This document shows positions 1-64,000 of a DNA stretch of 64,000 nucleotides, piece after piece; within the stretch, counting starts at the first letter, position 1, and each line of letters starts with the position of its first letter. Both the position numbers and the translations under genes were made by a program. Below the pieces are notes generated by a model. That model was given only the letters and a program-made list of their open reading frames with translations. It ran no database searches and was not told the DNA's origin. The DNA comes from a virus (Duplodnaviria > Heunggongvirae > Uroviricota > Caudoviricetes > Schitoviridae), in IMG/VR virus record IMGVR_UViG_2974672511_000001, positions 12,919-76,918 of that record; one strand, written 5' to 3'.

Positions 1-307
1 TTATGATGCTATCTATGATGTACTCCTTATTAGTAAAGGTCTAATTGATATCGGTATCGGTAAAGATGGTGTGAAAGGTATTACTAACCTCACTGATACT
101 TTAGATGCTATTGCGTTAGGTATGGATAGCTCTGAGGGTGTAATGTGGATCATGGCTGATAACGTGGCTACCTTATTGCAATTGGAAGATATCGAAGAAG
201 CTGTTGTGAAGTTCAATGCGCGTAAGCAAGCAGTGTTTACAGCATATGCAGAATGGCGTAGTGGTGATATGCAGAGCCCCTTCACTGTAGGAGGTACAGA
301 TACTTAA
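1..307 (+). CDS. 3' end of a gene that begins upstream of the window (virion/tail-associated protein; identity unknown)
   Basis: The frame of ORF 71..307 stays open back to position 2. It is the first gene of the + strand late block. Confidence 0.4.
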   Translation, partial: YDAIYDVLLISKGLIDIGIGKDGVKGITNLTDTLDAIALGMDSSEGVMWIMADNVATLLQLEDIEEAVVKFNARKQAVFTAYAEWRSGDMQSPFTVGGTDT

Positions 308-396
308 TACATAGAATTGGTGTACCATTTTCTAGTGCAGATCTGCATCTTTTACATTATGATATGCAAACAAAATAAATTAAGGAGACTTTAAGT

Positions 397-837
397 ATGT
401 CCGAATGTATTAACGTAGCTCTTGATGTAGATGTTGGTACCACCATCAACTCCCCTAACTTCTTCTCTATAGAAGAAACTGTATCTCCCGGTACTACCAT
501 TGCAGATATTGAAGCAGGTATTCTAACGGGAGAATACACCCCTATCGATCCGAACTTATACACCTATGAGGGTTGTATTAAAAGTGACTATGGGCAGGCT
601 AAGATTACTGACTTAGATCTTAGTATTTCTACTGTAACTATAGAGGGTACCGTTGAAGGTGGTACAGACTCTTACAATGTAGTTACTTTTAAAGTACCTC
701 CTAGTATTACTAAGGTATGGGACAATAAAGGTTCTTGCCTACTGTTTGATATTAAACGTACCGAGATTGCAGATGCTACTGAAGTGGATATCTGGGTTAA
801 AGGTAAACTAAACGTGTTTCCGATCATTACGGAGTAA
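397..837 (+). CDS. hypothetical virion/tail protein (146 aa)
   Basis: GGAG-type RBS at 384-389. Tightly coupled (ATG overlaps the stop) to the downstream tail-fiber gene. Confidence 0.5.
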   Translation: MSECINVALDVDVGTTINSPNFFSIEETVSPGTTIADIEAGILTGEYTPIDPNLYTYEGCIKSDYGQAKITDLDLSISTVTIEGTVEGGTDSYNVVTFKVPPSITKVWDNKGSCLLFDIKRTEIADATEVDIWVKGKLNVFPIITE

Positions 838-839
838 TT

Positions 840-3275
840 ATGAATATAAGTGACGACAGGAAGAAAGGATCAGTTATCTCATATGGACCTACTTCTAGTG
901 TTGATATCGTCTTAAAGGATGAACTGCTAGTTGGCTGTAACCAAGATAATCTTGTAATTGAAACCCCCACCCACAGTGAAGTTATATCTTTAGGTGAAGG
1001 GCAATACCTGCAAGGTCCCAAAGGGGATAAAGGTGACACCCCTCAACATGAGTGGTTAGACACTTCATTAAGGTTCCGTAACTATGATAATTCATGGGGC
1101 GTACTCACAGACCTTAAAGGTGATAAGGGTGATAAAGGTGATCAAGGTATTCAAGGTCCAACAGGCAGTATTGGTACTGAGGGTCCACAAGGCCCTACCA
1201 GTTTTGTATGGGCTAAGTATGCTGACAATGTTACACCTGAACCTGAAGAGATGTTTAATGACCCTACAGGTAGAGAGTATGTAGGTTTAGCATATAACCG
1301 TTCAGTTGAAGAAGGTAATGGAGATCCTTTAGAGTTTGATTACCGTGTTTACTCTTGGTCTAAGATTCAAGGTAATGATGGTAGCCCGGGTACTCCCGGT
1401 ACTCCCGGACAAGAAGGTCCAGAAGGTCCAGCTGGTGGAGGCTTCACTTGGATAGGTGAATTTCCTGCCCATCCTACAGAAGCTGATATTGGTAGACCCC
1501 TTGAAGATGGGGATACCTATTTAAACACCACAGATCAACGTGTGTACACGTATGCCGGTGGGTGGCACCTTATGTTAGATTCTGGTGCAACAGGCCCTGT
1601 AGGCCCACAGGGAGCCCCTGGAGGTGGGTTTGTTTATCAAGGTGAGTTCTCTACTAGTCCACCAAGCGCTCAAGTTAACTGGCTATACAAGAACCTTAAT
1701 AATGACCTGTTCTACGTATATGGTAGTAGCGGTGCATGGGAGGTAGCTACTTCAGATGGTAAGGCAAGTATAGAAGGTGCTGATGCTAGTTACGGCTGGT
1801 ACTTCTATACAACGTATAGTTCTAATGATGTAGGTAATGCCCCTGAACGTCCTATCTTAGATGGTAACAGCGGAGAGTGGTTAGCTAGCCCCTATGAACA
1901 TGAGGTTGGTGACATTAACTGGTGTGCCCAGAAGATTGTTAAGAGTACTGACCCTAACCAAGGTGTATGGGGAGTTCCATTTGATATCTCAAATCTTAAC
2001 TTCAGAGGACCAGAAGGTTTCCGAGGATCACAAACTATCATGATACCCATAGTGGGGTGGACTGGTGCGTGGAATGATAGAGATGCTGAACATGCTGTTG
2101 GTGGTTCGCCTCAAGAGTGGGATGTAGTTACCATGTACCGATCAGAAGACCCAAACGTACAAGAAACTAAGCGTTGGGGTTACAACACACAGACTCAGAC
2201 TTATGAGTGGTTATCCTATAACTATGTATTCTTAGGTGATGTGTTAGTGGACGGTTCACTAGATGCTCAGAAGGTTAACGTTAATTCTACCCTTACAGTA
2301 GGTAGTGGGAATAACGTAGGTGTAGTATCCGGTGAAGATACTATTAGGTTTGCGGCAGGTAATGCTAATAAAGCTACAGCACCCTTTCGAGTAGACCAGA
2401 CGGGTAAGTTAACCGCTACCAATGCAGACATAGAGGGTCATATAAATGCAACGTCTTTAACCTTTGTAAGCGGTGGCGCTATTCCACCCGAGATTGACAA
2501 TGACAACGTCGATACGGTTAAAACGTTCTACCAAGATGGCGCACCTACAGGTGCAAGTGAAGGTGACCTGTGGGTAGACACCGACAATAAGAATAAACTG
2601 TATCGTTACTCAGGCACTGCGTGGGTTAGCGTTCAAGACGGTGGTATCATTGATGAAGGTAAGGCTAATGGTGAGATCTACCCTGACCAATCCAATATCC
2701 AGATCAAATCAAGTAATTATCAGTCAGGTTCGAGAGGTTGGGCTATCGACGCTGACGGTGATGCTGAATTTAACAATGCCATAGTCCGTAATCAGGTTAT
2801 GATAGGAGGTACTTTATCTGGTGTAGATGGTAGTTTTACAGGTACTATACAGGCACAGAATATTGTTGGTGACTTAACCTCTACCAAAGCTGTTACTTAC
2901 TCTAGTACTAGTACGGGTAGCGCGGCATGGGTTAGCCTAGCATCTGCTTCAGTCAGCGCATCTACATCAGGACATGGTAGGAATTTAAGCGTACTTGGTA
3001 TGAATCTATACATAAATGATACTTCTACATCCTCCACAGAATTCTCTTGGCGCATATTAGTGAATGGTTCAGTAGTGAACTCAGGTAGCGACGGATCTTC
3101 TTCAGAGAATGATAGGGCAACGGGAGGGCTTACTGTTTCAGGCGGAGGTTTTATAGGTACAGGGGCGGGTACACTAGATGTGCAAGTGAGCTGTTTTGCT
3201 GGTAGAGGTAGTTGGACCAGACCTGCACAGCAGGTTATATTCATGTGCGGTGTTACAGGTAATGAGTTTAACTAA
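840..3275 (+). CDS. tail fiber / appendage protein with collagen-like Gly-X-Y repeats and a tail-fibre repeat motif
   Basis: Several G-X-Y runs (GPKGDKGDTP, KGDKGDKGDQGIQGPTGSIGTEGPQGPT, GSPGTPGTPGQEGPEGPAGG, GATGPVGPQGAPGG). Contains the GDLWVDTDNKNKLYRYSGTAWV motif typical of phage tail fibres. C-terminus is rich in S/T/G. Confidence 0.7.
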   Translation: MNISDDRKKGSVISYGPTSSVDIVLKDELLVGCNQDNLVIETPTHSEVISLGEGQYLQGPKGDKGDTPQHEWLDTSLRFRNYDNSWGVLTDLKGDKGDKGDQGIQGPTGSIGTEGPQGPTSFVWAKYADNVTPEPEEMFNDPTGREYVGLAYNRSVEEGNGDPLEFDYRVYSWSKIQGNDGSPGTPGTPGQEGPEGPAGGGFTWIGEFPAHPTEADIGRPLEDGDTYLNTTDQRVYTYAGGWHLMLDSGATGPVGPQGAPGGGFVYQGEFSTSPPSAQVNWLYKNLNNDLFYVYGSSGAWEVATSDGKASIEGADASYGWYFYTTYSSNDVGNAPERPILDGNSGEWLASPYEHEVGDINWCAQKIVKSTDPNQGVWGVPFDISNLNFRGPEGFRGSQTIMIPIVGWTGAWNDRDAEHAVGGSPQEWDVVTMYRSEDPNVQETKRWGYNTQTQTYEWLSYNYVFLGDVLVDGSLDAQKVNVNSTLTVGSGNNVGVVSGEDTIRFAAGNANKATAPFRVDQTGKLTATNADIEGHINATSLTFVSGGAIPPEIDNDNVDTVKTFYQDGAPTGASEGDLWVDTDNKNKLYRYSGTAWVSVQDGGIIDEGKANGEIYPDQSNIQIKSSNYQSGSRGWAIDADGDAEFNNAIVRNQVMIGGTLSGVDGSFTGTIQAQNIVGDLTSTKAVTYSSTSTGSAAWVSLASASVSASTSGHGRNLSVLGMNLYINDTSTSSTEFSWRILVNGSVVNSGSDGSSSENDRATGGLTVSGGGFIGTGAGTLDVQVSCFAGRGSWTRPAQQVIFMCGVTGNEFN

Positions 3276-3433
3276 CAATACCCCTCTTCTCCGTATGTTA
3301 GAAATGCTCAATGATTAGGGGTAGTACTTGCGGAAGATTACTTCCTGTAATTAACGTTATAAACTGTAAGGGATAGCTGGTAATATGCAGGCTATTTTTA
3401 AAGATAAACCACAACTAAATAAGAGGTACTAAT

Positions 3434-3613
3434 ATGACTGGATTAATTCTAGGAGTTTTTAAGAACATTGGCGGATATGTAATTGGAAAATTACTTAAAC
3501 CTGAGACAGCAGTAGAGTTGATACTGGATTTTGGAGACATTATTGCTAAACGTACAGACAGCGATGTAGACGAAAAGATTATGGCAAGTGTGCGTAAGGC
3601 GCTAGGTCACTAA
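3434..3613 (+). CDS. small protein (59 aa, below the ORF-track cutoff) with a hydrophobic/amphipathic N-terminus; possible holin or antiholin-like lysis-locus protein
   Basis: ATG at 3434 preceded by AAGAGG. Translates to MTGLILGVFKNIGGYVIGKLL... and sits immediately upstream of the TM/coiled-coil gene. Confidence 0.3.
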   Translation: MTGLILGVFKNIGGYVIGKLLKPETAVELILDFGDIIAKRTDSDVDEKIMASVRKALGH

Positions 3614-3627
3614 GTTGGAGGTGATCA

Positions 3628-3945
3628 ATGACGCTATCGGATTGGTTAAAAACTAACATTATTTCCTTAGTGCTGGTGATTGGATCTTTCATTGGGGCAT
3701 ACGTCACAATACAGTCCAACATCCACACGCTTAATACGGAATTTATCGAACTACAAGCACATGTACGTAAACTGGATAATGAAGTATCTAAAATTCCTCT
3801 AATGGAGAAAGAGGTAGAAAACCTAAAGGAAGATCTGGGAGAATTCAAACCTATCATTGCCGACCTAGCTCGGGGTGTTCATGGGCTGAATGTCACTCTC
3901 GCCAGACTCGAAGGAAAGCTAGAGACTTCAGATATTAAATATTAA
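3628..3945 (+). CDS. membrane-anchored coiled-coil protein (i-spanin-like or holin-like; lysis locus)
   Basis: N-terminal TM helix (IISLVLVIGSFIGAYVTI) followed by heptad-like coiled coil. GGAGG RBS. Convergent with the endolysin gene. Confidence 0.4.
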   Translation: MTLSDWLKTNIISLVLVIGSFIGAYVTIQSNIHTLNTEFIELQAHVRKLDNEVSKIPLMEKEVENLKEDLGEFKPIIADLARGVHGLNVTLARLEGKLETSDIKY

Positions 3946-3980
3946 AAACAAAAAAGGAGCCGTTAGGCTCCTTTCTTTTA
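3943..3980. terminator. bidirectional intrinsic terminator between convergent lysis-locus genes
   Basis: A-tract, then GGAGCC-GTTA-GGCTCC hairpin, then TTTCTTTT. Confidence 0.65.
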
Positions 3981-4349
3981 ATATGTCCAGAGTGTGCGTG
4001 CACCCTCCCTTAAATCTAAATGAATGAATCGTGAGTTATACGACCCTTTCTGATTAATACCGATACCAGTGAATCCTTTAGCTAAAGCCAACTCTACAAG
4101 TTGTAGTGCCTGCTCATGGTGAACATTAATATCTATTGCTGCAGTGTTGTGCATTCCAAACTTATCTTTCTTACTTTCAATTGGATGGTCAGGACAGCGG
4201 TATGCTGAGGTTACTCTAAGTGGGAATCCCAATTCATCCCGCAACTCCTGTACTAAGTCCATTAATTCAACAAACTCGATGTTAGGGTTACTGTCTCCAC
4301 AGCACTGGCAGTTAAGTTCTGCATCTGAAAAGTTAGGCCACTCGTTCAT
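3978..4349 (-). CDS. endolysin, peptidase M15 family (L-Ala-D-Glu / D-Ala-D-Ala peptidase-like)
   Basis: SAYRCPDHPIES and downstream His/Asp motifs typical of the zinc peptidase M15 fold. Small size (123 aa). Confidence 0.65.
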   Translation of the reverse strand: MNEWPNFSDAELNCQCCGDSNPNIEFVELMDLVQELRDELGFPLRVTSAYRCPDHPIESKKDKFGMHNTAAIDINVHHEQALQLVELALAKGFTGIGINQKGSYNSRFIHLDLREGARTLWTY

Positions 4350-5076
4350 AATCTAACTCCACGAGACCTTCAGCCTCATCCCAGCCCATGATGATATCTT
4401 TAACTGCTTCAGAACGAACAATGTCGTCATAATCACAGAAATCGACATGTTGTACAGTATCTTTTAGTAGGCGACTCTTATTACGCAGTTCAAGAAACTC
4501 TTTGACACCACTCTTAGCGATATCTACTTGATTAATATCCCCGCAGATACACATTGTTGAGTTCTCACCAATACGCGTCATTAGGGTTTTAAGTTCTTTT
4601 AAGGTACAATCCTCTGCTTCATCAACAATAATAAAAGCGTTATCCCATGAGTTACCTTTAGCGGTCTCAAGTGGACAGAACTCAATCATACCGATCTCTT
4701 CGTTAAGCATGTATTCAAGTTGACCCGGGGAGAACTCTTTACGTAGTGTACCTAAGATAGGTTGTAACCATTGAAGCATCTTGTCTTCTTTAGTTCCTTT
4801 AAAGAAACCTAGAGAGTTAGATGCAGATGCAGCTGGACGAATCAGTACGATCTTTTCAATGCCTTTTTGTTTAAGCCATAGCGAAGCTAATCGAGTAGGT
4901 ATATAGGTTTTACCTGTACCTGCATGGCCGGTAGCGATAGTAATAGGAGTATGTTTAATAGCATTCATGTAGCGACTCTGTACTTCATTCTGCGGAGCTA
5001 GTGTGGTTGCAGCCTTAAATGACTCGTTTACTTTCTTTGCACGGGTATTTTTATCAGCTTGGGTTCGTTTAGTCAT
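4333..5076 (-). CDS. phoH: PhoH-like ATPase
   Basis: Walker A ATGHAGTGKTY, RPAASASNSLGFFKG, FIIVDEAED Walker B, ICGDINQVD; canonical PhoH motif order. Overlaps the endolysin start by 17 nt, suggesting an operon. Confidence 0.8.
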   Translation of the reverse strand: MTKRTQADKNTRAKKVNESFKAATTLAPQNEVQSRYMNAIKHTPITIATGHAGTGKTYIPTRLASLWLKQKGIEKIVLIRPAASASNSLGFFKGTKEDKMLQWLQPILGTLRKEFSPGQLEYMLNEEIGMIEFCPLETAKGNSWDNAFIIVDEAEDCTLKELKTLMTRIGENSTMCICGDINQVDIAKSGVKEFLELRNKSRLLKDTVQHVDFCDYDDIVRSEAVKDIIMGWDEAEGLVELDYERVA

Positions 5077-5164
5077 ATTATAGTTTCCTTATCAAGGGCG
5101 ATGGAGTTAAGATAAGCTTAATTTAAAATTCTTTCAACACTTAAAGGCAGGGGGCCTTAAATTT

Positions 5165-7276
5165 ATGAGCGAAACTCAAGAAATGGAGTTGGGTATGTAT
5201 AAGGTAGAAATAGACACCGGGTGGTCAAATGCTCCCTCTGTTTCTGACTTAAAACAGGATTGGTTAGATGCCAAACCTGCTAAAGACATGCATACAGCCA
5301 ACGTTACCCGCTGGTTAGATAATCTAAATGTAACCGGTAATGCTAAACCTGATTGCAATCCTAATCGTTCAGGCATTCAACCTAAAGTAATCCGTAAGAA
5401 CAATGAATGGAGATACCCAGCACTATCGGAACCATTCCTATCAACTAAAGATATGTTCTCAATTACTCCTCGTACCTTTGAGGATGTTGAGGCAGCAAGA
5501 CAGAATGAATTACTAGTTAACTACCAGTTCTACTCTCAACTAAACAAAGTTAAGTTTGTTGACGAGTTTGTACGTACTGCAGTGGATGAAGGTACTGTGT
5601 TTGTCCGTGTAGGTTGGGAGACTGAAGAGGAATTGGTAGAGACAGAGGAACCGGTATATGAGATGCGTCCTGCTCAAACAACAGAGCAGATGGCAGCACT
5701 TCAACACTACTCTAGTTTGCCTATTACACATGCACCTGACGAGTGGAAAGAAGCACTACAGATCTCTCAAGAGTTTGGTGTACCTACTATCCCTTTACAG
5801 GTAGATGTGCAAATTAAAACAGAGACCAAGACAGTAAAGAATCAACCTACTGTTGAAGTAGTAGATTACAATAACTTGATCATTGACCCTTCATGTAATG
5901 GTGATATTGACCAAGCTAAGTTTGCTGTGTATTCGTTCGAGACTTCTAAGTCTGAACTGGAAGCAACAGGACTGTATGAGAACTTGGATCAAATTACAGC
6001 TTCAAGCTCTGTACTAAATGCCGCAGATAGTGACTACGACTCTAACGATGATTCTTCTTTCCAATTTAAAGATGAACCACGTAAACGAATAGTAGCTTAT
6101 GAGTATTGGGGTTACTGGGATATTAATGGTACTGGTGAAGTAGAACCTATTGTTGCTACCTGGGTTGGTGATACTATGATCCGTCTATCAGAGAATCCTT
6201 ATCCAGATAAGAAGATCCCTTTTGTTAGCGCACAGTACTTACCTGTACGTAAGTCTTTATATGGTGAACCTGATGGTGAGCTACTTGAAGACAACCAGAA
6301 GATTGTTGGTGCTGTTACACGAGGAATGATTGATATCATGGCTCGAAGTGCTAATGGTCAAGTTGGTATGCGAAAGGATATGCTAGATGTTGTGAACCGA
6401 CGTAAGTTTGCTAACGGTGAAGACTATGAGTTCAACCAAACAGTAGATCCTCGTCAAGGTGTACACATGCATCAGTTTGCTGAGATTCCAGCATCTGCGC
6501 AGTTCATGATTCAACTTCAGCAGAATGAGGCAGAGACACTGACAGGTGTACGTCCATACGGTGCAACAGTAGATGGTATGGCTACAGCAGCAGAAGTACG
6601 GGGGGTACTAGATGCAGCGTCTAAACGTGAAACAGCAATACTACGTAGACTTGGTGATGCTATCGAGAGAATAGGTCGTAAGATTATCTCTATGAACCAA
6701 GAGTTCTTAGAAGATGAGGAGATCATTCGAGTTACTAATGAAAAGTTTGTAGCTATTAAGCGAGAAGACCTTGCAGGCGAGTATGATTTAGTATTAGATA
6801 TATCCACTGTTGAAGAGGACAACTCTAAAGCACAAGAACTAGCATTCATGTTGCAGACAGTAGGCCCTAATACAGATCCTTCTATGTTGTATATGATCAT
6901 GGCGGATATTGCAGACCTACGTAAGATGCCAGACTTGGCTAAACGATTACGTGACTATAAGCCTGAACCTGACCCAGTACAGCAGATGATGCAACAATTA
7001 GAGCTACAGAAACTACAGTTAGAGAACTCTAAGGTTCAATTGGAGATTGCTAAGCTTCAATCAGATACAGGACTACAAGAAGCTAAGACAGGTGAGACAG
7101 TTGCTAGAACCAGTAACATCGAAGCTGATACAGATCTTAAGAACTTACAGTACGTAGAGAATGAGCTTGGGGTACAACACGAAAGAGACCTGCAGAAGCA
7201 AGGAGCACAGGCTAAAGCTAATTTACAACGTGATGTACTAATGGAAGCGATTAAAGGTAGCCAAAACGAATCTTAG
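5165..7276 (+). CDS. portal protein (N4 gp59-like)
   Basis: 703 aa. Position (upstream of scaffold-like and capsid genes) and size match N4-like synteny. C-terminal coiled coil. Confidence 0.6.
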   Translation: MSETQEMELGMYKVEIDTGWSNAPSVSDLKQDWLDAKPAKDMHTANVTRWLDNLNVTGNAKPDCNPNRSGIQPKVIRKNNEWRYPALSEPFLSTKDMFSITPRTFEDVEAARQNELLVNYQFYSQLNKVKFVDEFVRTAVDEGTVFVRVGWETEEELVETEEPVYEMRPAQTTEQMAALQHYSSLPITHAPDEWKEALQISQEFGVPTIPLQVDVQIKTETKTVKNQPTVEVVDYNNLIIDPSCNGDIDQAKFAVYSFETSKSELEATGLYENLDQITASSSVLNAADSDYDSNDDSSFQFKDEPRKRIVAYEYWGYWDINGTGEVEPIVATWVGDTMIRLSENPYPDKKIPFVSAQYLPVRKSLYGEPDGELLEDNQKIVGAVTRGMIDIMARSANGQVGMRKDMLDVVNRRKFANGEDYEFNQTVDPRQGVHMHQFAEIPASAQFMIQLQQNEAETLTGVRPYGATVDGMATAAEVRGVLDAASKRETAILRRLGDAIERIGRKIISMNQEFLEDEEIIRVTNEKFVAIKREDLAGEYDLVLDISTVEEDNSKAQELAFMLQTVGPNTDPSMLYMIMADIADLRKMPDLAKRLRDYKPEPDPVQQMMQQLELQKLQLENSKVQLEIAKLQSDTGLQEAKTGETVARTSNIEADTDLKNLQYVENELGVQHERDLQKQGAQAKANLQRDVLMEAIKGSQNES

Positions 7277-7306
7277 GATGTAGAATCTAACCCTTAACTT
7301 AATTAG

Positions 7307-7325
7307 CCCCTCTAACTTGGAGGGG
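7307..7325 (+). terminator. weak hairpin downstream of the portal gene (no clear U-tract)
   Basis: CCCCTC-taacttg-GAGGGG. Confidence 0.25.
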
Positions 7326-7359
7326 TAACACTTATTACCCAGACCCCTAGGAGACACCT

Positions 7360-7698
7360 ATGTCAGATATTCAACAAATCGAACTTACTAAAGAACAAGC
7401 AGAGCAATCAGTAAAACTAATGGAACGACTAGATCGTTTAAATAAGAATCGTGACTTTAAAGCAATCATCGAAGATGAACTTTTTGACTCTTATTCCAAG
7501 TCCCTTGTGTTGCTGCTATCAGATCCTTCTATGCAAGAAGATGTAGTACAAAAGGACCTTATCCTTGATATGCAAATGATCGGACGTTTCCGTCAATTTC
7601 TATCAGGCGTATTCCAAAAAGGTCGTCTAGCTGAGAAGACGCTAGAAGATACGACCCGTCAATTGGAAGAACTACGAGCGGAAGGAGCGGATGAGTAA
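7360..7698 (+). CDS. hypothetical coiled-coil protein (112 aa)
   Basis: AGGAGA RBS. ATGA overlap with the next gene. Confidence 0.5.
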   Translation: MSDIQQIELTKEQAEQSVKLMERLDRLNKNRDFKAIIEDELFDSYSKSLVLLLSDPSMQEDVVQKDLILDMQMIGRFRQFLSGVFQKGRLAEKTLEDTTRQLEELRAEGADE

Positions 7699-8798
7699 TG
7701 AGTGAATTGAACGAGGGCCTAGAGCCCTCTTCTGCCGTGGAGCAGGAAGATTTTTTAAATATGTCAGATGACGATATTTTAAACATGCCTTTCCCTGAGG
7801 CTGAGGTTCCTGACGAGGCTCCTGCCGAGGAAGTAGAACCGAAAGCCGAAGAGGAAGAAGATCTAGAAGTATTCGAAGAGGAGGAGGAAGAACCTAACGA
7901 TGTGTTTGGTGAACCTGACCTCGAAGAAGAAGAACTAGAAACAGAAACAGAGGAAGTTGAAGAAGAGGAAACTCTTGAAGACACTTCTGATTACAAAGCT
8001 AAGTACGATGTATTGATGGCTCCTTTACGCGGTAACGGTAAAGATGTAGTTATCAAGACACCAGATGATTTACGTCGATTGGCTCAAATGGGTATTGGTT
8101 ACAATGCTCGTATGGCTGAGATCAAACCACTACGTAAGATTGGTAAAATGCTGGAGAACGCAGGTTTATTAGAAGAATCTAAAATAAACTTCTTGATTGA
8201 CTTGTCAAAGAACAATCCAGATGCTATTAATAAACTCATTCACCAAAGCGGTATTAACCCTTTGGATATTGAACCAGAGAATTCGGAAGGCTATAAACCG
8301 AATACTTACACTGTAGACGACAGCCAATTAGATCTCGATGAAGCACTGACTACTCTAGAACAGTCACCTTCAGGACGGAAAGTAATTGATGTGGTAAGCA
8401 CTAAGTGGGACAGAGCCTCTAAAGAGATTCTCGTTAGCAATCCTTCAATGATGCAAGGACTACAAGCACACATGGACAACGGTATCTACGAACAAGTAGT
8501 TACAGAAGTCGAACGTGAGCGTATGTTCAACCGTATCCCTGTAGGAATGTCTGATCTTGAAGCGTACAATCATATTGGTAATCAGATGAATGCCGCAGGT
8601 GTTTTTAATAAACAACCGGCTGCCCCTTCAGCTCCTAAACCTAATGTGGCTGCAAAGCCTAAAGATACACAACGTAAAACTCGCAGAAAAGCTGCTGCTT
8701 CGACTCGAAGTAAAGCTACATCAAATCAAGTTCCTCAGGACATCCTAAACATGAGTGATGCCGACTTTGAGAAGAACTTGATGTCTAAATATATTTAA
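7698..8798 (+). CDS. highly acidic protein, scaffold-like
   Basis: Poly-Glu N-terminal third (EEEEDLEVFEEEEEE...). Lies between portal and major capsid genes. Confidence 0.4.
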   Translation: MSELNEGLEPSSAVEQEDFLNMSDDDILNMPFPEAEVPDEAPAEEVEPKAEEEEDLEVFEEEEEEPNDVFGEPDLEEEELETETEEVEEEETLEDTSDYKAKYDVLMAPLRGNGKDVVIKTPDDLRRLAQMGIGYNARMAEIKPLRKIGKMLENAGLLEESKINFLIDLSKNNPDAINKLIHQSGINPLDIEPENSEGYKPNTYTVDDSQLDLDEALTTLEQSPSGRKVIDVVSTKWDRASKEILVSNPSMMQGLQAHMDNGIYEQVVTEVERERMFNRIPVGMSDLEAYNHIGNQMNAAGVFNKQPAAPSAPKPNVAAKPKDTQRKTRRKAAASTRSKATSNQVPQDILNMSDADFEKNLMSKYI

Positions 8799-8809
8799 GG
8801 AGATACCTT

Positions 8810-10258
8810 ATGGCTGTAGAAGTTCCAAACACTGGCCCATACAATGTGGACCAACGCAAATACGGTAATGGTACTGATAGTTCAATCGGTCCACAAATCC
8901 GTACTGATTACTTTAAAAAGAAAGCTCTGATTGAAGTAGTTAAAGACGCTGTATTCTCACCACTAGCTGACGCAGAAGCAATGCCTAAGCATTTTGGTAA
9001 GACTATTAAACGTTTCCATTATCTGCCATTGCTAGATGACCGAAATACAAACGACCAAGGTATCGATGCTACTGGTGCTGCTGTAAATCAAGGCGTGACT
9101 ATTCATATCGGTTGGGCAGGTGCAGGTAAATTTACACACAAGCCGGGTCAAATGCATGGCCAAACTGTTAAAGGTGAAGGTGCAAGTGCTGGTGCTGCTC
9201 TAACAGACGCACGTAACAAAGCACACTCAATCCTAACTCAGATGGGTTTTGATGAGGCTGATTACGCACTTGCACGCAACGCAGCAATCACTGCAGGTTT
9301 CTTCGTAGACGAGTCTGAAGCTTACCCAGTAACTGGTAACCTATACGGTTCAAGCAAAGACGTTGGTACGATCTCTGCTAAGCTACCTGTTCTTTCTGAA
9401 CATGGTGGTCGTGTAAACCGAGTTGGTTTCCGTCGTATTGAGATTGAAGGTTCTATCGAGAAGTTCGGCTTCTTCGATGAGTACACTCAAGAGTCTCTAG
9501 ATTTCGATTCTGATGAAGAGTTGGAAATGCACGTACACCGTGAAATGCTACGTGGTGCAAACGAGATCACTGAAGACATGATCCAGATGGATCTACTTTA
9601 CGGTGCTGGTGTTGTGATGTTCGCTGGTGATGCTACGGCTGATGGTGAGATGTCTGCTGAAGGCTCTGAAGTTGATGAAGTAACTTATGATGACTTCGTT
9701 AAACTTGGCATCGAGATGTTTAACAACCGTACACCTAAACAGACTAAGATGATCAACGGTTCTCGTATGATCGACACACGTGTTGTTGACGGTGGTTGGG
9801 TAATGTTCGTAGGCTCTGAGCTTATCCCTACTCTTCGTCGTCTAACGGACTACTTCGGTGAGAAAGCTCTTATCGAGACTAAGCACTACGCTGATGCAGG
9901 TTCGGTACTTAAAGGTGAGATCGGTTCTATCGACCACTTCCGTATCGTTGTAGCTCAAGAGATGCAACACTTTGCTGGTGCAGGTGACACAGTAGGTACT
10001 AACCCAGGTTTCCGTGAAACTGCAGGTAACTACGATGTTTACCCAATGCTAGTAGTTGGTGAAGGTTCTTTCACTACTATCGGTTTCCAAACTGACGGTA
10101 AAGGTGTGAAGTTCAAGATTCAACACCAGAAGCCGGGTAAAGGCGACAAGCATGACCCGTTCGGTGAGACAGGCTTCATGTCGATCAAATGGTACTACGG
10201 TTCTATGATCCTACGCCCAGAGCGTCTAGCTCTAATCAAAACACTAGCTCGCTGGTAA
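8810..10258 (+). CDS. major capsid protein (N4 gp56-like)
   Basis: 482 aa. Good RBS. Followed by the strongest terminator in the late block. Position within conserved N4-like order. Confidence 0.6.
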   Translation: MAVEVPNTGPYNVDQRKYGNGTDSSIGPQIRTDYFKKKALIEVVKDAVFSPLADAEAMPKHFGKTIKRFHYLPLLDDRNTNDQGIDATGAAVNQGVTIHIGWAGAGKFTHKPGQMHGQTVKGEGASAGAALTDARNKAHSILTQMGFDEADYALARNAAITAGFFVDESEAYPVTGNLYGSSKDVGTISAKLPVLSEHGGRVNRVGFRRIEIEGSIEKFGFFDEYTQESLDFDSDEELEMHVHREMLRGANEITEDMIQMDLLYGAGVVMFAGDATADGEMSAEGSEVDEVTYDDFVKLGIEMFNNRTPKQTKMINGSRMIDTRVVDGGWVMFVGSELIPTLRRLTDYFGEKALIETKHYADAGSVLKGEIGSIDHFRIVVAQEMQHFAGAGDTVGTNPGFRETAGNYDVYPMLVVGEGSFTTIGFQTDGKGVKFKIQHQKPGKGDKHDPFGETGFMSIKWYYGSMILRPERLALIKTLARW

Positions 10259-10274
10259 TCAGTAGTTAGTGAGT

Positions 10275-10300
10275 GAGACCTCCTTCGGGAGGTCTTTTGA
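10275..10300 (+). terminator. intrinsic terminator after the capsid gene
   Basis: GAGACCTCC-TTCG-GGAGGTCT followed by TTTTG. Confidence 0.7.
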
Positions 10301-10345
10301 CTGAGGGGTATATCCCCATACACATTTAATATAGAGAGATACACT

Positions 10346-10897
10346 ATGACAGACACAACTGAAGATCTAAAACTACAAACACTTAAGAAGAAAGCAGATA
10401 TGCTAGGTGTGACTTACCACCCTTCTATCGGCATGGATAAGCTAAAAGAAAAGGTGGACGCAAAGATGGCAGAGACTCCTACTACAGACCCTGTAAACGA
10501 TGGTGCTATTAAGGTACTAGACAAAGGTGATGAAGCAACAGCTAAGCGACGTGAAGCATCTAAGCTTGTACGTATTATCATTAATACACGAGATCCGAAT
10601 AAGAAAGACTGGCCTGGTGAGATCTTCTCTGTAGGTAACCGCACTGCAGGCTTCTATAAGAAGTATGTTCCTTATGGTGTTGAGTGGCACGTTCCACAGA
10701 TCATCTTCAATACTATTCGAGATAAGAAAGTGCAGATATTTGTTGCAAGTACTGACTCCAAAGGTCGTAAGATCAAAGCTCCTCGAATCATCTCTGCATA
10801 CTCAGTTGAGGTTCTTGACCCTCTAACAGCAGAAGAGCTTGCTGACCTAGCTAAGGCACAACAAGCCTCTGGTCGATTAGAGGAAGGTAACGAGTAA
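10346..10897 (+). CDS. virion structural protein (183 aa)
   Basis: Late block. ATGA overlap with the next gene. Confidence 0.45.
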   Translation: MTDTTEDLKLQTLKKKADMLGVTYHPSIGMDKLKEKVDAKMAETPTTDPVNDGAIKVLDKGDEATAKRREASKLVRIIINTRDPNKKDWPGEIFSVGNRTAGFYKKYVPYGVEWHVPQIIFNTIRDKKVQIFVASTDSKGRKIKAPRIISAYSVEVLDPLTAEELADLAKAQQASGRLEEGNE

Positions 10898-11658
10898 TGG
10901 CACAAGAAGTGCAATTTGCTGAGATTACCGATGGGTGCCCTGAGGGTCAGGGCGTTTTTGATCAGCTGATGAAATCCATCAAGGCGCATCTAAAAGAAGA
11001 GTACGATGCACAACGTATCCGAGGTTCTGAGTACACTCAGGTTTACCTAAACAGTCTACAAACTGCGATGGGCCAATCTATTCAATGGCAACTAGGTGCA
11101 CAGATTGCAGAGAACCAAGCACTACTAATTGAGAAACAGATTGAGAATGCTGAGAAGCAGAACTTACTTCTGGAAGAGCAACGTCAATTACTCATTGCTC
11201 AAACAGCTCAGGTTGTACAAGCAACTGCTAATGCAGTACTAGAAGCGGACAACATCCCTAAACAAGGTGATGTCTTAGATGCTCAAGAAGAGCAAATCCT
11301 TAAGCAGGTTGAAGTGGCTACATCACAAGCTCGTAATACTGAATACCAAACTGATAGCGTACTACCAGCACAAGTAGCAATTCTAGATCAGAAGTTGATT
11401 ACTGAATCTGCACAGACACAAGACTCAACGTCTCAAGGTGTTGTTGAAGGTGTAATTGGTAAACAGAAGGTCTTGTATACTAATCAGGCGGACGGTTTCA
11501 TTCGAGATTCAGAACAGAAAGCTTCACGTATCGTGTCAGACTTATGGGGTATCTCAGTGTCAGCTGATGTAGATGGTGCAGTCATTCCAGACGAGATCAA
11601 CAAGACTAATATGGACCAAATGTTAGCTAAGCTTAAAGCTGAAGCTAATCTACCTTAG
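10897..11658 (+). CDS. virion structural protein (253 aa)
   Basis: Late block. Gln-rich coiled-coil regions. Confidence 0.45.
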   Translation: MAQEVQFAEITDGCPEGQGVFDQLMKSIKAHLKEEYDAQRIRGSEYTQVYLNSLQTAMGQSIQWQLGAQIAENQALLIEKQIENAEKQNLLLEEQRQLLIAQTAQVVQATANAVLEADNIPKQGDVLDAQEEQILKQVEVATSQARNTEYQTDSVLPAQVAILDQKLITESAQTQDSTSQGVVEGVIGKQKVLYTNQADGFIRDSEQKASRIVSDLWGISVSADVDGAVIPDEINKTNMDQMLAKLKAEANLP

Positions 11659-11672
11659 ACAAATAATTAAAT

Positions 11673-11706
11673 GGAGAGGGGAGGGCGAAAGCTCTCCCTT
11701 TTTTTA
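11673..11706 (+). terminator. intrinsic terminator
   Basis: GGAGAG...CTCTCC hairpin followed by T7 run. It lies inside the ORF-track start of the next ORF, so that start is probably wrong. Confidence 0.55.
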
Positions 11707-11709
11707 TAT

Positions 11710-13686
11710 ATGGGAAAATATCAACATTTAACAGGCTCCTTTGCTACTAACTTAAACTCGGTAGATGAACCTACGTCTAAATCAATAGTGGGCAAGATCT
11801 GTTTAAAACCAGACTACCCTCATAATAATGCTCTGTTAGCTCATGCCTATAATGGACTGTCTAACAGAATACACAGTGTCTATAACTATGCACGGGATGA
11901 GTACACTCTAGGGCTGCCTGAGGGTTATGGAGTATATCTTAATGATACTCCGGTAGAAGATATTCGTGATGCTGTTGTAAGTGATGTTGGGTTTGATGTG
12001 TTGTTACGTGAGGCTTTCTTGTCGCTACCTAACTCAGATATTATATCTAGGTGGTATGCTGCAGAGAATTGGGGGTGGAATTCTTTAACGGGGGCATTTA
12101 CTAATCCACCTCTATCGAGTACGGATGGGGATAATGACGTAACTATTATTGCTTCAGAGTTCGACCCTGAAGGTGATCTGAGAGTTACATTTGCTATTGG
12201 GGGTAATACGAACAGGGTCATACGTGTAAGCGATCATGGCTTTAACCTGGATGAGTTGTACTACCATGTATCTTACGTCCCTCTCAACGACACAGGAGTA
12301 GCTGAGGCTTACTGGTTCTATAGGAAAGGGGCAGGGCAACACCCGGACTTAGACCTTCCGGTTGAAGTAGTCTATGGTTCTCCATTTATGCCAGTTATTC
12401 CTCTAAGGGAAAACAACCTGTCCTTGGGCCCAGAGTGTGAGGATGGTGAGTATGTTCGAGATGGTAACGGTGATAAGATCAAACCAGATACAGAACTATA
12501 CAGAACATCTGTCAAGTTGTGTAAGAAGGCTCGTACAGACTTTGATGAGATTACCCGTGAGATTTCAGGCAACCCTGACATCGATCAGATAGATCATGCT
12601 TACTTAATCTTTGGTATAGACGTACGTTCTGATTCACCGGCAGGGAAGCACTACTTATTTCAGTTCTTCGAATCCGTTGCTTTAGAGACTTCTGGAGCCA
12701 ACGAGATAGTAATCAAGGATTCTAACTTCCATTGTAAAGTTACGTTCGATGATGTGGTACGTACACTCCACATAGGTAATCTAACCAAGAAGACTGAACT
12801 TACTTACGCAGGTAATACCCTAACTCTTAAGAGACAGATCAATGATACTGAATATGTACAACTGGTGGTTACTAATTTAGTACATACTAACTATGTTCAA
12901 GATAGGCATGCAGTGGTTACTTCATTAGCTACTAGTGCAGATGAAGAGAACTTTAATTTCATTATCCCTTTGAGATTTGAATTGATTAAACAAGATAGAG
13001 GTATGTTTGAGAGAGAAGATTTAATTAGAGAGTCGTTTAAGTTGGTATTTAATACGTATGAGAAGAAGAAGTTGAAGTGGTATCAGCGGGGTATCTTTAA
13101 GGCGTTGATAACTATAGTTGCTATCGTAGTGACGGTGTATACAGCGGGTGCAGGCGCAGCAGCACTTGCAACGGCTACGGCAGCTGAAGCTGTATTGCTA
13201 GCGGCACAGGCAATCATCTACTCATCTTTAATAAGCTTAGGCTTTAAGATGTTGGCGAGGATACTACCTCCAGAGGTATTTGCTATATTAGCAGTCATTG
13301 CAATAGTGGTGGCAGGTTCACAAGCGTTCGGTGGTACCGACTTTACTAGCTTAACTTCACAGGATCTATTACAACTAAGTAGTAACCTAGTTGAAATTAC
13401 CAACTACAGTATTGAAGCTGAGATGGATACTCTTTTAGGGGAGATGACAGACTTTCAAGACTACGCTTCAGAGCTAGAAGATGAGCTACTACTCTTAGAG
13501 GAGTCATTAGCTAATGAACCGTTGTATGATGTAGGTGCACTGTTATTACATCAGCCAATGTTTATCTCAGGTGAGGAACCAGAGAACTTCTATACTAGAA
13601 CGATTCACGCAGGCAATATTGGTACTCAATCGTTAAACGTTATAGAATCATATGTTGATTCTAAGCTTGAATTACCAAAACAATAA
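11710..13686 (+). CDS. internal virion protein with hydrophobic membrane-spanning segments (ejection/channel protein candidate)
   Basis: Start moved to the ATG at 11710, downstream of the terminator. C-terminal third has two or three long hydrophobic helices (IVAIVVTVYTAGAGAAALATATAAEAVLLAAQAIIY..., VFAILAVIAIVVAGSQAFGG). Confidence 0.5.
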   Translation: MGKYQHLTGSFATNLNSVDEPTSKSIVGKICLKPDYPHNNALLAHAYNGLSNRIHSVYNYARDEYTLGLPEGYGVYLNDTPVEDIRDAVVSDVGFDVLLREAFLSLPNSDIISRWYAAENWGWNSLTGAFTNPPLSSTDGDNDVTIIASEFDPEGDLRVTFAIGGNTNRVIRVSDHGFNLDELYYHVSYVPLNDTGVAEAYWFYRKGAGQHPDLDLPVEVVYGSPFMPVIPLRENNLSLGPECEDGEYVRDGNGDKIKPDTELYRTSVKLCKKARTDFDEITREISGNPDIDQIDHAYLIFGIDVRSDSPAGKHYLFQFFESVALETSGANEIVIKDSNFHCKVTFDDVVRTLHIGNLTKKTELTYAGNTLTLKRQINDTEYVQLVVTNLVHTNYVQDRHAVVTSLATSADEENFNFIIPLRFELIKQDRGMFEREDLIRESFKLVFNTYEKKKLKWYQRGIFKALITIVAIVVTVYTAGAGAAALATATAAEAVLLAAQAIIYSSLISLGFKMLARILPPEVFAILAVIAIVVAGSQAFGGTDFTSLTSQDLLQLSSNLVEITNYSIEAEMDTLLGEMTDFQDYASELEDELLLLEESLANEPLYDVGALLLHQPMFISGEEPENFYTRTIHAGNIGTQSLNVIESYVDSKLELPKQ

Positions 13687-13702
13687 CTCATGAGGAAATA
13701 TT

Positions 13703-14476
13703 ATGGCAAACTACATTACAGGTACTTATGGTACATCAAACGCCCCTAAATACACATACCATTCTGCACACCCACAGGCACAAGCACAACCGCTTAAACT
13801 AGGTCAGGGTGCAGCACAGGATATTGAACGAAGTTTATGGCAAGGTTTGGGCGTTACCCAACCTGAGTCCTATATACAGCAGTCGGGTGTGCCTGCAGAT
13901 CGATGGGCACCCTTTTATAGCGACACTGCCCAACGGCAACTATTCTCTATTGGTAATATTGGATTAGATGGTAATGCTATCGACCCTACACGGCAGAGTG
14001 GTATGGGTGGTATGGGTAATGACATCTCTTTAGGCTTTAACCCTTTAGAATCTTCTGGTACTACTGCTGGTACTACTGTCAATACGCAAGGTAGTACAGC
14101 TACTCTAGATACGTTAGGAGTTGATCCAAACATCTTCCAAGCAATTGGTAATCATACGGATGGTTCGTGGGTAGGTAATCCAAACATCGATAATGTAGGT
14201 ACTAACCCGCAACAACAACCAAACTTCTTAACTGGAGTAGGTAATACTATAAGTAATGGTTGGGAAGCTATCGGTGGTATGCAAGGACTTGCTACAGGTT
14301 TGAATGCTGTATCAGGTATCGGTCAAACTGCATTAGGTTTCCAACAGCTTGGTCTAGCAGAAGATCAGTTTAACTTTACACGTAACGCATGGCAGTCAGA
14401 TTATGATATGCGACTACAGGACTATAACCGTCGTGTAACTCGTCAAGATTCTAAAGACTCAGCACTAGCACAATAA
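13703..14476 (+). CDS. virion structural protein (257 aa, Gly/Asn-rich)
   Basis: Late block. RBS GAGGAA. Confidence 0.45.
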   Translation: MANYITGTYGTSNAPKYTYHSAHPQAQAQPLKLGQGAAQDIERSLWQGLGVTQPESYIQQSGVPADRWAPFYSDTAQRQLFSIGNIGLDGNAIDPTRQSGMGGMGNDISLGFNPLESSGTTAGTTVNTQGSTATLDTLGVDPNIFQAIGNHTDGSWVGNPNIDNVGTNPQQQPNFLTGVGNTISNGWEAIGGMQGLATGLNAVSGIGQTALGFQQLGLAEDQFNFTRNAWQSDYDMRLQDYNRRVTRQDSKDSALAQ

Positions 14477-14488
14477 TAAGGAGTAGAT

Positions 14489-15346
14489 ATGGCAGTAACA
14501 TGGCAATCAGTAAGCGCACCCAACTTTAGTGCTAGTAACAACTTAGCGGTGGCAGCCGGTAACACCATTACAGGTGGTATCGACCGTCTCGCTCAGTCAG
14601 CACAGGGTGTAGCAGATCAACAGAAGGCTGCAACTCATGCAGAGTTTCAACATAATCTTTTAGACCTCAGTATGAACCCTGACTTGAATAAGAACGAGTT
14701 CTTGAGCCAAGCATTGCAAATGAGTAAGGCTAATAACTTAGATCCTAACCAAGCAATGAAACAGATCGAATCTATTCGTAATGTACGTAACACTGCGGAG
14801 TCTTTGGATGGTGACCAACAGTTAGAGTTTGAGGGTATGCAGGCAAGTCTCAACGGCCTACAGGAAGTAGGTCAACAGAACATTCGTGCACAGCTAGAGG
14901 CATTTGACCAACGTAACCCACAGGTACGTCAGACCTCATTAGATTTGAATACATTTGAAGCTGGTGGCGGTTTAGGTAGTATCTTGAATGAGATGTATGG
15001 GAGTATTGAAGATACAGGTGACCGTGAGGAAACCTCCACCACTTTCAACAAGATACGTAAGGATTATGATAATGACTTCGTAGTTGCGCAAGCATTACAG
15101 GAGGTTGGTCTAGGTGAGGTAGGTTTTATCTTTGATAGTAGCCTTTTGGATTCTAAAAAGTTTAAAGACTCTCTAGCCTTCCATCAGAAGCGTATGGATA
15201 CATACCAAAAGAATGCAGAAGCACGTACTGCATTGCAGGGTGTGCTCCAACAGCAGTTAGGTTCAGATATCCAAACAGGACGTGAAGACCTCGCAAAGTG
15301 GCATCGAGACACTAAAGCGAACAACTTAAAGAGTTTTTCTTTCTAA
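14489..15346 (+). CDS. virion structural protein (285 aa)
   Basis: Late block. RBS AAGGAG. Confidence 0.45.
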   Translation: MAVTWQSVSAPNFSASNNLAVAAGNTITGGIDRLAQSAQGVADQQKAATHAEFQHNLLDLSMNPDLNKNEFLSQALQMSKANNLDPNQAMKQIESIRNVRNTAESLDGDQQLEFEGMQASLNGLQEVGQQNIRAQLEAFDQRNPQVRQTSLDLNTFEAGGGLGSILNEMYGSIEDTGDREETSTTFNKIRKDYDNDFVVAQALQEVGLGEVGFIFDSSLLDSKKFKDSLAFHQKRMDTYQKNAEARTALQGVLQQQLGSDIQTGREDLAKWHRDTKANNLKSFSF

Positions 15347-15399
15347 AACTGCCATTTTCCTCTAATATAGTCAGTTCTTAATTAAGAGGAATTAATACT

Positions 15400-18300
15400 A
15401 TGGCAAATATCTTTCACGGGGCCGAAGCAGTCAACCAAGTTGAACTAGCGGAAGGCCCTCTTTCACCTATAGAGCGTGTGATCGTAGAAGAGGAAGGTTA
15501 TGCTGATGCTCCATATGAAGACACTAAGGGTATTATCACAACTGGCGTAGGCCAGACAGGTGAATACTCAAGTATGTCAGTTAAGGAAGCTATCGCAGAC
15601 AAGACTCAACAGACACGTAACCTGATCCCTGCATTTGATTCTCTAGACGTAGATACTCAAGCACAGTTGGTTTCAGCTATGTACCGTGGCGATTTGGGCC
15701 AAAGTCCCAAAGCAGTAGCCCTATTCAACCAAGGTAACTATGCTGAGGCTGCCGACGAGTTTCTAAATAATGAAGAATATCGTACAACCCAACATCCTGC
15801 TATCCAGCGAAGAATGGAGCGCAATGCTAATGCTATGCGTAACGCAGGTGCTCCTATGGAAGCTGCAGCAGAGTTCAACCTAATGAACAACCCTGAGATT
15901 GCTCCAATCACTTCTCAAACCACTGTACCTACTACAGGTGATAAGAAGATGGTTGAGTTAGAGACCCGTAATGCTGAGAAGATGGCACAGATGGCTGAGA
16001 CTTCTCACAACAACAAACTCAAAGCTGCTGGCATGACTACTGAACAGTTCTCTGCATTGGATCAAACCTTTGAAGAGTACGTTGCTTCTGGTGATACAAT
16101 GGAAGCTGCTTCACGTGCTACTTTCTACCTAGAAGCTGAGCGTACTAGAGAGGAACTCACTGCAGCAATCAATGCTCCAGAAGACAAGGTTATATTCGAT
16201 GACTTGGATAACCCTCTACACTTCGCAGGCAACACTGCTCTATCTACCCTTAATACTATTGGTAATATCTTTGGTGGTTTAGCTTCAATGCCTTCAGAGA
16301 TTAGTGCCGGCCTACTACTATCAAGTGTTAGTGATGAAGAGATGGCTATGTACACTCAGCTTCAGGGACGCGCAGAAGATTTATGGACTGATGAAGAACG
16401 TAAGTGGTACCAAGACAATCGTAGAGCAGTAGCAAACATTCAGCGAGCTGAGACCCAGCTTACTGCGAGTGGTAATCTTAGTGATATAACTGGTGCACTT
16501 GCACCTTATGTTAACCAAGAACTTACTGAAGACTTCAGGGCAGAAGGTAAAAGCATCTTCGATGATGCTGTAGCAGGTGAGTCTTCAGCCGGTGAAGTTT
16601 TTGCCCGCCTAACAGATCTATTTACTGATAACCCCGGTGCACTTGCCCAAGCTACTGTGGAGTCTTTACCATACTGGTTTGCAATTGCATACAGTATGCC
16701 TATGACTTTTGCATCTGGTTGGGCGAATAACCAGCAAGAAGCTGTAACTGCATTTGAGACTGCTAACGGAACTCTACCTACTGATTCAGATCTAGCTAAG
16801 GTCACTGCGTTAACGTTTACACAGGCACTTATGGACTTGGCAGGTGACCGTCTAGTGACTGGTGGTGCAGCAAACCTTAAGAAGACTGCAGCAGCCATTA
16901 CAGGTAAAGAAGTAGTAGCAAAAGGTGTACTAGCCGCAACAGGTCGTGCAGCTGTATCAGCAGCCGGTGATTTTGGAGCAGAGGGTGGTGCAGATGCATT
17001 AGGCCAACTAGCAGCAACAGCAGGTGAAGGTGATGTAGATTTCGGTGAATCATTTGGTGCCGGTCTATTAGGTGCAGGTTCTAGTGCAATGACCTCTGGT
17101 GTTATTGATACTCCCCAAGTACTAGCATCAGTAGGTAAAGCTACTGCAAATACTTCAAAGAAAGCGGTAGATACTGCTAAAGAAGTTAAGACAGGCGTGA
17201 ACTACTCAAAGGCTATTAAAGCTAATGATCCTACTGCACTGCCTGAACAAGGTGCTAAAGGTTATGATGCTAAGCAAGACGCTGAAGCACGTACCTCTAT
17301 GCTTGAATCAGGTAAACTAGAAGAGTCAGTAGCTAAAGAGAACTACAGCCAAATCATCAAAGATGCTAATACCCGTATTAAAGAGTTCCAAGCACTTAAA
17401 GCTAAGATAGATGCTGGTGACACTTCTGTACAGGCTGAAGCAGTTGCTCTACGTAAAGAGATTGCTGCTATTGCTCCTATCATTAAACGTGCTAAAGCTT
17501 CTCGTGCGCCTAAGAATGTACAAGCACAAGCTACTAACTTGGCAACAGCAAAGACTAATAATAGTAACACCCAAGCAGCAGTTAATACTGTTCTTGGTTC
17601 TATGTCTCAGGATCCTCAAGCTATTCCAGTTGAAACTGTAAAGCAGATACTAGACAACAAGTACATCAAACTTACTGCATTCCAACGTGCACGTATGAAC
17701 GCTAACTTGACTACACGTAGTGCAGAAGTAAGCCTAGACGAGGTAAGCCGTGAGATCATCCAAGGTAGTGAAGCTAATATGGGTGTTCGTCAATACGTAG
17801 CAGACGTACTGGCAGCAGCAGAGATTGGAGATACCAATACAGTTAATACACTAATTACAGGTCTTCGTAGTTTCCGTACTAGCCAAGTTGCTAAACTAAA
17901 TCGTGAAGGTAACACTGCAAACTTCACTAAGAACGTAACTAAAGAAATCCGTTACATGGATGCAGCTCTTAACGAGATGCGCATAGCAATAGGAGATTCT
18001 AATGTTTCTGATACTACTGATACTACTGTGGCTACTGATGATGTGGTGGCTAACGATGTACGAGAGGTAACTGAAAATGATAGCAATATTACAAGTGATA
18101 CTACTAATAGTGATAGCGACAGCGTTCCTGTCCCTTCCGAGGGAGTAGCCGAGCAACAAGCTTCGGCTCCGTCCGAAGCGCAGGTTGCGGAGGGTACGAC
18201 CCCTACAACCACTACAACTCTATCCCCTTTAGCTCAATCTCTTCCAGAGCCTATTCAGTTACCTGATGATGCTGAGATTAGTCAAAGTGACTTACATGTA

Positions 18301-21300
18301 GATACTCTAATTGAAGAAGCACAAGTGCTACTTGCAGAGGGAACTACATACGATCAAACAATCGAAGCGGTACGTGAACGTTTCGGTGACGAGACTGCTA
18401 ACTTTGTTGCTGATGGTTTGGACAGTGAACAGGCCGTGAACCAAGGTACTCTAAGTGAGCAACTTACTCGTAGCATTACACAAGCTCCAGAAGAGACAGC
18501 TTACTCTGTAGATCTTGATGCAGTGGACAATGTAAACACACGCCTTGAGAACGTAATTACTTCAGCTGGCTTGGCTCAATCAAGTCCCCATCTTAAAGAT
18601 GCTATGGATGGTGTGAAGGCAGCTATCCGTAGTGGTGCAACAGTAGCAGCTGCTGTTAAAGAGATCGTTCCTGCTTACACAGGTAAGCCGGTTAAACGAA
18701 TGAATACTTCAATCCGTAAGCTACAAGCTGACATCAACCGAGTACCTACTAATGTAGATAGCGGTATGACAGCAACGGAACGTAAGTCTTGGTTACAACA
18801 GGTGAACTGGGTAAAAGAGTTCTTTGCTCCTACTAATCCAGATAACATCTTACAGACTAATGGTAGTATCTTTGATCAAGCTAGTTCTCAACGTCAGGTA
18901 GAAGAATACATTGACCGTCCTCTTACAGATGGTGAACTTGAGCAATACATGGACTACCAGACTCGTCGTAAGTCTTTGCTTACAGCTCTAGACGAAGTGT
19001 TCAGTGCTGAAGGTTACACAGATAATTACGCCCTAGGTGAGACATACACTTTAGACGGTAAGACTGTGAAGAAAGCTCCTAAGTACAACGATATGATGCA
19101 GTACCTTGCAGAAGACGGTGAACTACCTACTGGCGTTAAAGAAGCTGTCGTAGCTGCAGCTTACAACTGGGTTGCTACAACTGCGAATGACACGCTATAC
19201 AACGAAGACTCAGCAATGAACAGTATCATTGGCGAGACTAATAGTGATGCTCATGTACATCGTGATGTACGTAACATCCTGCAAGGTAAAGGTACAACTC
19301 GTACTACAGTCCTTCAGTCACTTGGTAAAGATGTACTTGGTATTATCGGTATCAGCGGTACACGTAATGCTCCGGGTAACGTAGACACAGCGTTGGAGAC
19401 CTCGCTGGGTCAGTTTACGCTTGAAGTGATGAAGCAAGCAGGTGTTGTTAAGCAAGACCGACTTTCGACAGAAGAGACGAAAACGCTAAACCGTTTCTCT
19501 AAAGACTCTGATGGTGTTAGCCCTAACATCCGTTTCATTAAGGCGGCTGTAGGTAAAGACGGTAAGCTACACAACAAACTGGACCAAGTAACACAGCACA
19601 TGAAAGATGCTCGTGTATCTGCACGTGAGACTGGTACTCCGGCTGCATGGACACAGATGTTCGGTATTACTTCTCGTCAGGTATTCCCTGAGTTTGAGAA
19701 GCCTACTTCAGTAGCGACTAAAGTAACTGGTACTAACCGTAATGTTCCTCGTAAGACTCAAGAAGTTTTAACGAAGCACAATACACGTGAGCACTTCCTT
19801 AAAGGTGATCTTACAGCTATGGCTCAAACAATGTCTGAGACAGCTCATGAAGCGTTTATGGGATTACTTGGTGTAAGAGACCCTGAGACAGTTCATGTGT
19901 CACGACGTGAAGCACAGAAAGCAGAGAACCGTAACATTGAACGTGTGTGGGGTAACTTCGATGAGTTCTACCGACAGAACCTTGAAGTAGGTCTAGATCA
20001 ACCTCACTACTACACACACAACGTGTGGAAGAATGGTCGTTTTGGTATTGCACAGAATATGGTCAACCCTCAAGGTGACAAAAATCACCGTGCTTTCATT
20101 AAACAGAAAGGTTGGGATGTAGAACTAGATCCAAATAACATAGAGCAGATGAAACAGTTCTGGGCAGCAATGGATGAAGAACTAGGTTTTGATAATCGTA
20201 ATGACATGCCTAAGCATATTCAGGAAGCAGCTAATATTGCTCGTGGTTTCTTAGAAACAGATACATTTGAAGACGGTGACATTGAGACACTTTCTCAAAT
20301 CATTCGTACAGAGTTGGGTGGAGCTACTAACACAGCAATGCTTAAGTTAGATGCAATCATGCATATTGCACGACACGATATCGCAGTAGACACTAACGAG
20401 ACTTTCCAGTCTGAAATGTTTATGGAAATCGATGGTAAGACGAATGGTATCATCATCTCTCTTATTCAATACGGTGCAGCAGCAACTGGTATCGATCTTC
20501 TTAAATTAGTTGGTATGGGCGGTCTATACGGAGAAGGGGAAGTCCGTAACTTTAATGACTTTAAAAAGGCGGGTAATCTTGATGCGTACAACAAACTTGC
20601 TAAAGACTGGATTAAGAATCTAAGAGAAGCGTACACAGGGGCAGACGTAACAGCTATGTTCAAACTGTATGGTCTTATCGATGAGAAGGGTAATGCAATT
20701 CCTAAACAGGAACGTAACCTAGCGAAGAACCCTCTAATGGTAATCTTCTATAGTTCAGGTGAGAAAGCTGTTAAGCAGTCTCTAGGTTCGGCATTTACTG
20801 AAACTGTAATGGACAAATTGGAAGCAGCAGGTCAAGCCGGTGATCTTCAAGCGTACAACGCTCTACGTAACGACCTGAACACGATTGTTGCAGGTGCGCT
20901 ACCAGCAGTGACACAGGCGAGCCAGATTCTTGAAACAGATCTAAGCAATGCAACGCTTGCTAAGTTGGAACAGAAGGTAGGTGAAGTGTTTGGTGCAACT
21001 GCATACGCAGAAGTACAGAATCAGTACCCAGAGTACATGACCCGTCGTGACCAAGTTCGTGACGTATTTGATTCAATGTACCGTCGCCATGCTGTACTTC
21101 GTGAGAAGTTGATTGAGGCGCGTAAAGCACAGCTTGTTGAACAAGGTCAATTGACTAACGTTGAAGATATGGCGAAGCATGAGTATCGTGCAATCGATGA
21201 GCGTATTGCAGCAATTGGTCCTCACTTTAACTCTCACGCCACTAAAGGTGGTGATGTAACTGAGTCGATTGATCCAAGCAAGACTAAGACAGAAGTTGAC

Positions 21301-24300
21301 TCTAAGACTCGTGTACAAGCTAAATATGGCAACCAGACTAAGAAGGTTCCTTCCGAAGGTATTCGTAGAGTTCCAGCAGCTCCGGGTGTTGGTGCAGGTC
21401 CAATGGGTATTCACAGTGCAGATGCTTCAATCATGCTTGAGACTTACGATAACGATATCGACTCTATTGGTGTTCATGATGCTAACTTAATCGGTATTAC
21501 TGACGCTAAGAAGCTAGGCCAAGTACAGAACAAAGCTTTTGAAACTGTTACGCGCGAAACGAGCGTAATGGTAGAAGCTCTTAAAGCTTTCCGTAATTCT
21601 GACCAAACTTACGCAGCTATCATTAAGGAAGAAGGTTTAAACCGTGCTGAGCTTGATAATGCAGTTACTCAATTGGATAAGCCTATTGAAGCAGCTACCA
21701 TCCGTAGTCGTGTGACTGACTTAGTAGCTTCTGCTAAAGAAGCAGACAAAGTAAAAGACGATATGTGGAAGAATACTCGCTACGTACACCAGTACGCAGA
21801 CCACAACGGTGTATCAGTGCATGAGTCAAATACTAAAACTTGGGAGCGTTTCCAATACGTTAAGTCAGGCGATGCTAAGCGATTAGTTACTCAAGCAGTA
21901 GACGAAGTCGTAACAGAGAGTATTAGCAACGGAGGTGCAACACTACGTTCTAAAGCATTAGGCTTAACTCGTCCTGCAGCACAGAAGGAGGTTACTCAAC
22001 CGTCATTACGTGATCAGTTACGCTCTAATCGTAATGTAAATCTGAGCCTAGAGAATGGTACTCTACGTACTGCGGCAAATGCCTTGGCAGACGTTATACG
22101 TCAACATGGTAATCGTAGTGAACTTGGTTCCCTAGCATCAGTACTTCAACGTTCTGTAGGTAATATGACTATACCGACTAGTATTTCCAATGCTGAAAGA
22201 GTTGTGGAGTATTTTGCTAAAGAGGCGGAGTCTCGCAACATTAAACTACGTACCCCAACTGTACGTCAACAGCGTCTATACACTGAAGCATTAGGTTCAA
22301 GCGCAAGTATTAACTTTACTGAAGCAAGTGATGTAGGTAACTACGATAACTCAGTTGATGTTGACCTAACTAACGTTAGTGATGTATTTGAATCATTACC
22401 GGCAACAGGCGGTAAGATTGAAAACACTGCTCATAAAGAGACACTACGTAACATGGTATTCAATCTAACTAACAAGTTAACTGAACCATTTGGTTTCCAT
22501 ATGCGTGAGACAGAAGATGCTCCTAACTACGGTGTAGCAACTCAGTCTGACATCTTCCTAACTACGTTAGCGAATGGAGCACCAGAAACATCAGGTATCT
22601 TGGCTCAAGGTATTCGTATGAGTCCTGAAGAGATTATGGCCCACGAACTTAACCACTTAGTGTTTATGGAAGGTTTTAAAACTGACTCTCGTTACCGTCG
22701 TCAATTTGAGCGTATCTTTGATGCGGTTAAAGCAAAAGCAACTCCAGATGTCTTCTTAGATAATCCGGCTACTGCAACTGCAGCAGAACGTGAAGGTGCA
22801 CAGCGTCACTTCGACTACATCTTTAACAACAAAGATGGTAACAACCTAGAAGAGTTCGGTGCATTCGCTACTACTAACGAGAAGCTAATTGACTTCGTTA
22901 ATACAGTAAACATTAAGCCTGAGAAGTGGTTTGAAGGTGATGGCGCTTACGAGATTATGTCTAACATCCTGTCACGTATCGTAGACAGTTTTAACTCTCG
23001 TATTCTTAACCTTAGAGACGTTAGCAACGATAAGAAGTTATTTGCCCTAATGGACGCTATGAATGGTATCTCGGGTAAGAAGCAGAATGGTATTATCCAA
23101 GCGGCACAGTCAGCAGCGGCTTTAGGTCAGATGGCTATGCAAGCTCCATCAGCAATGATCGAAGGTGCAGCGCGTAAACTGGCAAATGTTCCTACGTTCA
23201 AAGACAGTCGTTTCGCTACAGTACGCGTACTATCTGAGGCAGTCCGTAAAGGCAATACTGGTCGCGATCTTAACCAAGCTATGTTAACGCATCTCAACAC
23301 AATGCGAGATATTGCTACAGAAGGTAAGTACGGTTGGTTCCAGTCTACTGCCGATGAGATGATTGGTCGTACAATTGACACAGCAGTGTTCCGTGACATG
23401 CAACGTACGTCTAACGTAACTCTAGATATGGCACGTAAGCGTGCAAAAGATGCAATGACCAAGCATGTTCAGAATGCATTCAAAACTCCTGTACAGGAAC
23501 ATGAGTGGAACGCAATGAACAAGATACTAGTTAAACTGGACATCGATTCTATTAGTGACGTTGGTTTTGAGAAACTACAGCAACTAATCACTGATGAGGC
23601 GGCACTGGATACAGAGATTGCAGGTCTAGAGCAGTTACTGAAGACTTTCAATAACTACAACTTCTACCGTCGTCATGCTGAGAACTTAGGTTACTTCATG
23701 AATACTGGTCGTAGTATGGAAGATGTAGCTCTACTTAACGCACACAACATCTCTAAAGGTTACGGTGACGCTAAGATGAATGTGAGTGATGCTCAAGCAG
23801 CAAGAGTAGAACCAATCATAGATAGACTAGCAACGCTTTACGGTATCAAGCATGCAGATGCTGTGAACTTGAATGCGGTAGCAGATCTACTTCAACGAGA
23901 CCCTGAGGGCGTTAATGCAGTAATCGATGCTCACCATACTCTGAAGGAAGGTTCTAAAGCACAGTTTGCTTCTACTCAAGAGCAGAAGACTTTGTCTATG
24001 AAAGGTTGGACTAAAGAAGAGTACAATGCGGCTACAGGCATTGAAGTAGCTACTCTTGACCGTAAGGAAGAGTTAGAGGCACAAGGTTACATCATCCAAA
24101 AGGATCCTATTCCTCGCGATAGCAAAGACCCTGTCCAAGACGATATGTATATCTTTGTGGCTCCAGATGGTGCACTTGCTCCATACATGGCACAGATTGC
24201 ATCTCTAACTAGTAACGTAGCTAAAGGTTCGGATACGGTTAAAGTTGAATCTCAGTACGGTGCAGACAATCCATACGATTCAGGTCTGGTAGATATCGGT

Positions 24301-25830
24301 ATCATTAATAAAGGTAAAGAGGCTTCTCAGGCTCAAGTTCACTTGAACCCTGTTAGTCCGGGCCCTAGCGGTAACAAGATGATTCCTATCATCTCACCTA
24401 AGACTGGTAAAGTTACAGGTTGGCGTTACATGATGACTGAAGCTAACCGCGATGAGTTACTTCAGAAGGAGAACAATGTAGCTAATGTTCTTGGCGCAAT
24501 GGCTGGTAATGTTGTGGATAAGGTTAAAACTCAGGAAGTGAATAAAGATTTGGTGGTTGCAGCTAAAGCTCAATACGATGCAGACGTAGCTAAAGGACGT
24601 GGTCGTGCGTATGTTGAGATTAGTGAAGAATCAGAAGGTAAACACCTTGAGATTTGGCGTCGAATGCCTACTGAGATGCAGAATGAAGTGATCAAGGCGT
24701 TTGGTACTCCTCGAATGATGGTACGTTCTGACCTTGTAGATCAGATGTTCGGTTATCGTAAACCAAGTGTAATAGAGTTGTTCGATAAAGACCCTGCGGC
24801 ACGTAGATATTGGGAGCATCTAGTGGTTAAGATTCTTGAGACTGTATTCCCTAAGGAAACAGTACAGAAGGTTCGTAAAGCAGAGAACATCCTTCAGGCA
24901 CTAGTACAAGAGACTAAGGATATTATTGTAGTACGTTCAATAGTAGTACCACTGTTCAACGTATTCTCGAATACAATGTTCCTAATGTTGCAAGGTATTA
25001 ACCCTGTATCTGCAATCAAGGGCCAAGTTGAAGCGTATGTAGCAGGTAACCGTCTAGTAGCGGATATCCGTAAACACGACCAACTAACTATTGAACTATC
25101 TCGTAAGTCTAACAACGCAACTACGCGTACAAGACTTCAAGGTGAAATAGCAGCTGTTAAGCGACGTATTGAGATTAACCCTACTAATGCATCTTACCAA
25201 GCAGGCTTGATGCCTTCAGTAGTAGATGATGCAGCGGCAGACGTTAATGTATCTAACTCTCTTCGTGGTCAGACTCAACGTAAAGTAAGTGCAGCTATCG
25301 ATAAGAAGTTTGGTCGTATGCCGGCTCTAGTTCCAGATGCAATCAAAGGTGTTCTAGGTTTACCAGACAGTACTGCGTACTTAGCGATGAACAACTTTGT
25401 ACGTAACTCGGACTTCATTGCTCGTCACGTTGTAGCTAACCACTGGGCAAAGCAGCAGGCTAAAGAGCAAGGTCGTGCTGTAACTCCAGAGCAGATGAAT
25501 GAGCACTACGCAGAAGCTGTTGAACTATTCGTTAACTTCGATGCACCTACTCACCGTGGTACACAGTACTCGAATGATATAGGTATCGCTTGGTTCACTA
25601 AGTACCTGTTCCGAGTTAACCGAGGTGTTGCAAGAACATTCCTGAAGAATCCAGTTAAGGTATCTCTAGCGATGCTTGGTATGGATTCAGCAGGGTTTGA
25701 TGCAATGGCTGATACTCCAATAGGTTCAGCGATGGTAGCAGGACGTAATCCTCTAACTGCACTAGGTAATCCTATTTCTTCAGCTATCGGAGCACTAAGC
25801 CTAACAGTACCGGGACAAGTGATCAGCTAA
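15400..25830 (+). CDS. virion-encapsidated RNA polymerase (vRNAP, N4 gp50-like) with an N-terminal T4-lysozyme-like domain
   Basis: 3476 aa. T7-like RNAP motifs are present: MEIDGKTNGIIIS (motif A-like), IGVHDANLIG (motif C-like). The N-terminus ANIF...EEEGYADAPYEDTKGIITTGVGQT aligns with T4 lysozyme MNIF...DEG...YKDTEGYYTIGIGH. RBS AAGAGGAA. Confidence 0.9.
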   Translation: MANIFHGAEAVNQVELAEGPLSPIERVIVEEEGYADAPYEDTKGIITTGVGQTGEYSSMSVKEAIADKTQQTRNLIPAFDSLDVDTQAQLVSAMYRGDLGQSPKAVALFNQGNYAEAADEFLNNEEYRTTQHPAIQRRMERNANAMRNAGAPMEAAAEFNLMNNPEIAPITSQTTVPTTGDKKMVELETRNAEKMAQMAETSHNNKLKAAGMTTEQFSALDQTFEEYVASGDTMEAASRATFYLEAERTREELTAAINAPEDKVIFDDLDNPLHFAGNTALSTLNTIGNIFGGLASMPSEISAGLLLSSVSDEEMAMYTQLQGRAEDLWTDEERKWYQDNRRAVANIQRAETQLTASGNLSDITGALAPYVNQELTEDFRAEGKSIFDDAVAGESSAGEVFARLTDLFTDNPGALAQATVESLPYWFAIAYSMPMTFASGWANNQQEAVTAFETANGTLPTDSDLAKVTALTFTQALMDLAGDRLVTGGAANLKKTAAAITGKEVVAKGVLAATGRAAVSAAGDFGAEGGADALGQLAATAGEGDVDFGESFGAGLLGAGSSAMTSGVIDTPQVLASVGKATANTSKKAVDTAKEVKTGVNYSKAIKANDPTALPEQGAKGYDAKQDAEARTSMLESGKLEESVAKENYSQIIKDANTRIKEFQALKAKIDAGDTSVQAEAVALRKEIAAIAPIIKRAKASRAPKNVQAQATNLATAKTNNSNTQAAVNTVLGSMSQDPQAIPVETVKQILDNKYIKLTAFQRARMNANLTTRSAEVSLDEVSREIIQGSEANMGVRQYVADVLAAAEIGDTNTVNTLITGLRSFRTSQVAKLNREGNTANFTKNVTKEIRYMDAALNEMRIAIGDSNVSDTTDTTVATDDVVANDVREVTENDSNITSDTTNSDSDSVPVPSEGVAEQQASAPSEAQVAEGTTPTTTTTLSPLAQSLPEPIQLPDDAEISQSDLHVDTLIEEAQVLLAEGTTYDQTIEAVRERFGDETANFVADGLDSEQAVNQGTLSEQLTRSITQAPEETAYSVDLDAVDNVNTRLENVITSAGLAQSSPHLKDAMDGVKAAIRSGATVAAAVKEIVPAYTGKPVKRMNTSIRKLQADINRVPTNVDSGMTATERKSWLQQVNWVKEFFAPTNPDNILQTNGSIFDQASSQRQVEEYIDRPLTDGELEQYMDYQTRRKSLLTALDEVFSAEGYTDNYALGETYTLDGKTVKKAPKYNDMMQYLAEDGELPTGVKEAVVAAAYNWVATTANDTLYNEDSAMNSIIGETNSDAHVHRDVRNILQGKGTTRTTVLQSLGKDVLGIIGISGTRNAPGNVDTALETSLGQFTLEVMKQAGVVKQDRLSTEETKTLNRFSKDSDGVSPNIRFIKAAVGKDGKLHNKLDQVTQHMKDARVSARETGTPAAWTQMFGITSRQVFPEFEKPTSVATKVTGTNRNVPRKTQEVLTKHNTREHFLKGDLTAMAQTMSETAHEAFMGLLGVRDPETVHVSRREAQKAENRNIERVWGNFDEFYRQNLEVGLDQPHYYTHNVWKNGRFGIAQNMVNPQGDKNHRAFIKQKGWDVELDPNNIEQMKQFWAAMDEELGFDNRNDMPKHIQEAANIARGFLETDTFEDGDIETLSQIIRTELGGATNTAMLKLDAIMHIARHDIAVDTNETFQSEMFMEIDGKTNGIIISLIQYGAAATGIDLLKLVGMGGLYGEGEVRNFNDFKKAGNLDAYNKLAKDWIKNLREAYTGADVTAMFKLYGLIDEKGNAIPKQERNLAKNPLMVIFYSSGEKAVKQSLGSAFTETVMDKLEAAGQAGDLQAYNALRNDLNTIVAGALPAVTQASQILETDLSNATLAKLEQKVGEVFGATAYAEVQNQYPEYMTRRDQVRDVFDSMYRRHAVLREKLIEARKAQLVEQGQLTNVEDMAKHEYRAIDERIAAIGPHFNSHATKGGDVTESIDPSKTKTEVDSKTRVQAKYGNQTKKVPSEGIRRVPAAPGVGAGPMGIHSADASIMLETYDNDIDSIGVHDANLIGITDAKKLGQVQNKAFETVTRETSVMVEALKAFRNSDQTYAAIIKEEGLNRAELDNAVTQLDKPIEAATIRSRVTDLVASAKEADKVKDDMWKNTRYVHQYADHNGVSVHESNTKTWERFQYVKSGDAKRLVTQAVDEVVTESISNGGATLRSKALGLTRPAAQKEVTQPSLRDQLRSNRNVNLSLENGTLRTAANALADVIRQHGNRSELGSLASVLQRSVGNMTIPTSISNAERVVEYFAKEAESRNIKLRTPTVRQQRLYTEALGSSASINFTEASDVGNYDNSVDVDLTNVSDVFESLPATGGKIENTAHKETLRNMVFNLTNKLTEPFGFHMRETEDAPNYGVATQSDIFLTTLANGAPETSGILAQGIRMSPEEIMAHELNHLVFMEGFKTDSRYRRQFERIFDAVKAKATPDVFLDNPATATAAEREGAQRHFDYIFNNKDGNNLEEFGAFATTNEKLIDFVNTVNIKPEKWFEGDGAYEIMSNILSRIVDSFNSRILNLRDVSNDKKLFALMDAMNGISGKKQNGIIQAAQSAAALGQMAMQAPSAMIEGAARKLANVPTFKDSRFATVRVLSEAVRKGNTGRDLNQAMLTHLNTMRDIATEGKYGWFQSTADEMIGRTIDTAVFRDMQRTSNVTLDMARKRAKDAMTKHVQNAFKTPVQEHEWNAMNKILVKLDIDSISDVGFEKLQQLITDEAALDTEIAGLEQLLKTFNNYNFYRRHAENLGYFMNTGRSMEDVALLNAHNISKGYGDAKMNVSDAQAARVEPIIDRLATLYGIKHADAVNLNAVADLLQRDPEGVNAVIDAHHTLKEGSKAQFASTQEQKTLSMKGWTKEEYNAATGIEVATLDRKEELEAQGYIIQKDPIPRDSKDPVQDDMYIFVAPDGALAPYMAQIASLTSNVAKGSDTVKVESQYGADNPYDSGLVDIGIINKGKEASQAQVHLNPVSPGPSGNKMIPIISPKTGKVTGWRYMMTEANRDELLQKENNVANVLGAMAGNVVDKVKTQEVNKDLVVAAKAQYDADVAKGRGRAYVEISEESEGKHLEIWRRMPTEMQNEVIKAFGTPRMMVRSDLVDQMFGYRKPSVIELFDKDPAARRYWEHLVVKILETVFPKETVQKVRKAENILQALVQETKDIIVVRSIVVPLFNVFSNTMFLMLQGINPVSAIKGQVEAYVAGNRLVADIRKHDQLTIELSRKSNNATTRTRLQGEIAAVKRRIEINPTNASYQAGLMPSVVDDAAADVNVSNSLRGQTQRKVSAAIDKKFGRMPALVPDAIKGVLGLPDSTAYLAMNNFVRNSDFIARHVVANHWAKQQAKEQGRAVTPEQMNEHYAEAVELFVNFDAPTHRGTQYSNDIGIAWFTKYLFRVNRGVARTFLKNPVKVSLAMLGMDSAGFDAMADTPIGSAMVAGRNPLTALGNPISSAIGALSLTVPGQVIS

Positions 25831-25839
25831 ACTCCACAT

Positions 25840-25874
25840 AAAAAAGCCCCTCACTAGGAGGGGCTATTTCTTTT
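25840..25874. terminator. bidirectional intrinsic terminator at the convergence of the late (+) and middle (−) transcription units
   Basis: A6, then GCCCCTC-ACTAG-GAGGGGC, then TATTTCTTTT. Confidence 0.8.
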
Positions 25875-25955
25875 AGTACTTTTTAGTCCATGGCAGTATT
25901 TGATTCACGCCATAGAGTATGAGGCATATCCCGACTACTAACCAGAACATGGAGG

Positions 25956-26294
25956 TTAACCAAATAATGATGTTTTTGCGGTCACAGTTTCCGCCTCAGT
26001 TTCGAAAGGAGCTTCATCTTCTTCATCGGTAACTTCAGGGGCAACTTCCACTTCTTCTACCACATCGCGTACATCGCCTAGAGATGGGCCTGGACCGCAT
26101 TTAGGTTCTTCAACTACATCACCAAAGTGTGCCTCCACACTAACAGCAATGCTGTCTTTACCTGAACGTTTAGCAGCAAACTCGATTGAGTCTACAATGA
26201 TAGTTGGATCTTGCTTAGCAATTAGTTCAATAAGTGCCTGCTCAACATCCGCTTGTGTAACCTTAATTTTAAGGCTCTTGATGATCTCTAACAT
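25956..26294 (-). CDS. acidic protein ending in SLFG (112 aa)
   Basis: Acidic C-terminal half ending KTSLFG. It has the same C-terminal tetrapeptide as the SSB-like protein at 27152..27889. Confidence 0.5.
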   Translation of the reverse strand: MLEIIKSLKIKVTQADVEQALIELIAKQDPTIIVDSIEFAAKRSGKDSIAVSVEAHFGDVVEEPKCGPGPSLGDVRDVVEEVEVAPEVTDEEDEAPFETEAETVTAKTSLFG

Positions 26295-26688
26295 GTGTTT
26301 CCTTAATATGTATTTCTACTCTTGGATTGTCCTTATCAAACCCTCCAAAAGACTGATGTGCATTTGTAATATACCGCCAATCATCACCGTCTATATGACC
26401 CAGCTCAACAAGGGCATCTTCAAAGAACTTCTGATGGATGGCGGTATGGTTACCCAAGTCACCTTTACGCTTATCTTTGGAAAACCAAACATAAGTAATC
26501 TCAGGTTTAATGTACTTAGGTAACTTATCGATCTGAGGTTTCATTAGCACTTTGTAGTACTTCTTAACCTCATTGTTTTCTCTATGATGAGAATTCCTAT
26601 ACCAGCTCAGGCTGATAGGTATCCGTTTATCCTTTTTCGTCTTTCTTGTTAAGAAGACTGCAGTAGGTGCTGTAACAATCTGAGTCAT
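26269..26688 (-). CDS. RusA-like Holliday-junction resolvase
   Basis: DLGNHTAIHQKFFEDALVELGHIDGDDWRYI resembles the RusA D-x-D-N...K...D...DD catalytic signature. 139 aa. Confidence 0.5.
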   Translation of the reverse strand: MTQIVTAPTAVFLTRKTKKDKRIPISLSWYRNSHHRENNEVKKYYKVLMKPQIDKLPKYIKPEITYVWFSKDKRKGDLGNHTAIHQKFFEDALVELGHIDGDDWRYITNAHQSFGGFDKDNPRVEIHIKETHVRDHQEP

Positions 26689-27152
26689 ATCACCGCCTTT
26701 TTATGCGTTAATCCGTGTAAATCTATGTAATCATTACGTGCTTGCGCTGCATCTTCAGGAGTGTCGTAACATCCAATATTAATGCGTTTCTTATCATAGT
26801 TTATTACAGACCTCCACTTATTTAGCTTGGCGTGGAAGGTTACTCCAGTAAACCCTGAAGTATTATTCTTAAACTTCTTTCTGTTAATACACTGCTCTGA
26901 GTAGGATACCCATCGGCAATTAGAAGGGGAGTAGTCGAGCGCACTATTCTTACGGTCAATTGATAGGGTGCTAGCGTACCCGTTACTCAATGACCACTCT
27001 TGGAATACGCTGTATTTCTGCCACTCACTGCAGACCCTAATACCTTTGCCACCGTAGTCAGGGAAAGCATCGACATTAGAGTTGCTGCACCGATTCTTCA
27101 TCATTCGCCATATATTATATAGCCTTGAGTTGGAGTCTCGGTGCGAGGCCAT
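26685..27152 (-). CDS. HNH homing endonuclease with AP2 DNA-binding domain
   Basis: YNIWRMMKNRC...YGGKGIRVCSEW...SIDRKN...YSPSNCRW (HNH_3-type), then FTGVTFHAKLNKWRSVINY...IGCYDTPEDAAQARNDY (AP2-like). Confidence 0.7.
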   Translation of the reverse strand: MASHRDSNSRLYNIWRMMKNRCSNSNVDAFPDYGGKGIRVCSEWQKYSVFQEWSLSNGYASTLSIDRKNSALDYSPSNCRWVSYSEQCINRKKFKNNTSGFTGVTFHAKLNKWRSVINYDKKRINIGCYDTPEDAAQARNDYIDLHGLTHKKAVI

Positions 27153-27889
27153 TAACCGAACAGGCTACCAGCTTTAGGAGCTGCAGGAGCACCTGCTGTT
27201 GGAGCGGCTGCACCGGCTTTAGCGCCTTTAGACTTGTCACGAACGTTGCCACGGTTCTTCTCTTCCCATGCAGTCTTGAACGTAGCTTCACGTAGACCTG
27301 CTTCAGCTTCAGTCACAGTTACTTCGAACTCTTCGTGGAAAGCTTTAACAACTTCGTTCTGCTCCTTCGTCTCGCCACCCGGAGCGTAAGAACCGTCCGG
27401 TTGCTGTACGTTCTTGTCAACGATCTGCTTTTCAACAGCTAGGATAACGCGCTGACCGATTAGATCATCGAACACATCACGTTGCTGAGGAACTTCTTTA
27501 CGTTGAGTAAAGTCGTAGATACCTACTGCACGAGACTCAGTGTCTTGATCAAACAGTGGAGTGTCTGAAGCCAGTACACAGATATCGTCTACAATACTGT
27601 AGCCCGGAAGTGGACGTTGCTTACCGCTACGTTTATCTTCATAGTAGTGCTTGTTGCCTTTAGCATCACCAGAAGTTACCCACTGCTGAGAACGAAGCTT
27701 CTTGCCATTGTCGTCTTCAAAGTCGAAGTTAACTGACATCGCACCGCCACGTGAATAATCCACGTATGCCATCTTAATAGTAACTGCGTATGTGTCCGTA
27801 TCCCAAGGACCGAAACCGCCACCACCAAGTGAATCTACTGCTTTCTCAATTACTACTGAATCTGCTTTAAGTTTATCGAAGATACCCAT
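27152..27889 (-). CDS. putative ssDNA-binding protein (N4 gp45-like), C-terminal SLFG tail
   Basis: Start moved to MGIFDK (ATG at 27889). Size and position in the replication module. Gly-rich N-terminus and Ala/Pro-rich basic tail ending AGSLFG. Assignment rests on position only. Confidence 0.35.
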   Translation of the reverse strand: MGIFDKLKADSVVIEKAVDSLGGGGFGPWDTDTYAVTIKMAYVDYSRGGAMSVNFDFEDDNGKKLRSQQWVTSGDAKGNKHYYEDKRSGKQRPLPGYSIVDDICVLASDTPLFDQDTESRAVGIYDFTQRKEVPQQRDVFDDLIGQRVILAVEKQIVDKNVQQPDGSYAPGGETKEQNEVVKAFHEEFEVTVTEAEAGLREATFKTAWEEKNRGNVRDKSKGAKAGAAAPTAGAPAAPKAGSLFG

Positions 27890-27908
27890 AATATAAATCT
27901 CTCTCTTT

Positions 27909-28382
27909 TTATTGAATTGGATGTGGAAGGTTATTAGTGCGGATATATGTGTTTCTCGCATCTAAGGCTTCCTGTTCCGTTAAGTAAGTTTTGTCGAATA
28001 AGCTCTTACCGTTTAGGTTAATTCGAGCTCTCCAACGTTGTTTAGCTTTATTCCACCCAATACCCATATACTTATTATTGCCATGCCCGGAGTGGGTCCT
28101 ATTGGCATTCTGTATATTGAGATTAGTCCAACGCAAGTTACCCTGTTCATAATTCTTATTAGAATCGATTCTGTCCAAAGTTAAGTTTACTGGATCACAA
28201 TCAGGAAGGGATTCAACATACGCCTTGTAATCATCAAAGGCTTGTAGTGTAGGGCATATGGATATACCACGTGCCCCGTAGTTTTTGTAACTAACATAGT
28301 TAGGGTTATTGCACCTCTGACGCATCGCTAACCAGCGACCGTATAGAGGGTCTAACTCTTTACCAGACCTAATCCTCGCCAT
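27909..28382 (-). CDS. HNH homing endonuclease with AP2 domain
   Basis: YGRWLAMRQRCNNPNYVSYKNYGARGISICPTL...LDRIDSNKNYEQGNLRW, then GIGWNKAKQRWRARINLNGKSLFDKTYLTEQEALDARNTY. Confidence 0.7.
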   Translation of the reverse strand: MARIRSGKELDPLYGRWLAMRQRCNNPNYVSYKNYGARGISICPTLQAFDDYKAYVESLPDCDPVNLTLDRIDSNKNYEQGNLRWTNLNIQNANRTHSGHGNNKYMGIGWNKAKQRWRARINLNGKSLFDKTYLTEQEALDARNTYIRTNNLPHPIQ

Positions 28383-29100
28383 AGTATTCGCGCAGGCGGT
28401 TAAGTACAGCCTCGCAATCGTTATCTATGTAGATTTCTTTAGGTGCCCAAAGGCCCATCGGACTACGAATACGTTCGTTAACAGTCTTCTTGGTAAGTTG
28501 TACTTGGAATACGTGTTTGAAGCCTAGCGCTTCTTCTTGAGGTGTGATGTTAAGTAGATCACTCTCATTATCTTTAAGATCTTTGAGTTGAACTTTCTTA
28601 GCCGCCACAACCGTAGAGAAGTAAGCTTCTACGCCTTGGTTCATGATAGAACCTTTAACTTTCACACAGGTCTCTAAGATTGCATCTTCAGTCATTACAT
28701 CACTTACGTGTGCAAGGAAGATTACGTTCTTAGTAGACTTAGCTACGTGCTGCTGCATTAGACGTTTGAAGTACTGAGCGTAATCGCCCCAAGCCTTCAT
28801 CGTGTTTGCAGAGTTGAGAACATACAGCGATTCGTATTGATCCATTAAGAAGCTTAACGTATCGATTACGATCGTATGAATCTCTGGCATCGCTTCCGCT
28901 GCCGCAAAGCCTTCTTCGACTTGCGCAGGATCGACAATCTTGAATTCTTTAAATTTGCTACGAAACGGTAGTTTCTTGCCCGCTTCTGTACCTAAGTACA
29001 TAACACCTTCTGGGTTAGCCAGATTCATTAGTGAAGCAGATTTACCTGCACCTGATTTACCACCAACCAAAAATAGTTGGTCATTTACGTCATTAGACAT
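28369..29100 (-). CDS. RecA-fold ATPase (AAA_24 / Sak4-like recombination ATPase candidate)
   Basis: N-terminal Walker A LVGGKSGAGKS. ~240 aa. Hydrophobic-D Walker B (IVIDTLS). Confidence 0.5.
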   Translation of the reverse strand: MSNDVNDQLFLVGGKSGAGKSASLMNLANPEGVMYLGTEAGKKLPFRSKFKEFKIVDPAQVEEGFAAAEAMPEIHTIVIDTLSFLMDQYESLYVLNSANTMKAWGDYAQYFKRLMQQHVAKSTKNVIFLAHVSDVMTEDAILETCVKVKGSIMNQGVEAYFSTVVAAKKVQLKDLKDNESDLLNITPQEEALGFKHVFQVQLTKKTVNERIRSPMGLWAPKEIYIDNDCEAVLNRLREYYGED

Positions 29101-29109
29101 GAGTGTTCC

Positions 29110-29316
29110 TTATGAGTTTACGGGAGGATATTTTTCATAGTCCTCCGCGCAGTCTTTATCACAGAACCGCCCACCTTCCGGTAGTTGCTCTGCACAATTG
29201 AGGCAGTAACCTGTCGAACGTTGTGACTTACTAAGGTCTTTACGAGCTGCCTCTATTGAGATCTTCAACTTTTCTAGTTGTATTTGCTCCGCCTTTTCTA
29301 AATCACTGTCATTCAT
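29110..29316 (-). CDS. C4 zinc-finger protein, DksA/TraR-like
   Basis: CLNC-x17-CDKDC near the C-terminus of a 68-aa coiled-coil protein. Confidence 0.45.
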   Translation of the reverse strand: MNDSDLEKAEQIQLEKLKISIEAARKDLSKSQRSTGYCLNCAEQLPEGGRFCDKDCAEDYEKYPPVNS

Positions 29317-29392
29317 ACCAGATCCTCCCTCAGTTCTTCGTCATACTCAGGAACCCAAATATCATCTTGATATTCTGAGGCCATCTGTATCC

Positions 29393-31558
29393 TTATTTTC
29401 TGCTTAGTTTGTTGCCTACTGACTTCATGATAGTCGAGTAGATCTCAGACAAGTCCATGCTATCCGCCATCTTGCTATTTAGAGCAATGACCGCATCTTG
29501 CACTTCATCGTAGTCCTTACCCGAATCAACAAGCATTAGTGCATACTTGATCATCTGGTTTGAACGGTTGCCTTTGCCAGTCTTCTGAATGAACCAACGC
29601 TCTAGATTATCTAGAGATTGAAGATCCGTAACACGTTTCTTCTGCTCATCAGCTTTAGACGACTTAGGGATGAACGGTAGTACATCTAGGATTTCACCAT
29701 CGTTGTACTCATATTCACCTTCATGGCTCATCCACTTACGAGGACGATCACAAGTACCATCATCCACCTTGAACGGTAACCAGTCATAAATATTCTGCAT
29801 AAACTCTTTGTAATCTTCAGAGTTAAGTTCCAATTTATAGTTGGTTGGGAACAAGATTCGGAATCGGTCACCATGCTTAGTACCATCATCCTCTAAGAGT
29901 TGATGGCGCTTAGTTGTATAGAACAAACACTTGTGGTCTTTCAGCAGTAATTTAGCAGTTGCTAAACTAACCCCTTCATCCACATCAATCACTACCATGT
30001 TAAAGCCCGGGATGATGTTATCATCTGCTCTATGACCATTTGTAAGGTGGTGAGCCACCCAATGGATACCGCCTTCCTGAACTAACTCATGAAGGTCATC
30101 CCATTTATACACATGGTTCTGGTAGTTATATGCTACATCAGTAGACATGGAGAAGATCATCTCGTCTATGTTCGATTCTTCCAGACTATCTGCCGAAAAG
30201 AACTCGATACCATCTACGAATGACTTCTTGATTACAATGTTGTTCTTATAGCCCCAAGCCGTTGCTAGGTTCATCTGCTCATTCTTGAATGCAGCAGAGC
30301 CTTTGAACGTAGGTACATCCTCAAGCAAGTCAGCATATGTAACATCGGAACCCACGTCAGCTAAGTATTTAGCAAGTTTGACGTGAGGCTTATCACGCTT
30401 CAGCAGTTCCTGGAGGGCCTCCCCAGATTCTTCAACCAATTTGACCGCTTCTTCGAAGTGATTAGACTTAATGTTAGCTGATCCATCTATGAATGCGTAC
30501 GTGCCCGCGAGTTTAAGAGCTTTGAAATAACGGTGTGTCATCTCAGCTCGTGCAATAGATTGCATCTCAGGCATCATCCCCGCGCGTTGTGCGCAGCGCA
30601 TCTCATATTCGATGATCTCAAGTGTTACCGCTTGGTCTACCAGCAGTCGCTTACCGTGGTTCTGAGGCTCAGCAATCTTCTCTAGTTGGTCTGCAACATC
30701 TGCGAGGAATTTACTGTTGTTAGTATCAGTACGACGTTTAAGGATCTCAGCTGGATCTAGTGACAACATGTCGTTAGTGTGGTTCTTAACGAAACCGAAC
30801 AGACAGCGACGAGCATAACCCGTAGACAGGAATGAGTAGAACTCTTCTTCTGTCTTGCCACCATCAAACAGTTTGTCTGGAGTACCAAATAACATCATGT
30901 TAGTCGGAGTACACCCATCGATATCTTCTGAACGAACATTATCAACGGTGTTCTTGATAAGCTTTGGCTTAGTCTTACCCACATCGTACAACTCTAAGAA
31001 TGAGTTAAGTACATCTGTGTTAGCGATAAGGTTAGAACCGATCTCATCCATTTCTAAGTTTACTGCACCAGTCTTGGCCATAAGTAACTTATGACGCATC
31101 TGCTTAACCGCAGGGGCAGTACCTTCTGAGAATGAGAATACAAACTTACCTAGTTTTGTGAACTCAATGTTCACGTCTTCGCGTTCCTTATCAGGGTCAG
31201 TACCGTTTTTAGCAGCACGTTCCATAGCAAGATCTTTTAGAGACTGCTCGCCAATGATAGGAAGTGTATTTTTAAGGAAGAAGTCCTTAAACTTATGGAT
31301 TACTTGGGTCTCAATCAGGTTAGTAGAATAACCCTTACTGAAGCCCGAAGGTGCTAAGTTAATAGCGTACATATTGATTGGAATAGTACCGCGATCCATT
31401 GTCTGGATTTCAGGTCTCATAGTCCCTACCACCTTAGCAAGGTAGTAAGCTACGAGCACCCGAAAAAAGAGAGGGTTATCTGATTGCGTCTTGTTACACA
31501 AAACGCTAACCAGTTTCTCCGACAAAGGGTTATGTACCATTTGGTCGTATGACTTCAC
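29393..31558 (-). CDS. DNA primase / replication protein (N4 gp43-like), possible primase-polymerase-type core
   Basis: 721 aa, in the replication module. Contains NMVVIDVDEG, a hhhDhD-type motif. No clear helicase Walker A seen. Confidence 0.45.
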   Translation of the reverse strand: MKSYDQMVHNPLSEKLVSVLCNKTQSDNPLFFRVLVAYYLAKVVGTMRPEIQTMDRGTIPINMYAINLAPSGFSKGYSTNLIETQVIHKFKDFFLKNTLPIIGEQSLKDLAMERAAKNGTDPDKEREDVNIEFTKLGKFVFSFSEGTAPAVKQMRHKLLMAKTGAVNLEMDEIGSNLIANTDVLNSFLELYDVGKTKPKLIKNTVDNVRSEDIDGCTPTNMMLFGTPDKLFDGGKTEEEFYSFLSTGYARRCLFGFVKNHTNDMLSLDPAEILKRRTDTNNSKFLADVADQLEKIAEPQNHGKRLLVDQAVTLEIIEYEMRCAQRAGMMPEMQSIARAEMTHRYFKALKLAGTYAFIDGSANIKSNHFEEAVKLVEESGEALQELLKRDKPHVKLAKYLADVGSDVTYADLLEDVPTFKGSAAFKNEQMNLATAWGYKNNIVIKKSFVDGIEFFSADSLEESNIDEMIFSMSTDVAYNYQNHVYKWDDLHELVQEGGIHWVAHHLTNGHRADDNIIPGFNMVVIDVDEGVSLATAKLLLKDHKCLFYTTKRHQLLEDDGTKHGDRFRILFPTNYKLELNSEDYKEFMQNIYDWLPFKVDDGTCDRPRKWMSHEGEYEYNDGEILDVLPFIPKSSKADEQKKRVTDLQSLDNLERWFIQKTGKGNRSNQMIKYALMLVDSGKDYDEVQDAVIALNSKMADSMDLSEIYSTIMKSVGNKLSRK

Positions 31559-32037
31559 GTGGTTCTCCCGTGATTTTCATGGTACCCGTAGATCTTTTCT
31601 GCAGCTTTGCGTATAGCTACTGCTTTATCATAATCTACGTGAGTACCCAAGTGGATTTTTCCCAGACGTACTGTCCATTTACCTCGGGTGTCCTTAGACA
31701 CTCCAGGCTGACCTGACGTGTTGGTAGAGTATTTCTTCATGTTTTGGGCGTTACCTTTTGCACCTACTTCACGTAGGTTAACCGCCCTGTTATCCCCCTT
31801 GTCCCCATTAATATGATCAAGCATCTCAATGGGCCACTCGCCAGTTTGTAATAACCAACATACGCGATGTGCCAAGTATAGGGTTCCTTGGTACCTAAAT
31901 ACTAGATATCCCCCAGTATTCTTAGTACGGATTTTAGAACCTTTTTTCACATTATATGCTGCATCAACCAACCAAGTTAGATCTCCAGTGTCTGGATCAT
32001 ATGCCACAACTTTAGCCATATCTTCATATGGTTTCAT
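31555..32037 (-). CDS. HNH homing endonuclease with AP2 domain
   Basis: LAHRVCW...LDHINGDKGDNRAVNLR (HNH), then PGVSKDTRGKWTVRLGKIHLGTHVDYDKAVAIRKAAE (AP2). Confidence 0.7.
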   Translation of the reverse strand: MKPYEDMAKVVAYDPDTGDLTWLVDAAYNVKKGSKIRTKNTGGYLVFRYQGTLYLAHRVCWLLQTGEWPIEMLDHINGDKGDNRAVNLREVGAKGNAQNMKKYSTNTSGQPGVSKDTRGKWTVRLGKIHLGTHVDYDKAVAIRKAAEKIYGYHENHGRTT

Positions 32038-32048
32038 TAAAACTCCTC

Positions 32049-32921
32049 TTAACCGTCAAACCATTCTTCATAGTTATCAGGTAGGACGTAACCACCGAAG
32101 TGGTAAATAAATTTAGTACGTACATTTGCAGGGAACTGGAAGTCCTTGCCATCGTCATTTAAAGGTTTGCTAGTGTCTAGATAGTAGTTGAAGTCTATAT
32201 CAGGCCGCTTACGACTTTTACTCTGGTAATGTGCTTGGTTATAGTCAACCTCATACATGTCCATAGCCGCACAGATCGTAGCTAGGGTCTGATCATCATA
32301 TGTACCATCGAATAACTTAGGAGCTAAGTCTGCAATTACCTCACCTTTAGCAGCTTTCGATTGGTAACGTGCATGGTTATCCATTCCAATACAGGATTCA
32401 TCCCCTAACAGTACTAAGAGTTTAATCTCACCTACCTTCTCACGTATGAGGGACTTCAGTTGTTTATTCACAACCATCGGTTTATTACCTACTAGTTCAC
32501 CTTCGTACACACAGTCGTGTACTATTAACCCTTTTCTAAGGGGGTCGTACTGTACCTTAATACTACGTCCTGTGACAGGAATATCTAAGGCTTGTATACG
32601 AGATCTAGAAGCATACTGATATTTCTTAGACCCACTCACCACATTAAAACCTGGGTACATAGTAACTAAATTATGTGCATGCATACTGATTACAGGGTAC
32701 TCATCATCGGTAAGTACTTCCCAATCTCTCATAGGAGAACGCATATTCCAGTATTCATAGTTAGCTTTCAATTTATTCATAGTCTTCAAGGCTTTCTGGA
32801 TAATTTCTATGTTCTCTTTCTTAAGTAAAGGTGCAAATAGTGCAGCTAGGTGTTCTTCTTTATCTGTACCAAAAGGGAAGAACTTCTTCCCTGTCGGTAG
32901 AGGAGTTGAATTATATTCCAT
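32049..32921 (-). CDS. hypothetical protein (290 aa); weak metallophosphoesterase-like motifs
   Basis: MHAHNL, LLVLLGDE, DNHARY resemble calcineurin-like phosphoesterase motifs. Not conclusive. Confidence 0.25.
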   Translation of the reverse strand: MEYNSTPLPTGKKFFPFGTDKEEHLAALFAPLLKKENIEIIQKALKTMNKLKANYEYWNMRSPMRDWEVLTDDEYPVISMHAHNLVTMYPGFNVVSGSKKYQYASRSRIQALDIPVTGRSIKVQYDPLRKGLIVHDCVYEGELVGNKPMVVNKQLKSLIREKVGEIKLLVLLGDESCIGMDNHARYQSKAAKGEVIADLAPKLFDGTYDDQTLATICAAMDMYEVDYNQAHYQSKSRKRPDIDFNYYLDTSKPLNDDGKDFQFPANVRTKFIYHFGGYVLPDNYEEWFDG

Positions 32922-33520
32922 TAGATTTTTAACTCTCCAGAGTTTATGTATTTAAGTAATGCATCCCTTAACATAGGGTTGCTGGTATTAACAGCCTCCC
33001 TGTAGGCTAACTGTTGTTTGTGTTTCAAGTATGCTTCTGCTGCTTCTTCTGGCGAGATGAATGAACCTAAATAAGTCCTTTTACCTTCATAAAAGCAGGA
33101 GGCACTGTAAGGTTTGTTACGTTTACCTCCTAACTTACGAACACCTATAGGATATTTACCTCTAGGTGTACGCATACCTACAAACATTGTGTTAATCCGT
33201 TGAGGAATGAACATACATGTATCTGGGGAGTAGGTTCGACTATTAGGGACTCGCAGGTCTTTATCCAACTCAAGATGCTCCCAGTCTTGGTTTTTCATCC
33301 AATCCTTGAAGTTAGAGAAGGTTTTCCAATCTTCACATACTTCACAATCATCGTGGGAAGCTTTCCTCCCTCCATAACATCTGTTAAGCATTGCAGCCCA
33401 TCTAGCATAGTAAGGGCAATCGTATACAGGCGAGTCAGAGTCATTAACCCCGACACCGCACACTAGTTTGCTCACACTTTTAACTCCCCTGATTGAATAT
33501 AAGCGTCTTTCTGAGTACAT
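32921..33520 (-). CDS. HNH homing endonuclease with AP2-like domain
   Basis: YYARWAAMLNRCYGG...CEVCEDW...LDKDLRVPNSRTYSPDTC, then GVRKLGGKRNKPYSASCFYEGKRTYLGSFISPEEAAEAY. Confidence 0.65.
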   Translation of the reverse strand: MYSERRLYSIRGVKSVSKLVCGVGVNDSDSPVYDCPYYARWAAMLNRCYGGRKASHDDCEVCEDWKTFSNFKDWMKNQDWEHLELDKDLRVPNSRTYSPDTCMFIPQRINTMFVGMRTPRGKYPIGVRKLGGKRNKPYSASCFYEGKRTYLGSFISPEEAAEAYLKHKQQLAYREAVNTSNPMLRDALLKYINSGELKI

Positions 33521-34455
33521 ACGTTAAACCCAGCACAGTACATACAAGCACGTGGTGGTGGCTTAACCTCTTTAACGATACCAACAGAACCATCTTGGAC
33601 AAACTTCAGATTCGCTTCCTGAGGTGAATCAAACACCTTGGTAGCTCTAACCCCCTGAGGGTTCTTATAGTATTTCCATTTGGTTCCTGACCGCCAAAGC
33701 TCTTTATCTGTACATTCTGGTAAGGCACTCTCCGGCATACTAGAGTACATATCGATCTGGCTCAACTTACGTCGAATCCAGTTCTCAGTCCACTGAGTAT
33801 CCTTTAGAGGGAATTCCTTTTCCACCATGTCGGTAGGAGGATAATTTTTTTGTTTGGTGCTATAGCTGTTCCAATCCTTGAAGAAGAATTGAATGGCCAT
33901 AACATCCTTAGTAATAATATCGGGCATACCCCACTTATAAATACTACCCTGCATAGAGTAGTCCTCATCCTTGTTACCAGATGTATAAGTGTAAGTACCT
34001 GTCTGTTTGAAATCTTCTAGGCGACCATCGCCACAGAAATCGAACTGACCTGTTACAATCCAACCATCTAAGGGTTTATAGAAGCGTTGCTCCATATACA
34101 CAGGGATTTGTCCAGGTTCAACCTTATCAGGGTTTAGTACTACTTTGTCGATGATCTTCTGAGGGTATCCCAGAGCTTGCATCGAACCCTTGTAGTTGTT
34201 CACCCAAGCACTCTCAATCGCATCGTGCAGAGCAGTACCGCCTCTAGACGCACTCATAGCTGAGATGTCAACTGGCTTTGCCATGGCGGTACCATCGGCT
34301 CTGCTTGTCAGGATGATCTGTCGAGTACTTTTAAGAAGGGTTGTAGCTGAGATGTATTTCTTCCCATCATCGGGAGGCTGCTGATATGTATCGTTAGCCA
34401 AATACACTGCTACAGATAGAGGTATGTTTCTATCATTGGTATAAGTTTTGGTCAT
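33472..34455 (-). CDS. PD-(D/E)XK nuclease, Cas4/RecB-like, with C-terminal Fe-S-type cysteine cluster
   Basis: GQFDFCGDGRLEDFKQTG (D...ExK-like core). C-terminal C-x2-C-x5-C (CMYCAGFNVC) plus an N-terminal Cys, as in Cas4/AddB-type nucleases. Confidence 0.4.
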   Translation of the reverse strand: MTKTYTNDRNIPLSVAVYLANDTYQQPPDDGKKYISATTLLKSTRQIILTSRADGTAMAKPVDISAMSASRGGTALHDAIESAWVNNYKGSMQALGYPQKIIDKVVLNPDKVEPGQIPVYMEQRFYKPLDGWIVTGQFDFCGDGRLEDFKQTGTYTYTSGNKDEDYSMQGSIYKWGMPDIITKDVMAIQFFFKDWNSYSTKQKNYPPTDMVEKEFPLKDTQWTENWIRRKLSQIDMYSSMPESALPECTDKELWRSGTKWKYYKNPQGVRATKVFDSPQEANLKFVQDGSVGIVKEVKPPPRACMYCAGFNVCTQKDAYIQSGELKV

Positions 34456-34457
34456 AC

Positions 34458-35027
34458 TTACCCCTTTAGGAGTTTGTATACCTCACACTCATTAAGGAAA
34501 TCTAGTGCTGCAACTATAGGGACAGTACGTGCAACGTCACCAAACCCTAGTTGTACCTCTTCATTATCGAGGTCAACAAGATACGAGGAGCCGAACCAAA
34601 ACATCCTAGCCTGTATCGGTAAAGATGCAGGGATACGTAGGTGGTCAGAGTAATTAGTAAAAAGAGTGGAGTGCTTATTCTTAAACACTTCACGTTCGTA
34701 CACAAACTCATCTTGTTTGTCCTGATGCTCTTTCTGAATAGCCAACATCTCAGCCGATAGTTGACGTATACGTCTATCGAAATGTTTGGTAAATCCCGGG
34801 TACTTAGTAGAACCTTTAGCGGATAGAAAGTCAGGATTAACTTTAAGTACCCCTATACTATCGGACTCAATGACGATACACATCGTGGTGTGATGTTTTT
34901 GGTCTGGATCTAGGTCAGGTTTTTTATACTTAATGTATGTCTCACCGAACATCGAACATGCTTCGATATTTTCTAGCGGTATCCCTAACTCCGTGTGGAG
35001 GTAGTGTTTGATTTTTTCGGGGTCCAT
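34458..35027 (-). CDS. hypothetical protein (189 aa)
   Basis: Tightly packed within the operon. No recognisable motif. Confidence 0.4.
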   Translation of the reverse strand: MDPEKIKHYLHTELGIPLENIEACSMFGETYIKYKKPDLDPDQKHHTTMCIVIESDSIGVLKVNPDFLSAKGSTKYPGFTKHFDRRIRQLSAEMLAIQKEHQDKQDEFVYEREVFKNKHSTLFTNYSDHLRIPASLPIQARMFWFGSSYLVDLDNEEVQLGFGDVARTVPIVAALDFLNECEVYKLLKG

Positions 35028-35064
35028 AGGACTCTCCGTTAAGAGGCCCTACGAGCCTCATTGG

Positions 35065-36156
35065 TTACAGGTCATCAAAGTCCATATCTGCTGTATCATC
35101 AACCATAGCACCCACATTATATGAGGTAAGTTGAATCTCTTGAGCAGCTGATTGAACCTTGCTCCCATCTAGGTAGTTATCCATGTATGGAAGTGGGTTG
35201 TCTTTTGGTGCACGGAATGAAGCCGTTACACCTAATACGTCATACACAGGTTTAGCCATGTAACGTACGTAGCCTTTCAACATTGGAGCTGTTAGGCCAA
35301 CTACTTGACGACCTTCGCTAAATGCGTAATCAGTCCAGTTAAGTTCATTGTCCACAATAGTATCCAAGATCGTTTTGATCTCTCCACTATTACGGGCAAT
35401 AGCCGCTTGCCATGCTGGGTCTTTCACTAAGATGTCTAGGATAGTATAGTCCATCTTTGTGTGTAGTTTCTCATCACGAGCAATTAGCTTCACTAACTGA
35501 ACGATACCTTGGAAGTGTCCACGCTCTCCGATAGCAAATGTCACTGCAAATGATGCCATGAAAGCGATAGCTTCCAGAGCAAATAAAGCAACGAATGCCA
35601 GAAGGATTGCGTCTTCACGTTCACGTTTAGCATCCTCATCCATCAGTACTGCACAACGTTTCTCAACGTCTGCAATACGATCGAAAGCTTCAACGATTGG
35701 ACCACTACGTTGTAGTACTTCCATATTGCTATAAGTTTCTTTCATTGCATCCGTTGGATTGATAAAAGTCTGCTTAACAATATGCGAGTAGGTACGCGCA
35801 TGAATAGTCTCAAAGAAGCTCCAAAGGTTAACTAGACCTTCTAACTCTGAGTTAGTGATATAAGGGGCTAGAGTCCCACTGATTGAACGTCCTGCGACAC
35901 TATCAGCTAGCCATTGCCAGCTTACAGTCTTCACCATCAGGTCTACAGTTCCCGGGTCTAACGTCTTCATATCCATAGTATCCTGAGTCAGGTCTACCTC
36001 GAACTCATTCCACAATTGTGAAAGCTGCTGTTGATACAGATGCTCCAATTGAGGATAGTTAGTGTGGATGGAGTCAAATAGTCCTAGATCTTCGCCTAGG
36101 AATAGAGGGTACTTTGTAGCGTACCCATTGTTATCTTTATTGAATTGCGTCATCAC
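35065..36156 (-). CDS. nrdB: ribonucleotide reductase class I beta subunit
   Basis: Di-iron ligand motifs FALEAIAFMASFA and IARDEKLH. ~360 aa. Overlaps the nrdA stop. Confidence 0.7.
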   Translation of the reverse strand: MMTQFNKDNNGYATKYPLFLGEDLGLFDSIHTNYPQLEHLYQQQLSQLWNEFEVDLTQDTMDMKTLDPGTVDLMVKTVSWQWLADSVAGRSISGTLAPYITNSELEGLVNLWSFFETIHARTYSHIVKQTFINPTDAMKETYSNMEVLQRSGPIVEAFDRIADVEKRCAVLMDEDAKREREDAILLAFVALFALEAIAFMASFAVTFAIGERGHFQGIVQLVKLIARDEKLHTKMDYTILDILVKDPAWQAAIARNSGEIKTILDTIVDNELNWTDYAFSEGRQVVGLTAPMLKGYVRYMAKPVYDVLGVTASFRAPKDNPLPYMDNYLDGSKVQSAAQEIQLTSYNVGAMVDDTADMDFDDL

Positions 36157-38297
36157 ATCTTACACTCTTCGCATTCACCTTCCTTCGCCATATCATGGAA
36201 AGAATCTTGAACGTCATTAGTATTCACGTAGTACAGAGTTTTCATACCCACCTGTGACTGATACACAAACTCTTTCATCATTTGGCTCAAAGGAACCTTC
36301 CCATCAGGGAATTGACTAGGAGTTACATAAGTATCTGCGCTAATGGATTGGTCTGTATACGCCTGAACAGCTCCGTAAGCTTTGTACAAAGTACGGGTAC
36401 TGATATTCCAAGCAATCTCCTCTACCTGAGGGGCGATGTACTGGACAGCACCTTTACGGCTCTGCTTATTGATTACACGGCTCCTGACAGGGTACAAACC
36501 ATTGGTAGCATTACTGAATACAGCTGAACTTTCTGTCGGCATGTGGGCCACTAGCACAGAGTTGGCACGAGGTTTACCACGTAAACCCTCCCAAGATAAC
36601 TCAGGGGCTTTAGATGTAGACTTAGTGTCAATTGGTAACCAATTAGGATCAATGCCACCGACTGCAGGATAACCGTACTTACTAACCATAGTCATAGACG
36701 CACAAAGCATCGCATGGTAATGGCGCTCAGCAAGCATCTCAATCTCATCGGAGTCATCGTATTTCAGGCCCTCACTGTATAAGTACTCGGCTAAGCCGGT
36801 GATACCTACACCTAGAGATCTTCTACGCTCTAAATTAACTTTAAGTGAAGGTGCAAACATACCTACTCGATCAATGATACGATTAAGTGTTAACACTATG
36901 ATATTCGCCACTTCTTGATAATTAGATAGTTTAAAGTGCTTACTACCTACGTTAAACGCAGCTAGAGTACAGAAAGCCATCTCACCTTTTGAGATGCCGC
37001 TAGGGTCATACACGTCAGGCATATCTTCGAAGGGTGCAGTAGGTAAAGCGATCTCCATACAGAGATTAGATTGATGGATATCATCAAGGAATGGAGTATG
37101 TGTGTTAGTGGTATCAAGGTTGATAGCATAAACACGTCCAGTATCTTGACGTACCGTCAGGAAAGCCTTTAAGACTTCACGAGCTGGGATAGTCCCATGA
37201 ATAGTCCCATCGATAGATTTCAGTACAATCGGGCGATCGGCTTTAACACAATCAATGAAATTATTATCATAGGCTAAAGAGTAATCCAGTTTATCAATAC
37301 GCTTGTTCTCAGGGGTCTTTTGAGACTTGAGGTTCAAGAGTTCTAATATTTCTGGATCATACACAGAGTAAGTTACAGTAGCTGAACCACCGCGAGTTAC
37401 TTGTGTGAACATCTTCACTGCCTTATCGACAGTTGCATAGATACCTGATTTACCTAAGTGCTTAACTCGGCCACCTTTAACAGCATCACCTTTAGAGCGA
37501 GTGTCAAAACGGATACCGATGCCAGCCTTCTTAGCGGTCATCTTATAAGCTAGATGTTCTGCTACCCCAATAGAGTCCACAGTGTCGCCACCATGAATGA
37601 CACTGCAGCTGATTGAATCAAAGTCCCCATTCCGACAACCGTTAAGGACAGGAGTAGGAAGGTTAATAAGGCCGCGTAAAATATTTTCTGCCAAAGAGAA
37701 AGCTTCTTCAGTTTCTCCATGTATAGCGATAGACAGCGCGAGAATAGCTGCATGGGGTGTCTCCACAGGATTGTCAGCGATGGTTAAGGAGTACTTATCC
37801 ATCCATTGTTTGATTTGCCAGTACTCTAATTTGTACTGGTACAGTTTACGATACCACTCGTTAACAGTGTCTTCGTCCACTAGCTTAAAGGTCCATAGAC
37901 CGTGACTGGCATAGAAGTCATGTAAGTTGGTAAAGCTCATACGATCGGAAATACCTACATTCTGTAGGTTCTTACGCAATTCACCATACAACAAGCGTGC
38001 AGCAACGCGAGAATACAGAATATCCTCTTTGTCTAAACATACTTGAATCATGGTTTGGTGGATATCTTCTGTAGTACAAGACATTGGTAGTCTCATCACA
38101 GTAGTATCACAGATTTCTTTCCAATCAACCTTATGTCGAGCAGCATATTGTGCCCAACGTTCGATCTTAGTTGGATCCCAGTCTTCTTGTAGACCAGATT
38201 TTTTAGTGACGGTACGTTTTGCTTCCTCACTGAAGTAGTTACTTAAGTCCATTTTGTGCCTCTGGTTAGTAAATGGGGACGGAACTATATGCCCCAT
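36153..38297 (-). CDS. nrdA: ribonucleotide reductase class I alpha subunit
   Basis: SNLCMEIALP active-site motif. C-terminal CEEC cysteine pair. 714 aa. Confidence 0.8.
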   Translation of the reverse strand: MGHIVPSPFTNQRHKMDLSNYFSEEAKRTVTKKSGLQEDWDPTKIERWAQYAARHKVDWKEICDTTVMRLPMSCTTEDIHQTMIQVCLDKEDILYSRVAARLLYGELRKNLQNVGISDRMSFTNLHDFYASHGLWTFKLVDEDTVNEWYRKLYQYKLEYWQIKQWMDKYSLTIADNPVETPHAAILALSIAIHGETEEAFSLAENILRGLINLPTPVLNGCRNGDFDSISCSVIHGGDTVDSIGVAEHLAYKMTAKKAGIGIRFDTRSKGDAVKGGRVKHLGKSGIYATVDKAVKMFTQVTRGGSATVTYSVYDPEILELLNLKSQKTPENKRIDKLDYSLAYDNNFIDCVKADRPIVLKSIDGTIHGTIPAREVLKAFLTVRQDTGRVYAINLDTTNTHTPFLDDIHQSNLCMEIALPTAPFEDMPDVYDPSGISKGEMAFCTLAAFNVGSKHFKLSNYQEVANIIVLTLNRIIDRVGMFAPSLKVNLERRRSLGVGITGLAEYLYSEGLKYDDSDEIEMLAERHYHAMLCASMTMVSKYGYPAVGGIDPNWLPIDTKSTSKAPELSWEGLRGKPRANSVLVAHMPTESSAVFSNATNGLYPVRSRVINKQSRKGAVQYIAPQVEEIAWNISTRTLYKAYGAVQAYTDQSISADTYVTPSQFPDGKVPLSQMMKEFVYQSQVGMKTLYYVNTNDVQDSFHDMAKEGECEECKM

Positions 38298-38308
38298 TTT
38301 GATCTAGG

Positions 38309-38734
38309 TCAAGTGTGTTTAACACGATTTAACACTTCATGCTGCTTACCGATGGCTTCTTCTAATGTCTTGAATGTACCGTGGACCTTGCCTCCGAGAC
38401 GTACTTGGTAGTTACCACCAGCACGTAAACGGATTCCTAGTAGCCCTGTCTTAGAGTGCTTAGGTACTCTGCGGTTAACGAGTTGAGTATGTTTGTCTGC
38501 CCATATCACGTTTGCGGGTGAGTATCCTTTAGCGTTGTCTACTCGTTCCATGGTGCAACCTTCTGGTCGCTGTCCCATCCATAATAGGAAGTTAGGGAAC
38601 TTGCGCCATGCTGGGCATACTGTAATACCCCGCCCACCATAGTGATGGTAGGCTGTATTGTTCGGATTGGTGCAGCGCTGTATCATATTCTCCCACGTCG
38701 TGTACAGGGGGTGATAGCTCAACCCATGTGTCAT
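38309..38734 (-). CDS. HNH-AP2 homing endonuclease whose C-terminus duplicates the NrdD C-terminal tail
   Basis: YTTWENMIQRCTNPNNTAYHHYGGRGITVCPAW...MERVDNAKGYSPANVIW, then an AP2 domain that ends in GKQHEVLNRVKHT, the NrdD tail. Start moved to MTHGL (ATG at 38734). Confidence 0.65.
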   Translation of the reverse strand: MTHGLSYHPLYTTWENMIQRCTNPNNTAYHHYGGRGITVCPAWRKFPNFLLWMGQRPEGCTMERVDNAKGYSPANVIWADKHTQLVNRRVPKHSKTGLLGIRLRAGGNYQVRLGGKVHGTFKTLEEAIGKQHEVLNRVKHT

Positions 38735-38744
38735 AGGATTCTTT

Positions 38745-40604
38745 CTATGGTAGTCTACCAACTGCTCCTCTCCCTTCTGTATGTTTAACTCTGTTGAGTA
38801 CCTCTGCCTGTTTACCCAAGATGAATGGTCGGCTGTTCGGTGCACCTAAATATCCACAAACACGCATAGTAACTTCCATGTTATCAGAACCACAGTGAGC
38901 ACAATGGTAACCATCTAAACTTCGGTCTGCTTCCCCTGAGTGGCCACAGTCATGGCATACGTCAATAGGAATATTGACTCCAAGATAGGCAACATTGTCG
39001 TAAGCATAGTCCCATACCGTTTCTACCATGATCTTCTGCATGTTCTCTTGAACACGGGGAAGTTCTACGTAGCTGATAAAGCCTCCGTTGGCAATCTTCT
39101 GGAAGGGTGCTTCATAGTCCAACTTATCGAATGGACTTGTCTTAGCAAGTACATCTTGATGGAAGCTATTAGTGTAGTACCCTTTGCCCCACACACTGCC
39201 TGAGTCTGGGAATCGTGCTTGGTCAAGACGAGCAAAGCGGTCACATAACGACTCGCTAGGTGTGCTATATAAGCCCCAACCTAAACCGTCTTCTGCTTTC
39301 CACATGTCTACTGCATCACGCAACTTTTGTACGATATCTAGAGCTAAGCTCTTCGCATGCTCAGTCTTGTGTGGTTCAGCACCTAACAGCTCTTGTACAG
39401 TCTCATGGATACCAATGTAACCAAGTGAAATACTAGCCCGACCTGATTTAAATATACTAAATATATTATCGTCCGGTTTAAGTCTAACGCCACACGCCCC
39501 TTCGGTGTAAAGGATTGGAGCAACTGAAGCTTTAACGTTACGTAGCCGATCAACACGGCTATCAAGTGCACGTTTAGCAATAGCAATGCGTCCATCTAGA
39601 AGCTTCCAGAATGACGCAAGGTCACCTGCTTCTATGGCAATGCGCGGTAGATTGATACTTGTTACACCAAGATTATTTCTACCTGCATGACCATCTGCGT
39701 GGTCGCTAAGAAAAGATCTGCAACCCATAGGAGCTTTGTACGAACCTGTGTTGGACACGAGGGCATCGTAACTAAGAACGTCCGGGTACATACGCTTAGA
39801 AGTACACTCAATAGCAAGCTGCTTAATATCGTAGTTTACGTCGCCTGCCCTTCGATTGACTCCTTCACGGATGCCATAGACGAGTTTAGGGAAGACAGCA
39901 GTTCGTCCAGTTTTGCCCAATCCTCTAAGTCGGACTTTGAGAATTGATGACTGGATAAGTCTAGCTTCCCAAGAAGTTCCGAGGCCAAACCCAAGTGTAC
40001 AGAAAGGCGTTTGACCGTTGGCAGTGTGCAATGTATTGATTTCGTATTCAAGACCTTGGAATGCATCATACGTCTCCTTCTCTGTTGCAAGACGTGCTTC
40101 AATGGCTGCTTTCTCATCATCATCTGTAAGACGTTGGAACGTAGAGTACCACTTCTTATAGGATAGCTTAACGTATGGCGCAAGGACTTCGTCAATGCGA
40201 TCAATAGTGTTGCCACCATAGATGTGAGATGCTACCTGTGCAATAATCTGCGCTGTAATCGATGTTGCTGTGCCGATTGACTTGGGAGTTTCAATCTCTG
40301 CATTACCCATTTTAAATCCTTGGGTAAGCATCCCCTCAAGGTCAATAAGCATACAGTTAAACATCGGGAACAGTGGAGCATAATCGAGGTCATGGTAATG
40401 TATATCACCTGAGTGATGTGCATCAATGACATCTTTAGGGATAAAGCGGTCTGCCAGTGCTTTGGACACTTCCCCTGCTACCATGTCGCGCATTGTTGGA
40501 ATACGTTCACTAGCCTTGTTGGCGTTGTTATGGGCTAAGGTCGAATCCATCGTGTTATCTACGATATCCACGATGGTTTGTATAGTATCTGAGTTAAATG
40601 CCAA
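38745..40604 (-). CDS. nrdD: anaerobic ribonucleoside-triphosphate reductase (class III)
   Basis: IHYHDLD near the N-terminus. CHDCGHSG...CAHCGSD zinc ribbon. C-terminal glycyl-radical motif MRVCGYLG...GKQAEVLNRVKHT. Confidence 0.8.
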   Translation of the reverse strand: MAFNSDTIQTIVDIVDNTMDSTLAHNNANKASERIPTMRDMVAGEVSKALADRFIPKDVIDAHHSGDIHYHDLDYAPLFPMFNCMLIDLEGMLTQGFKMGNAEIETPKSIGTATSITAQIIAQVASHIYGGNTIDRIDEVLAPYVKLSYKKWYSTFQRLTDDDEKAAIEARLATEKETYDAFQGLEYEINTLHTANGQTPFCTLGFGLGTSWEARLIQSSILKVRLRGLGKTGRTAVFPKLVYGIREGVNRRAGDVNYDIKQLAIECTSKRMYPDVLSYDALVSNTGSYKAPMGCRSFLSDHADGHAGRNNLGVTSINLPRIAIEAGDLASFWKLLDGRIAIAKRALDSRVDRLRNVKASVAPILYTEGACGVRLKPDDNIFSIFKSGRASISLGYIGIHETVQELLGAEPHKTEHAKSLALDIVQKLRDAVDMWKAEDGLGWGLYSTPSESLCDRFARLDQARFPDSGSVWGKGYYTNSFHQDVLAKTSPFDKLDYEAPFQKIANGGFISYVELPRVQENMQKIMVETVWDYAYDNVAYLGVNIPIDVCHDCGHSGEADRSLDGYHCAHCGSDNMEVTMRVCGYLGAPNSRPFILGKQAEVLNRVKHTEGRGAVGRLP

Positions 40605-40614
40605 TTACTCCTCC

Positions 40615-40809
40615 TTACCCTTCATATGCTTGATTGCATGTTGCCATCTGAGCGAATGTTTTATCCAAACACGGGGCTTCAATGATAATGCGTGTGGCGC
40701 TCTGGGAACGCCACTTAGCTGCTTGGACCTTACAGGTGAATACACCTACAGTTTCCCACTCATTGGTATAATCTAACTCCCGCGCCACGTGTAGAATGTG
40801 TGCGCTCAT
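40615..40809 (-). CDS. hypothetical protein (64 aa)
   Basis: Overlaps the stop of the upstream gene. No motif. Confidence 0.35.
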   Translation of the reverse strand: MSAHILHVARELDYTNEWETVGVFTCKVQAAKWRSQSATRIIIEAPCLDKTFAQMATCNQAYEG

Positions 40810-41228
40810 AGGTCTGCCTCCTTAACATACATACCATCGACCATCTTACCTTTACGGTCTTTGATCTCTTGGTACGAAGCATTAAGACAGTAGGCATATC
40901 CCCAATCGTTACGCTCTGCTATATTAATAGCAACCACACCCATGTCGCCTAGACCATCTTTGAGAGCTGCTTGCGCATCCTCAGGGTCAACAGCCTTAAT
41001 ACGTCCTGAGTCGTGTAACTGCTCAGTCCATAAACGGACTTGATCGGCAATAGCCATAGAGTCTTGTCCCGGCATCTGTGCAGCTACAACCTCAATGAAC
41101 TCTTCCAATAGTTTCTTGGTTTGGTTCCAATCATTTGTACCCTCAATAAGATTACGGTCATGGTGCCAACGGGTAATATTCTCAATCACCTGCGGGGCAA
41201 TATTATTATTCGGTTTGGTGTTTAACAT
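40806..41228 (-). CDS. MazG-like nucleotide pyrophosphohydrolase (all-alpha NTP-PPase)
   Basis: KLLEEFIEVV (E-x-x-E) and LKDGLGDMGVVAINIAE helices typical of the MazG/HisE fold. 140 aa. Confidence 0.45.
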   Translation of the reverse strand: MLNTKPNNNIAPQVIENITRWHHDRNLIEGTNDWNQTKKLLEEFIEVVAAQMPGQDSMAIADQVRLWTEQLHDSGRIKAVDPEDAQAALKDGLGDMGVVAINIAERNDWGYAYCLNASYQEIKDRKGKMVDGMYVKEADL

Positions 41229-41793
41229 TTACACACTCCTTGAACTTAACCATACGGGCTGCGAACTCTTCATTACGTTTACGTTCAAATTCAGGACGGC
41301 CTTTCAACTCCTTAATGAATCTTTCGTAATCCGTATGAAACTCGAATTCGCGGGCAGCTCTGCTTTTACCCTTACCAACTCTGGTATGAAGATCGCTAAT
41401 GCGCTCATCCATATCCTTGGCGTGAGGGTGAACCATGTAATAAAGCTCTTGCTGATCATAATCATGCATCCAACGGAAGACTAGTTTAGGTCCGTGTAGA
41501 GGGTCACTTAAGTAACAGTGATCCCCATCATCAATGCATGAGTGTCTGAAGCTGCTTATAAACCCTGAGGTGCTTTCCCAAGTGCTTAACCAATTCCCTG
41601 AGTCCAAGAACCCATAAGGATTTTGATCACAATTCAGGATAGTACCTACCACTTCATAGAATTCATCGAATTCTGATTGCATGTGGTCAGAGGTTTCGCG
41701 TAGGTGTGGGTTTTCGAATAGCTCTAGAGCTTTTAGTACATCCGCTTTAGCGTCTGCAACACTCGCATCCCATTCCTTGATTTTAGCATCCAT
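41206..41793 (-). CDS. hypothetical protein (about 195 aa)
   Basis: The ORF-track start is a GTG at 41910. The ATG at 41793 with GAGGTG RBS is preferred. Confidence 0.4.
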   Translation of the reverse strand: MDAKIKEWDASVADAKADVLKALELFENPHLRETSDHMQSEFDEFYEVVGTILNCDQNPYGFLDSGNWLSTWESTSGFISSFRHSCIDDGDHCYLSDPLHGPKLVFRWMHDYDQQELYYMVHPHAKDMDERISDLHTRVGKGKSRAAREFEFHTDYERFIKELKGRPEFERKRNEEFAARMVKFKECVNVKHQTE

Positions 41794-41921
41794 CGTGCAC
41801 CTCAGACTTCTTACGTTTACGCGTATTCTTGCGATTACGTTTTTCGATCTTGGCTTGTTCACGTTCATTACGACGAGCTTGGTAATCGTTATGTTCCCAA
41901 CTTTCTTCACCTAAGTGTCGT

Positions 41922-42185
41922 TTATTGCCCATGTGCTTCTCCTGCTAATGCAAAATATGCAGCACCGTCAACATAATCGTCTAGGCGGAAATCACCACCC
42001 TTAGCGCGTGCTGCCTTTAGGAAAACCATGAACATCCAGCCCTGCTCTTCCGTCAGTTCCAAGTTGTACATGGCGTTAAAAGATTCGACCGTAGCTTTCA
42101 TACTACGCTCTTCATCTGTATCACGTTCAGATGCTCTGTCACCTATGCAGGTGGCAGCAGTATCTAGGATCTCATCAGCTTTCAT
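41922..42185 (-). CDS. hypothetical protein (87 aa)
   Basis: Compact ORF. Overlaps the thyX 3' fragment stop. Confidence 0.4.
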   Translation of the reverse strand: MKADEILDTAATCIGDRASERDTDEERSMKATVESFNAMYNLELTEEQGWMFMVFLKAARAKGGDFRLDDYVDGAAYFALAGEAHGQ

Positions 42186-42609
42186 TGGTCAGCTCCTTCC
42201 ATGCCATCGGGAACAGAGGAGAGATAAGATCACCAATCTCTTTAGCCAGCTCTTGGATCTCAAGTTGTGCGTGACTATCGGTACGTTGGTTGTAGAAGCG
42301 TGCAAATGCAGCTAGAGAGCCTGTCCAGTACCAGTTAACTTCACAGCCTTGTGGTAGTAGGAAACGTGCTTGTTCTTCTGCAACACCACTAGCAAGCATA
42401 TCTTCATAGTCTTGGATTGCAGAATGTACTGAATCACGATAAGCCTTTTGAAGCTTAGCGTTATCAGGGTGTAGGCCACCACTACCTTGTTTCTTATTAT
42501 CGGCCTGAATACGGAATTCAGGGACAAAGAAAGTAGGCGTACTGCTAATGTAACGACGTGATTCTTCGTTCTCAGTAAATCCTACCTTGTGTTTAAACTC
42601 GATCTTCTC
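42175..42609 (-). pseudogene. thyX: thyX 3' portion (C-terminal ~145 aa of flavin-dependent thymidylate synthase): exon 2 of an intron-split gene or a split-gene fragment
   Basis: In-frame translation upstream of the ORF-track Met gives ...FTENEESRRYISS...ARFLLPQGCEVNWYWTGSLAAFARFYNQRTDSHAQLEIQELA. These are ThyX S-x-N-E-x-S-x-R-Y and C-terminal hallmarks. No start codon; the frame is closed by TAG at 42610. Confidence 0.6.
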
Positions 42610-42657
42610 CTAGGGGCGTTAACCCTAAGACGTTCTCTAATGAACTGCTACATATCT

Positions 42658-43314
42658 CTATGTAGAAGAGACTATATCATCACCGTCATCTTCTGTTACG
42701 GTGTCCTGCGCTTCCATCGCACTTGCGATGTACTCCCCTACGGGATAGTCGTTGCACCTTCCGCTTTTGCGGCTTGGCTCAGGATTGCCCACAGCACCAT
42801 CTGTTTGGGGTTCCCCTGAATTCACAGGAATTAACTCCGTAAGTTTCTTTACGGAACTGCTTAAACTGTATGTCTGAGTATTTCTATCAAAGTTTACTAA
42901 CCCTGCTTGAATCAGGGAGTATGCAACTTCTTCTAGTTGTGCATGACACGTTCTATGTTCTGACTTGGACATAGGTATCAGATTGTCCTTCGTATTATTG
43001 AGCTTATCACCATCAACATGGTGCACTACATGATCCTCAGGGATATCGGGGAATTGGATACGGTGGGCAGGGACATATTTATCCCCAGTGTATACAAGGT
43101 GGTAGCCTTGTTTAGTGATGTATCCATCTCCGTAGCCCCTAGCATCTTTGCGGAGCTTTTTAGCACATTTAGTGCAGTTTAGCTTACCTTCTTTGGGGAA
43201 AGTTGTAGTTAGACGCTCTTTGTTACATTCAGGACATTCAACTAGGTATTTATAACGGGGTTTCCCGCTAGGGAACTCACCGTCACGAATAATTTCTTTG
43301 TATAGCTTAGACAT
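42658..43314 (-). mobile_element. HNH endonuclease ORF inserted inside thyX (intron-encoded or free-standing homing endonuclease)
   Basis: Zinc-ribbon CPEC...CTKC, then canonical HNH HHVDGDKLNNTKDNLIPMSKSEHRTCH. Flanked by the two ThyX fragments. Confidence 0.7.
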
Positions 43315-43367
43315 ATTTTGGTCTCCGTTTAGTGTTTAGTACATATTACTAATCGGAGTTCAGTTAG

Positions 43368-43583
43368 TCAACACTGCGTACGTATTGGAATAGGTGCACG
43401 CACTCGTACTGTAATTGTGGGATGTTGGAAAGGAGTAATATGCCGGTGTTTAGCCAGATATTTAATAAGGCGTTCATTTTGTTCCTCAGTGCGACTACTG
43501 TCGCCTTCGTTAGCAAAGGAAACTCGGGCAGCACTTACAATGCTGTCGTCGCTTCCCATGTAATCAATCAATTCTACGTGCAT
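43368..43583 (-). pseudogene. thyX: thyX 5' portion (N-terminal 70 aa)
   Basis: MHVELIDYMGSDDSIVSAARVSFANEG...LIKYLAKHRHITPFQHPTITVRVRAPIPIRTQ matches the ThyX N-terminus up to just before the RHR motif, then stops. Confidence 0.65.
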
Positions 43584-43591
43584 TTAGCCTC

Positions 43592-43804
43592 CTAATCTTG
43601 AGTGTTATCGAATACTTCCCAACCTATCTTCTTTTCCATGATGATATTCATGTAGATAAGTACAAAAATGGGGATGATTCCCCACATCCCCATAGTAGGG
43701 AATACCAATGTTAAGGCTAGTAGGTAGATTAGGATATCTACAGTATTACAAATAGGTTTAAACATGAAACGGAAGAATTTATTATGCATCATACATCTCT
43801 CCAT
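43592..43804 (-). CDS. small membrane protein (2 TM, 70 aa)
   Basis: Two hydrophobic helices. Confidence 0.4.
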   Translation of the reverse strand: MERCMMHNKFFRFMFKPICNTVDILIYLLALTLVFPTMGMWGIIPIFVLIYMNIIMEKKIGWEVFDNTQD

Positions 43805-43877
43805 TTGCCGTGTTGGACTCTAGGTTTTCACAGATTTCAACTAACGGGCTTAATACGATTTGAGACATTTAGTTTCC

Positions 43878-44153
43878 TTAATTATCTTCGAGAATATCTG
43901 CCATCTTGTGGTAGTCAGATATTAATTTCATTTCTTTGTACAACGCGTACATATGTGGAGCCATTTCTTTGAATTGCTCCTCACCTATATCCTTCGCAAT
44001 GCGGGATAAACCCGCAAGGGAAGTATTAATAGGTCTGTGTGCCAGCCTTTGAAGTCCCGGATCCGGTCTTACTATGGAACCCCCCGAAGAGGAGTTCACA
44101 TATAAACCTTGGTCAGTCCCAAAAGGATCACACATTCTATCTGCCGACGACAT
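43878..44153 (-). CDS. hypothetical protein (91 aa), C-terminal ...ADILEDN
   Basis: Overlaps the stop of the DNA polymerase gene. Confidence 0.4.
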   Translation of the reverse strand: MSSADRMCDPFGTDQGLYVNSSSGGSIVRPDPGLQRLAHRPINTSLAGLSRIAKDIGEEQFKEMAPHMYALYKEMKLISDYHKMADILEDN

Positions 44154-46683
44154 TTAGAATCTCCTTTCTACTTAGGTTATTTTTAATGTTTACCGCGTCT
44201 TTCCATGACGGGTAGAAGATATCCAACTCTGCACCAATTTTAACGGTATCGTGCCAGTCGAGTTCAGGTAATCCATGGCTTTCCATACACTCTACTAGGT
44301 TATTGTTTAACCACTCAACTGCACCGACTTCATCAGGGAGTATCAGATAACACGCATCGTGAATCAGCGCACTGATGTGGATACGGCAACGATATTCTGA
44401 AGCATTGATTCTTTCCTGCAACATAGATGCTGCTTTGGAGTTAACAAGACCATAAGATTGACCTAGAGCATTACCTGCTGTACGTCCTTCTGCTGCAGCC
44501 TCTTTAGGCATACGAGGGGCACCCCACACTACATTACGGATCAGGGGAGTTCTAACTCTTAATCCATAAGCTACTGTGACGTAACCATCTTTGTTTGCCT
44601 TCTGTAGTCTATCTTGTACCCACTTATCCGACACTTGATACATGTCATGATAAGACTCTTCAATGGACTTGGCTTCATCTCGCGAGAAACCACAGTTATT
44701 CATTAGAGTAGTAAAGGTGCCTTGATAGGTCAGAGCAAAGGTTGGAGCTTTAGATAACTGACGAAGATTGCCAAAGATCTTCTCATTCTTGAGTTGGTTC
44801 ACATTCTCAGGAGTTTCAGTCATCCAATCAGGCATCTGGTCTTTGAAGTAGTAGTAGGCACGTAGACAGTGCCCACAGTAACCATCCTCATACACCTTAA
44901 TCTTATTAGGATCTCGGGTGGTTAGAGCAGATACATAATCTTCGAGGGAGTTGTAATCGGCACCGGCAAACAGTTTTCCTTCGGGAGCACGGAAGCAATT
45001 CTTAATAAGTTTTGCGTACGTACTACCACTAGGGATCTGCTGAAGGTTAGGCTTACTAGATGATAACCGTCCAGAGACAGTTCCACCGAGATTAAACCCA
45101 CCATACAAGCGGTGTGTGCCGTCACTAACAGGAACAGCATTAAGGAAGTTGGGCATAAACGAGGAGATTATCTTATCTACTTTAGACAAGTGAATCAGAC
45201 AACGGATAATCATTATCTTATCCTTGTCCTTTGTATGCTTCTTCAACTTCTTGAGTGTCTTGGTTCCAGTGGCAGGCTGTTTAGTATCGGTCATATCCAA
45301 CACTGGGAATCCCCAATGAGTGTATAACAGTTCCTGCAACTGTTTAGGTGAACCTGGGTTCAACTCAAGGTCTAAGAAGTCATCCTCAGTCTTACGCTTA
45401 ACCTTCCGAGTAGTGTTATAGAGATGAGTCTCTTGTTGTCGCCTGATTTTGAGGTAGCCTACTTCTTCGAGCTTACGTTGTAGAAAACCATAGTAGGTAT
45501 CATGCAACCGTGTCAGCCGTTTATTGGCCTTAATCACTGAAGGCATGTGGAGAGGCATTCCAACCAATTCCATCTGCAATATCTGCTTAGCCGCTGGCTT
45601 AAACAGAGTGTCGTAAATCTCGCGCTGATCGTCCGCATCAACAGTACCATTGTGTTTGTTATACACATACCAAGTGGATAGGCAATCCACCAAGTTGTAC
45701 TGCATCAATTTGTCTTTTTTAATTAGACGAATATCGTTGATGTCGTCTTCAGCATAGTTACCTGCAAACTCATGGGCCTGATCTTTCAAGCTAAGTTTGT
45801 TACCAGCACACGAGTTAGTAGCCAAATATGTTAAGAGCTTAGTGTCATCAAAGTTCTTTGTGACAGCCTCAACACCTTCAACCATTCCCTCGTAATCTAG
45901 GTAGTCCTTCATCCACAAAGTGTAGACAAGGATTTTCAGATCGTATCCAGCGTTATGCCAGATTAGTTTACCTTTGTACTCGGTAAAGAACTTCTTGAGT
46001 AACGCTCTTACCTCTTCACTGTCTTCCCGTACACCGGGAGTCCCTACCGGTTTGATATCCATCAATTCCTGCATTTTGGAGAGCGGGGTATTATCGACAT
46101 AATCACAACAGATTACGCCACCCTCATGTTGATTCCATGCGAAACCTACGGTGCCGATACCGGCATCTCCAAAGAAGAGGGAAAACGTTTCTAAGTCACA
46201 ACTCAGTTCTGGATACTTGTGAAGCTTCTTAAGAAACTTCTCAATATCAGCAACCTCATCGTAATACTCCGAGTGCTTAATAATATCCGAACCGAGTGTC
46301 TTAAACGTACCACTCATGTGGTCGTCCAAAGTCTTCAAAGACAAGGCTAACTTATCTCTATTCTTTGGGTCATAAAACAACGACTGGTAGTTAATGCCAT
46401 AGATCACCTTAATATGTTCAAAACCCTTCCAAGCACAGTCCAGTACAGATCCTAGGTAAGGTTCTGCCTTTGTATTCTTGGTAAGCTTCTTGAAATATTC
46501 CCCATCAGCGCAGTAGACAACCTTAATACTAAGACTATCTAATGCTTTCAATAGGGTTGGGATATAGGCATTGGCCACTTTAGCTGAGGGTTTCTTCTGT
46601 CCTCCATAGTCGAGACTCAACGCTACGGTCTTGTCACGGTCTAAGGCAGGAAAGTAGTTATCCTCTATGTTGCGCTGTACCAA
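44137..46683 (-). CDS. DNA polymerase, family A (N4 gp39-like)
   Basis: Pol I motifs GADYNSLED (A), KAPTFALTYQG (B), LIHDACYL (C). 848 aa. Confidence 0.8.
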   Translation of the reverse strand: MVQRNIEDNYFPALDRDKTVALSLDYGGQKKPSAKVANAYIPTLLKALDSLSIKVVYCADGEYFKKLTKNTKAEPYLGSVLDCAWKGFEHIKVIYGINYQSLFYDPKNRDKLALSLKTLDDHMSGTFKTLGSDIIKHSEYYDEVADIEKFLKKLHKYPELSCDLETFSLFFGDAGIGTVGFAWNQHEGGVICCDYVDNTPLSKMQELMDIKPVGTPGVREDSEEVRALLKKFFTEYKGKLIWHNAGYDLKILVYTLWMKDYLDYEGMVEGVEAVTKNFDDTKLLTYLATNSCAGNKLSLKDQAHEFAGNYAEDDINDIRLIKKDKLMQYNLVDCLSTWYVYNKHNGTVDADDQREIYDTLFKPAAKQILQMELVGMPLHMPSVIKANKRLTRLHDTYYGFLQRKLEEVGYLKIRRQQETHLYNTTRKVKRKTEDDFLDLELNPGSPKQLQELLYTHWGFPVLDMTDTKQPATGTKTLKKLKKHTKDKDKIMIIRCLIHLSKVDKIISSFMPNFLNAVPVSDGTHRLYGGFNLGGTVSGRLSSSKPNLQQIPSGSTYAKLIKNCFRAPEGKLFAGADYNSLEDYVSALTTRDPNKIKVYEDGYCGHCLRAYYYFKDQMPDWMTETPENVNQLKNEKIFGNLRQLSKAPTFALTYQGTFTTLMNNCGFSRDEAKSIEESYHDMYQVSDKWVQDRLQKANKDGYVTVAYGLRVRTPLIRNVVWGAPRMPKEAAAEGRTAGNALGQSYGLVNSKAASMLQERINASEYRCRIHISALIHDACYLILPDEVGAVEWLNNNLVECMESHGLPELDWHDTVKIGAELDIFYPSWKDAVNIKNNLSRKEILNVVGR

Positions 46684-46748
46684 GGACTGCTCTTTAAGTA
46701 AAAGAGCTACTTCATACGGGCCATCAGCCCAAATAAAATGTTGGATGT

Positions 46749-47018
46749 TTAGTCCTCCAGTAAGTGTATTAGGTTTACCTGCTCGTAAATATCACGTAAG
46801 GTTTCCCCATAGTACTCAGTATGTTCCCACCCAGGTGCTAACACTTCTTTCCGATGAGTAGGGTTTAACGACATCCTTATGTTTTTACCTGTAGGTTCAA
46901 GTAAGCGTTCACTGTTTAGGGACGAACTACTATCTAAAGTGAATTTGACATACAAATCACCCTTACGGGCCATGTATAGCGCCTCGCATTCATTAGTAAA
47001 TCTTAATATTCGCCACAT
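46749..47018 (-). CDS. small protein, C-terminal tag family member (...YYGETLRDIYEQVNLIHLLED)
   Basis: C-terminal 20 aa match the family consensus. Confidence 0.45.
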   Translation of the reverse strand: MWRILRFTNECEALYMARKGDLYVKFTLDSSSSLNSERLLEPTGKNIRMSLNPTHRKEVLAPGWEHTEYYGETLRDIYEQVNLIHLLED

Positions 47019-47356
47019 TAACCCTCCAATAGTTTCTCCGTAAGCCGGACGTTAATAGACTCCATTGCCTCAGCATGCTTCAGCTTCAACTCCATTGCCT
47101 CTTCTGGCTCATCCTCTTGAGGATTTACCACATAATCAGTTACAAACTGATGTAAAGGTTTAGGGAGTAAATGGTATAGAGCCTGTTTAGTATTAGAGGC
47201 TGTTAATACATCAGAGATGTACCAATGGATTAAACTATCTGTATGCACAGAACCAAACGTGGTACTAGTAGTTAGTACTTCCATGAGGGTCTGCTGAATG
47301 TGAAATTTACTCATAGGCGTCAGAGTATCCGACGGTACGTGTCTATGTTCTCGCAT
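47018..47356 (-). CDS. hypothetical protein (112 aa)
   Basis: ATGA overlap coupling. Confidence 0.4.
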   Translation of the reverse strand: MREHRHVPSDTLTPMSKFHIQQTLMEVLTTSTTFGSVHTDSLIHWYISDVLTASNTKQALYHLLPKPLHQFVTDYVVNPQEDEPEEAMELKLKHAEAMESINVRLTEKLLEG

Positions 47357-47372
47357 GACAGACCCTCCGGTA

Positions 47373-47633
47373 TTAGCCGATTAGTTCTTCAAGAGCAGCC
47401 ACTTTACGCGAAACTGAATCAAGCTTGTTTACACGAACTTCGAAGTCTTCTCGCATTACAGCAAGAATCTTAAGCTCAACACCTAGATCAGCATCTTCGA
47501 ATTGCAGAGATTCACCACCAGCGCTTACGGTTAGTGGTGCATGGCTGTGTACAACGTTTAAGAAGTTCTTAAGACCTTCTATTTCAGATTCAAGTTTTGC
47601 TTTAGATGCTAGTAGTTCTTGTAGTTTAGACAT
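47373..47633 (-). CDS. coiled-coil protein (86 aa)
   Basis: Heptad pattern. Confidence 0.4.
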   Translation of the reverse strand: MSKLQELLASKAKLESEIEGLKNFLNVVHSHAPLTVSAGGESLQFEDADLGVELKILAVMREDFEVRVNKLDSVSRKVAALEELIG

Positions 47634-47693
47634 TTGGTGTTTCCTTTTGGTAGTTTAGGCATTAGTGCCTGAATAAAATTAAGTGTTACTGGT

Positions 47694-47879
47694 TTAGCCT
47701 TGAGAACTACCTTCGTAGATAATCTCAAAACCATTGCTATCGATACGTACGTCAGCCTCTTTCGGAGTCTCGAACGAACATACAGTAGCGTTTTCTAGGT
47801 CAGCGCAGTATGCAGTAAAGTGGCTACTACAGCCACCAAGCACAAGTGCAGCACCTAGAACGGTAAGTGCTTTTTTCAT
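47694..47879 (-). CDS. small lipoprotein (61 aa)
   Basis: MKKALTVLGAALVLGGCSS: signal peptide with LGGC lipobox. Confidence 0.5.
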   Translation of the reverse strand: MKKALTVLGAALVLGGCSSHFTAYCADLENATVCSFETPKEADVRIDSNGFEIIYEGSSQG

Positions 47880-49069
47880 TAGTTGTATCCCACATCGAAC
47901 TCTATAATCGTCCCGAATTTAGGTGTGAACCCATGGCCCGGGAGTTTAACCCACACTACAGGGTAGTCGGGTTCTTCAGTAATCTCACGACACTCCAAGT
48001 CAGAAAAGACGATTAACACTAATGGCTTATTCTCTTCTTTATTGTAGTGATCAAAGATAGGTTCTAAAGCAGTACCACCACGACCATGGAACGTCACATC
48101 ACTTAAGTCATCACCTTTCGCAAGGTTGTAGATCTTATGGATTGAAGTATCACAGTCGATGATAGATAGCTTCTCAGGTTGGTTGTTTTCCATGATGTCA
48201 TCCAACTCAGTAATAAATGCTGAGAATTGGTGGTTCGACACAGAGCATGAGGTATCAACGGCAGCACCAATGTGGCCTAGGCTCTCAGAGAACAAAGACG
48301 GCAGGTACAGACCTTGCGATTGGTAACGACGGTTAGGCTTCTTCCATGAGAAATCTTCCTTATCGAAAGAACTCATGTAGTTCTGTAGGATCACATTCCA
48401 TGGTAGTTTAGGGTTAGTAAGGCGTTCGATAGATACCGCGATATCTCCAGGGATAGCCCCTGCTTCGCCTTTAATCTTCGCTGCAGTAGATGCTTTGATG
48501 ATTGCGTCTTCAACTTTACGTTGAACGTCAGCTTCATCTACACCACCTTTACCATCACCGTCTTTACCACCAGACTCACTACCCGCAGGTGCAAAGTCAG
48601 GTTGGAAACTAGAGTCCTGTTTACCTGGATTCTGCATCAAGTGGTGGAAGATCTTGTCCGAAGACCATTCTTTCTGGTCTTTGTACTGATGGTCAGCTAG
48701 GCCGCCTTGAATCATCTTGTAACCAGCATCGATTAACATGATGTTAATGTAGTGGTCAGTCGCCTGATTCCATACGTTGAAGTTATCTTTCTTAGTCGAG
48801 TTCATTCGCAACATGTGCTGGAATGCCACGTGCCATGCTTCGTGAGCTAGTAAGAAAATACGCTCATCAGGGCTAAGTGGTTCAAAGAAAGCAGGGTTCA
48901 CGTACAGATTTAGACCATCAGTACACGCAGTTGGACATTCGTCAGTCCAGTTAAACTTAAGACTGAATAGGATAGTGGAGATAAAGACAGAGCCTTTAAC
49001 TTGTAACAGACCGATCTTAGCTCGGTCGTACGCTTTCTGTAGTTTTGCATCTACTTTTACTGTATTCAT
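47879..49069 (-). CDS. putative metallopeptidase-like / vWA domain protein (DUF2201-like architecture)
   Basis: LAHEAWHVAFQH (HExxH) in the N-terminal half. AAVDTSCSVS MIDAS-like DxSxS and a vWA-like C-terminal half. Confidence 0.45.
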   Translation of the reverse strand: MNTVKVDAKLQKAYDRAKIGLLQVKGSVFISTILFSLKFNWTDECPTACTDGLNLYVNPAFFEPLSPDERIFLLAHEAWHVAFQHMLRMNSTKKDNFNVWNQATDHYINIMLIDAGYKMIQGGLADHQYKDQKEWSSDKIFHHLMQNPGKQDSSFQPDFAPAGSESGGKDGDGKGGVDEADVQRKVEDAIIKASTAAKIKGEAGAIPGDIAVSIERLTNPKLPWNVILQNYMSSFDKEDFSWKKPNRRYQSQGLYLPSLFSESLGHIGAAVDTSCSVSNHQFSAFITELDDIMENNQPEKLSIIDCDTSIHKIYNLAKGDDLSDVTFHGRGGTALEPIFDHYNKEENKPLVLIVFSDLECREITEEPDYPVVWVKLPGHGFTPKFGTIIEFDVGYN

Positions 49070-49070
49070 T

Positions 49071-49298
49071 TTACTCTTCCAATAGATTTAGTAGTTGTTG
49101 TTCCTGTTGGGGCTGTTCAATCGATTCTGCGTGACAGAGGAAAGGGTAATCACCTCTCACATAAACCGCTTCAGACTCGCGTAAGATTTCCAAACTCTTA
49201 TGTTCTAACCCGAAGAATCGTATCGTCCCGTCTGGGAATACGCATTTGTACGTGTAGTAATGTTTACTACCATCAGTTCTGGCGTGTATATCAACCAT
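49071..49298 (-). CDS. small protein (75 aa), C-terminal ...QQLLNLLEE
   Basis: Tightly coupled (ATGA-type overlaps). Confidence 0.4.
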   Translation of the reverse strand: MVDIHARTDGSKHYYTYKCVFPDGTIRFFGLEHKSLEILRESEAVYVRGDYPFLCHAESIEQPQQEQQLLNLLEE

Positions 49299-49570
49299 TA
49301 TACCTCCAAGAGTGAAAGCAACTTCAGTTCGTCAATGACTTCCTCTAGGTTGCCATAATGTGTTACGTTACCATCAGAATCCCGTGTAACATCCACACCA
49401 AACACACACTCGTGACATTCCATCTTACAGTTTACTTGCCCACTAGGTCTTTGTGTAGCTTTAGGGTTATGGACACAAACTTTACGTTCGCCTGCAACAT
49501 CCGAATCCATGCTTAACAGCATTGGTTTAAGATTTTCAAGACGCTTAATTGTGATTTCGTACTTATTCAT
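49298..49570 (-). CDS. small Cys-rich protein, C-terminal tag family member (...HYGNLEEVIDELKLLSLLEV)
   Basis: C-x-x-C pairs. C-terminal motif. Confidence 0.4.
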   Translation of the reverse strand: MNKYEITIKRLENLKPMLLSMDSDVAGERKVCVHNPKATQRPSGQVNCKMECHECVFGVDVTRDSDGNVTHYGNLEEVIDELKLLSLLEV

Positions 49571-49875
49571 ACTTCCTCCAATAAAGCGTCAAGCTTCTTA
49601 ATGTTGAATATCCCCATATGCTCTACCAAATGCATTGGTAGATCCTTACGCGTACGTAACTCCTTTTCCAAAGCAGTAAGTGCTTCGTCCAAGTAGGCAG
49701 GGTCACTAGTGTGCAGGTCAGGAGCATCTGAGCTGTCAGCCCATTCAGTGTTAGGGTAGCGAGCTTTCCACGCCATACGTAGTGAGTAGAATAGATGGGT
49801 TGTGGACATATGCGATATCCGCTTACCTGTACCCCATTTATTTACCCAAAGGAAATTTCCATAACTATCAAGCAT
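49567..49875 (-). CDS. small protein (102 aa)
   Basis: Coupled. Confidence 0.4.
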   Translation of the reverse strand: MLDSYGNFLWVNKWGTGKRISHMSTTHLFYSLRMAWKARYPNTEWADSSDAPDLHTSDPAYLDEALTALEKELRTRKDLPMHLVEHMGIFNIKKLDALLEEV

Positions 49876-50167
49876 CGGAATCCTCCAGAATGTCGTGTAG
49901 TTTAAGTTCCGCTAACGCATGGTCGATATCTCTATTAACCTTACACCCGCTGACCTGACTAAATAAACATCCATCACAATCGTTACTCTTGGTTACGTGT
50001 CGATAGGCGGTGGCTGTACTTACATCACCTTTACGGCAAATTGGGTTGCAGAAATTCAACTGAAAATAATCTGAATCCTCGGAGGTTTTTGCATCGCGTT
50101 CAAAAGCATTCATAACATGCATGAATTCCCTCACAGACTCTAGGGTCTTCAATACTTCTTTGCTCAT
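49868..50167 (-). CDS. small Cys-rich protein (99 aa), C-terminal ...HALAELKLHDILEDSDA
   Basis: Several Cys. Tag-like C-terminus. Confidence 0.4.
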   Translation of the reverse strand: MSKEVLKTLESVREFMHVMNAFERDAKTSEDSDYFQLNFCNPICRKGDVSTATAYRHVTKSNDCDGCLFSQVSGCKVNRDIDHALAELKLHDILEDSDA

Positions 50168-50218
50168 ATTTCTTACCTTGTGTTAGAATTACCAATATAT
50201 AACTATAAGGAGCTATAT

Positions 50219-51058
50219 ATGGCACATGTGAAAATTACAGCCGACGGACTGTATCCGTTAAATAACGGTATGAATACCAGTGAATCCACCATCTATGTAG
50301 GTGAAATCCCTACAGGAACTACTATCGCTATTGGTTTTAATGATCCAGATGGGAATTGGACTCCATTCCCAAGTGCAACATTAACTTCCCACACACCACT
50401 ATCTATTAGCCACGGGCATGATGTAATGCTCATTGCGCTTGCGGTAGATGTGTCTGGTGAAATTAACATTAGTACCAAGAAAGAAGGTCTTGGTGGCCTT
50501 GAAGGATTACTTAAAGTAATCGCTGAGAATACTACTCCAACTGAAGAACCAGAACCCACTTCAAGGGCTGTACTGGGTGGTTACACCCTAAGTTCCTTTA
50601 GGGTCAGTGAGGATATAACCTCACCCTCTTATCTTGAAGGTGTAGCACTTACTCCGTCTACTACACCTGAGTTCCAGCTAATAACTGACAGCTCTGGAGG
50701 TACTTGGATTAAGAATATCTCTTCGAGAGGAATCTCTATGGTAGGTGACTCCATTTGGCAAATAGCACAAGGTGCTGGTAACCGGGGAGAGTTTGTATTG
50801 TGGTCTGAGACCTCCACCGATGATGGTGAAACATACACTACGAACCAACTATCTCTACGTAAGAAGGTTATACTCAACCAAACAGCAGATAGCGTTGGAT
50901 TTCCCACAGGTGTAAATACATGGGCACCTGGCAGTTGTATCCGTTGGGCCATGTATAATAAACAGTCAGGTAATGTTGAGATTGCAGGACCCTCAGAAGT
51001 TATCAACGGTGAAACTGTTGAAGGTGTCTCTGTTTACTGGTACTTAACTGAAATCTAG
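50219..51058 (+). CDS. two-domain beta-rich protein encoded on the opposite strand inside the middle-gene block (function unknown)
   Basis: Start moved to the ATG at 50219 with AAGGAG RBS. Two domains joined by a TTPTEEPEPT linker. Only + strand gene between 25.9 and 64 kb. Confidence 0.5.
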   Translation: MAHVKITADGLYPLNNGMNTSESTIYVGEIPTGTTIAIGFNDPDGNWTPFPSATLTSHTPLSISHGHDVMLIALAVDVSGEINISTKKEGLGGLEGLLKVIAENTTPTEEPEPTSRAVLGGYTLSSFRVSEDITSPSYLEGVALTPSTTPEFQLITDSSGGTWIKNISSRGISMVGDSIWQIAQGAGNRGEFVLWSETSTDDGETYTTNQLSLRKKVILNQTADSVGFPTGVNTWAPGSCIRWAMYNKQSGNVEIAGPSEVINGETVEGVSVYWYLTEI

Positions 51059-51059
51059 A

Positions 51060-51323
51060 CTACTTCGTACAGGCATTAAAACTACCCAGTAACTCTCCAT
51101 CACGGTCATCGGATAGGTAAGTGTAACGTAAGTTGCAATTTTCTTGGGCCATCATGTACATTCCCCAGATTTGAGATGATTTCATATCTTCGGGACTGAA
51201 GAAGTCAGCTGTCCACCCTACGCGATGTCTAGGGTGGGTATGCATATAAGCAACCTCCGAACAGCCTTTCAGGTTAGTAGACACTTTAGGGTCCATGTAA
51301 TTAGACAGTCCTCCAATCTCCAT
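51060..51323 (-). CDS. hypothetical protein (87 aa)
   Basis: Convergent with the + strand gene. Confidence 0.4.
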   Translation of the reverse strand: MEIGGLSNYMDPKVSTNLKGCSEVAYMHTHPRHRVGWTADFFSPEDMKSSQIWGMYMMAQENCNLRYTYLSDDRDGELLGSFNACTK

Positions 51324-51373
51324 TGAGGAGAAGTAGTAAACATTTTCATGATTATCCTCTTAGCGGAAAGACC

Positions 51374-51769
51374 TTACTTTAGGCAGGCCTTTTTATTTTT
51401 ATATATACCGTAAGGCAACTTGCAGGACTTGATATAGACTTCGGGTGCAGGCAGAGTAAACAGGGTAGCCTCCTCGGGTATTGGACATTCAGTAGTGCCC
51501 AAATTGACAGGGCAGTCGTGGCGTGTCCATGCACCTCCCCGAACTTGTGCACACCCGTATCGTCTTGCTAGCTCCAATGTTAGCTCTACTTCCCTTTCAG
51601 GTCCGTCACACTCCTCTATATGGACAACCTCGATAGGTTTATGCAGTTTGGTCCACTTAGGTCCCGAGACTGTGTTTAGGTGGAGATTTATTCTCTGTTT
51701 GATATCGGTAGTGTACCCGATATACCAACAACCATCTTCTAGGCGGATAACATAAACGTATTTGGACAT
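51374..51769 (-). CDS. GIY-YIG endonuclease
   Basis: YVYVIRLEDGCWYIGYTTDIKQRINLH (GIY...YIG...R) near the N-terminus. 131 aa. Confidence 0.55.
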   Translation of the reverse strand: MSKYVYVIRLEDGCWYIGYTTDIKQRINLHLNTVSGPKWTKLHKPIEVVHIEECDGPEREVELTLELARRYGCAQVRGGAWTRHDCPVNLGTTECPIPEEATLFTLPAPEVYIKSCKLPYGIYKNKKACLK

Positions 51770-51834
51770 TAATTCTCCTTACAGCGGAAAGGCTGTGGTG
51801 GCGAGCTCCGCCTCGCCTCCGCAGTCTTGCAGCG

Positions 51835-52098
51835 TCATGCCATTAGCTCTTGCATTTTGATGTAGGCGATAGCTTCGTCAACAGTATCAAACCCACCGTG
51901 ATCAATTAAACCATCGAACTTAGCTATCTCAGACAATCCTAGAGGATTTGAAGGGTCATTGACTGCTTCTTCAACGCGTTTAACTACATCTGCGCGAGCA
52001 ACCCAGAAACCTAACCCTATTGAGCCTTCGATACACCATACCTTGCGGTATTCATATTCAGCATCATTAGGATCATACCACACTCTGAAATTAGCCAT
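51835..52098 (-). CDS. small protein, C-terminal tag family member (...GGFDTVDEAIAYIKMQELMA)
   Basis: N-terminus also resembles the members at 61128 and 57762. Confidence 0.5.
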   Translation of the reverse strand: MANFRVWYDPNDAEYEYRKVWCIEGSIGLGFWVARADVVKRVEEAVNDPSNPLGLSEIAKFDGLIDHGGFDTVDEAIAYIKMQELMA

Positions 52099-52156
52099 TA
52101 TTTAGATTCCGTGTAAAAAAGCCCATCCTTAGGATGGGCAATATAGTTAGTTAAGG

Positions 52157-52369
52157 TTAGTCTTCTTTAGTTTTAGTAACGATGCTGACTGACTCGCTGT
52201 TAATACCAATAGCTAATAGCAGACCCAGCACCACTAACACTGCTAGCGATATTGGCCATAATACTGCACCTAGTGCCACGTTAGGCCACTTCACCGGTTT
52301 ATCAGATGCTGAGACAAGTGCCCAACAGACTACTGCGTAAATTGCAGCTACGACTAAATAAGTACCCAT
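52157..52369 (-). CDS. small 2-TM membrane protein (70 aa) downstream of the SPFH gene
   Basis: Two hydrophobic helices. Confidence 0.45.
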   Translation of the reverse strand: MGTYLVVAAIYAVVCWALVSASDKPVKWPNVALGAVLWPISLAVLVVLGLLLAIGINSESVSIVTKTKED

Positions 52370-52371
52370 GA

Positions 52372-52572
52372 CTATTCCCCGTCTACAAGTTTAGAGATGT
52401 TTTTGCCAATGTTGCGAGCTTTAGTGATCTCACATTGACGTGCTTCTACTTCCGTGAGGATCTTATCCGCTTTGGCTGTAGCTTTTTCGTTCTTCGCTTC
52501 TGATTTCTCAACAAACTTCACGAGTTGACGCTGGAACCATGTGATACCAGCTAACAATGTATTTAAATTCAT
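52372..52572 (-). CDS. small coiled-coil protein (66 aa)
   Basis: Coupled. Confidence 0.4.
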   Translation of the reverse strand: MNLNTLLAGITWFQRQLVKFVEKSEAKNEKATAKADKILTEVEARQCEITKARNIGKNISKLVDGE

Positions 52573-52594
52573 AACAGTTCTACTATGAATATAA

Positions 52595-53542
52595 TTACTT
52601 AGTAGATGTTACTGGTACACCAAGTGTACTAATATCACCGTTAAGAATTGTGTGAGGCATCAAACCTTGAGATCTCTCTGCGAACTTACCTTGCACATCG
52701 ATACGCTTGTTCTCAAGGATCTGTGGAGTAAGTGACGCTGAAAGAATTTTGTTAGCTTCTGCGATCAGTTTGATAGCTTCTGCTTCACCAGTTGCACGGT
52801 CAACCATCGCCTGCTTAGCGGCAGCAGCCTCTGCGTTTACTCGGTACGCATCTGCATCTGCTGCTTCACGTTGACGGTTACCTTCACCCAACGCTTCGTT
52901 TTGTGCGATAGACGCGTTAGTTGCTGCAATTCGGTCTGCAGACTTACGCTCTTCTTCCGCTTGAATACGCTCTTGGGTTTTAAGGATTTGTGTCGCGATA
53001 CGAGGATCAAATTCAATGTCTTGGATCAACACTTCAGAAATGTTAATGCCAGTGCCTTGCAACGCTTCAGTCAAACGGTTGAAAGTGTTTTGTTGCATTG
53101 TAGATACGTTATCACTTTGTGCAAGTGAACGGCTATCTTCAAGCTTACGACCTTCATCACGAATGATTGAACGTAGCTGTTGGCGAAGCGTCTTATCAAT
53201 GTACTGAACGGCAGTACCGTAATCAGTCTTGATAGTTGGCGCCAAGTTAGCATCAATGTTGTACATGATAGTTACGTTTGCAGTCGAGTTAAAACGGTCT
53301 TGGGTAGGTAGATTCAGGCCGGCAACTTCATACTTGTCATTACGTACTGAGTAAGTATCGAATGACTTCATAGGGTTAACGATATGGAAGCCTGCACGCA
53401 GTACTTCAGTTTGATCTACTTTACCCAATAAGCTTTGAACTTTAACATCACCTTCTTGTACGATGGTGAATGAGTTTAGAGCCACGCCTACAGATAATAC
53501 TGCAGCGAGTGAAAGGCCAACTACTTTTAGAGGCATGTTCAT
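52595..53542 (-). CDS. SPFH / band-7 (HflK/C- or flotillin-like) domain membrane protein
   Basis: N-terminal TM anchor. SPFH core (EGDVKVQSLLGKV...VNPMKSFDTYSVRNDKYEV...). Long Ala/Glu-rich coiled-coil tail. Confidence 0.65.
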   Translation of the reverse strand: MNMPLKVVGLSLAAVLSVGVALNSFTIVQEGDVKVQSLLGKVDQTEVLRAGFHIVNPMKSFDTYSVRNDKYEVAGLNLPTQDRFNSTANVTIMYNIDANLAPTIKTDYGTAVQYIDKTLRQQLRSIIRDEGRKLEDSRSLAQSDNVSTMQQNTFNRLTEALQGTGINISEVLIQDIEFDPRIATQILKTQERIQAEEERKSADRIAATNASIAQNEALGEGNRQREAADADAYRVNAEAAAAKQAMVDRATGEAEAIKLIAEANKILSASLTPQILENKRIDVQGKFAERSQGLMPHTILNGDISTLGVPVTSTK

Positions 53543-53577
53543 TTGTTTTGGTTCCTATTACTATTTGGTTGTGTGGT

Positions 53578-54174
53578 TTATGCGATAGCCGCATTGAGTG
53601 CTTTAATCGATACAGTAGGTAATTTAATACCAGATGAAGGGTTATTTAGAGCTTCTGGTAAAAACTTCTCTACTTCTGGCCATACTTCACGTAATTGACC
53701 GGTAGTATTAACACCTGCTACAACGTTCTCAACATCTTTACGATAGTTAATGCGCTTAGTTTCCCAAGCTTTGAATGCATCTTGTGCACGTTTGTTTGTA
53801 CACTTCTTACGTAGTTTATGTATTTTAGCTGTAAGTTCACTATCTAGATCTAGGTCTAATGCACCACAACGATTAATAGCCTCGTTAGAATCTACATACA
53901 ATGTCCATTGGTGTCGTTTACCTGAAGAATCTGACATCACCACTCTACGATAAGAGGTTAATATTAAATCTTCTTCGGCAATCCCAGCCTTATGTGCCTT
54001 ACCTTTAAGTTCCTGACTCTCTCCCAGGACTTTCTCACGTATCAAAGCATCACGATCTTTCGTATACTGCTCACGGGTATAACGTTTAGGCTCTTTATTT
54101 TTAAGAAGCCATGCTTTCATTACACGATCTACGATATCTGTACGGGTTGTTTTATTCAGTCTGATTGAGCCCAT
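53578..54174 (-). CDS. hypothetical basic protein (198 aa)
   Basis: Lys/Arg-rich. Confidence 0.4.
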   Translation of the reverse strand: MGSIRLNKTTRTDIVDRVMKAWLLKNKEPKRYTREQYTKDRDALIREKVLGESQELKGKAHKAGIAEEDLILTSYRRVVMSDSSGKRHQWTLYVDSNEAINRCGALDLDLDSELTAKIHKLRKKCTNKRAQDAFKAWETKRINYRKDVENVVAGVNTTGQLREVWPEVEKFLPEALNNPSSGIKLPTVSIKALNAAIA

Positions 54175-54182
54175 AGTATTTC

Positions 54183-54344
54183 CTACTCTACTGTTTCTGA
54201 TTTAATAATTTCGAAGCCAGAACCCATAGGTAATTTAAATGTATTACCTGCTTTAATGATAACGGTTCTGGCATTTCTAGATTCACTTATTTTATAAGTA
54301 ATTCTCTTGTCTACTTTCGTAGCATTTTCGTACACAATTTCCAT
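54183..54344 (-). CDS. small hypothetical protein (53 aa from the internal ATG)
   Basis: The ORF-track N-terminus overlaps the csp gene, so the start was moved to MEIVYEN. Confidence 0.3.
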   Translation of the reverse strand: MEIVYENATKVDKRITYKISESRNARTVIIKAGNTFKLPMGSGFEIIKSETVE

Positions 54345-54348
54345 CGTA

Positions 54349-54567
54349 TTACTCCGCAGGGATAATCTTAAGAGCACGTTGGCCCTTGTCAGTGTCTTCA
54401 AGACCTTCAATTACGATCTCTTGACCCGGCTTTAGGAAACGGAAACCTTCCATTTCAATTACCGATTGGTGCAGAAGAATATCGTTCTCCATGCCTTCTA
54501 CTTTTGCGAAACCGTAACCACGGGTTCTGTTAAACCATTCTACGACGGCTGTTAGTTTGTTGCTCAT
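54349..54567 (-). CDS. csp: cold-shock domain protein (CspA family)
   Basis: AVVEWFNRTRGYGFAKVEG...DILLHQSVIEMEGFRFLKPGQEIVIEG: RNP1/RNP2 cold-shock motifs. Confidence 0.75.
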   Translation of the reverse strand: MSNKLTAVVEWFNRTRGYGFAKVEGMENDILLHQSVIEMEGFRFLKPGQEIVIEGLEDTDKGQRALKIIPAE

Positions 54568-55022
54568 TTGTATTGCTCCTTGACAGCAGCATCTCTTGCG
54601 ATGACTGCTTCAGTTATGTATTCAAAATACCCGACATGCTTCTGAGCGACACGCACCCTCCACATACCTTTGGGCTTGTGCCAGCCAATGCCTTTATAGC
54701 CACTGGTGTTATTAGAGTAATTCCCAGTATTAGTGGGAATTAGATTCTCTTGTTTGGTGAGTAAGGTACAGGTATCCGGCCCATAGACGCGATTACCCTT
54801 AATCAAACTATCCTTGTCTAACTCCTTACCCTCCCAATCTTGCTGGTAGAACCACTCGGCAAATACCTCGTAGTCGTGCCACTCAGGAACTACAGAACAA
54901 TCTGCGTATGTTGGATCAGTCCCCTTATAGCATCGACGCATCATTCCGGTCCAACGCGTATAAGCAGGGCTGTTCTTCCCATCAACCTTTGCGGGGAACT
55001 TCTTGTATTTGATATTCGCCAT
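54564..55022 (-). CDS. HNH homing endonuclease with AP2 domain
   Basis: Start at MANIKYKK with AAGGAG RBS. YTRWTGMMRRCYKG...CSVVPEW...LDKDSLIKGNRVYGPDTC, then GYKGIGWHKPKGMWRVRVAQKHVGYFEYITEAVIARDAA. Confidence 0.65.
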   Translation of the reverse strand: MANIKYKKFPAKVDGKNSPAYTRWTGMMRRCYKGTDPTYADCSVVPEWHDYEVFAEWFYQQDWEGKELDKDSLIKGNRVYGPDTCTLLTKQENLIPTNTGNYSNNTSGYKGIGWHKPKGMWRVRVAQKHVGYFEYITEAVIARDAAVKEQYK

Positions 55023-55030
55023 AGGACTCC

Positions 55031-56056
55031 TTAGTCGTCTGCGAATAGGTATTTCGCGTTTTGCACAATCCATTTGCGCATTACAGGGTCTTTCTTGACC
55101 GCAGGTGTACGCTTGAACATGTCACGGAAACAGATAATCTGGAATTCCATGCTCATGCGCTCTACGTACTTAACAATCTTAGCTAAATCAGCTGGTTCTG
55201 TCTTAGATGCGATAGTACCGCAAGTAAAGTACAGGGCTGACGGCTCATCCGGCACATCTAGTGTGTCAGGCTTTGCAAGGATTTGGGCGAAAGATGGTAG
55301 TTTAGAACCAAGTTCACAGTAACCTAGGAAAGCGCGAGCAGGGCCTTCGCCTATAATACCAGCCATGGCAGGCATATGTTCAGCGGTTAGGTCGTTAGCT
55401 TTACCGTAACGAGACATGAACTCCCAAGTACGAGGACACGGGAATGTCTTATCGTGATGGTTTGGATCAAATTCATGTAGCTTGTCCGGTGCGAACGCGA
55501 TGTAAGATGTAACACGAGGGTCAATACCTGCGCCATAAGCCCAAGCTAGCCACTCTTCTTCACCACCTTCAGTTTCGATTTCGAAGTGAACTAGACGAGA
55601 CTGCATAGCAGTACCAATCTTATTCACGATAGCGCCATCGTTCTTACGGTTACCTGCACACACGACATGAACATTCTCATGTAGCTTGTGCTGACCTACT
55701 TCTTTATCAAGTGCTAGCTTGTATGCAGCAGCCTGAACAGACATCGGTGCAGATGGTAATTCATCCAAGAACAGCAACCAACCGTCGAAACCGGCAGGGA
55801 TATCAGTACCTTCAATCGGGAATAGATCGAATGGAGTGAAGGTAGCACTGCCATTAACGATCGCAGGTAAACCACTTAGGTCAGTTGGATCAGAGGTAGA
55901 TAGACGGTGGTCAATCACCTTCAGGTTCATAGCCTTAGCAACTTGACGAACCATATCCGACTTACCGATGCCCGGGGCACCAGCTACATACGGTACTAGA
56001 CCCGCTTTAAGACTGTTTACAACGAATTTAGATGAAGATTTTAGTGATACTTGCAT
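55031..56056 (-). CDS. MoxR-like AAA+ ATPase
   Basis: Start moved to MQVSLK. Walker A AGAPGIGKS, Walker B LLFLDELPSAP, sensor region. ~340 aa. Confidence 0.6.
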   Translation of the reverse strand: MQVSLKSSSKFVVNSLKAGLVPYVAGAPGIGKSDMVRQVAKAMNLKVIDHRLSTSDPTDLSGLPAIVNGSATFTPFDLFPIEGTDIPAGFDGWLLFLDELPSAPMSVQAAAYKLALDKEVGQHKLHENVHVVCAGNRKNDGAIVNKIGTAMQSRLVHFEIETEGGEEEWLAWAYGAGIDPRVTSYIAFAPDKLHEFDPNHHDKTFPCPRTWEFMSRYGKANDLTAEHMPAMAGIIGEGPARAFLGYCELGSKLPSFAQILAKPDTLDVPDEPSALYFTCGTIASKTEPADLAKIVKYVERMSMEFQIICFRDMFKRTPAVKKDPVMRKWIVQNAKYLFADD

Positions 56057-56170
56057 TACTTTATTTCCTTTATTTACTTTATTTACAATGAGGTTAGTTA
56101 TCACTGAAAGCACTCGGTATGTACAAGTACTCTCATTGATAAAGCCTCCTAATAGAAGGCTTTAAATAGG

Positions 56171-56250
56171 TCGTGAGTGGGTGGATTCGAACCACCGACA
56201 ACTCCTTAGTTAAATGGTAGGAGCACTCTGACCGCTGAGCTACCAGGAGA
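56171..56250 (-). tRNA. tRNA-like element (possible degenerate tRNA gene)
   Basis: On the − strand: D-arm like tRNA-Arg (TAGCTCAGCGGTCAGAGT), perfect T-arm GGTGG-TTCGAAT-CCACC, 5-nt variable loop. The candidate anticodon stem CTCCT/AGGAG encloses a 12-nt loop and the acceptor arms do not pair, so no canonical cloverleaf. Confidence 0.35.
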
Positions 56251-56465
56251 GAATAGATTAATTGGCATAGTCCCCTAGGTTCACCGACCCAAGAGACTAT
56301 AACTATCAACCCAAAAGGTTAGTGAAGCCTAGGATTGCTCCCAATGGGAATGCTAGAACTCCTATGGCTTTAAGAAGTACCCAACCAGTTACTACACCGG
56401 CTGAAGCGATTTGAACGATGTTGAGTATCCAGCCGATGAAGGCCAGAAGACCAAGTATTTGTATA

Positions 56466-56810
56466 CTAACCTCGACGAATATATGTACGAATTTGAGCTG
56501 TACCATCTTGAATGCTCTTAGCATCCGCCAACCAACGGTAATGTGTATTCTTAGCGGTGTTAAAGAGTAAACGTAAGCTCTTACGCTCACTACGTGGAGT
56601 CATTGCGAATAACTCTGCATAAGCTAGTTTGAATTCTAAAGGAACACGGATAGCGCCTGATGGGTAAACGTACTCATCTTTCAACTGCACTTTAAGTGAG
56701 CTTGCGATACGAATACGTTGGATACCCGCACGGCTAGTAGTGCCTACAGCTTGCTTCAGTGATGTACCTGCGAATAGATCTAGTTGGTTTAGTTTCATTA
56801 CTGTATTCAT
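56466..56810 (-). CDS. hypothetical protein (114 aa)
   Basis: Preferred over the overlapping 56306..56590 membrane ORF because of its upstream AAGAAGAG RBS. Either could be real. Confidence 0.4.
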   Translation of the reverse strand: MNTVMKLNQLDLFAGTSLKQAVGTTSRAGIQRIRIASSLKVQLKDEYVYPSGAIRVPLEFKLAYAELFAMTPRSERKSLRLLFNTAKNTHYRWLADAKSIQDGTAQIRTYIRRG

Positions 56811-56824
56811 GTGATTTACTCTTC

Positions 56825-56986
56825 TTACTCTAAGGTTATTTTACGGAGACACTTGTAGCCTTTAGGTATGGCCATGTTTAGTGTCTGTGTCAGTGATTCA
56901 TGGTGGTAATGACAGATTCTTAATTCGAACCCATCAACAATTGATAGGGATGAACCCAACAACAGAAGGCTAATCATGCGCTTCAT
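56825..56986 (-). CDS. small signal-peptide protein (53 aa, below the ORF-track cutoff)
   Basis: MKRMISLLLLGSSLSIV... Coupled to the downstream gene. Confidence 0.3.
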   Translation of the reverse strand: MKRMISLLLLGSSLSIVDGFELRICHYHHESLTQTLNMAIPKGYKCLRKITLE

Positions 56987-57215
56987 GCCCTTGGTGAAAG
57001 TTCATAAACTTACCAATTACAAACGTATGGTTATATGGTTTACTCATTAGACTGTTCCTATACTTTTAGTCTATCTGACATTCCTGTCCTCCACTTAAAT
57101 TCTTCTCAAAGCTTTTCCAACCATCCCTAGAACTCTAGTAGAAGTAGACTATCTTACCTAGAGTCTTCTAAAATCCACTAGTGAACGAAGTGAATGCTTT
57201 TGATCTTTGTGTGCT

Positions 57216-57244
57216 CTTAAAAGAAAAAGGAGCCCGAAGGCTCC
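57216..57244 (-). terminator. intrinsic terminator (− strand)
   Basis: − strand reads GGAGCC-TTCG-GGCTCC followed by TTTTTCTTTT. Confidence 0.7.
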
Positions 57245-57246
57245 AA

Positions 57247-57468
57247 TTATAAATCTTCCATTAGAAGATGCATCTTGATGTAGGAGAGTGCTTCGCGGTA
57301 GGTGGATTCAACGCATAACAGATTACTCATATCTGGGGTGTCAACGTGATGTTTCTTATCTAGCTGTACCGAACGTTCATTGGACACTACCCACGCCCGT
57401 GTAGGAGGTGCTACCTCAAGTATTAGATACATGCTCGCCTGCGTTTTAGACTGGTAAATTTTAAACAT
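57247..57468 (-). CDS. small protein, C-terminal tag family member (...YREALSYIKMHLLMEDL)
   Basis: Family motif. Confidence 0.5.
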   Translation of the reverse strand: MFKIYQSKTQASMYLILEVAPPTRAWVVSNERSVQLDKKHHVDTPDMSNLLCVESTYREALSYIKMHLLMEDL

Positions 57469-57820
57469 TGTCCATTAACTCCAACATTTGAATGTAATCA
57501 CGTACGTCTTCCAAGGTTCTGAAGTAGCCGTGATGTCCTATTACTCTATGTAGCGTTAGTATTTGACCTTCGGGGGTATGTAATGCGTGTCTATTATCGT
57601 AGTTCCCAAAGTTGTTAGGTCTTACAGTACCGTTGTTGACTAGAGGGTCTAGTTCAGCTGCCTTAAGTATACGCGCTACCTTGTTACTTGAGGATATAAT
57701 TACCCAAGTGGTTCTGGTTAGATTGTACCGTGACTCACCTTCTATTAACATGAATCTTGCGTTATGCATTGAGTAAGTGCTCCATTCTATGTTGTCCATA
57801 GGCTTCAGCAAACGTATCAA
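57461..57820 (-). CDS. small protein, C-terminal tag family member (...GYFRTLEDVRDYIQMLELMDNV)
   Basis: Family motif. Start codon overlaps the stop of the upstream gene. Confidence 0.5.
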   Translation of the reverse strand: MIRLLKPMDNIEWSTYSMHNARFMLIEGESRYNLTRTTWVIISSSNKVARILKAAELDPLVNNGTVRPNNFGNYDNRHALHTPEGQILTLHRVIGHHGYFRTLEDVRDYIQMLELMDNV

Positions 57821-58025
57821 ACTCGCCTACGAACACTAAATTTCCTCTCGCAGAATTACGGAAGCCATTATCTATTTCGTATGCACAGGACTCATCTTTA
57901 GTATTTTTCCAGTAACCTAACTCATACTTAAGGTCTTTAGGTTCTTCATCTAACCACATAAATTTTACGGCATGTTTGATCGCATAACGGTTATCACCGT
58001 CATCCACCCACAGTTCATATTTCAT
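57762..58025 (-). CDS. small protein, C-terminal tag family member (...VGEFDTFAEAYGQHRMEHLLNA)
   Basis: Family motif. N-terminus MKYELWVDDGD resembles 61128 (MKYALYKDESD). Confidence 0.5.
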   Translation of the reverse strand: MKYELWVDDGDNRYAIKHAVKFMWLDEEPKDLKYELGYWKNTKDESCAYEIDNGFRNSARGNLVFVGEFDTFAEAYGQHRMEHLLNA

Positions 58026-58033
58026 ATCTTATC

Positions 58034-58060
58034 CTTAAAGCGGGGCACCGAAATGCCCCT
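58034..58060 (-). terminator. hairpin downstream of RNAPII large subunit gene (weak U-tract)
   Basis: GGGGCA-TTTCGG-TGCCCC on the − strand. Confidence 0.35.
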
Positions 58061-58065
58061 ATTGA

Positions 58066-59280
58066 TTAACAAATGCAGTATACGCTCTTACGAATGTATG
58101 CAGCCATTTCAGTCTTAGTTAGACCGTTACGTACGTTAGCGTACTCTTCCTCTTCGCCAGTTAGATCGCTGAAGATAGAGCTTAGTAGGTCAGACTCTGC
58201 TAATTCAGCTAGAATCTCACGGTAGTGCTCACGCATTGATTGCACATGGTTTGGTAGGCTCTTGAACGCATCGTGGATAGTAATCAATTCGAATGACTTA
58301 CGACTAAGTACATCATTGATTACTTTGTTAGCACGGTAGATCTCTTCGAAGCTAGACTCTTCGATATCCATCTCACATGCAGTACGAAGGCTCATTGGAG
58401 TAGATAGGTCGATTGGTTCAAGTGGCTTAGTATTAAGCATTAGGGCAATCTGACACTTATCAGCAATATCGCGTAGGTTGTAGCCGGTCACATTCTCAAA
58501 TGCAGTGTAGTTACAACGTCTGTGCATCTCACGTACCATGTACGCATCGATAGAGTGAACTACGTTAGCAGCTAGCATTACAGCATGGTCACGAGTACCA
58601 ACCTCTTTGAACTCTTGGAAGAATGTATAACCAAGTTCATCAACGTGGATCTCTTCCATACGTGAGTTAACCACACGAAGTACTACCTTGAATCCATCAG
58701 GAAGTCCCCAGATGTACTCTTCAGCTTCTGGATCCCACACTTCAATCAGGTCATTTCGTAACTCATAAGCCCCTCTAAGCTTCTTACTACACATGTAGTA
58801 GAACTCATCCAGTAGAACTGAACCTACGCCTAGTTCTTTCTCAGGCTCTGCTGTAGAGCCATAGAAGTACGTCATTAGAGCATTCTTAGCCATTGAACGT
58901 GTTAGTTCAGTTGCTGACTTAAGACCAGCAAGGATAGCTTTAAATGCTTCGGTATAGCAGTCGTAACGCTTTGAAGGGTCAATTAGGTTAGTCCATAGAC
59001 CACCAGTGTAACAACCAGTCAGGGCTGACATGATCTGTACACCAGATGTAGTTGAATCAAACTCAACCAAGTGACCAGAAGGTTTACCGGCTTGCGCATC
59101 ACGTAGAGCCATCACAGACTTCATGAATGCGATTGGTTCATCAGCATCCAGTATCATCTCTTCCAGTTTATCGATATTCTTCTCGGTGAACGCTAGACGC
59201 ATCTCGAACTCTTTCTTATCAAGACCGAAGTTGTTTGCTACATCAATGAATAGAGCTTGCTTACCATTTAACTTGATCAT
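58066..59280 (-). CDS. T7-like RNA polymerase, C-terminal (catalytic) subunit; N4 RNAPII gp16-like
   Basis: 404 aa. EFDSTTSGVQ (motif A), RSMAKNALMTYFYGS (motif B), ITIHDAFKS (motif C). Confidence 0.7.
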   Translation of the reverse strand: MIKLNGKQALFIDVANNFGLDKKEFEMRLAFTEKNIDKLEEMILDADEPIAFMKSVMALRDAQAGKPSGHLVEFDSTTSGVQIMSALTGCYTGGLWTNLIDPSKRYDCYTEAFKAILAGLKSATELTRSMAKNALMTYFYGSTAEPEKELGVGSVLLDEFYYMCSKKLRGAYELRNDLIEVWDPEAEEYIWGLPDGFKVVLRVVNSRMEEIHVDELGYTFFQEFKEVGTRDHAVMLAANVVHSIDAYMVREMHRRCNYTAFENVTGYNLRDIADKCQIALMLNTKPLEPIDLSTPMSLRTACEMDIEESSFEEIYRANKVINDVLSRKSFELITIHDAFKSLPNHVQSMREHYREILAELAESDLLSSIFSDLTGEEEEYANVRNGLTKTEMAAYIRKSVYCIC

Positions 59281-59325
59281 AATACTTTCCTATTTATGAG
59301 AGAGGTGCCGACATGACACCTCTTT

Positions 59326-59340
59326 AAACACGTAGTGTTT
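59326..59340 (-). promoter_or_regulatory. hairpin promoter candidate of the vRNAP type (6-bp stem, 3-nt loop)
   Basis: AAACAC-GTA-GTGTTT, preceded on the + strand by CCTCTTT. Upstream of the RNAPII large subunit gene. Confidence 0.5.
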
Positions 59341-59342
59341 GT

Positions 59343-59555
59343 TTAATTATCTTCCAGTATCTCTACTAGTCGCTGTTCTTGGTTTATCGGGTAGCTCTCA
59401 AGAGTAGCCACATCCCATGACATTTGGTAGTAGTCACAGTTCTCGTTCTTACATGAGATAGAGCTGTAGTCAGTATTAACTCCACTCTCACGTTTATGTA
59501 GCATGTCACCCTCACATATAGGGCATAGGTATTGCTTTTGGTTCGGTTCAATCAT
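59343..59555 (-). CDS. small Cys-rich protein (70 aa), C-terminal ...RLVEILEDN
   Basis: C-x-x-C pairs. Confidence 0.4.
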   Translation of the reverse strand: MIEPNQKQYLCPICEGDMLHKRESGVNTDYSSISCKNENCDYYQMSWDVATLESYPINQEQRLVEILEDN

Positions 59556-59781
59556 TCAATAAAATCTCCATCTCATATACAGGTAGAATATCGCCAACAG
59601 TGTCAACATCGAATAGGTGAGTACAGATTCCTATGGAGTACTCCACATCACGACCCCACCAACTACTAGGGTCGGGTACGTAACTTTCATTAGCTCTAAT
59701 AGGGTTGTACCACCATGCTTTATCGTTATGTACAAGTAGAAGCATACTACCCATATCGTTTATATACACACTAATCATCAA
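59548..59781 (-). CDS. small protein, C-terminal tag family member (...LFDVDTVGDILPVYEMEILLND)
   Basis: Family motif. Confidence 0.45.
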   Translation of the reverse strand: MMISVYINDMGSMLLLVHNDKAWWYNPIRANESYVPDPSSWWGRDVEYSIGICTHLFDVDTVGDILPVYEMEILLND

Positions 59782-60025
59782 CAGTCTCCAACATCTTGAT
59801 CATGGGTAATAGTTTTTCAAACTTTTGGTATCTACCGTCATGTCCTACAAACATGCACTTACCACAAGCATTTGTGGAGTTATTCCCGTATACGCAGTGA
59901 GTACACATGTTCTGACCACTCCCATCCATAGTGTTACGGAACAAGAGATTTGCATCATCTAAACGTCCAAGCTTAATTAACCACTTTAACATTTCTGATG
60001 CTGTTGGTTCTGTAGGGTCACTCAT
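59771..60025 (-). CDS. small Cys-rich protein, C-terminal tag family member (...GHDGRYQKFEKLLPMIKMLETVDD)
   Basis: Family motif. Confidence 0.45.
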   Translation of the reverse strand: MSDPTEPTASEMLKWLIKLGRLDDANLLFRNTMDGSGQNMCTHCVYGNNSTNACGKCMFVGHDGRYQKFEKLLPMIKMLETVDD

Positions 60026-60028
60026 CCA

Positions 60029-60202
60029 TTAACTCTCCAGTAGTTCATAGGTTTTAAGTAAGGCGATTAAATCGTCTAAGTCTTTATCAGTATTGAAAGG
60101 GCACTCACCGCATTTAAGGGTTGGGCAGGCTACTGACTCGCAGAGTGTATCTCTGCCAGTCAGTTCCAATACCTTAACAAGTGTAGGTATTTTAGAATCC
60201 AT
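60029..60202 (-). CDS. small protein (57 aa), C-terminal ...FNTDKDLDDLIALLKTYELLES
   Basis: ORF-track N-terminus overlaps the upstream gene out of frame. Start moved to MDSKIP, overlapping the upstream stop. Confidence 0.4.
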   Translation of the reverse strand: MDSKIPTLVKVLELTGRDTLCESVACPTLKCGECPFNTDKDLDDLIALLKTYELLES

Positions 60203-61124
60203 CCACAACTTCCTTAACATGCAGATCAACGATACTCTTACGGAACACGTCACCTTGCGTATTTGCATGGTAACCAGAAGCGTACTTACGTCCGCGCTTA
60301 TCAGGTTTATGTGCCATGTAGAAGCGGTTACCATTCTTAACCAAGTAGCTGTACACATCAGCAGAGTCACGCATGAACTTGTCATACTGCTCTTTACGCT
60401 TAGGGTCTTGCTTTAACTTCACTTGAAGCTTCAGCGGCAACAGGATTGAATCGGTAATGCCTTTAAGCATGTCCACATTCAAGCTGAGTGCTACACCATT
60501 AGCAATGTTCAATGTATCCAGACAGATATCACCATCGTGGTGGTTGAACTTACCTAGGATCAGAGATTTCTCTTCACCGGTCATGTACGGTGTACTACGG
60601 TTATGAGTAAGCATTGCAGGCTTGCACACCATAGGAGGAAGGAACATAGCACGTTGAATCAGTTGGCTCGTGGTCTTGCTTACTTCCCAAGGGTTAGTAA
60701 TGTACCAATACTCTTCAACAATCATCTGACCAGTCTCTTCGTCTTCAGACTCATACTCGCTATGCTCAAGGTCGAATAGATCTGCATCAGCCAGAACCAC
60801 TAACACACGGCAAGCCATTTCAATAGCGTCTGCCTTATCCATATTTCCATACAGGTGTGCTAGTTGACCGGCAATAGCGCTAATCAGCTCACGACGTTCA
60901 TCCAATGCCATTACTAATAGCATTGCTTCGTGTACCACAAGACTAGGCTCATCGCCTAAGTCCATATCATGTTCAGCACTCCAACGATATAGCGCCATTG
61001 AGGCTTCAAACATAACTTCCATTAGCTCTGAGTCACGTGCAATCTCGTTCTCTAAACGAGTACGGATGCCTGCTTTGCTCAATGAAAGTTCAGTTGCTAC
61101 TTGTACGTCTACGATATTTTTCAT
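60192..61124 (-). CDS. putative N-terminal subunit of T7-like RNA polymerase; N4 RNAPII gp15-like
   Basis: 310 aa in the early block upstream of the catalytic subunit. Assignment from N4-like gene order and size only. Confidence 0.4.
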   Translation of the reverse strand: MKNIVDVQVATELSLSKAGIRTRLENEIARDSELMEVMFEASMALYRWSAEHDMDLGDEPSLVVHEAMLLVMALDERRELISAIAGQLAHLYGNMDKADAIEMACRVLVVLADADLFDLEHSEYESEDEETGQMIVEEYWYITNPWEVSKTTSQLIQRAMFLPPMVCKPAMLTHNRSTPYMTGEEKSLILGKFNHHDGDICLDTLNIANGVALSLNVDMLKGITDSILLPLKLQVKLKQDPKRKEQYDKFMRDSADVYSYLVKNGNRFYMAHKPDKRGRKYASGYHANTQGDVFRKSIVDLHVKEVVDGF

Positions 61125-61127
61125 GGG

Positions 61128-61355
61128 TTATTCCTCTAATAAATGAAGCATTCTTAATGTATCTAGGGTATCAAACTCACCAAGAAAGGTGAGGACGGTA
61201 GGTTTAAACTCGTCGGTATGGTGTTTATCCTTGTTCCACACGTAGTGTAGATCTAGCTCGAAGTCAGCAACTGAGTACCAACATGCCTCGTCACCACATA
61301 CTACCTTGTATGGTGTTAATGGATCTGATTCGTCCTTATAGAGCGCATATTTCAT
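61128..61355 (-). CDS. small protein, C-terminal tag family member (...FLGEFDTLDTLRMLHLLEE)
   Basis: Family motif. Shares the GGTGAGTTTGAT core codons with the adjacent paralog. Confidence 0.5.
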   Translation of the reverse strand: MKYALYKDESDPLTPYKVVCGDEACWYSVADFELDLHYVWNKDKHHTDEFKPTVLTFLGEFDTLDTLRMLHLLEE

Positions 61356-61365
61356 GGTTTACCTC

Positions 61366-61650
61366 TTAGTCGTGGTAAGGTATATCTTCCATCAGTGCAA
61401 ACATCTCAATTGCACTCTCTAAATCTTCACGTGAATCAAACTCACCTAAGAATTCACACGTTGTTGGAGGCTGTACTATATTACTAAATGCGTATGGATC
61501 GCCCTTACCAATCAAGTACGCATCATACTGGTCTAACCACCTAGTGTTAAATGATTTGCTGTTACTGGCGCATATCAGAGTCTTGTTTGTAGCATATACA
61601 CGGAACTGCCTAATATAACTGTCCTTAGGTTCTAGGTATAATGTAAACAT
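61366..61650 (-). CDS. small protein, C-terminal tag family member (...FLGEFDSREDLESAIEMFALMEDIPYHD)
   Basis: Family motif. Confidence 0.5.
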   Translation of the reverse strand: MFTLYLEPKDSYIRQFRVYATNKTLICASNSKSFNTRWLDQYDAYLIGKGDPYAFSNIVQPPTTCEFLGEFDSREDLESAIEMFALMEDIPYHD

Positions 61651-61719
61651 ATTAACTCTCCGTTGATTTATTTATAGAACTATAAAAGAATGGCACACCC
61701 TAAGGCATGCCACGTATTG

Positions 61720-61992
61720 TTATGCGAATTTAACTTCGCCTTTTGGAGCATTGTCTACAACATGCACTGTACCAACCAGCTTGAATTCGATCGGTTCAGA
61801 ACCTTTCTCATCAGCAGCCATTTGAGCATTGATCATCATCTCGTGGATGTGCTTCTCAAGATGCATTGCCATGTCTTTAGGTAGACGGTGCTTGTTACCT
61901 TCCGTATCAACAACCTCAAGACGCAAGAATGCATCAGCAGGTTTGAAGTTAGAGTTAGTAGTTGCACGAGAAGTTGAAGTTTTACGAGCCAT
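61720..61992 (-). CDS. hypothetical early protein (about 90 aa)
   Basis: Start moved to MARKTS. Lies downstream of a hairpin promoter. Confidence 0.4.
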   Translation of the reverse strand: MARKTSTSRATTNSNFKPADAFLRLEVVDTEGNKHRLPKDMAMHLEKHIHEMMINAQMAADEKGSEPIEFKLVGTVHVVDNAPKGEVKFA

Positions 61993-62041
61993 AATATTGT
62001 ACCTATTTAAATTGAATTGGGGATGCAACAGCGCATCATCT

Positions 62042-62056
62042 TAAGCACGTAGTGCT
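62042..62056 (-). promoter_or_regulatory. hairpin promoter candidate of the vRNAP type
   Basis: AAGCAC-GTA-GTGCTT, preceded on the + strand by CATCATCTT. Confidence 0.5.
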
Positions 62057-62121
62057 TGATAACATTCTATCTTGGCATATAGAGGTGATTTAATGTGTAG
62101 GACACGCTCTTGATCTTTGTG

Positions 62122-62150
62122 TAAAGAATTAAGCACCCATAAGGGTGCTT
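62122..62150 (-). terminator. intrinsic terminator (− strand)
   Basis: − strand reads AAGCACCC-TTAT-GGGTGCTT followed by AATTCTTT. Confidence 0.45.
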
Positions 62151-62360
62151 AATAGTTTGTACTACATACGACAGAAGGCGTCATACATGTGAGTACGTCC
62201 GTAGAACACAGTTTTGTTTAGGTATACCATTAACTCTTGTACAGTAGAGAACTGCATTGATTGATATTGAATCATTACTTACCTGCCTTACGTTTAGCGT
62301 CTTGAATTGCCTTTCTAAGCTTAATTAGAGCTTCTTTACTATAGTTATTTAACATAGTAG

Positions 62361-62567
62361 TTAGCCCTTTAGTGCTTCAAGCACAGCTTTCTTAGTCATA
62401 CCAAACTTACGGCATACTACCGTTAGTTGCTTTTGATTACCTGACTGTACAGTATCACCACCAACACCATAGATACTTACAGTAATGCCACCATTGCGTA
62501 GCGATTGAACACGTACAGATTGGTTAGCTTGGTTAGTCATGCGGATTACTTTAGGGGAGATATTCAT
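62361..62567 (-). CDS. hypothetical early protein (68 aa)
   Basis: Compact ORF. Confidence 0.4.
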   Translation of the reverse strand: MNISPKVIRMTNQANQSVRVQSLRNGGITVSIYGVGGDTVQSGNQKQLTVVCRKFGMTKKAVLEALKG

Positions 62568-62598
62568 AGTTATTACCTTATTACTTTATGGGATAGGG

Positions 62599-62727
62599 TT
62601 AATTGAAGTCGAGCTCTTGCTCATCTTCAAATTGCTCTAGATCATCTACTAACGCATTGAACTCATCAAACGAGGTAGCTTGTGCAGTGATATTCTTTTC
62701 AGGTGCAGTATAAATAAACGAGTACAT
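62599..62727 (-). CDS. very small acidic protein (42 aa, below the ORF-track cutoff)
   Basis: AAGGAA RBS. Sequence MYSFIYTAPEKNITAQATSFDEFNALVDDLEQFEDEQELDFN. Confidence 0.3.
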   Translation of the reverse strand: MYSFIYTAPEKNITAQATSFDEFNALVDDLEQFEDEQELDFN

Positions 62728-62773
62728 CTCTATTCCTTATTAATGAGCACACAACATGTATGCTCTATTCATT

Positions 62774-62986
62774 TTAATCACGTAGTGATTCTTCACGTTC
62801 AGCACGTGCTTGCTTACGTTTTACTTCAGCATCAGCTAGCGTATCGACAGACTGTGCACCACATTCAATGTAGTGACAGATAAGACGGATGATGTTGTAA
62901 GGTAATTTGATTAGTAACCAGATGTTCATTAGCATGTTATACACTCTCTTTAGTGATGGTTTTAAAGGTCTCATGTGATGCATCAT
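62774..62986 (-). CDS. hypothetical early protein (70 aa)
   Basis: Compact ORF. Confidence 0.35.
   Translation of the reverse strand: MMHHMRPLKPSLKRVYNMLMNIWLLIKLPYNIIRLICHYIECGAQSVDTLADAEVKRKQARAEREESLRD
62776..62790 (-). promoter_or_regulatory. hairpin promoter candidate of the vRNAP type
   Basis: AATCAC-GTA-GTGATT, preceded on the + strand by CATTTT. Confidence 0.5.
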
Positions 62987-63278
62987 CCATGAGGTATTGC
63001 ATTTGTATCCACTGAGTCAGTTCATTAACGTCATTGAAGTCACCAATAATATGTATAGACTCTTCATTGAGGATATGACCACCATCAACAAACATTCTAT
63101 GGTGAGGGTCAGCTTCTTCAGTCATATATTTAAGCTCATGCAATATATTATTAATAGCACTTAGGGCATTTTCCACATTAGGTGATATACCACCTATCCA
63201 TGCAAATTGATCATGTTCTGTCAACATAGCTAATGATGTGCCTTCTCCGCAGTAAACATTAAATAAACGTAGCTTCAT
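62937..63278 (-). CDS. small protein with internal tag motif (...IIGDFNDVNELTQWIQMQYLMDD...)
   Basis: Family motif followed by a 17-aa extension. Confidence 0.45.
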   Translation of the reverse strand: MKLRLFNVYCGEGTSLAMLTEHDQFAWIGGISPNVENALSAINNILHELKYMTEEADPHHRMFVDGGHILNEESIHIIGDFNDVNELTQWIQMQYLMDDASHETFKTITKESV

Positions 63279-63407
63279 AGTTTATAACCTTAGGGATATT
63301 TTGAGGGTTAAGTATTAGTATAGATATAGCCATTAAAGACTATATCCATAGTAATAGAGTATAGGGTTAGAAGTTAGTAGAAGTATTAGTATACTTCTAT
63401 AGTAGTA

Positions 63408-63641
63408 TTAAGACTTGTAGTAGATGTCTTCTTCTACAGTACATACACCATTTACTTGAGTGATATCTTTACGCTCTATCCCTTGTGATACAAGGACATG
63501 GATACATTTCATATCTTCTATGTAATGTCTCATATCTTTATGAGCTTCTTCTATTAGTAGGTGTAACATTAGTGAACTGATAGCAATTACAGTAAGTACA
63601 GCGGTAGTAGCTTTAAGGGTATTCATAGTGTTTAGTCTCAT
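63408..63641 (-). CDS. small membrane-anchored early protein (77 aa)
   Basis: N-terminal hydrophobic helix. Confidence 0.4.
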   Translation of the reverse strand: MRLNTMNTLKATTAVLTVIAISSLMLHLLIEEAHKDMRHYIEDMKCIHVLVSQGIERKDITQVNGVCTVEEDIYYKS

Positions 63642-63711
63642 GTGGTAAGGGTTAAGGATAGGGAGATAATGTAGAATAAATCATTACATTCACACTTCTT
63701 CCCTCATCTTT

Positions 63712-63724
63712 CTCACGTAGTGAG
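63712..63724 (-). promoter_or_regulatory. hairpin promoter candidate of the vRNAP type (5-bp stem, 3-nt loop)
   Basis: CTCAC-GTA-GTGAG, preceded on the + strand by CATCTTTCT. Confidence 0.5.
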
Positions 63725-63750
63725 TAGTCTTTCCTACCCTATCTATCCGT

Positions 63751-63770
63751 TTGTGTTGTGTTGTGTTGTG
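63751..63770. repeat. (TGTTG)x4 microsatellite
   Basis: tgttgtgttgtgttgtgttg between a terminator hairpin and a promoter hairpin. Confidence 0.6.
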
Positions 63771-63782
63771 TAAAAAAAGGTA

Positions 63783-63815
63783 GAGCAGCCCGAAGGCTAC
63801 TCTGCTTTTGTTTCT
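63783..63815 (-). terminator. intrinsic terminator overlapping the stop of the partial early gene
   Basis: − strand reads GCAGAGTAGCC-TTCG-GGCTGCTCT followed by ACCTTTTTTT. Confidence 0.55.

Positions 63816-64000: not shown

Follow-up and report, generated by a model that had tools for sequence, protein, structure and literature searches.

The closest described system is a group I intron in the thyX gene (there called "td") of Vibrio phage vB_VspP_pVa5, reported by Katharios et al. 2017 (PMC5746245), the only paper on a thyX group I intron that our literature search found. That report takes the gene as td, offers an Rfam match as its sole evidence, speaks of "57 aa missing", and includes no structure, junction proof, or RT-PCR. 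The T4 td intron, which encodes I-TevI, is likewise a group I IA2 intron in a phage thymidylate synthase gene. According to PMC3073962, most group I introns have an in-frame stop just 3′ of the 5′ splice site, and I-TevI is one of several intron ORFs whose ribosome binding site is sequestered by a hairpin.

The window (the whole stretch of 64,000 nucleotides that was analyzed) is from the N4-like Vibrio phage 1.097.O (Schitoviridae). We conclude, with a probability of about 90%, that thyX of this phage is interrupted between Cys71 and Phe72, just 5′ of the ThyX signature, by a 773 nt mobile group I intron of the phage IA2 type.

Layout of the interrupted thyX gene

The locus contains the following features, given in window coordinates.

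43371..43583, minus strand: thyX exon 1, 71 codons (M1..C71), from the open reading frame and sequence, with its end set by alignment to phage 1.026.O
42598..43370, minus strand: group I intron, 773 nt, IA2-like, from the RF00028 match and the exact gap against an intron-less allele
43368..43370, minus strand: UGA at intron nt 1-3, which terminates the exon 1 frame right at the 5′ splice site, from the sequence
42658..43314, minus strand: HNH homing endonuclease ORF, 218 aa (Pfam HNH_3, E 1.6e-8, residues 89-120)
42598..42598, minus strand: terminal G (omega-G) of the intron, invariant in 12/12 family introns
42175..42597, minus strand: thyX exon 2, 140 codons and a stop (F72..S211), from the open reading frame, allele alignment, Pfam, and structures

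The original prediction described an N-terminal thyX part, an HNH ORF, and a start-less C-terminal thyX part, and the positions and strand of all three hold; the 657 nt ORF it placed at 42658..43314 reads from 43314 to 42658. The exon limits shift slightly. Exon 1 is located correctly at 43368..43583, but it has 71 codons rather than 70 and ends at 43371 with UGU (Cys71), as the 43368 limit takes in the initial three intron bases, UGA, an in-frame stop. Similarly, the exon 2 location of 42175..42609 stands except for its 5′ limit, which moves to 42597 (UUU, Phe72); the in-frame residues "EKIE" (42609..42598) belong to the intron. The intron begins with UGACUAAC and ends with AUCGAG, and there is a Shine-Dalgarno sequence (AGGAGG) upstream of exon 1. 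Intron nt 1-3 are UAA, UGA, or UAG in 12/12 introns of the family described below.

The 3′ part was expected to lack an initiation codon, and there is indeed no in-frame ATG, GTG, or TTG in the 70 codons that separate 42399 from the upstream stop (42612..42610). The first 66 codons of exon 2 are therefore not translatable alone. GenBank and RefSeq records of 1.097.O show thyX as two separate, unrelated-looking thymidylate synthase CDS with an HNH gene; the second CDS begins at an internal Met (42399), leaving 66 exon 2 codons, including the ThyX motif, unannotated. The pVa5 RefSeq record annotates thyX as a join, and the 1.097.O gene should be annotated as join (43583..43371, 42597..42175).

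Splice junction and the joined ThyX protein

Aligning the window gene with thyX of phage 1.026.O, which has no intron, leaves a clean 773 nt gap. This fixes the junction to the base (...CAGUGU|UGA...GAG|UUUAAA): U precedes the 5′ splice site, and the last base of the intron is G. Both U-1 and omega-G are present in 12/12 family introns. The absence of the intron from homologous genes is precise and restores a continuous reading frame (1.026.O allele); thyX is also uninterrupted in the five Nahantvirus isolates and in phages that are less closely related. Neither thyX exon has a frameshift, and the protein is 97.6% identical to that of the 1.026.O allele.

The joined exons encode a full-length ThyX of 211 aa, which matches Pfam Thy1 (PF02511) over residues 4-201 (profile 1-190 of 191, E 8.6e-47) and aligns unbroken over the junction to solved ThyX structures (PDB 1O26/6J61 family, E ~1e-30). 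The arrangement of the locus is far beyond what chance would give. Alignment of the spliced product to ThyX had been proposed to verify that the RHR motif is restored; the alignment runs the whole length, but the signature RHRxxSxNExSxRY occurs as the variant KHKVGFTENEESRRY, with two R to K changes and one extra residue. The KHK segment aligns to QWFRHRIASYNELSGRY of T. maritima ThyX, and counterparts of S88, R90, R147, R174, and H53 are retained. The concern that KHK in place of RHR signals a misplaced junction is not borne out, given that RTQCFKHKxGF(T/V)ENEESRRY is conserved in uninterrupted ThyX proteins of at least six other phage lineages. By this sequence comparison the junction is correct, and KHK is a clade-wide variant of RHR rather than a junction error.

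The ribozyme core

A covariance-model search for a group I core, suggested as a check, gives an Rfam RF00028 (Intron_gpI) match at 42871..42648 on the minus strand that covers the full model (1-253) and scores 91.7 bits (E 3.2e-22), where the gathering cutoff is 50 bits. Together with the gap relative to 1.026.O, the U|...G| boundaries, and the start-less exon 2, this match supports the earlier view that the gene is interrupted by a group I intron carrying an endonuclease ORF rather than split into two polypeptides. The conserved RNA elements downstream of P1 are:

42835..42856, minus strand: P2 hairpin, 8 bp with loop AGAAAC; 7/8 pairs changed on both sides among 12 introns
42649..42829, minus strand: catalytic core P3, P4, P5/5a, P6/6a, P7, P7.1, P7.2, P3′, P8, P7′, and P9, from the Rfam alignment and pair counts
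42746..42750, minus strand: P7 5′ strand GACUA, which pairs with UAGUC at 42674..42670; 5/5 pairs invariant in 12/12
42609..42645, minus strand: P9.1 and P9.2 peripheral hairpins; 7/7 P9.2 pairs changed on both sides

Across 12 introns of the family, 95.6% of the cells of 68 pairs are paired and 40 of these 68 pairs have changed on both sides. No shuffle out of 500 pairs as well, and slid controls have 36-43% of cells paired. P7 is uninformative for covariation because it is invariant in 12/12; we take it to be the guanosine-binding helix, a role known from group I introns. All core helices are intact in the window sequence, and there is no variation in P7, the U.G wobble, or omega-G. Subgroup IA2 is defined, reportedly since Michel and Westhof in 1990, by two additional hairpins that separate P7 from P3′. 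The window intron has both, P7.1 (42745..42734) and P7.2 (42730..42715), and each contains pairs changed on both sides.

P1 and the internal guide

The P1 helix brings the 5′ splice site together with a distant guide:

43361..43373, minus strand: P1 5′ strand, exon U-3 G-2 U-1 and intron U1 (proximal), an internal loop, and nt 6-10 AACUG (distal), from duplex prediction
42858..42868, minus strand: P1 3′ strand (internal guide); GCA invariant in 12/12, distal part covaries

In the guide, CAGUU pairs with intron nt 6-10, and A-G-C-A pairs with U1, U-1 (a G.U wobble), G-2, and U-3. Cognate strands pair better than non-cognate ones in 11 introns (-6.33 vs -2.63 kcal/mol; 0/20000 permutations, p <5e-5). 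The wobble at the splice site is backed by the G of the invariant GCA and by distal P1 covariation. Exon-guide pairing is 3 bp only (4 bp in three family members). P10 is 2 bp at most, between UU of the 3′ exon and AA or GA 5′ of the guide G, and is treated here as weak or absent. Minimum free energy (MFE) folds of ORF-deleted mini-introns, a poor test for short AU-rich helices, recover the proposed P1 fully in 1/12 and partly in 2/12.

Two other pairings were considered. A local guide, GUACU at intron nt 29-33, seemed to show a compensatory change in pVa5; it is rejected because L015, L018, and L020 of the family have no equivalent, and the long-range P1 covaries family-wide. An MFE fold also pairs GUUUAAGC (42866 region) with omega-G and the 3′ exon sequence GUUUAAAC. 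This pairing is without covariation because both strands are invariant or coding, and GUUUAAGC makes better sense as the P1 3′ strand.

We infer that the pre-mRNA would fold into a ribozyme in which P1 joins exon UGU and intron nt 1 and 6-10 to a guide some 500 nt downstream. The U.G wobble of P1 would mark the splice site, followed by a core of P3 to P9 with P7.1 and P7.2 and by the G that ends the intron. An external guanosine would attack after U-1, and exon ligation would then produce the mRNA for the 211 aa ThyX.

The HNH endonuclease and its overlap with the ribozyme

The HNH ORF is located in the P1 loop and continues through ~210 nt of the ribozyme core, with residues 165-218 encoded by helices P3 to P9. 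AlphaFold2 pLDDT is 80-96 at residues 1-164 and <50 at residues 165-218; the protein is thus predicted to be folded over residues 1-164 and to have a disordered, ribozyme-encoded tail. The top and sole meaningful match of a fold search against the PDB is I-HmuI (1U3E), and it is weak (E 0.0098, probability 1.00, TM 0.24-0.29). A PDB sequence search with the protein gives only a weak LIM-type zinc-finger resemblance in the N-terminal CxxC...CxxC region.

H99, N107, N111, and H124 are invariant in 42 aligned HNH homologues, with the ORF intact in 42/42. The window and pVa5 proteins lack an 8-residue segment (after the second CxxC) found in most other aligned members, so endonuclease activity is not assured. 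Between these two phages, differences in the pure-coding part of the ORF number 48, 32, and 88 by codon position, a third-position bias of the kind typically associated with purifying selection. The ribozyme-overlapping part is 93% identical and is without third-position bias.

By analogy with other homing endonucleases, the I-HmuI-like protein may cut or nick intron-less thyX at RTQC|FKHK, and repair of the cut gene would copy the intron in. The ORF runs from the P1 loop through P1′, P2, and P3 to P9, and a ribosome translating it would therefore have to unfold the ribozyme. Two conserved features may act as safeguards: the stop codon at intron nt 1-3, which would halt exon 1 ribosomes at the splice site, and a hairpin that buries the endonuclease Shine-Dalgarno sequence.

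Distribution of the intron family

The HNH protein has ~110 metagenomic homologues, mostly from uncultured marine phages. In 10/10 contexts examined the homologue lies between two Thy1 fragments, at the RTQC|FKHK site of thyX, and 4/4 loci tested with Rfam give intron matches. The insertion point and boundaries are identical in 12/12 distinct introns. These introns occupy thyX genes merely 30-57% identical, in unrelated genomic contexts. The position of the HNH stop codon varies (P8, P9, or the 3′ end), and in every family member the ORF extends over at least P1′ to P3′. The ribozyme-encoded peptide tail also led to two further loci, L005, which has a related group I core, and L006, which has no Rfam match at the gathering threshold.

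Among 50,697 phage records the element is found in 1.097.O and pVa5 only and is missing from the nearest relatives of both. Its distribution is sporadic. A scan of IMG/VR for the exact P3-P5 26-mer found pVa5 alone.

We consider the ~110 homologues one intron/HNH lineage specialized on a single thyX site just 5′ of the signature motif. The family is of more interest than the single copy, as it provides natural replicates of a reading frame and a ribozyme that share ~200 nt. Through its shifting stop codons it bears on "core creep", and it bears on how splicing is protected from endonuclease translation.

A hairpin over the endonuclease Shine-Dalgarno sequence

The P1 loop contains one further element:

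43323..43358, minus strand: hairpin pairing intron nt 13-23 with 38-48; the 3′ arm CGGAG holds the Shine-Dalgarno sequence of the HNH ORF

Its MFE in the window is -10 kcal/mol (z -3.94, 0/200 shuffles). An equivalent hairpin of completely different sequence is present in 9/11 family introns (cognate test p 1.5e-4), and in these its 3′ arm covers a purine-rich Shine-Dalgarno sequence 7-10 nt 5′ of the start codon. A candidate sigma-70-like promoter (TTGACT-17-TAATAT, 43371..43343) spans the exon 1-intron boundary; similar promoter-like sites are present in 5/12 family introns (1.25 expected). A generic scan of 42000..44200 for sigma-70 promoters and terminators is not above shuffles (promoters 4 vs 5.1 expected).

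A tentative reading, and a rather unlikely one, is that the thyX family represents an extreme, fixed ORF-ribozyme overlap ("core creep") in which endonuclease translation and ribozyme folding would be mutually exclusive on one RNA. The hairpin would be the switch, relieved late in infection by the candidate promoter at the 5′ splice site, whose transcripts would have their 5′ ends between the two arms, as for T4 I-TevI. That the hairpin is instead an RNA-folding element of the P1 loop, with no translational control, has a chance somewhat short of even. This would suit its absence from L026 and L028 (both with very short leaders) and from L020, but fits poorly with a 3′ arm that lies over the Shine-Dalgarno sequence in 9/11 introns despite wholly different sequences, and with the sequestering hairpins known for I-TevI and other intron ORFs (PMC3073962).

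Alternative explanations

The two CDS and HNH gene in the GenBank and RefSeq records invite a reading without RNA splicing, in which two ThyX polypeptides assemble and a free-standing HNH gene lies between their halves. We find this scarcely credible: the second annotated CDS omits the ThyX motif along with 66 codons, no in-frame start follows the upstream stop for 70 codons, the DNA between the two thyX parts scores highly as a group I ribozyme and shows covariation, and the pVa5 record has a join. Loss of splicing, which would leave a decayed intron and a dead thyX, would be in keeping with the short exon pairings of P1 and P10, and phage thyX is probably dispensable where the host has its own thymidylate synthase. 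It is nevertheless very improbable, given intact core helices with invariant P7, wobble, and omega-G, exons free of frameshifts that encode a protein nearly identical to the intron-less allele, and the preservation of both the stop at intron nt 1-3 and the HNH ORF.

It is also unlikely, if less so, that the intron splices but carries the HNH ORF as a relic without homing activity and is inherited only vertically. The eight residues deleted after the second CxxC in the window and pVa5 proteins, and the presence of the element in just two cultured phages, point that way. Against it are the ORF intact in all 42 aligned homologues with invariant HNH residues, the third-position-biased change between the two phages in the pure-coding part, and the occurrence of the same intron in divergent thyX genes and unrelated contexts, which argues for horizontal spread.

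Comparison with known systems

None of these findings overturns current understanding. IA2-type introns of Staphylococcus Twort/K-like phages and of the roseophage DSS3_VP1 terminase have cores 74-79% identical in nucleotides to window intron nt 537-730, but are in other host genes and have other or no ORFs and a different P1/P2. The DNA polymerase intron of Bacillus phage SPO1 likewise belongs to the phage group I introns, and the HNH (nicking) homing endonuclease that it encodes, I-HmuI, is 22% identical to the window protein over 116 columns; the SPO1 intron lies in a different host gene and has its ORF in P8, with a 9 nt overlap (PMC3073962). The tRNA-fMet intron of Synechocystis PCC 6803 (I-Ssp6803I) has an ORF in P1 with a P1/P2 overlap of 61 nt (PMC3073962), far smaller than in the window, and differs in its PD-(D/E)XK endonuclease and tRNA host gene.

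T4 td shares with the window a hairpin-sequestered ribosome binding site and an ORF 3′ end that lies over the core (PMC3073962). However, its host gene is thyA, unrelated in fold to thyX, its endonuclease is GIY-YIG rather than HNH, and its ORF is in P6 with a 20 nt core overlap, whereas the window ORF is in the P1 loop with ~210 nt. The 1.097.O intron is a well-known kind of element with an orthologue, that of pVa5, already published in 2017. The two share insertion site and ORF layout and are of nearly equal length (774 nt in pVa5 vs 773 nt). The pVa5 phage belongs to another genus, and while the 5′ leader and pure-coding part of the ORF are merely ~61% identical between the two introns, the HNH proteins are 71% identical and the ribozyme cores 93% identical.

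Locus and splice junction

The window is 100% identical to NC_049431 (Vibrio phage 1.097.O._10N.286.49.B3; Schitoviridae, Dorisvirus). The original prediction described thyX as a ThyX N-terminus, an HNH endonuclease ORF and a start-less ThyX remainder, and this account is accurate, as all three are found on the minus strand.

Reading frames of the thyX locus
43583..43368 (including stop), minus strand: ThyX N-terminal ORF, 71 codons, with a good Shine-Dalgarno sequence (AGGAGG)
43314..42658, minus strand: HNH ORF, 218 amino acids
down to 42175, minus strand: open frame without a start, the rest of ThyX

Uninterrupted thyX genes occur in five Nahantvirus isolates (1.025.O, 1.026.O, 1.150.O, 1.152.O and 2.130.O; protein identity 97.6-98.6%). 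The alignment of the 1.026.O gene with the window contains a single clean gap of 773 nt, which fixes a junction that could not initially be placed by eye. Exon 1 ends ...ACG CAG UGU at 43371, the intron spans 43370 (UGACUAAC...) to 42598 (...AUCGAG), and exon 2 begins at 42597 with UUU AAA CAC AAG. Because both the intron and exon 2 begin with U, a shift by one base is formally possible. Group I introns follow a U and end in G, and only the junction chosen here puts U ahead of the 5′ splice site and a G at the intron's end.

In the public annotation (NC_049431 gp52-gp54, window 42175..43583) thyX is listed as two CDS plus the HNH gene. The thyX CDS are 216 nt and 225 nt, the latter beginning at an internal ATG (42399), and exon-2 codons 72-137, ThyX motif included, are unannotated. 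The RefSeq record of pVa5 (Vibrio phage vB_VspP_pVa5, another genus) annotates thyX as a join. A DUF6378 gene (41922..42185, minus strand) begins 11 nt ahead of the stop codon of thyX, so that the genes overlap, and the pair recurs on two unrelated metagenomic contigs (L015, L016). Two genes that 1.026.O has between DNA polymerase and thyX, one for RNA ligase and one of 414 nt, are absent from 1.097.O (about 43600..44150), which has an additional 588-nt hypothetical gene (gp49) downstream.

Intron structure

The covariance-model search proposed with the original prediction gave an Rfam RF00028 match at 42871..42648 (minus strand) of 91.7 bits (E 3.2e-22), above the gathering score of 50. Introns of Staphylococcus Twort/K-like phages and DSS3_VP1 share 74-79% identity with the core (intron nt 537-730), and core matches occur in 480 phage records. 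After aligning the 3′ ~300 nt of 12 introns (alignment A2), we drew up the structure manually, guided by the Rfam alignment and by inspection.

Intron helices, all on the minus strand
42856..42849 with 42842..42835: P2
42829..42823 with 42710..42704: P3
42819..42814 with 42784..42779: P4
42809..42806 with 42791..42788: P5
42803..42801 with 42794..42792: P5a
42777..42776 with 42758..42757: P6
42772..42769 with 42764..42761: P6a
42750..42746 with 42674..42670: P7
42745..42742 with 42737..42734: P7.1
42730..42725 with 42720..42715: P7.2
42701..42698 with 42686..42683: P8
42664..42659 with 42654..42649: P9
42645..42642 with 42635..42632: P9.1
42629..42623 with 42615..42609: P9.2

Pairing holds in 95.6% of 816 cells across the 12 introns, against 36-43% when the structure is slid by 1-3 columns as a control. 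Both sides change in 40 of 68 pairs, and no shuffle was equally good (0/500). P7.1 and P7.2 are present, which we take to be the mark of the IA2 type. We place the probability that 43370..42598 is a group I intron at about 0.97.

A first P1 model with the guide GUACU near the 5′ end (intron nt 29-33) fails across the family and was dropped. Directly 5′ of P2, an invariant A/G-G-C-A (42861..42858) could form pairs with intron U1 and, in the exon, with U-1 (as a G.U wobble), G-2 and U-3; where exon position -4 is G, as in three family members, the guide compensates with C. Immediately upstream of this element, 5-8 nt pair with about intron nt 5-14, using sequences that vary by intron (AACUG/CAGUU in the window, ACUGUAU/AUACAGU in pVa5, and AAGCGG/CCGCUU and AAGUUG/CAACUU in family loci L018 and L014). 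In an all-against-all duplex test, cognate P1 strands averaged -6.33 kcal/mol versus -2.63 for non-cognate strands (0/20,000 permutations as good). From this family-wide cognate pairing, we conclude that P1 is a long-range helix with the HNH ORF inside its loop. Only 3-4 bp of P1 involve the exon, a short pairing that is also found in some bacterial introns such as that of Azoarcus, and P10 is ≤2 bp.

Predicted spliced ThyX

The joined exons encode 211 amino acids that match Pfam Thy1 across the entire profile (E 8.6e-47) and align through the junction to the T. maritima and Thermus ThyX structures (E about 1e-30). The expected RHR motif is not restored: the spliced protein reads RTQC, then across the junction FKHKVGFTENEESRRY, versus RQWFRHRIASYNELSGRY in canonical ThyX. 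In a clade of N4-like, Grimontviridae, Lau218 and Barbavirus proteins (alignment A1), KHKxGF(T/V)ENEESRRY replaces RHRxxSxNExSxRY (spliced residues 72-87, window 42597..42550), so that both arginines of the triad become lysine and one residue is added. A wrong junction could be suspected of producing KHK. The same motif with the extra residue (KSK in one) occurs in uninterrupted ThyX of phages 1.026.O, VBP47, pYD6-A, Vp_R1, Lau218 and the Rheinheimera Barba phages, and equivalents of T. maritima H53, S88, R90, R147 and R174 are kept, so KHK is a clade-wide feature and not a splice-site artefact. As judged from sequence, the intron very probably splices to yield a functional thyX mRNA.

In many metagenomic intron-bearing thyX genes (L013-L018), exon 1 encodes 30-40 extra residues between LIxYLA and HxTPF, an insertion that the window's ThyX and solved structures lack.

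HNH endonuclease and its overlap with the ribozyme

The HNH protein contains Pfam HNH_3 (residues 89-120) and a conserved N-terminal CxxC...CxxC pair. Its only meaningful PDB fold match is I-HmuI (1U3E; E 0.0098, prob 1.0), a nicking HNH enzyme from the SPO1 intron; the elongated shape of both proteins keeps the TM low. An 8-residue segment that most of the family has right after the second CxxC (consensus GxxSYTPxK; alignment A3) is deleted in the window protein, at about residues 51-52 (window about 43160), and likewise in that of pVa5. The intron probably encodes an active homing endonuclease.

The ORF runs past the P1 loop through P1′, P2, P3-P7.2, P3′ and P8 and stops in the P9 loop, overlapping the ribozyme by about 211 nt (intron nt 503-713). 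The same frame is open at least to P8 in all 12 introns: five stop in P8, four in P9, two 8 nt short of the 3′ splice site and one past it. The overlap peptide ...VNSG...GNPEPS...GRCNDYP.EEY is present in 42/42 aligned proteins. When the window is compared with pVa5, nucleotide identity is 61% over the 145 pure-coding codons (48, 32 and 88 differences by codon position; 53 synonymous codon changes) and 93% over the 71 overlapping codons (6, 2 and 6; only 2 synonymous changes). This high identity with few synonymous changes points to constraint on the RNA. In an AlphaFold2 model built with the family alignment, pLDDT is 80-96 over residues 1-164 and <50 over 165-218; P1′ and P2 encode the final elements predicted with confidence (strand 148-151, helix 153-161).

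Possible translation control

Intron nt 1-3 form a stop in the exon-1 frame in all 12 introns (U(A/G)(A/G)), as is common in group I introns (PMC3073962), and may act as a translation safeguard. The HNH Shine-Dalgarno sequence (GGAG, 43326..43323, 8 nt upstream of the AUG) makes up the 3′ arm of a hairpin in which intron nt 13-23 pair with nt 38-48 (-10 kcal/mol, z -3.94, 0/200 shuffles). An equivalent helix of unrelated sequence covers it in 9 of 11 introns (cognate test p 1.5e-4), for example UCCUUAU/AUAAGGA, CUCUAUUU/AAAUAGAG, UCCACAA/UUGUGGA and CUUGUGUAGG/CCUAUACAAG. As a second safeguard, the hairpin would repress HNH translation on the precursor, a sensible reading because a ribosome on this ORF must cross the whole core, and one that we liken to I-TevI of the T4 td intron (PMC3073962). 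On balance we lean slightly towards such control.

A sigma-70-like match (TTGACT-17-TAATAT, 43371..43343, minus strand) straddles the 5′ splice site, with TTGTTA-17-TATACT at the identical position in pVa5. Such matches occur in 5/12 family leaders versus 1.25 expected from shuffles; a generic promoter scan of the region (42000..44200) found no enrichment. As a lead only, transcripts from this site would start between the arms of the hairpin.

Distribution and comparison with known introns

About 110 HNH homologues (45-71% identical, 190-247 amino acids) are nearly all metagenomic; among 50,697 cultured-phage records, the gene occurs only in 1.097.O and pVa5. Two Thy1 fragments flank it in 10/10 homologues with contigs examined, and an Intron_gpI match overlaps its 3′ end at 4/4 loci tested. 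By tBLASTn and motif searches, every intron is inserted after ...I(R/K)(T/V)QC and before FK(H/S)K. The 12 distinct introns (718-824 nt) all have CA(A/G)UGU at the 5′ exon end, UU(U/C)AA(A/G) at the 3′ exon start and a final G. The thyX genes that host the introns share only 30-57% identity with that of the window and lie in different neighbourhoods (RNR genes, RNA ligase, CotH, tail-tip proteins), which points to horizontal spread to a single conserved thyX site. In one contig from a metagenome, a gene resembling IS605 OrfB/TnpB (Cas12f-like; L024:1-828) immediately precedes a thyX that contains an intron.

Elsewhere in the window, a tRNA-like element (56179..56243, minus strand; Rfam tRNA 30.2 bits, barely over gathering), within or beside small ORFs, has good-looking D and T arms (GGUGGUUCGAAUCCACC), an anticodon stem closing a 12-nt loop and no evident acceptor stem; ARAGORN called no tRNA there. 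An unusual 'tRNA-Stop' was likewise described in the pVa5 paper (PMC5746245).

That paper, in which the orthologous pVa5 intron was reported, makes no mention of ThyX, RNA structure or RT-PCR and describes 57 amino acids as missing (PMC5746245); the literature searched yielded no further paper on group I introns in thyX. The window's intron belongs to a kind already known and reported. Its exact junction and structure, the distribution across the family and the extreme overlap of ORF and core are new, and are still variations on established themes. The overlap is the 'core creep' pattern of Edgell, Chalamcharla and Belfort, including the variable stop positions that they predicted, and at about 211 nt it far exceeds the 9-81 nt of their examples (PMC3073962).

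Follow-up and report, generated by a model that had tools for sequence, protein, structure and literature searches.

A recurrent C-terminal helical tail in a lineage-specific family of small early/middle proteins of marine N4-like phages

Many small early/middle proteins of Vibrio phage 1.097.O (Schitoviridae, Dorisvirus), a marine N4-like phage, end alike, which raises the question of whether their common tail is an appended module, part of a fold, or a by-product of crowded gene junctions. The window considered here is the whole stretch of 64,000 nucleotides that was analyzed. All 13 tail-bearing ORFs listed on the − strand by the initial annotation exist with ends as quoted, and the phenomenon is more extensive than was stated there. 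The common C-terminal tail, an amphipathic helix of ~17 residues found on ~15 small proteins, is a real protein-level motif that is undescribed and belongs to a lineage-specific multigene family; no description of this tail family was found in the published literature. The general core present in the members is T-h-x-[DE]-h-h-x-x-[ILV]-[KQR]-[ML]-x-x-L-[LM]-[EDN], while the front half of the consensus first proposed (GxFDT) is confined to ~6 members. The size range originally given (57–119 aa) is correct at its lower end (60029, 57 aa) but not at its upper end, as 57461 encodes 102 aa, not 119, according to annotation and orthologues.

The motif was evaluated using a gapless leave-one-out PSSM anchored on the E of LLE, with shuffles of the same protein as the control. 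Each of the 13 listed ORFs scored at p ≤ 0.017 against its own shuffles, and the best-scoring segment lies 0–6 aa from the C-terminus in all but 62937 (15 aa). A second PSSM was trained independently on 14 families from related phages, none of which has an orthologue in the window. This PSSM recovered 12 of 84 window proteins at p ≤ 0.01 versus 0.8 expected, with every one of the 12 matches ≤6 residues from the C-terminus.

We see two N-terminal architectures among the members, and there are at least two: a β-meander class (class I) and a helix plus CxxC zinc-ribbon class (class II). All members described below lie on the − strand. Within class I, gp89 (61128..61355, 75 aa) carries its tail at 61134–61184 (LGEFDTLDTLRMLHLLE), with the downstream Shine-Dalgarno (SD) GAGGAA inside the L-E-E codons and the next ATG 3 nt past the stop. 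In gp90 (61366..61650, 94 aa; a match to phrog_25095, of unknown function), the tail at 61387–61437 (DSREDLESAIEMFALME) is followed by the 6 residues DIPYHD and is not SD-coded, because the SD of the next gene sits past the gp90 stop. The tail of gp82 (57762..58025, 87 aa) at 57768–57818 (DTFAEAYGQHRMEHLLN) precedes an 8-nt overlap with the next gene, such that the SD ATGGAG occupies M(−5)E(−4) and the overlapping ATG dictates the terminal N-A. The neighboring gp81 (57461..57769, 102 aa; tail 57470–57520, RTLEDVRDYIQMLELMD) matches phrog_29903, has orthologues in pVa5 and pYD6-A, and contains the SD TTGGAG at L(−4)E(−3). Among the class I genes uncoupled from a downstream gene are gp80 (57247..57468, 73 aa; tail 57256–57306, STYREALSYIKMHLLME), which is followed by an intrinsic terminator hairpin and a 436-nt gap and has the tail codons CTA ATG GAA without GGAG, and gp70 (51835..52098, 87 aa; tail 51838–51888, DTVDEAIAYIKMQELMA), which is followed by a 65-nt gap and also lacks GGAG. 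The gp70 tail is the closest motif match of all, and only two gp70 homologues were found among 5.8 billion proteins searched. In gp96 (62937..63278, 113 aa), 15 residues follow the tail at 62985–63035 (NDVNELTQWIQMQYLMD), and the motif is likewise internal in the orthologues P0003, P0012, P0016, and P0023. Two members are weak when their end is left out of the comparison (LLx for gp85, LLE for gp58). The first, gp85 (59548..59778, 76 aa; tail 59554–59604, DTVGDILPVYEMEILLN), has an 8-nt overlap with the next gene that brings the SD ATGGAG to M(−5)E(−4); the second, the class I-like gp58 (46749..47018, 89 aa; tail 46755–46805, ETLRDIYEQVNLIHLLE), lies 65 nt from the annotated DNA polymerase start. 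The core said to be common to paralogues at the DNA level, GGTGAGTTTGAT, occurs unchanged in 61128 and 61366; the copies in 51835 and 57762 each differ from it by 1 mismatch.

Class II comprises gp64, gp66, gp86, and gp87. The gp64 protein (49298..49570, 90 aa), with a helix and a CxxC...CxxC zinc ribbon, has its tail at 49304–49354 (GNLEEVIDELKLLSLLE), the SD TTGGAGG at L(−1)E(0), and a TAATG overlap. The tail of gp66 (49868..50167, 99 aa) at 49883–49933 (RDIDHALAELKLHDILE) is followed by DSDA, and a low-confidence AF2 model (pLDDT 63) places an N-terminal helix, a small sheet, and a C-terminal helix (74–98) in this protein. The gp86 protein (59771..60025, 84 aa; tail 59777–59827, QKFEKLLPMIKMLETVD) matches phrog_29072 and has an 8-nt overlap with the next gene; its leave-one-out p value is 0.013 over the full set of columns and falls to 0.003 when the last 3 are dropped, but is only 0.098 with the independently trained PSSM. 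In gp87 (60029..60202, 57 aa; tail 60035–60085, KDLDDLIALLKTYELLE) the SD CTGGAGAG falls at L(−1)E(0) with the next ATG 3 nt past the stop. A further member beyond the reported range, gp56 (43878..44153, 91 aa; tail 43887–43937, KEMKLISDYHKMADILE; p = 0.002 with the independent PSSM), is uncoupled (85-nt gap) and keeps its tail in the orthologue on Logan contig L008. The borderline gp63 (49071..49298, 75 aa; score 14.4, p about 0.05 with the independent PSSM) ends in …EQQLLNLLEE and matches through LLNLLEE only, with the SD GGAAGAG inside the L-E-E codons. The ORFs 47018, 49567, and 59343 have the LLE end alone in common with the family.

The frequency of SD sequences in these tails raises the possibility that the whole motif is a by-product of nucleotide constraints at gene junctions, whether an SD or overlapping start codon, mRNA kept AU-rich or unstructured to allow re-initiation, or a linker for recombination. 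An in-frame GGAG is present within the tail of 9 of 15 window members and, across three genomes, of 37 of the 54 members whose downstream start is mapped, 5–13 nt ahead of the next start. Where genes overlap by 1 nt or lie up to 3 nt apart, the SD xTGGAG is located at L(−1)E(0), and at 8-nt overlaps ATGGAG is located at M(−5)E(−4) and the overlapping ATG gives a terminal D/N-x before the stop. Within the packed arrays the last 2–4 codons are dual-coding, as they also carry a GGAG SD and/or an overlapping ATG, which biases the residues before the stop toward xTG-GAG (L/M-E) or xAT-Gxx ([ND]-[DEVA]). This is similar to the dual SD/start coding of upstream ORF 3′ ends at 1-, 4-, and 8-nt overlaps (last 2–4 residues [LM]-E-[DEGSV] or [ND]-x), and codon −1 is biased to G at its third position (identity 0.51–0.71), in keeping with such coding. 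Two further observations are consistent with a junction origin: an internally deleted orthologue in N26 (17556–17729) retains only its N-terminus and last ~10 codons, and when the last three columns (L-L-E) are dropped, only 3–6 members remain individually significant (51835, 57461, 57762; also 57247, 59771, 61128), although the others still have their best match in the correct register.

Nevertheless, the SD or overlapping ATG accounts for the last 2–4 residues only, as the initial annotation had anticipated. The identity of paralogous tails at codon positions 1/2/3 is about 0.38/0.60/0.31 in the window, 0.36/0.59/0.34 in pVa5, and 0.37/0.59/0.31 in N26, compared with about 0.255 for random sequence. 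Third positions elsewhere in the 17 codons are random or close to random (0.24–0.35), second positions reach 0.6–1.0, and Leu codons vary freely. Unlike in simple dual coding, 13–15 upstream residues have this codon-periodic, protein-type conservation, the SD occupies two different positions of one amino-acid motif, and uncoupled genes keep the motif without GGAG: six in the window retain L-M-E, and 17 in three genomes retain L-[LM]-E, encoded in most cases as ATG GAA. Coupled window genes that do not belong to the family have no ends other than ...AE, ...VE, or ...KEQYK, and equally packed arrays in phi50-12, D517, and U1G, which belong to other Schitoviridae lineages, contain zero tail matches. 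Shuffled controls are empty, and among stop-to-stop ORFs between 46 and 64 kb, 13 tails on the coding strand and 0 on the opposite strand score ≥12 (80 per ~650 coding-strand ORFs and 1 per ~1150 opposite-strand ORFs in family-bearing phages). A junction by-product is largely refuted for positions −16 to −2, and as an explanation of the whole motif it is very improbable.

The motif could also mark the members as diverged AP2-like or HicB/UPF0150-like domains, in which G-x-F-x-T-x-E-E-A would form the strand-helix junction of a three-stranded sheet plus helix and a DNA-binding or antitoxin-like function would be implied. The hhGxFdTxeEA stretch does resemble the strand 3-helix junction of AP2 (PF00847, 'WLGtFdTaEEAA'), including the amphipathic helix that follows, and a HicB-like pattern, GETLEEAL..A.EL.LE, is presumably similar as well. 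The phage itself encodes AP2-like HNH endonucleases, whose C-termini (g38309, g27909, g26685) score against the front half of the PSSM, and g26685 and g27909 have sub-threshold AP2 matches. However, the similarity is limited to ~16 columns, hhalign of class I against these AP2-like regions reaches a probability of 18% across no more than 16 columns, and the predicted topology is different, with an additional helix pair and a last strand set apart from the first three. A search of Pfam with all members and all tails gave no match at E ≤ 1, and Foldseek of the gp89 model against the PDB yielded nothing better than E 1.4. This very improbable reading is the least likely of those considered.

The structural evidence comes mainly from gp89, for which AF2, whose alignments here and for gp66 were shallow and consisted of paralogues, gave a model with pLDDT 80.2, pTM 0.69, and b-b-b-a-a-b-a topology. 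In this model the tail forms a strand (55–61) and a helix (64–74) as the last elements of a compact domain, which agrees with the amphipathic helix foreseen by the initial annotation but not with a freely appended tag. Foldseek against BFVD returned paralogues and small proteins of pYD6-A and VBP47 (TMq 0.57–0.69, 11–23% identity), whose models were predicted independently. Furthermore, at least nine window members have a common N-terminal β-meander pattern (MxhxLY...Y.hh...W), so the claim that most members have only the tail in common is not supported, and the description of their N-termini as unrelated, although correct in that at least two architectures exist, was overstated. Counting against kinship of the N-terminal parts, sequence methods do not connect those of different families: jackhmmer found orthologues only, and hhalign of N-terminal parts alone reached at best 43% within class II (gp64 vs 49868, 52 columns) and <8% within class I.

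We therefore favor, with slightly better than even confidence, the view that expanded paralogue families retain the tail as a conserved part of their structure, on which dual coding is superimposed. The tail would comprise a short strand, a turn with an N-cap (T/S-x-x-E), and a 15–17-residue amphipathic helix at the C-terminus of small early/middle proteins. These proteins would form a large and rapidly diverging set, specific to their lineage, that multiplied through duplication in N4-like phages of marine origin (Pontosvirinae and Fuhrmanvirinae). Class I proteins would be ordered as an N-terminal three-stranded β-meander, a variable insert, the last strand, and the helix; in class II proteins an N-terminal helix and then a CxxC...CxxC zinc ribbon would precede the helix. 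To judge by the AF2 model together with the pattern of conservation, the hydrophobic positions −14, −11/−10, −7, −5, −2, and −1 would close a small hydrophobic core. Tail identity among orthologues (58%) is barely above that of the body (51%), as would be expected more of a structural pattern than of a specific interface.

A rival reading, which we consider rather unlikely, is that the tail is a portable interaction helix docking many small proteins onto one putative common partner through M/L(−5), L(−2), and L/M(−1), flanked by K/Q(−6) and an acidic end. Candidate partners are a host hub, the phage RNA polymerase II machinery, or other family members (homo- or hetero-oligomerization). Tail BLOSUM sums are 15.1 between architectures versus 18.4 and 19.9 within them (the average for random internal 17-mers is −17.7), near-equal values for which simple paralogy is not obviously an explanation. 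The C-terminal half of the helix has two hydrophobic faces (−7, −4/−3 and −8, −5, −2, −1) with a conserved basic residue at −6, an arrangement that would suit an exposed binding face, and E/D(−12) is also conserved. The presence of the tail in the six window genes free of SD constraint, its retention in two phage subfamilies, and its abundance (20–25% of genes in pVa5-type early/middle regions) likewise favor docking. Against docking, the sole confident model makes the tail part of a compact fold, conservation hardly exceeds that of the body, the conserved positions are mostly hydrophobic and core-type, and searches of Pfam and the PDB gave no matching motif class. A degron requiring a free C-terminus is unlikely, because 61366 and 62937 have 6 and 15 residues past the motif.

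As functional analogues only, terminal signals on many dissimilar small proteins of one genome include the N-terminal capsid-targeting sequence of T4 internal proteins and the C-terminal signals of type IV secretion effectors; these signals lack structure or are cleaved off, and their receptor has been demonstrated. In contrast, the tail is a predicted packed helix that tolerates 6–17 extra C-terminal residues, and its carriers are early/middle products rather than virion cargo. Tandemly expanded paralogous families of small early genes are a known kind in phage genomes, and the members, as 55–115-aa genes arrayed head to tail with others of similar size, with stop/start overlaps, conserved termini, variable middles, and a lineage-specific distribution, closely resemble them. 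They differ in that the C-terminal helix is the sole segment recognizable in all, across at least two architectures, and in an unusually high copy number: 18–23 per genome in Nahantvirus and Galateavirus, at least 23 of about 62 early/middle genes in pVa5, 15 in the window phage, and 8–10 in pYD6-A and VBP47. PHROGs keeps phrog_25095, phrog_29903, and phrog_29072 as separate, unrelated families, all of unknown function, to which gp90, gp81, and gp86, respectively, match over their entire length, and no library model captures the tail. The array of Vibrio phage phi50-12 (locus L005) instead has a quite different, strand-like recurrent end on obvious whole-length paralogues (MKxLxxI...FDIILIKE), and such differing ends in other lineages suggest family ancestry rather than a tag.

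The earlier interpretation is thus partly supported. If the portable-helix reading were true, the tail would be the docking or dimerization module first proposed. If the tail is instead a structural element, the specificity of each paralogue would reside in its variable N-terminal and middle parts, which, judging by early gene position, presumably act in host take-over or anti-defence.

Vibrio phage 1.097.O._10N.286.49.B3 (NC_049431; Schitoviridae, Pontosvirinae, Dorisvirus) contains the window, with identical sequence, as its last 64 kb, and window coordinates are those of the NC_049431 record minus 12,918. Genes encoding the C-terminal tail, an amphipathic-helix motif of ~17 residues, occupy the early and middle region, whose - strand transcription runs inward from the right end (gp98 to gp56) and which also contains the N4-type RNA polymerase II subunits gp88 (60192-61124) and gp83 (58066-59280), as well as dozens of small unannotated genes. 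Members are referred to here by gp number or by the window start coordinate of the ORF.

The 13 ORFs quoted in the initial annotation, and their ends, are all as described. The statistical reality of the tail was probed by aligning the tails without gaps on the Glu of the terminal L-[LM]-E (position 0, from which positions are numbered back) and applying a leave-one-out position matrix to the 84 annotated window proteins. All 13 members score at p<=0.017 versus shuffles of the same protein, and the best-scoring segment in each lies 0-6 residues from the C-terminus (15 for 62937). An iterative scan of 199 proteins from the window phage and two relatives, seeded with 7 tails at a 1% per-protein false-positive threshold, gave 43 matches in the first pass (35 C-terminal) and 62 at convergence (56 C-terminal). 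To control for circularity, the matrix was trained solely on 14 families from the relatives, all lacking a window orthologue; this matrix identified 12 of the 84 window proteins at p<=0.01, where 0.8 are expected, all at the C-terminus. Among stop-to-stop ORF ends from 46 to 64 kb, there are 13 matches on the coding strand versus 0 on the opposite strand. Shuffled sequences did not yield comparable C-terminal matches, and the shuffles, the opposite-strand ORFs, and three other Schitoviridae genomes together led to the rejection of chance or composition as the source of the tail. The possibility had been raised that the matches would vanish once the last three codons, which are constrained by the Shine-Dalgarno (SD) sequence of the next gene, were excluded. 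When the last three columns are dropped, individual significance is indeed lost for all but 3-6 members, but the others still place their best match in the correct register. The dependence on the tail end is real, as L-[LM]-E holds much of the motif information.

The motif set is larger than first reported. It includes gp56 (43878) and, as a borderline case, 49071, and the proteins 47018, 49567, and 59343 have solely the LLE-type end in common with members. In general the core reads T-h-x-[DE]-h-h-x-x-[ILV]-[KQR]-[ML]-x-x-L-[LM]-[EDN]; the GxFDT front of the original consensus applies to about six members and is not general to the set. Members make up approximately a third of the genes from the DNA polymerase gene to the early end of the window phage genome, and their share in relatives is similar or larger. 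Counts of ORF tails scoring >=12 on the coding strand are 18 in 1.026.O (Nahantvirus), 23 in pVa5 (Galateavirus), 10 in pYD6-A and 8 in VBP47 (both Fuhrmanvirinae), and 7 in a partial, related Logan contig, versus 0 on the opposite strand of each. The counts are 0 on both strands in phi50-12, D517, and U1G, members of other Schitoviridae lineages, despite the same packed, overlapping small-gene architecture. Large protein databases contribute few extra proteins from the same lineage: a search with gp70 (51835) alone found 2 proteins and a 54-sequence profile found 5, while an exhaustive HMMER search with a profile of the class I members described below found 18, of which 13 are small proteins of the same phage lineage. 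The other 5 matches are long repeat proteins (Ig-like, VWA, TSP3) and are regarded as spurious. The pVa5 genome paper and the Schitoviridae papers make no mention of the tail-bearing protein set, which appears to be undescribed.

The extent to which the tail could be a by-product of translation signals was evaluated at the codon level. Between non-orthologous tails inside one genome, where the random expectation is 0.255, identity at codon positions 1, 2, and 3 is 0.38, 0.60, and 0.31 in the window, 0.36, 0.59, and 0.34 in pVa5, and 0.37, 0.59, and 0.31 in 1.026.O. Third-position identity is 0.24-0.35 at 15 of the 17 codons, with higher values only at -5 (ATG) and -1 (xTG); nucleotide-level conservation, as read from third positions, does not span the conserved segment. 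Recent gene conversion or a DNA-level recombination linker is also rejected, as third positions are random and the 12-nt core is common to just two adjacent genes. Mapping of the next start codon for every member revealed three junction situations. Where genes overlap by 8 nt, an ATGGAG or TTGGAG SD occupies motif positions -5/-4 or -4/-3, and the overlapping ATG (xAT Gxx TRR) dictates the final [DN]-[DEVA]. Where the junction lies between a 1-nt overlap and a 3-nt gap, an xTGGAG SD falls on positions -1/0. GGAG or GAGG lies 5-13 nt before the downstream start, inside the last codons of the upstream gene, in 9 of 15 window members. The motif is still present in the six uncoupled window members (43878, 46749, 51835, 57247, 61366, and 62937), which retain L-[LM]-E mostly as ATG GAA without GGAG, and coupled genes outside the motif set end only in ...AE, ...VE, ...GE, or ...KEQYK. 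Consequently, one amino-acid motif hosts the SD in two places and also exists without it. The codon-position analysis, the two SD positions, and the uncoupled members bear out the proposal that the SD explains the very end of the tail and not the 13-15 residues before it. A pure SD or RNA motif is rejected for all except the last 2-4 residues, and a purely nucleotide-level origin of the tail, which is very unlikely, is largely excluded. A search of the literature on embedded SDs as a source of C-terminal bias yielded nothing of direct use.

Two loci bear on individual junctions. The 57-aa orthologue of window gene 57762-58025 (87 aa) in 1.026.O (17556-17729) is a natural internal deletion that has lost the middle, including GEFDT, and kept the N-terminal strands and the last ~10 residues (HEMESLLNV), which carry the SD and overlapping ATG of the next gene; retention of these end codons fits a junction constraint. 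The annotated DNA polymerase start is a TTG 65 nt past gene 46749-47018 (gp58; gap 46684-46748), and the polymerase gene call in the related Logan contig (13206-16080) is 21 codons longer, beginning 1 nt past the orthologous small gene. The true polymerase start, and with it the coupling status of gp58, may differ from the annotated one.

The N-terminal regions had been described as unrelated. Once tails are removed, jackhmmer links orthologues only, and hhalign reaches at best 43%, for 49298-49868 and 59771-60029, with nothing convincing; class I members give <=8% (the 61366-57247 and 61128-57762 matches are collinear but weak), and no link is seen between class I and class II. Significant whole-length similarity of the kind expected within a single paralogous family was found by neither jackhmmer nor hhalign. 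Inspection of all members nevertheless revealed two recurring architectures, and the description is overstated. Class I (61128, 61366, 57762, 57461, 57247, 51835, 62937, 59548, and probably 46749) is a beta-meander with the order M-x-h-x-[LI]-[YWF], a D/E/G-rich turn, a second hydrophobic strand, a conserved W, a variable insert, and the tail strand and helix. Class II (49298, 49868, 59771, and 60029) has an N-terminal helix, a zinc ribbon of the form CxxC...CxxC-h-F, and the tail. Tails are nearly as alike between classes as inside them, with mean BLOSUM62 sums of 15.1 between classes versus 18.4 and 19.9 within, and -17.7 +/- 8.8 for random internal 17-mers.

An AlphaFold2 model of gp89 (61128), built from a shallow alignment of window paralogues, has a pLDDT of 80.2 and a pTM of 0.69 and contains strands 3-8, 16-20, and 23-27, helices 30-33 and 36-43, strand 55-61, and helix 64-74. 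These elements suggest that the tail forms the last strand and the C-terminal helix of a compact domain. Foldseek searches of the predicted viral structures in BFVD with this model returned its own orthologue and two pVa5 paralogues (E 4e-3 and 5e-3; TMq 0.68 and 0.59). They also returned several small pYD6-A and VBP47 proteins (TMq 0.57-0.69, 11-20% identity). The matches support a common predicted class I fold, with the qualification that Foldseek also uses sequence and that the gp89 alignment is shallow. The low-confidence class II model (49868; pLDDT 63, pTM 0.38) looks different, with long N- and C-terminal helices and a small sheet. On a helical wheel, the tail has one hydrophobic face formed by -14, -11/-10, -7, and -4/-3 and a second formed by -8, -5, -2, and -1, with a conserved K/Q/R at -6 beside it. 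One of the two must pack on the domain, and the other is either covered by the two short class I helices or exposed.

The most economical account, which we consider somewhat probable, is that the tail would be a conserved structural element at the C-terminus of small early/middle proteins belonging to a massively expanded, lineage-specific set; its last few codons also carry the signals that start translation of the following gene. A docking or oligomerisation role for the tail is possible rather than probable; it is compatible with the sharing of tails across architectures and with the two-faced helix, indirect indications point both ways, and the structural and docking accounts are not mutually exclusive. 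Between orthologues (window phage or 1.026.O versus pVa5), the tail is 58% identical and the body 51%, and it is the tail pattern that is conserved, not the exact sequence. A degron tag had also been suggested. The tails end in acidic or polar residues, in contrast to the small or non-polar end expected of an ssrA-type tag, and the motif is followed by 6 residues in 61366, 15 in 62937, and 17 in pYD6-A 3019-3303. Tolerance of 6-17 extra residues argues against signals needing a free C-terminus, and a tag of that kind appears unlikely from the sequences.

Searches of known families yielded no counterpart. Pfam has no match for the full proteins or the tails, a profile of 40 tails found nothing among PDB sequences (best E 0.48), and the best Foldseek match of the gp89 model in the PDB has an E of 1.4. 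Three members fall in three separate PHROGs families, all of function unknown, and for no member is there a known function, a Pfam family, or a homologue of solved structure. Two specific leads were followed. The G-x-F-x-T-x-E-E-A junction is similar to the one between strand and helix in AP2 domains, the HNH endonucleases of the window phage have sub-threshold AP2 matches, and their AP2-like C-termini score on the front half of the matrix. The AP2 HMM (PF00847) matches none of 10 full-length members or 40 tails at E<=1, and hhalign of class I with the AP2-like regions of the phage gives 18% probability (E 0.0013) over 16 columns, which cover the G-x-F-d-T-x-e-A junction only. No AP2-type three-stranded antiparallel sheet plus C-terminal helix that superposes on solved structures of AP2 or integrase-arm domains was found, nor was a HicB/UPF0150 antitoxin-like fold by Pfam HMM or by match to solved structures; fold searches returned no AP2, integrase-arm, or HicB-type match. 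Both leads are unsupported, and membership of the small proteins in AP2 or HicB, which is highly improbable, is largely excluded.

Recurrent ends of other kinds occur elsewhere in the Schitoviridae. Small early-gene arrays of phi50-12 (1898-10324) end in [FL]-[DTN]-I-I-[LM]-[IE]-K-E or IIMEKPND, and the early-gene array of D517 (2228-4541) has the recurrent end L-K-I-x-C-L-L-[WH]-G; neither matches the window motif. In contrast to the window set, the phi50-12 members are plainly whole-length paralogues with a common MKxLxxI N-terminus, and the SD AAGGAG encodes their terminal K-E, which makes family ancestry, together with constraints at junctions, the favoured general cause of recurrent ends. 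A more speculative and rather doubtful proposal is that the tail serves as a portable amphipathic helix for docking, with an LxxLL-like face (M-5, L-2, L-1) and K-6, carried by more than a fifth of marine N4-like early/middle proteins on at least two unrelated folds that converge on one host or phage hub or on each other, and that the ends in other lineages (FDIILIKE in phi50-12, LKIxCLLWG in D517) are its lineage-specific equivalents.

Several other features of the window were noted. A hairpin resembling an intrinsic terminator (GGAGCC-ttcg-GGCTCC, then TTTTT; ~57222-57245, - strand) lies just after gene 57247-57468, is conserved behind the orthologues of this gene in 1.026.O and pVa5, and marks where a transcription unit ends within the small-gene array. 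A second, conserved intergenic hairpin (GGCGAG-gcggag-CTCGCC; ~51795-51825, - strand) downstream of gene 51835-52098 has a compensatory change in pVa5 (GGCGGG...CCCGCC) and a fold z-score that alone is unremarkable (-0.9); because no T-run directly follows, it may be a regulatory or promoter element rather than a terminator. A group I intron (Rfam RF00028, 91.7 bits; 42648-42871, - strand) overlaps the 3' end of the HNH endonuclease ORF 42658-43314, and its location between two short thymidylate synthase-fragment ORFs (42175-42399 and 43368-43583) suggests a thyX gene split by an intron with a homing endonuclease. A borderline tRNA-like match (RF00005, 30.2 bits versus a gathering score of 29; 56179-56243, - strand) lies in a 409-nt gap after the ATPase gene; ARAGORN makes no tRNA call there, and relatives have oddly annotated tRNAs in the equivalent region. 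Finally, the 80-aa HNH-annotated ORF 38309-38551 (- strand) ends ...EVLNRVKHT, and the NrdD-like gene upstream of it (38745-40604, - strand) ends ...EVLNRVKHTEGRGAVGRLP; their common end looks like an exon terminus duplicated by insertion of a mobile endonuclease gene.

The locus offers a clean natural case in which a ribosome-binding site inside the preceding ORF shapes, and does not create, a conserved protein terminus, with the SD position within one amino-acid motif varying between two sites with the type of overlap. For N4-like phages, one motif-linked set that is found in full by a single profile provides a handle on host take-over; its two architectures are open to structural sampling, and the conserved helix is an obvious experimental target. 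If the helix is a common docking element, it would represent a new means by which a phage directs many effectors to a single hub.
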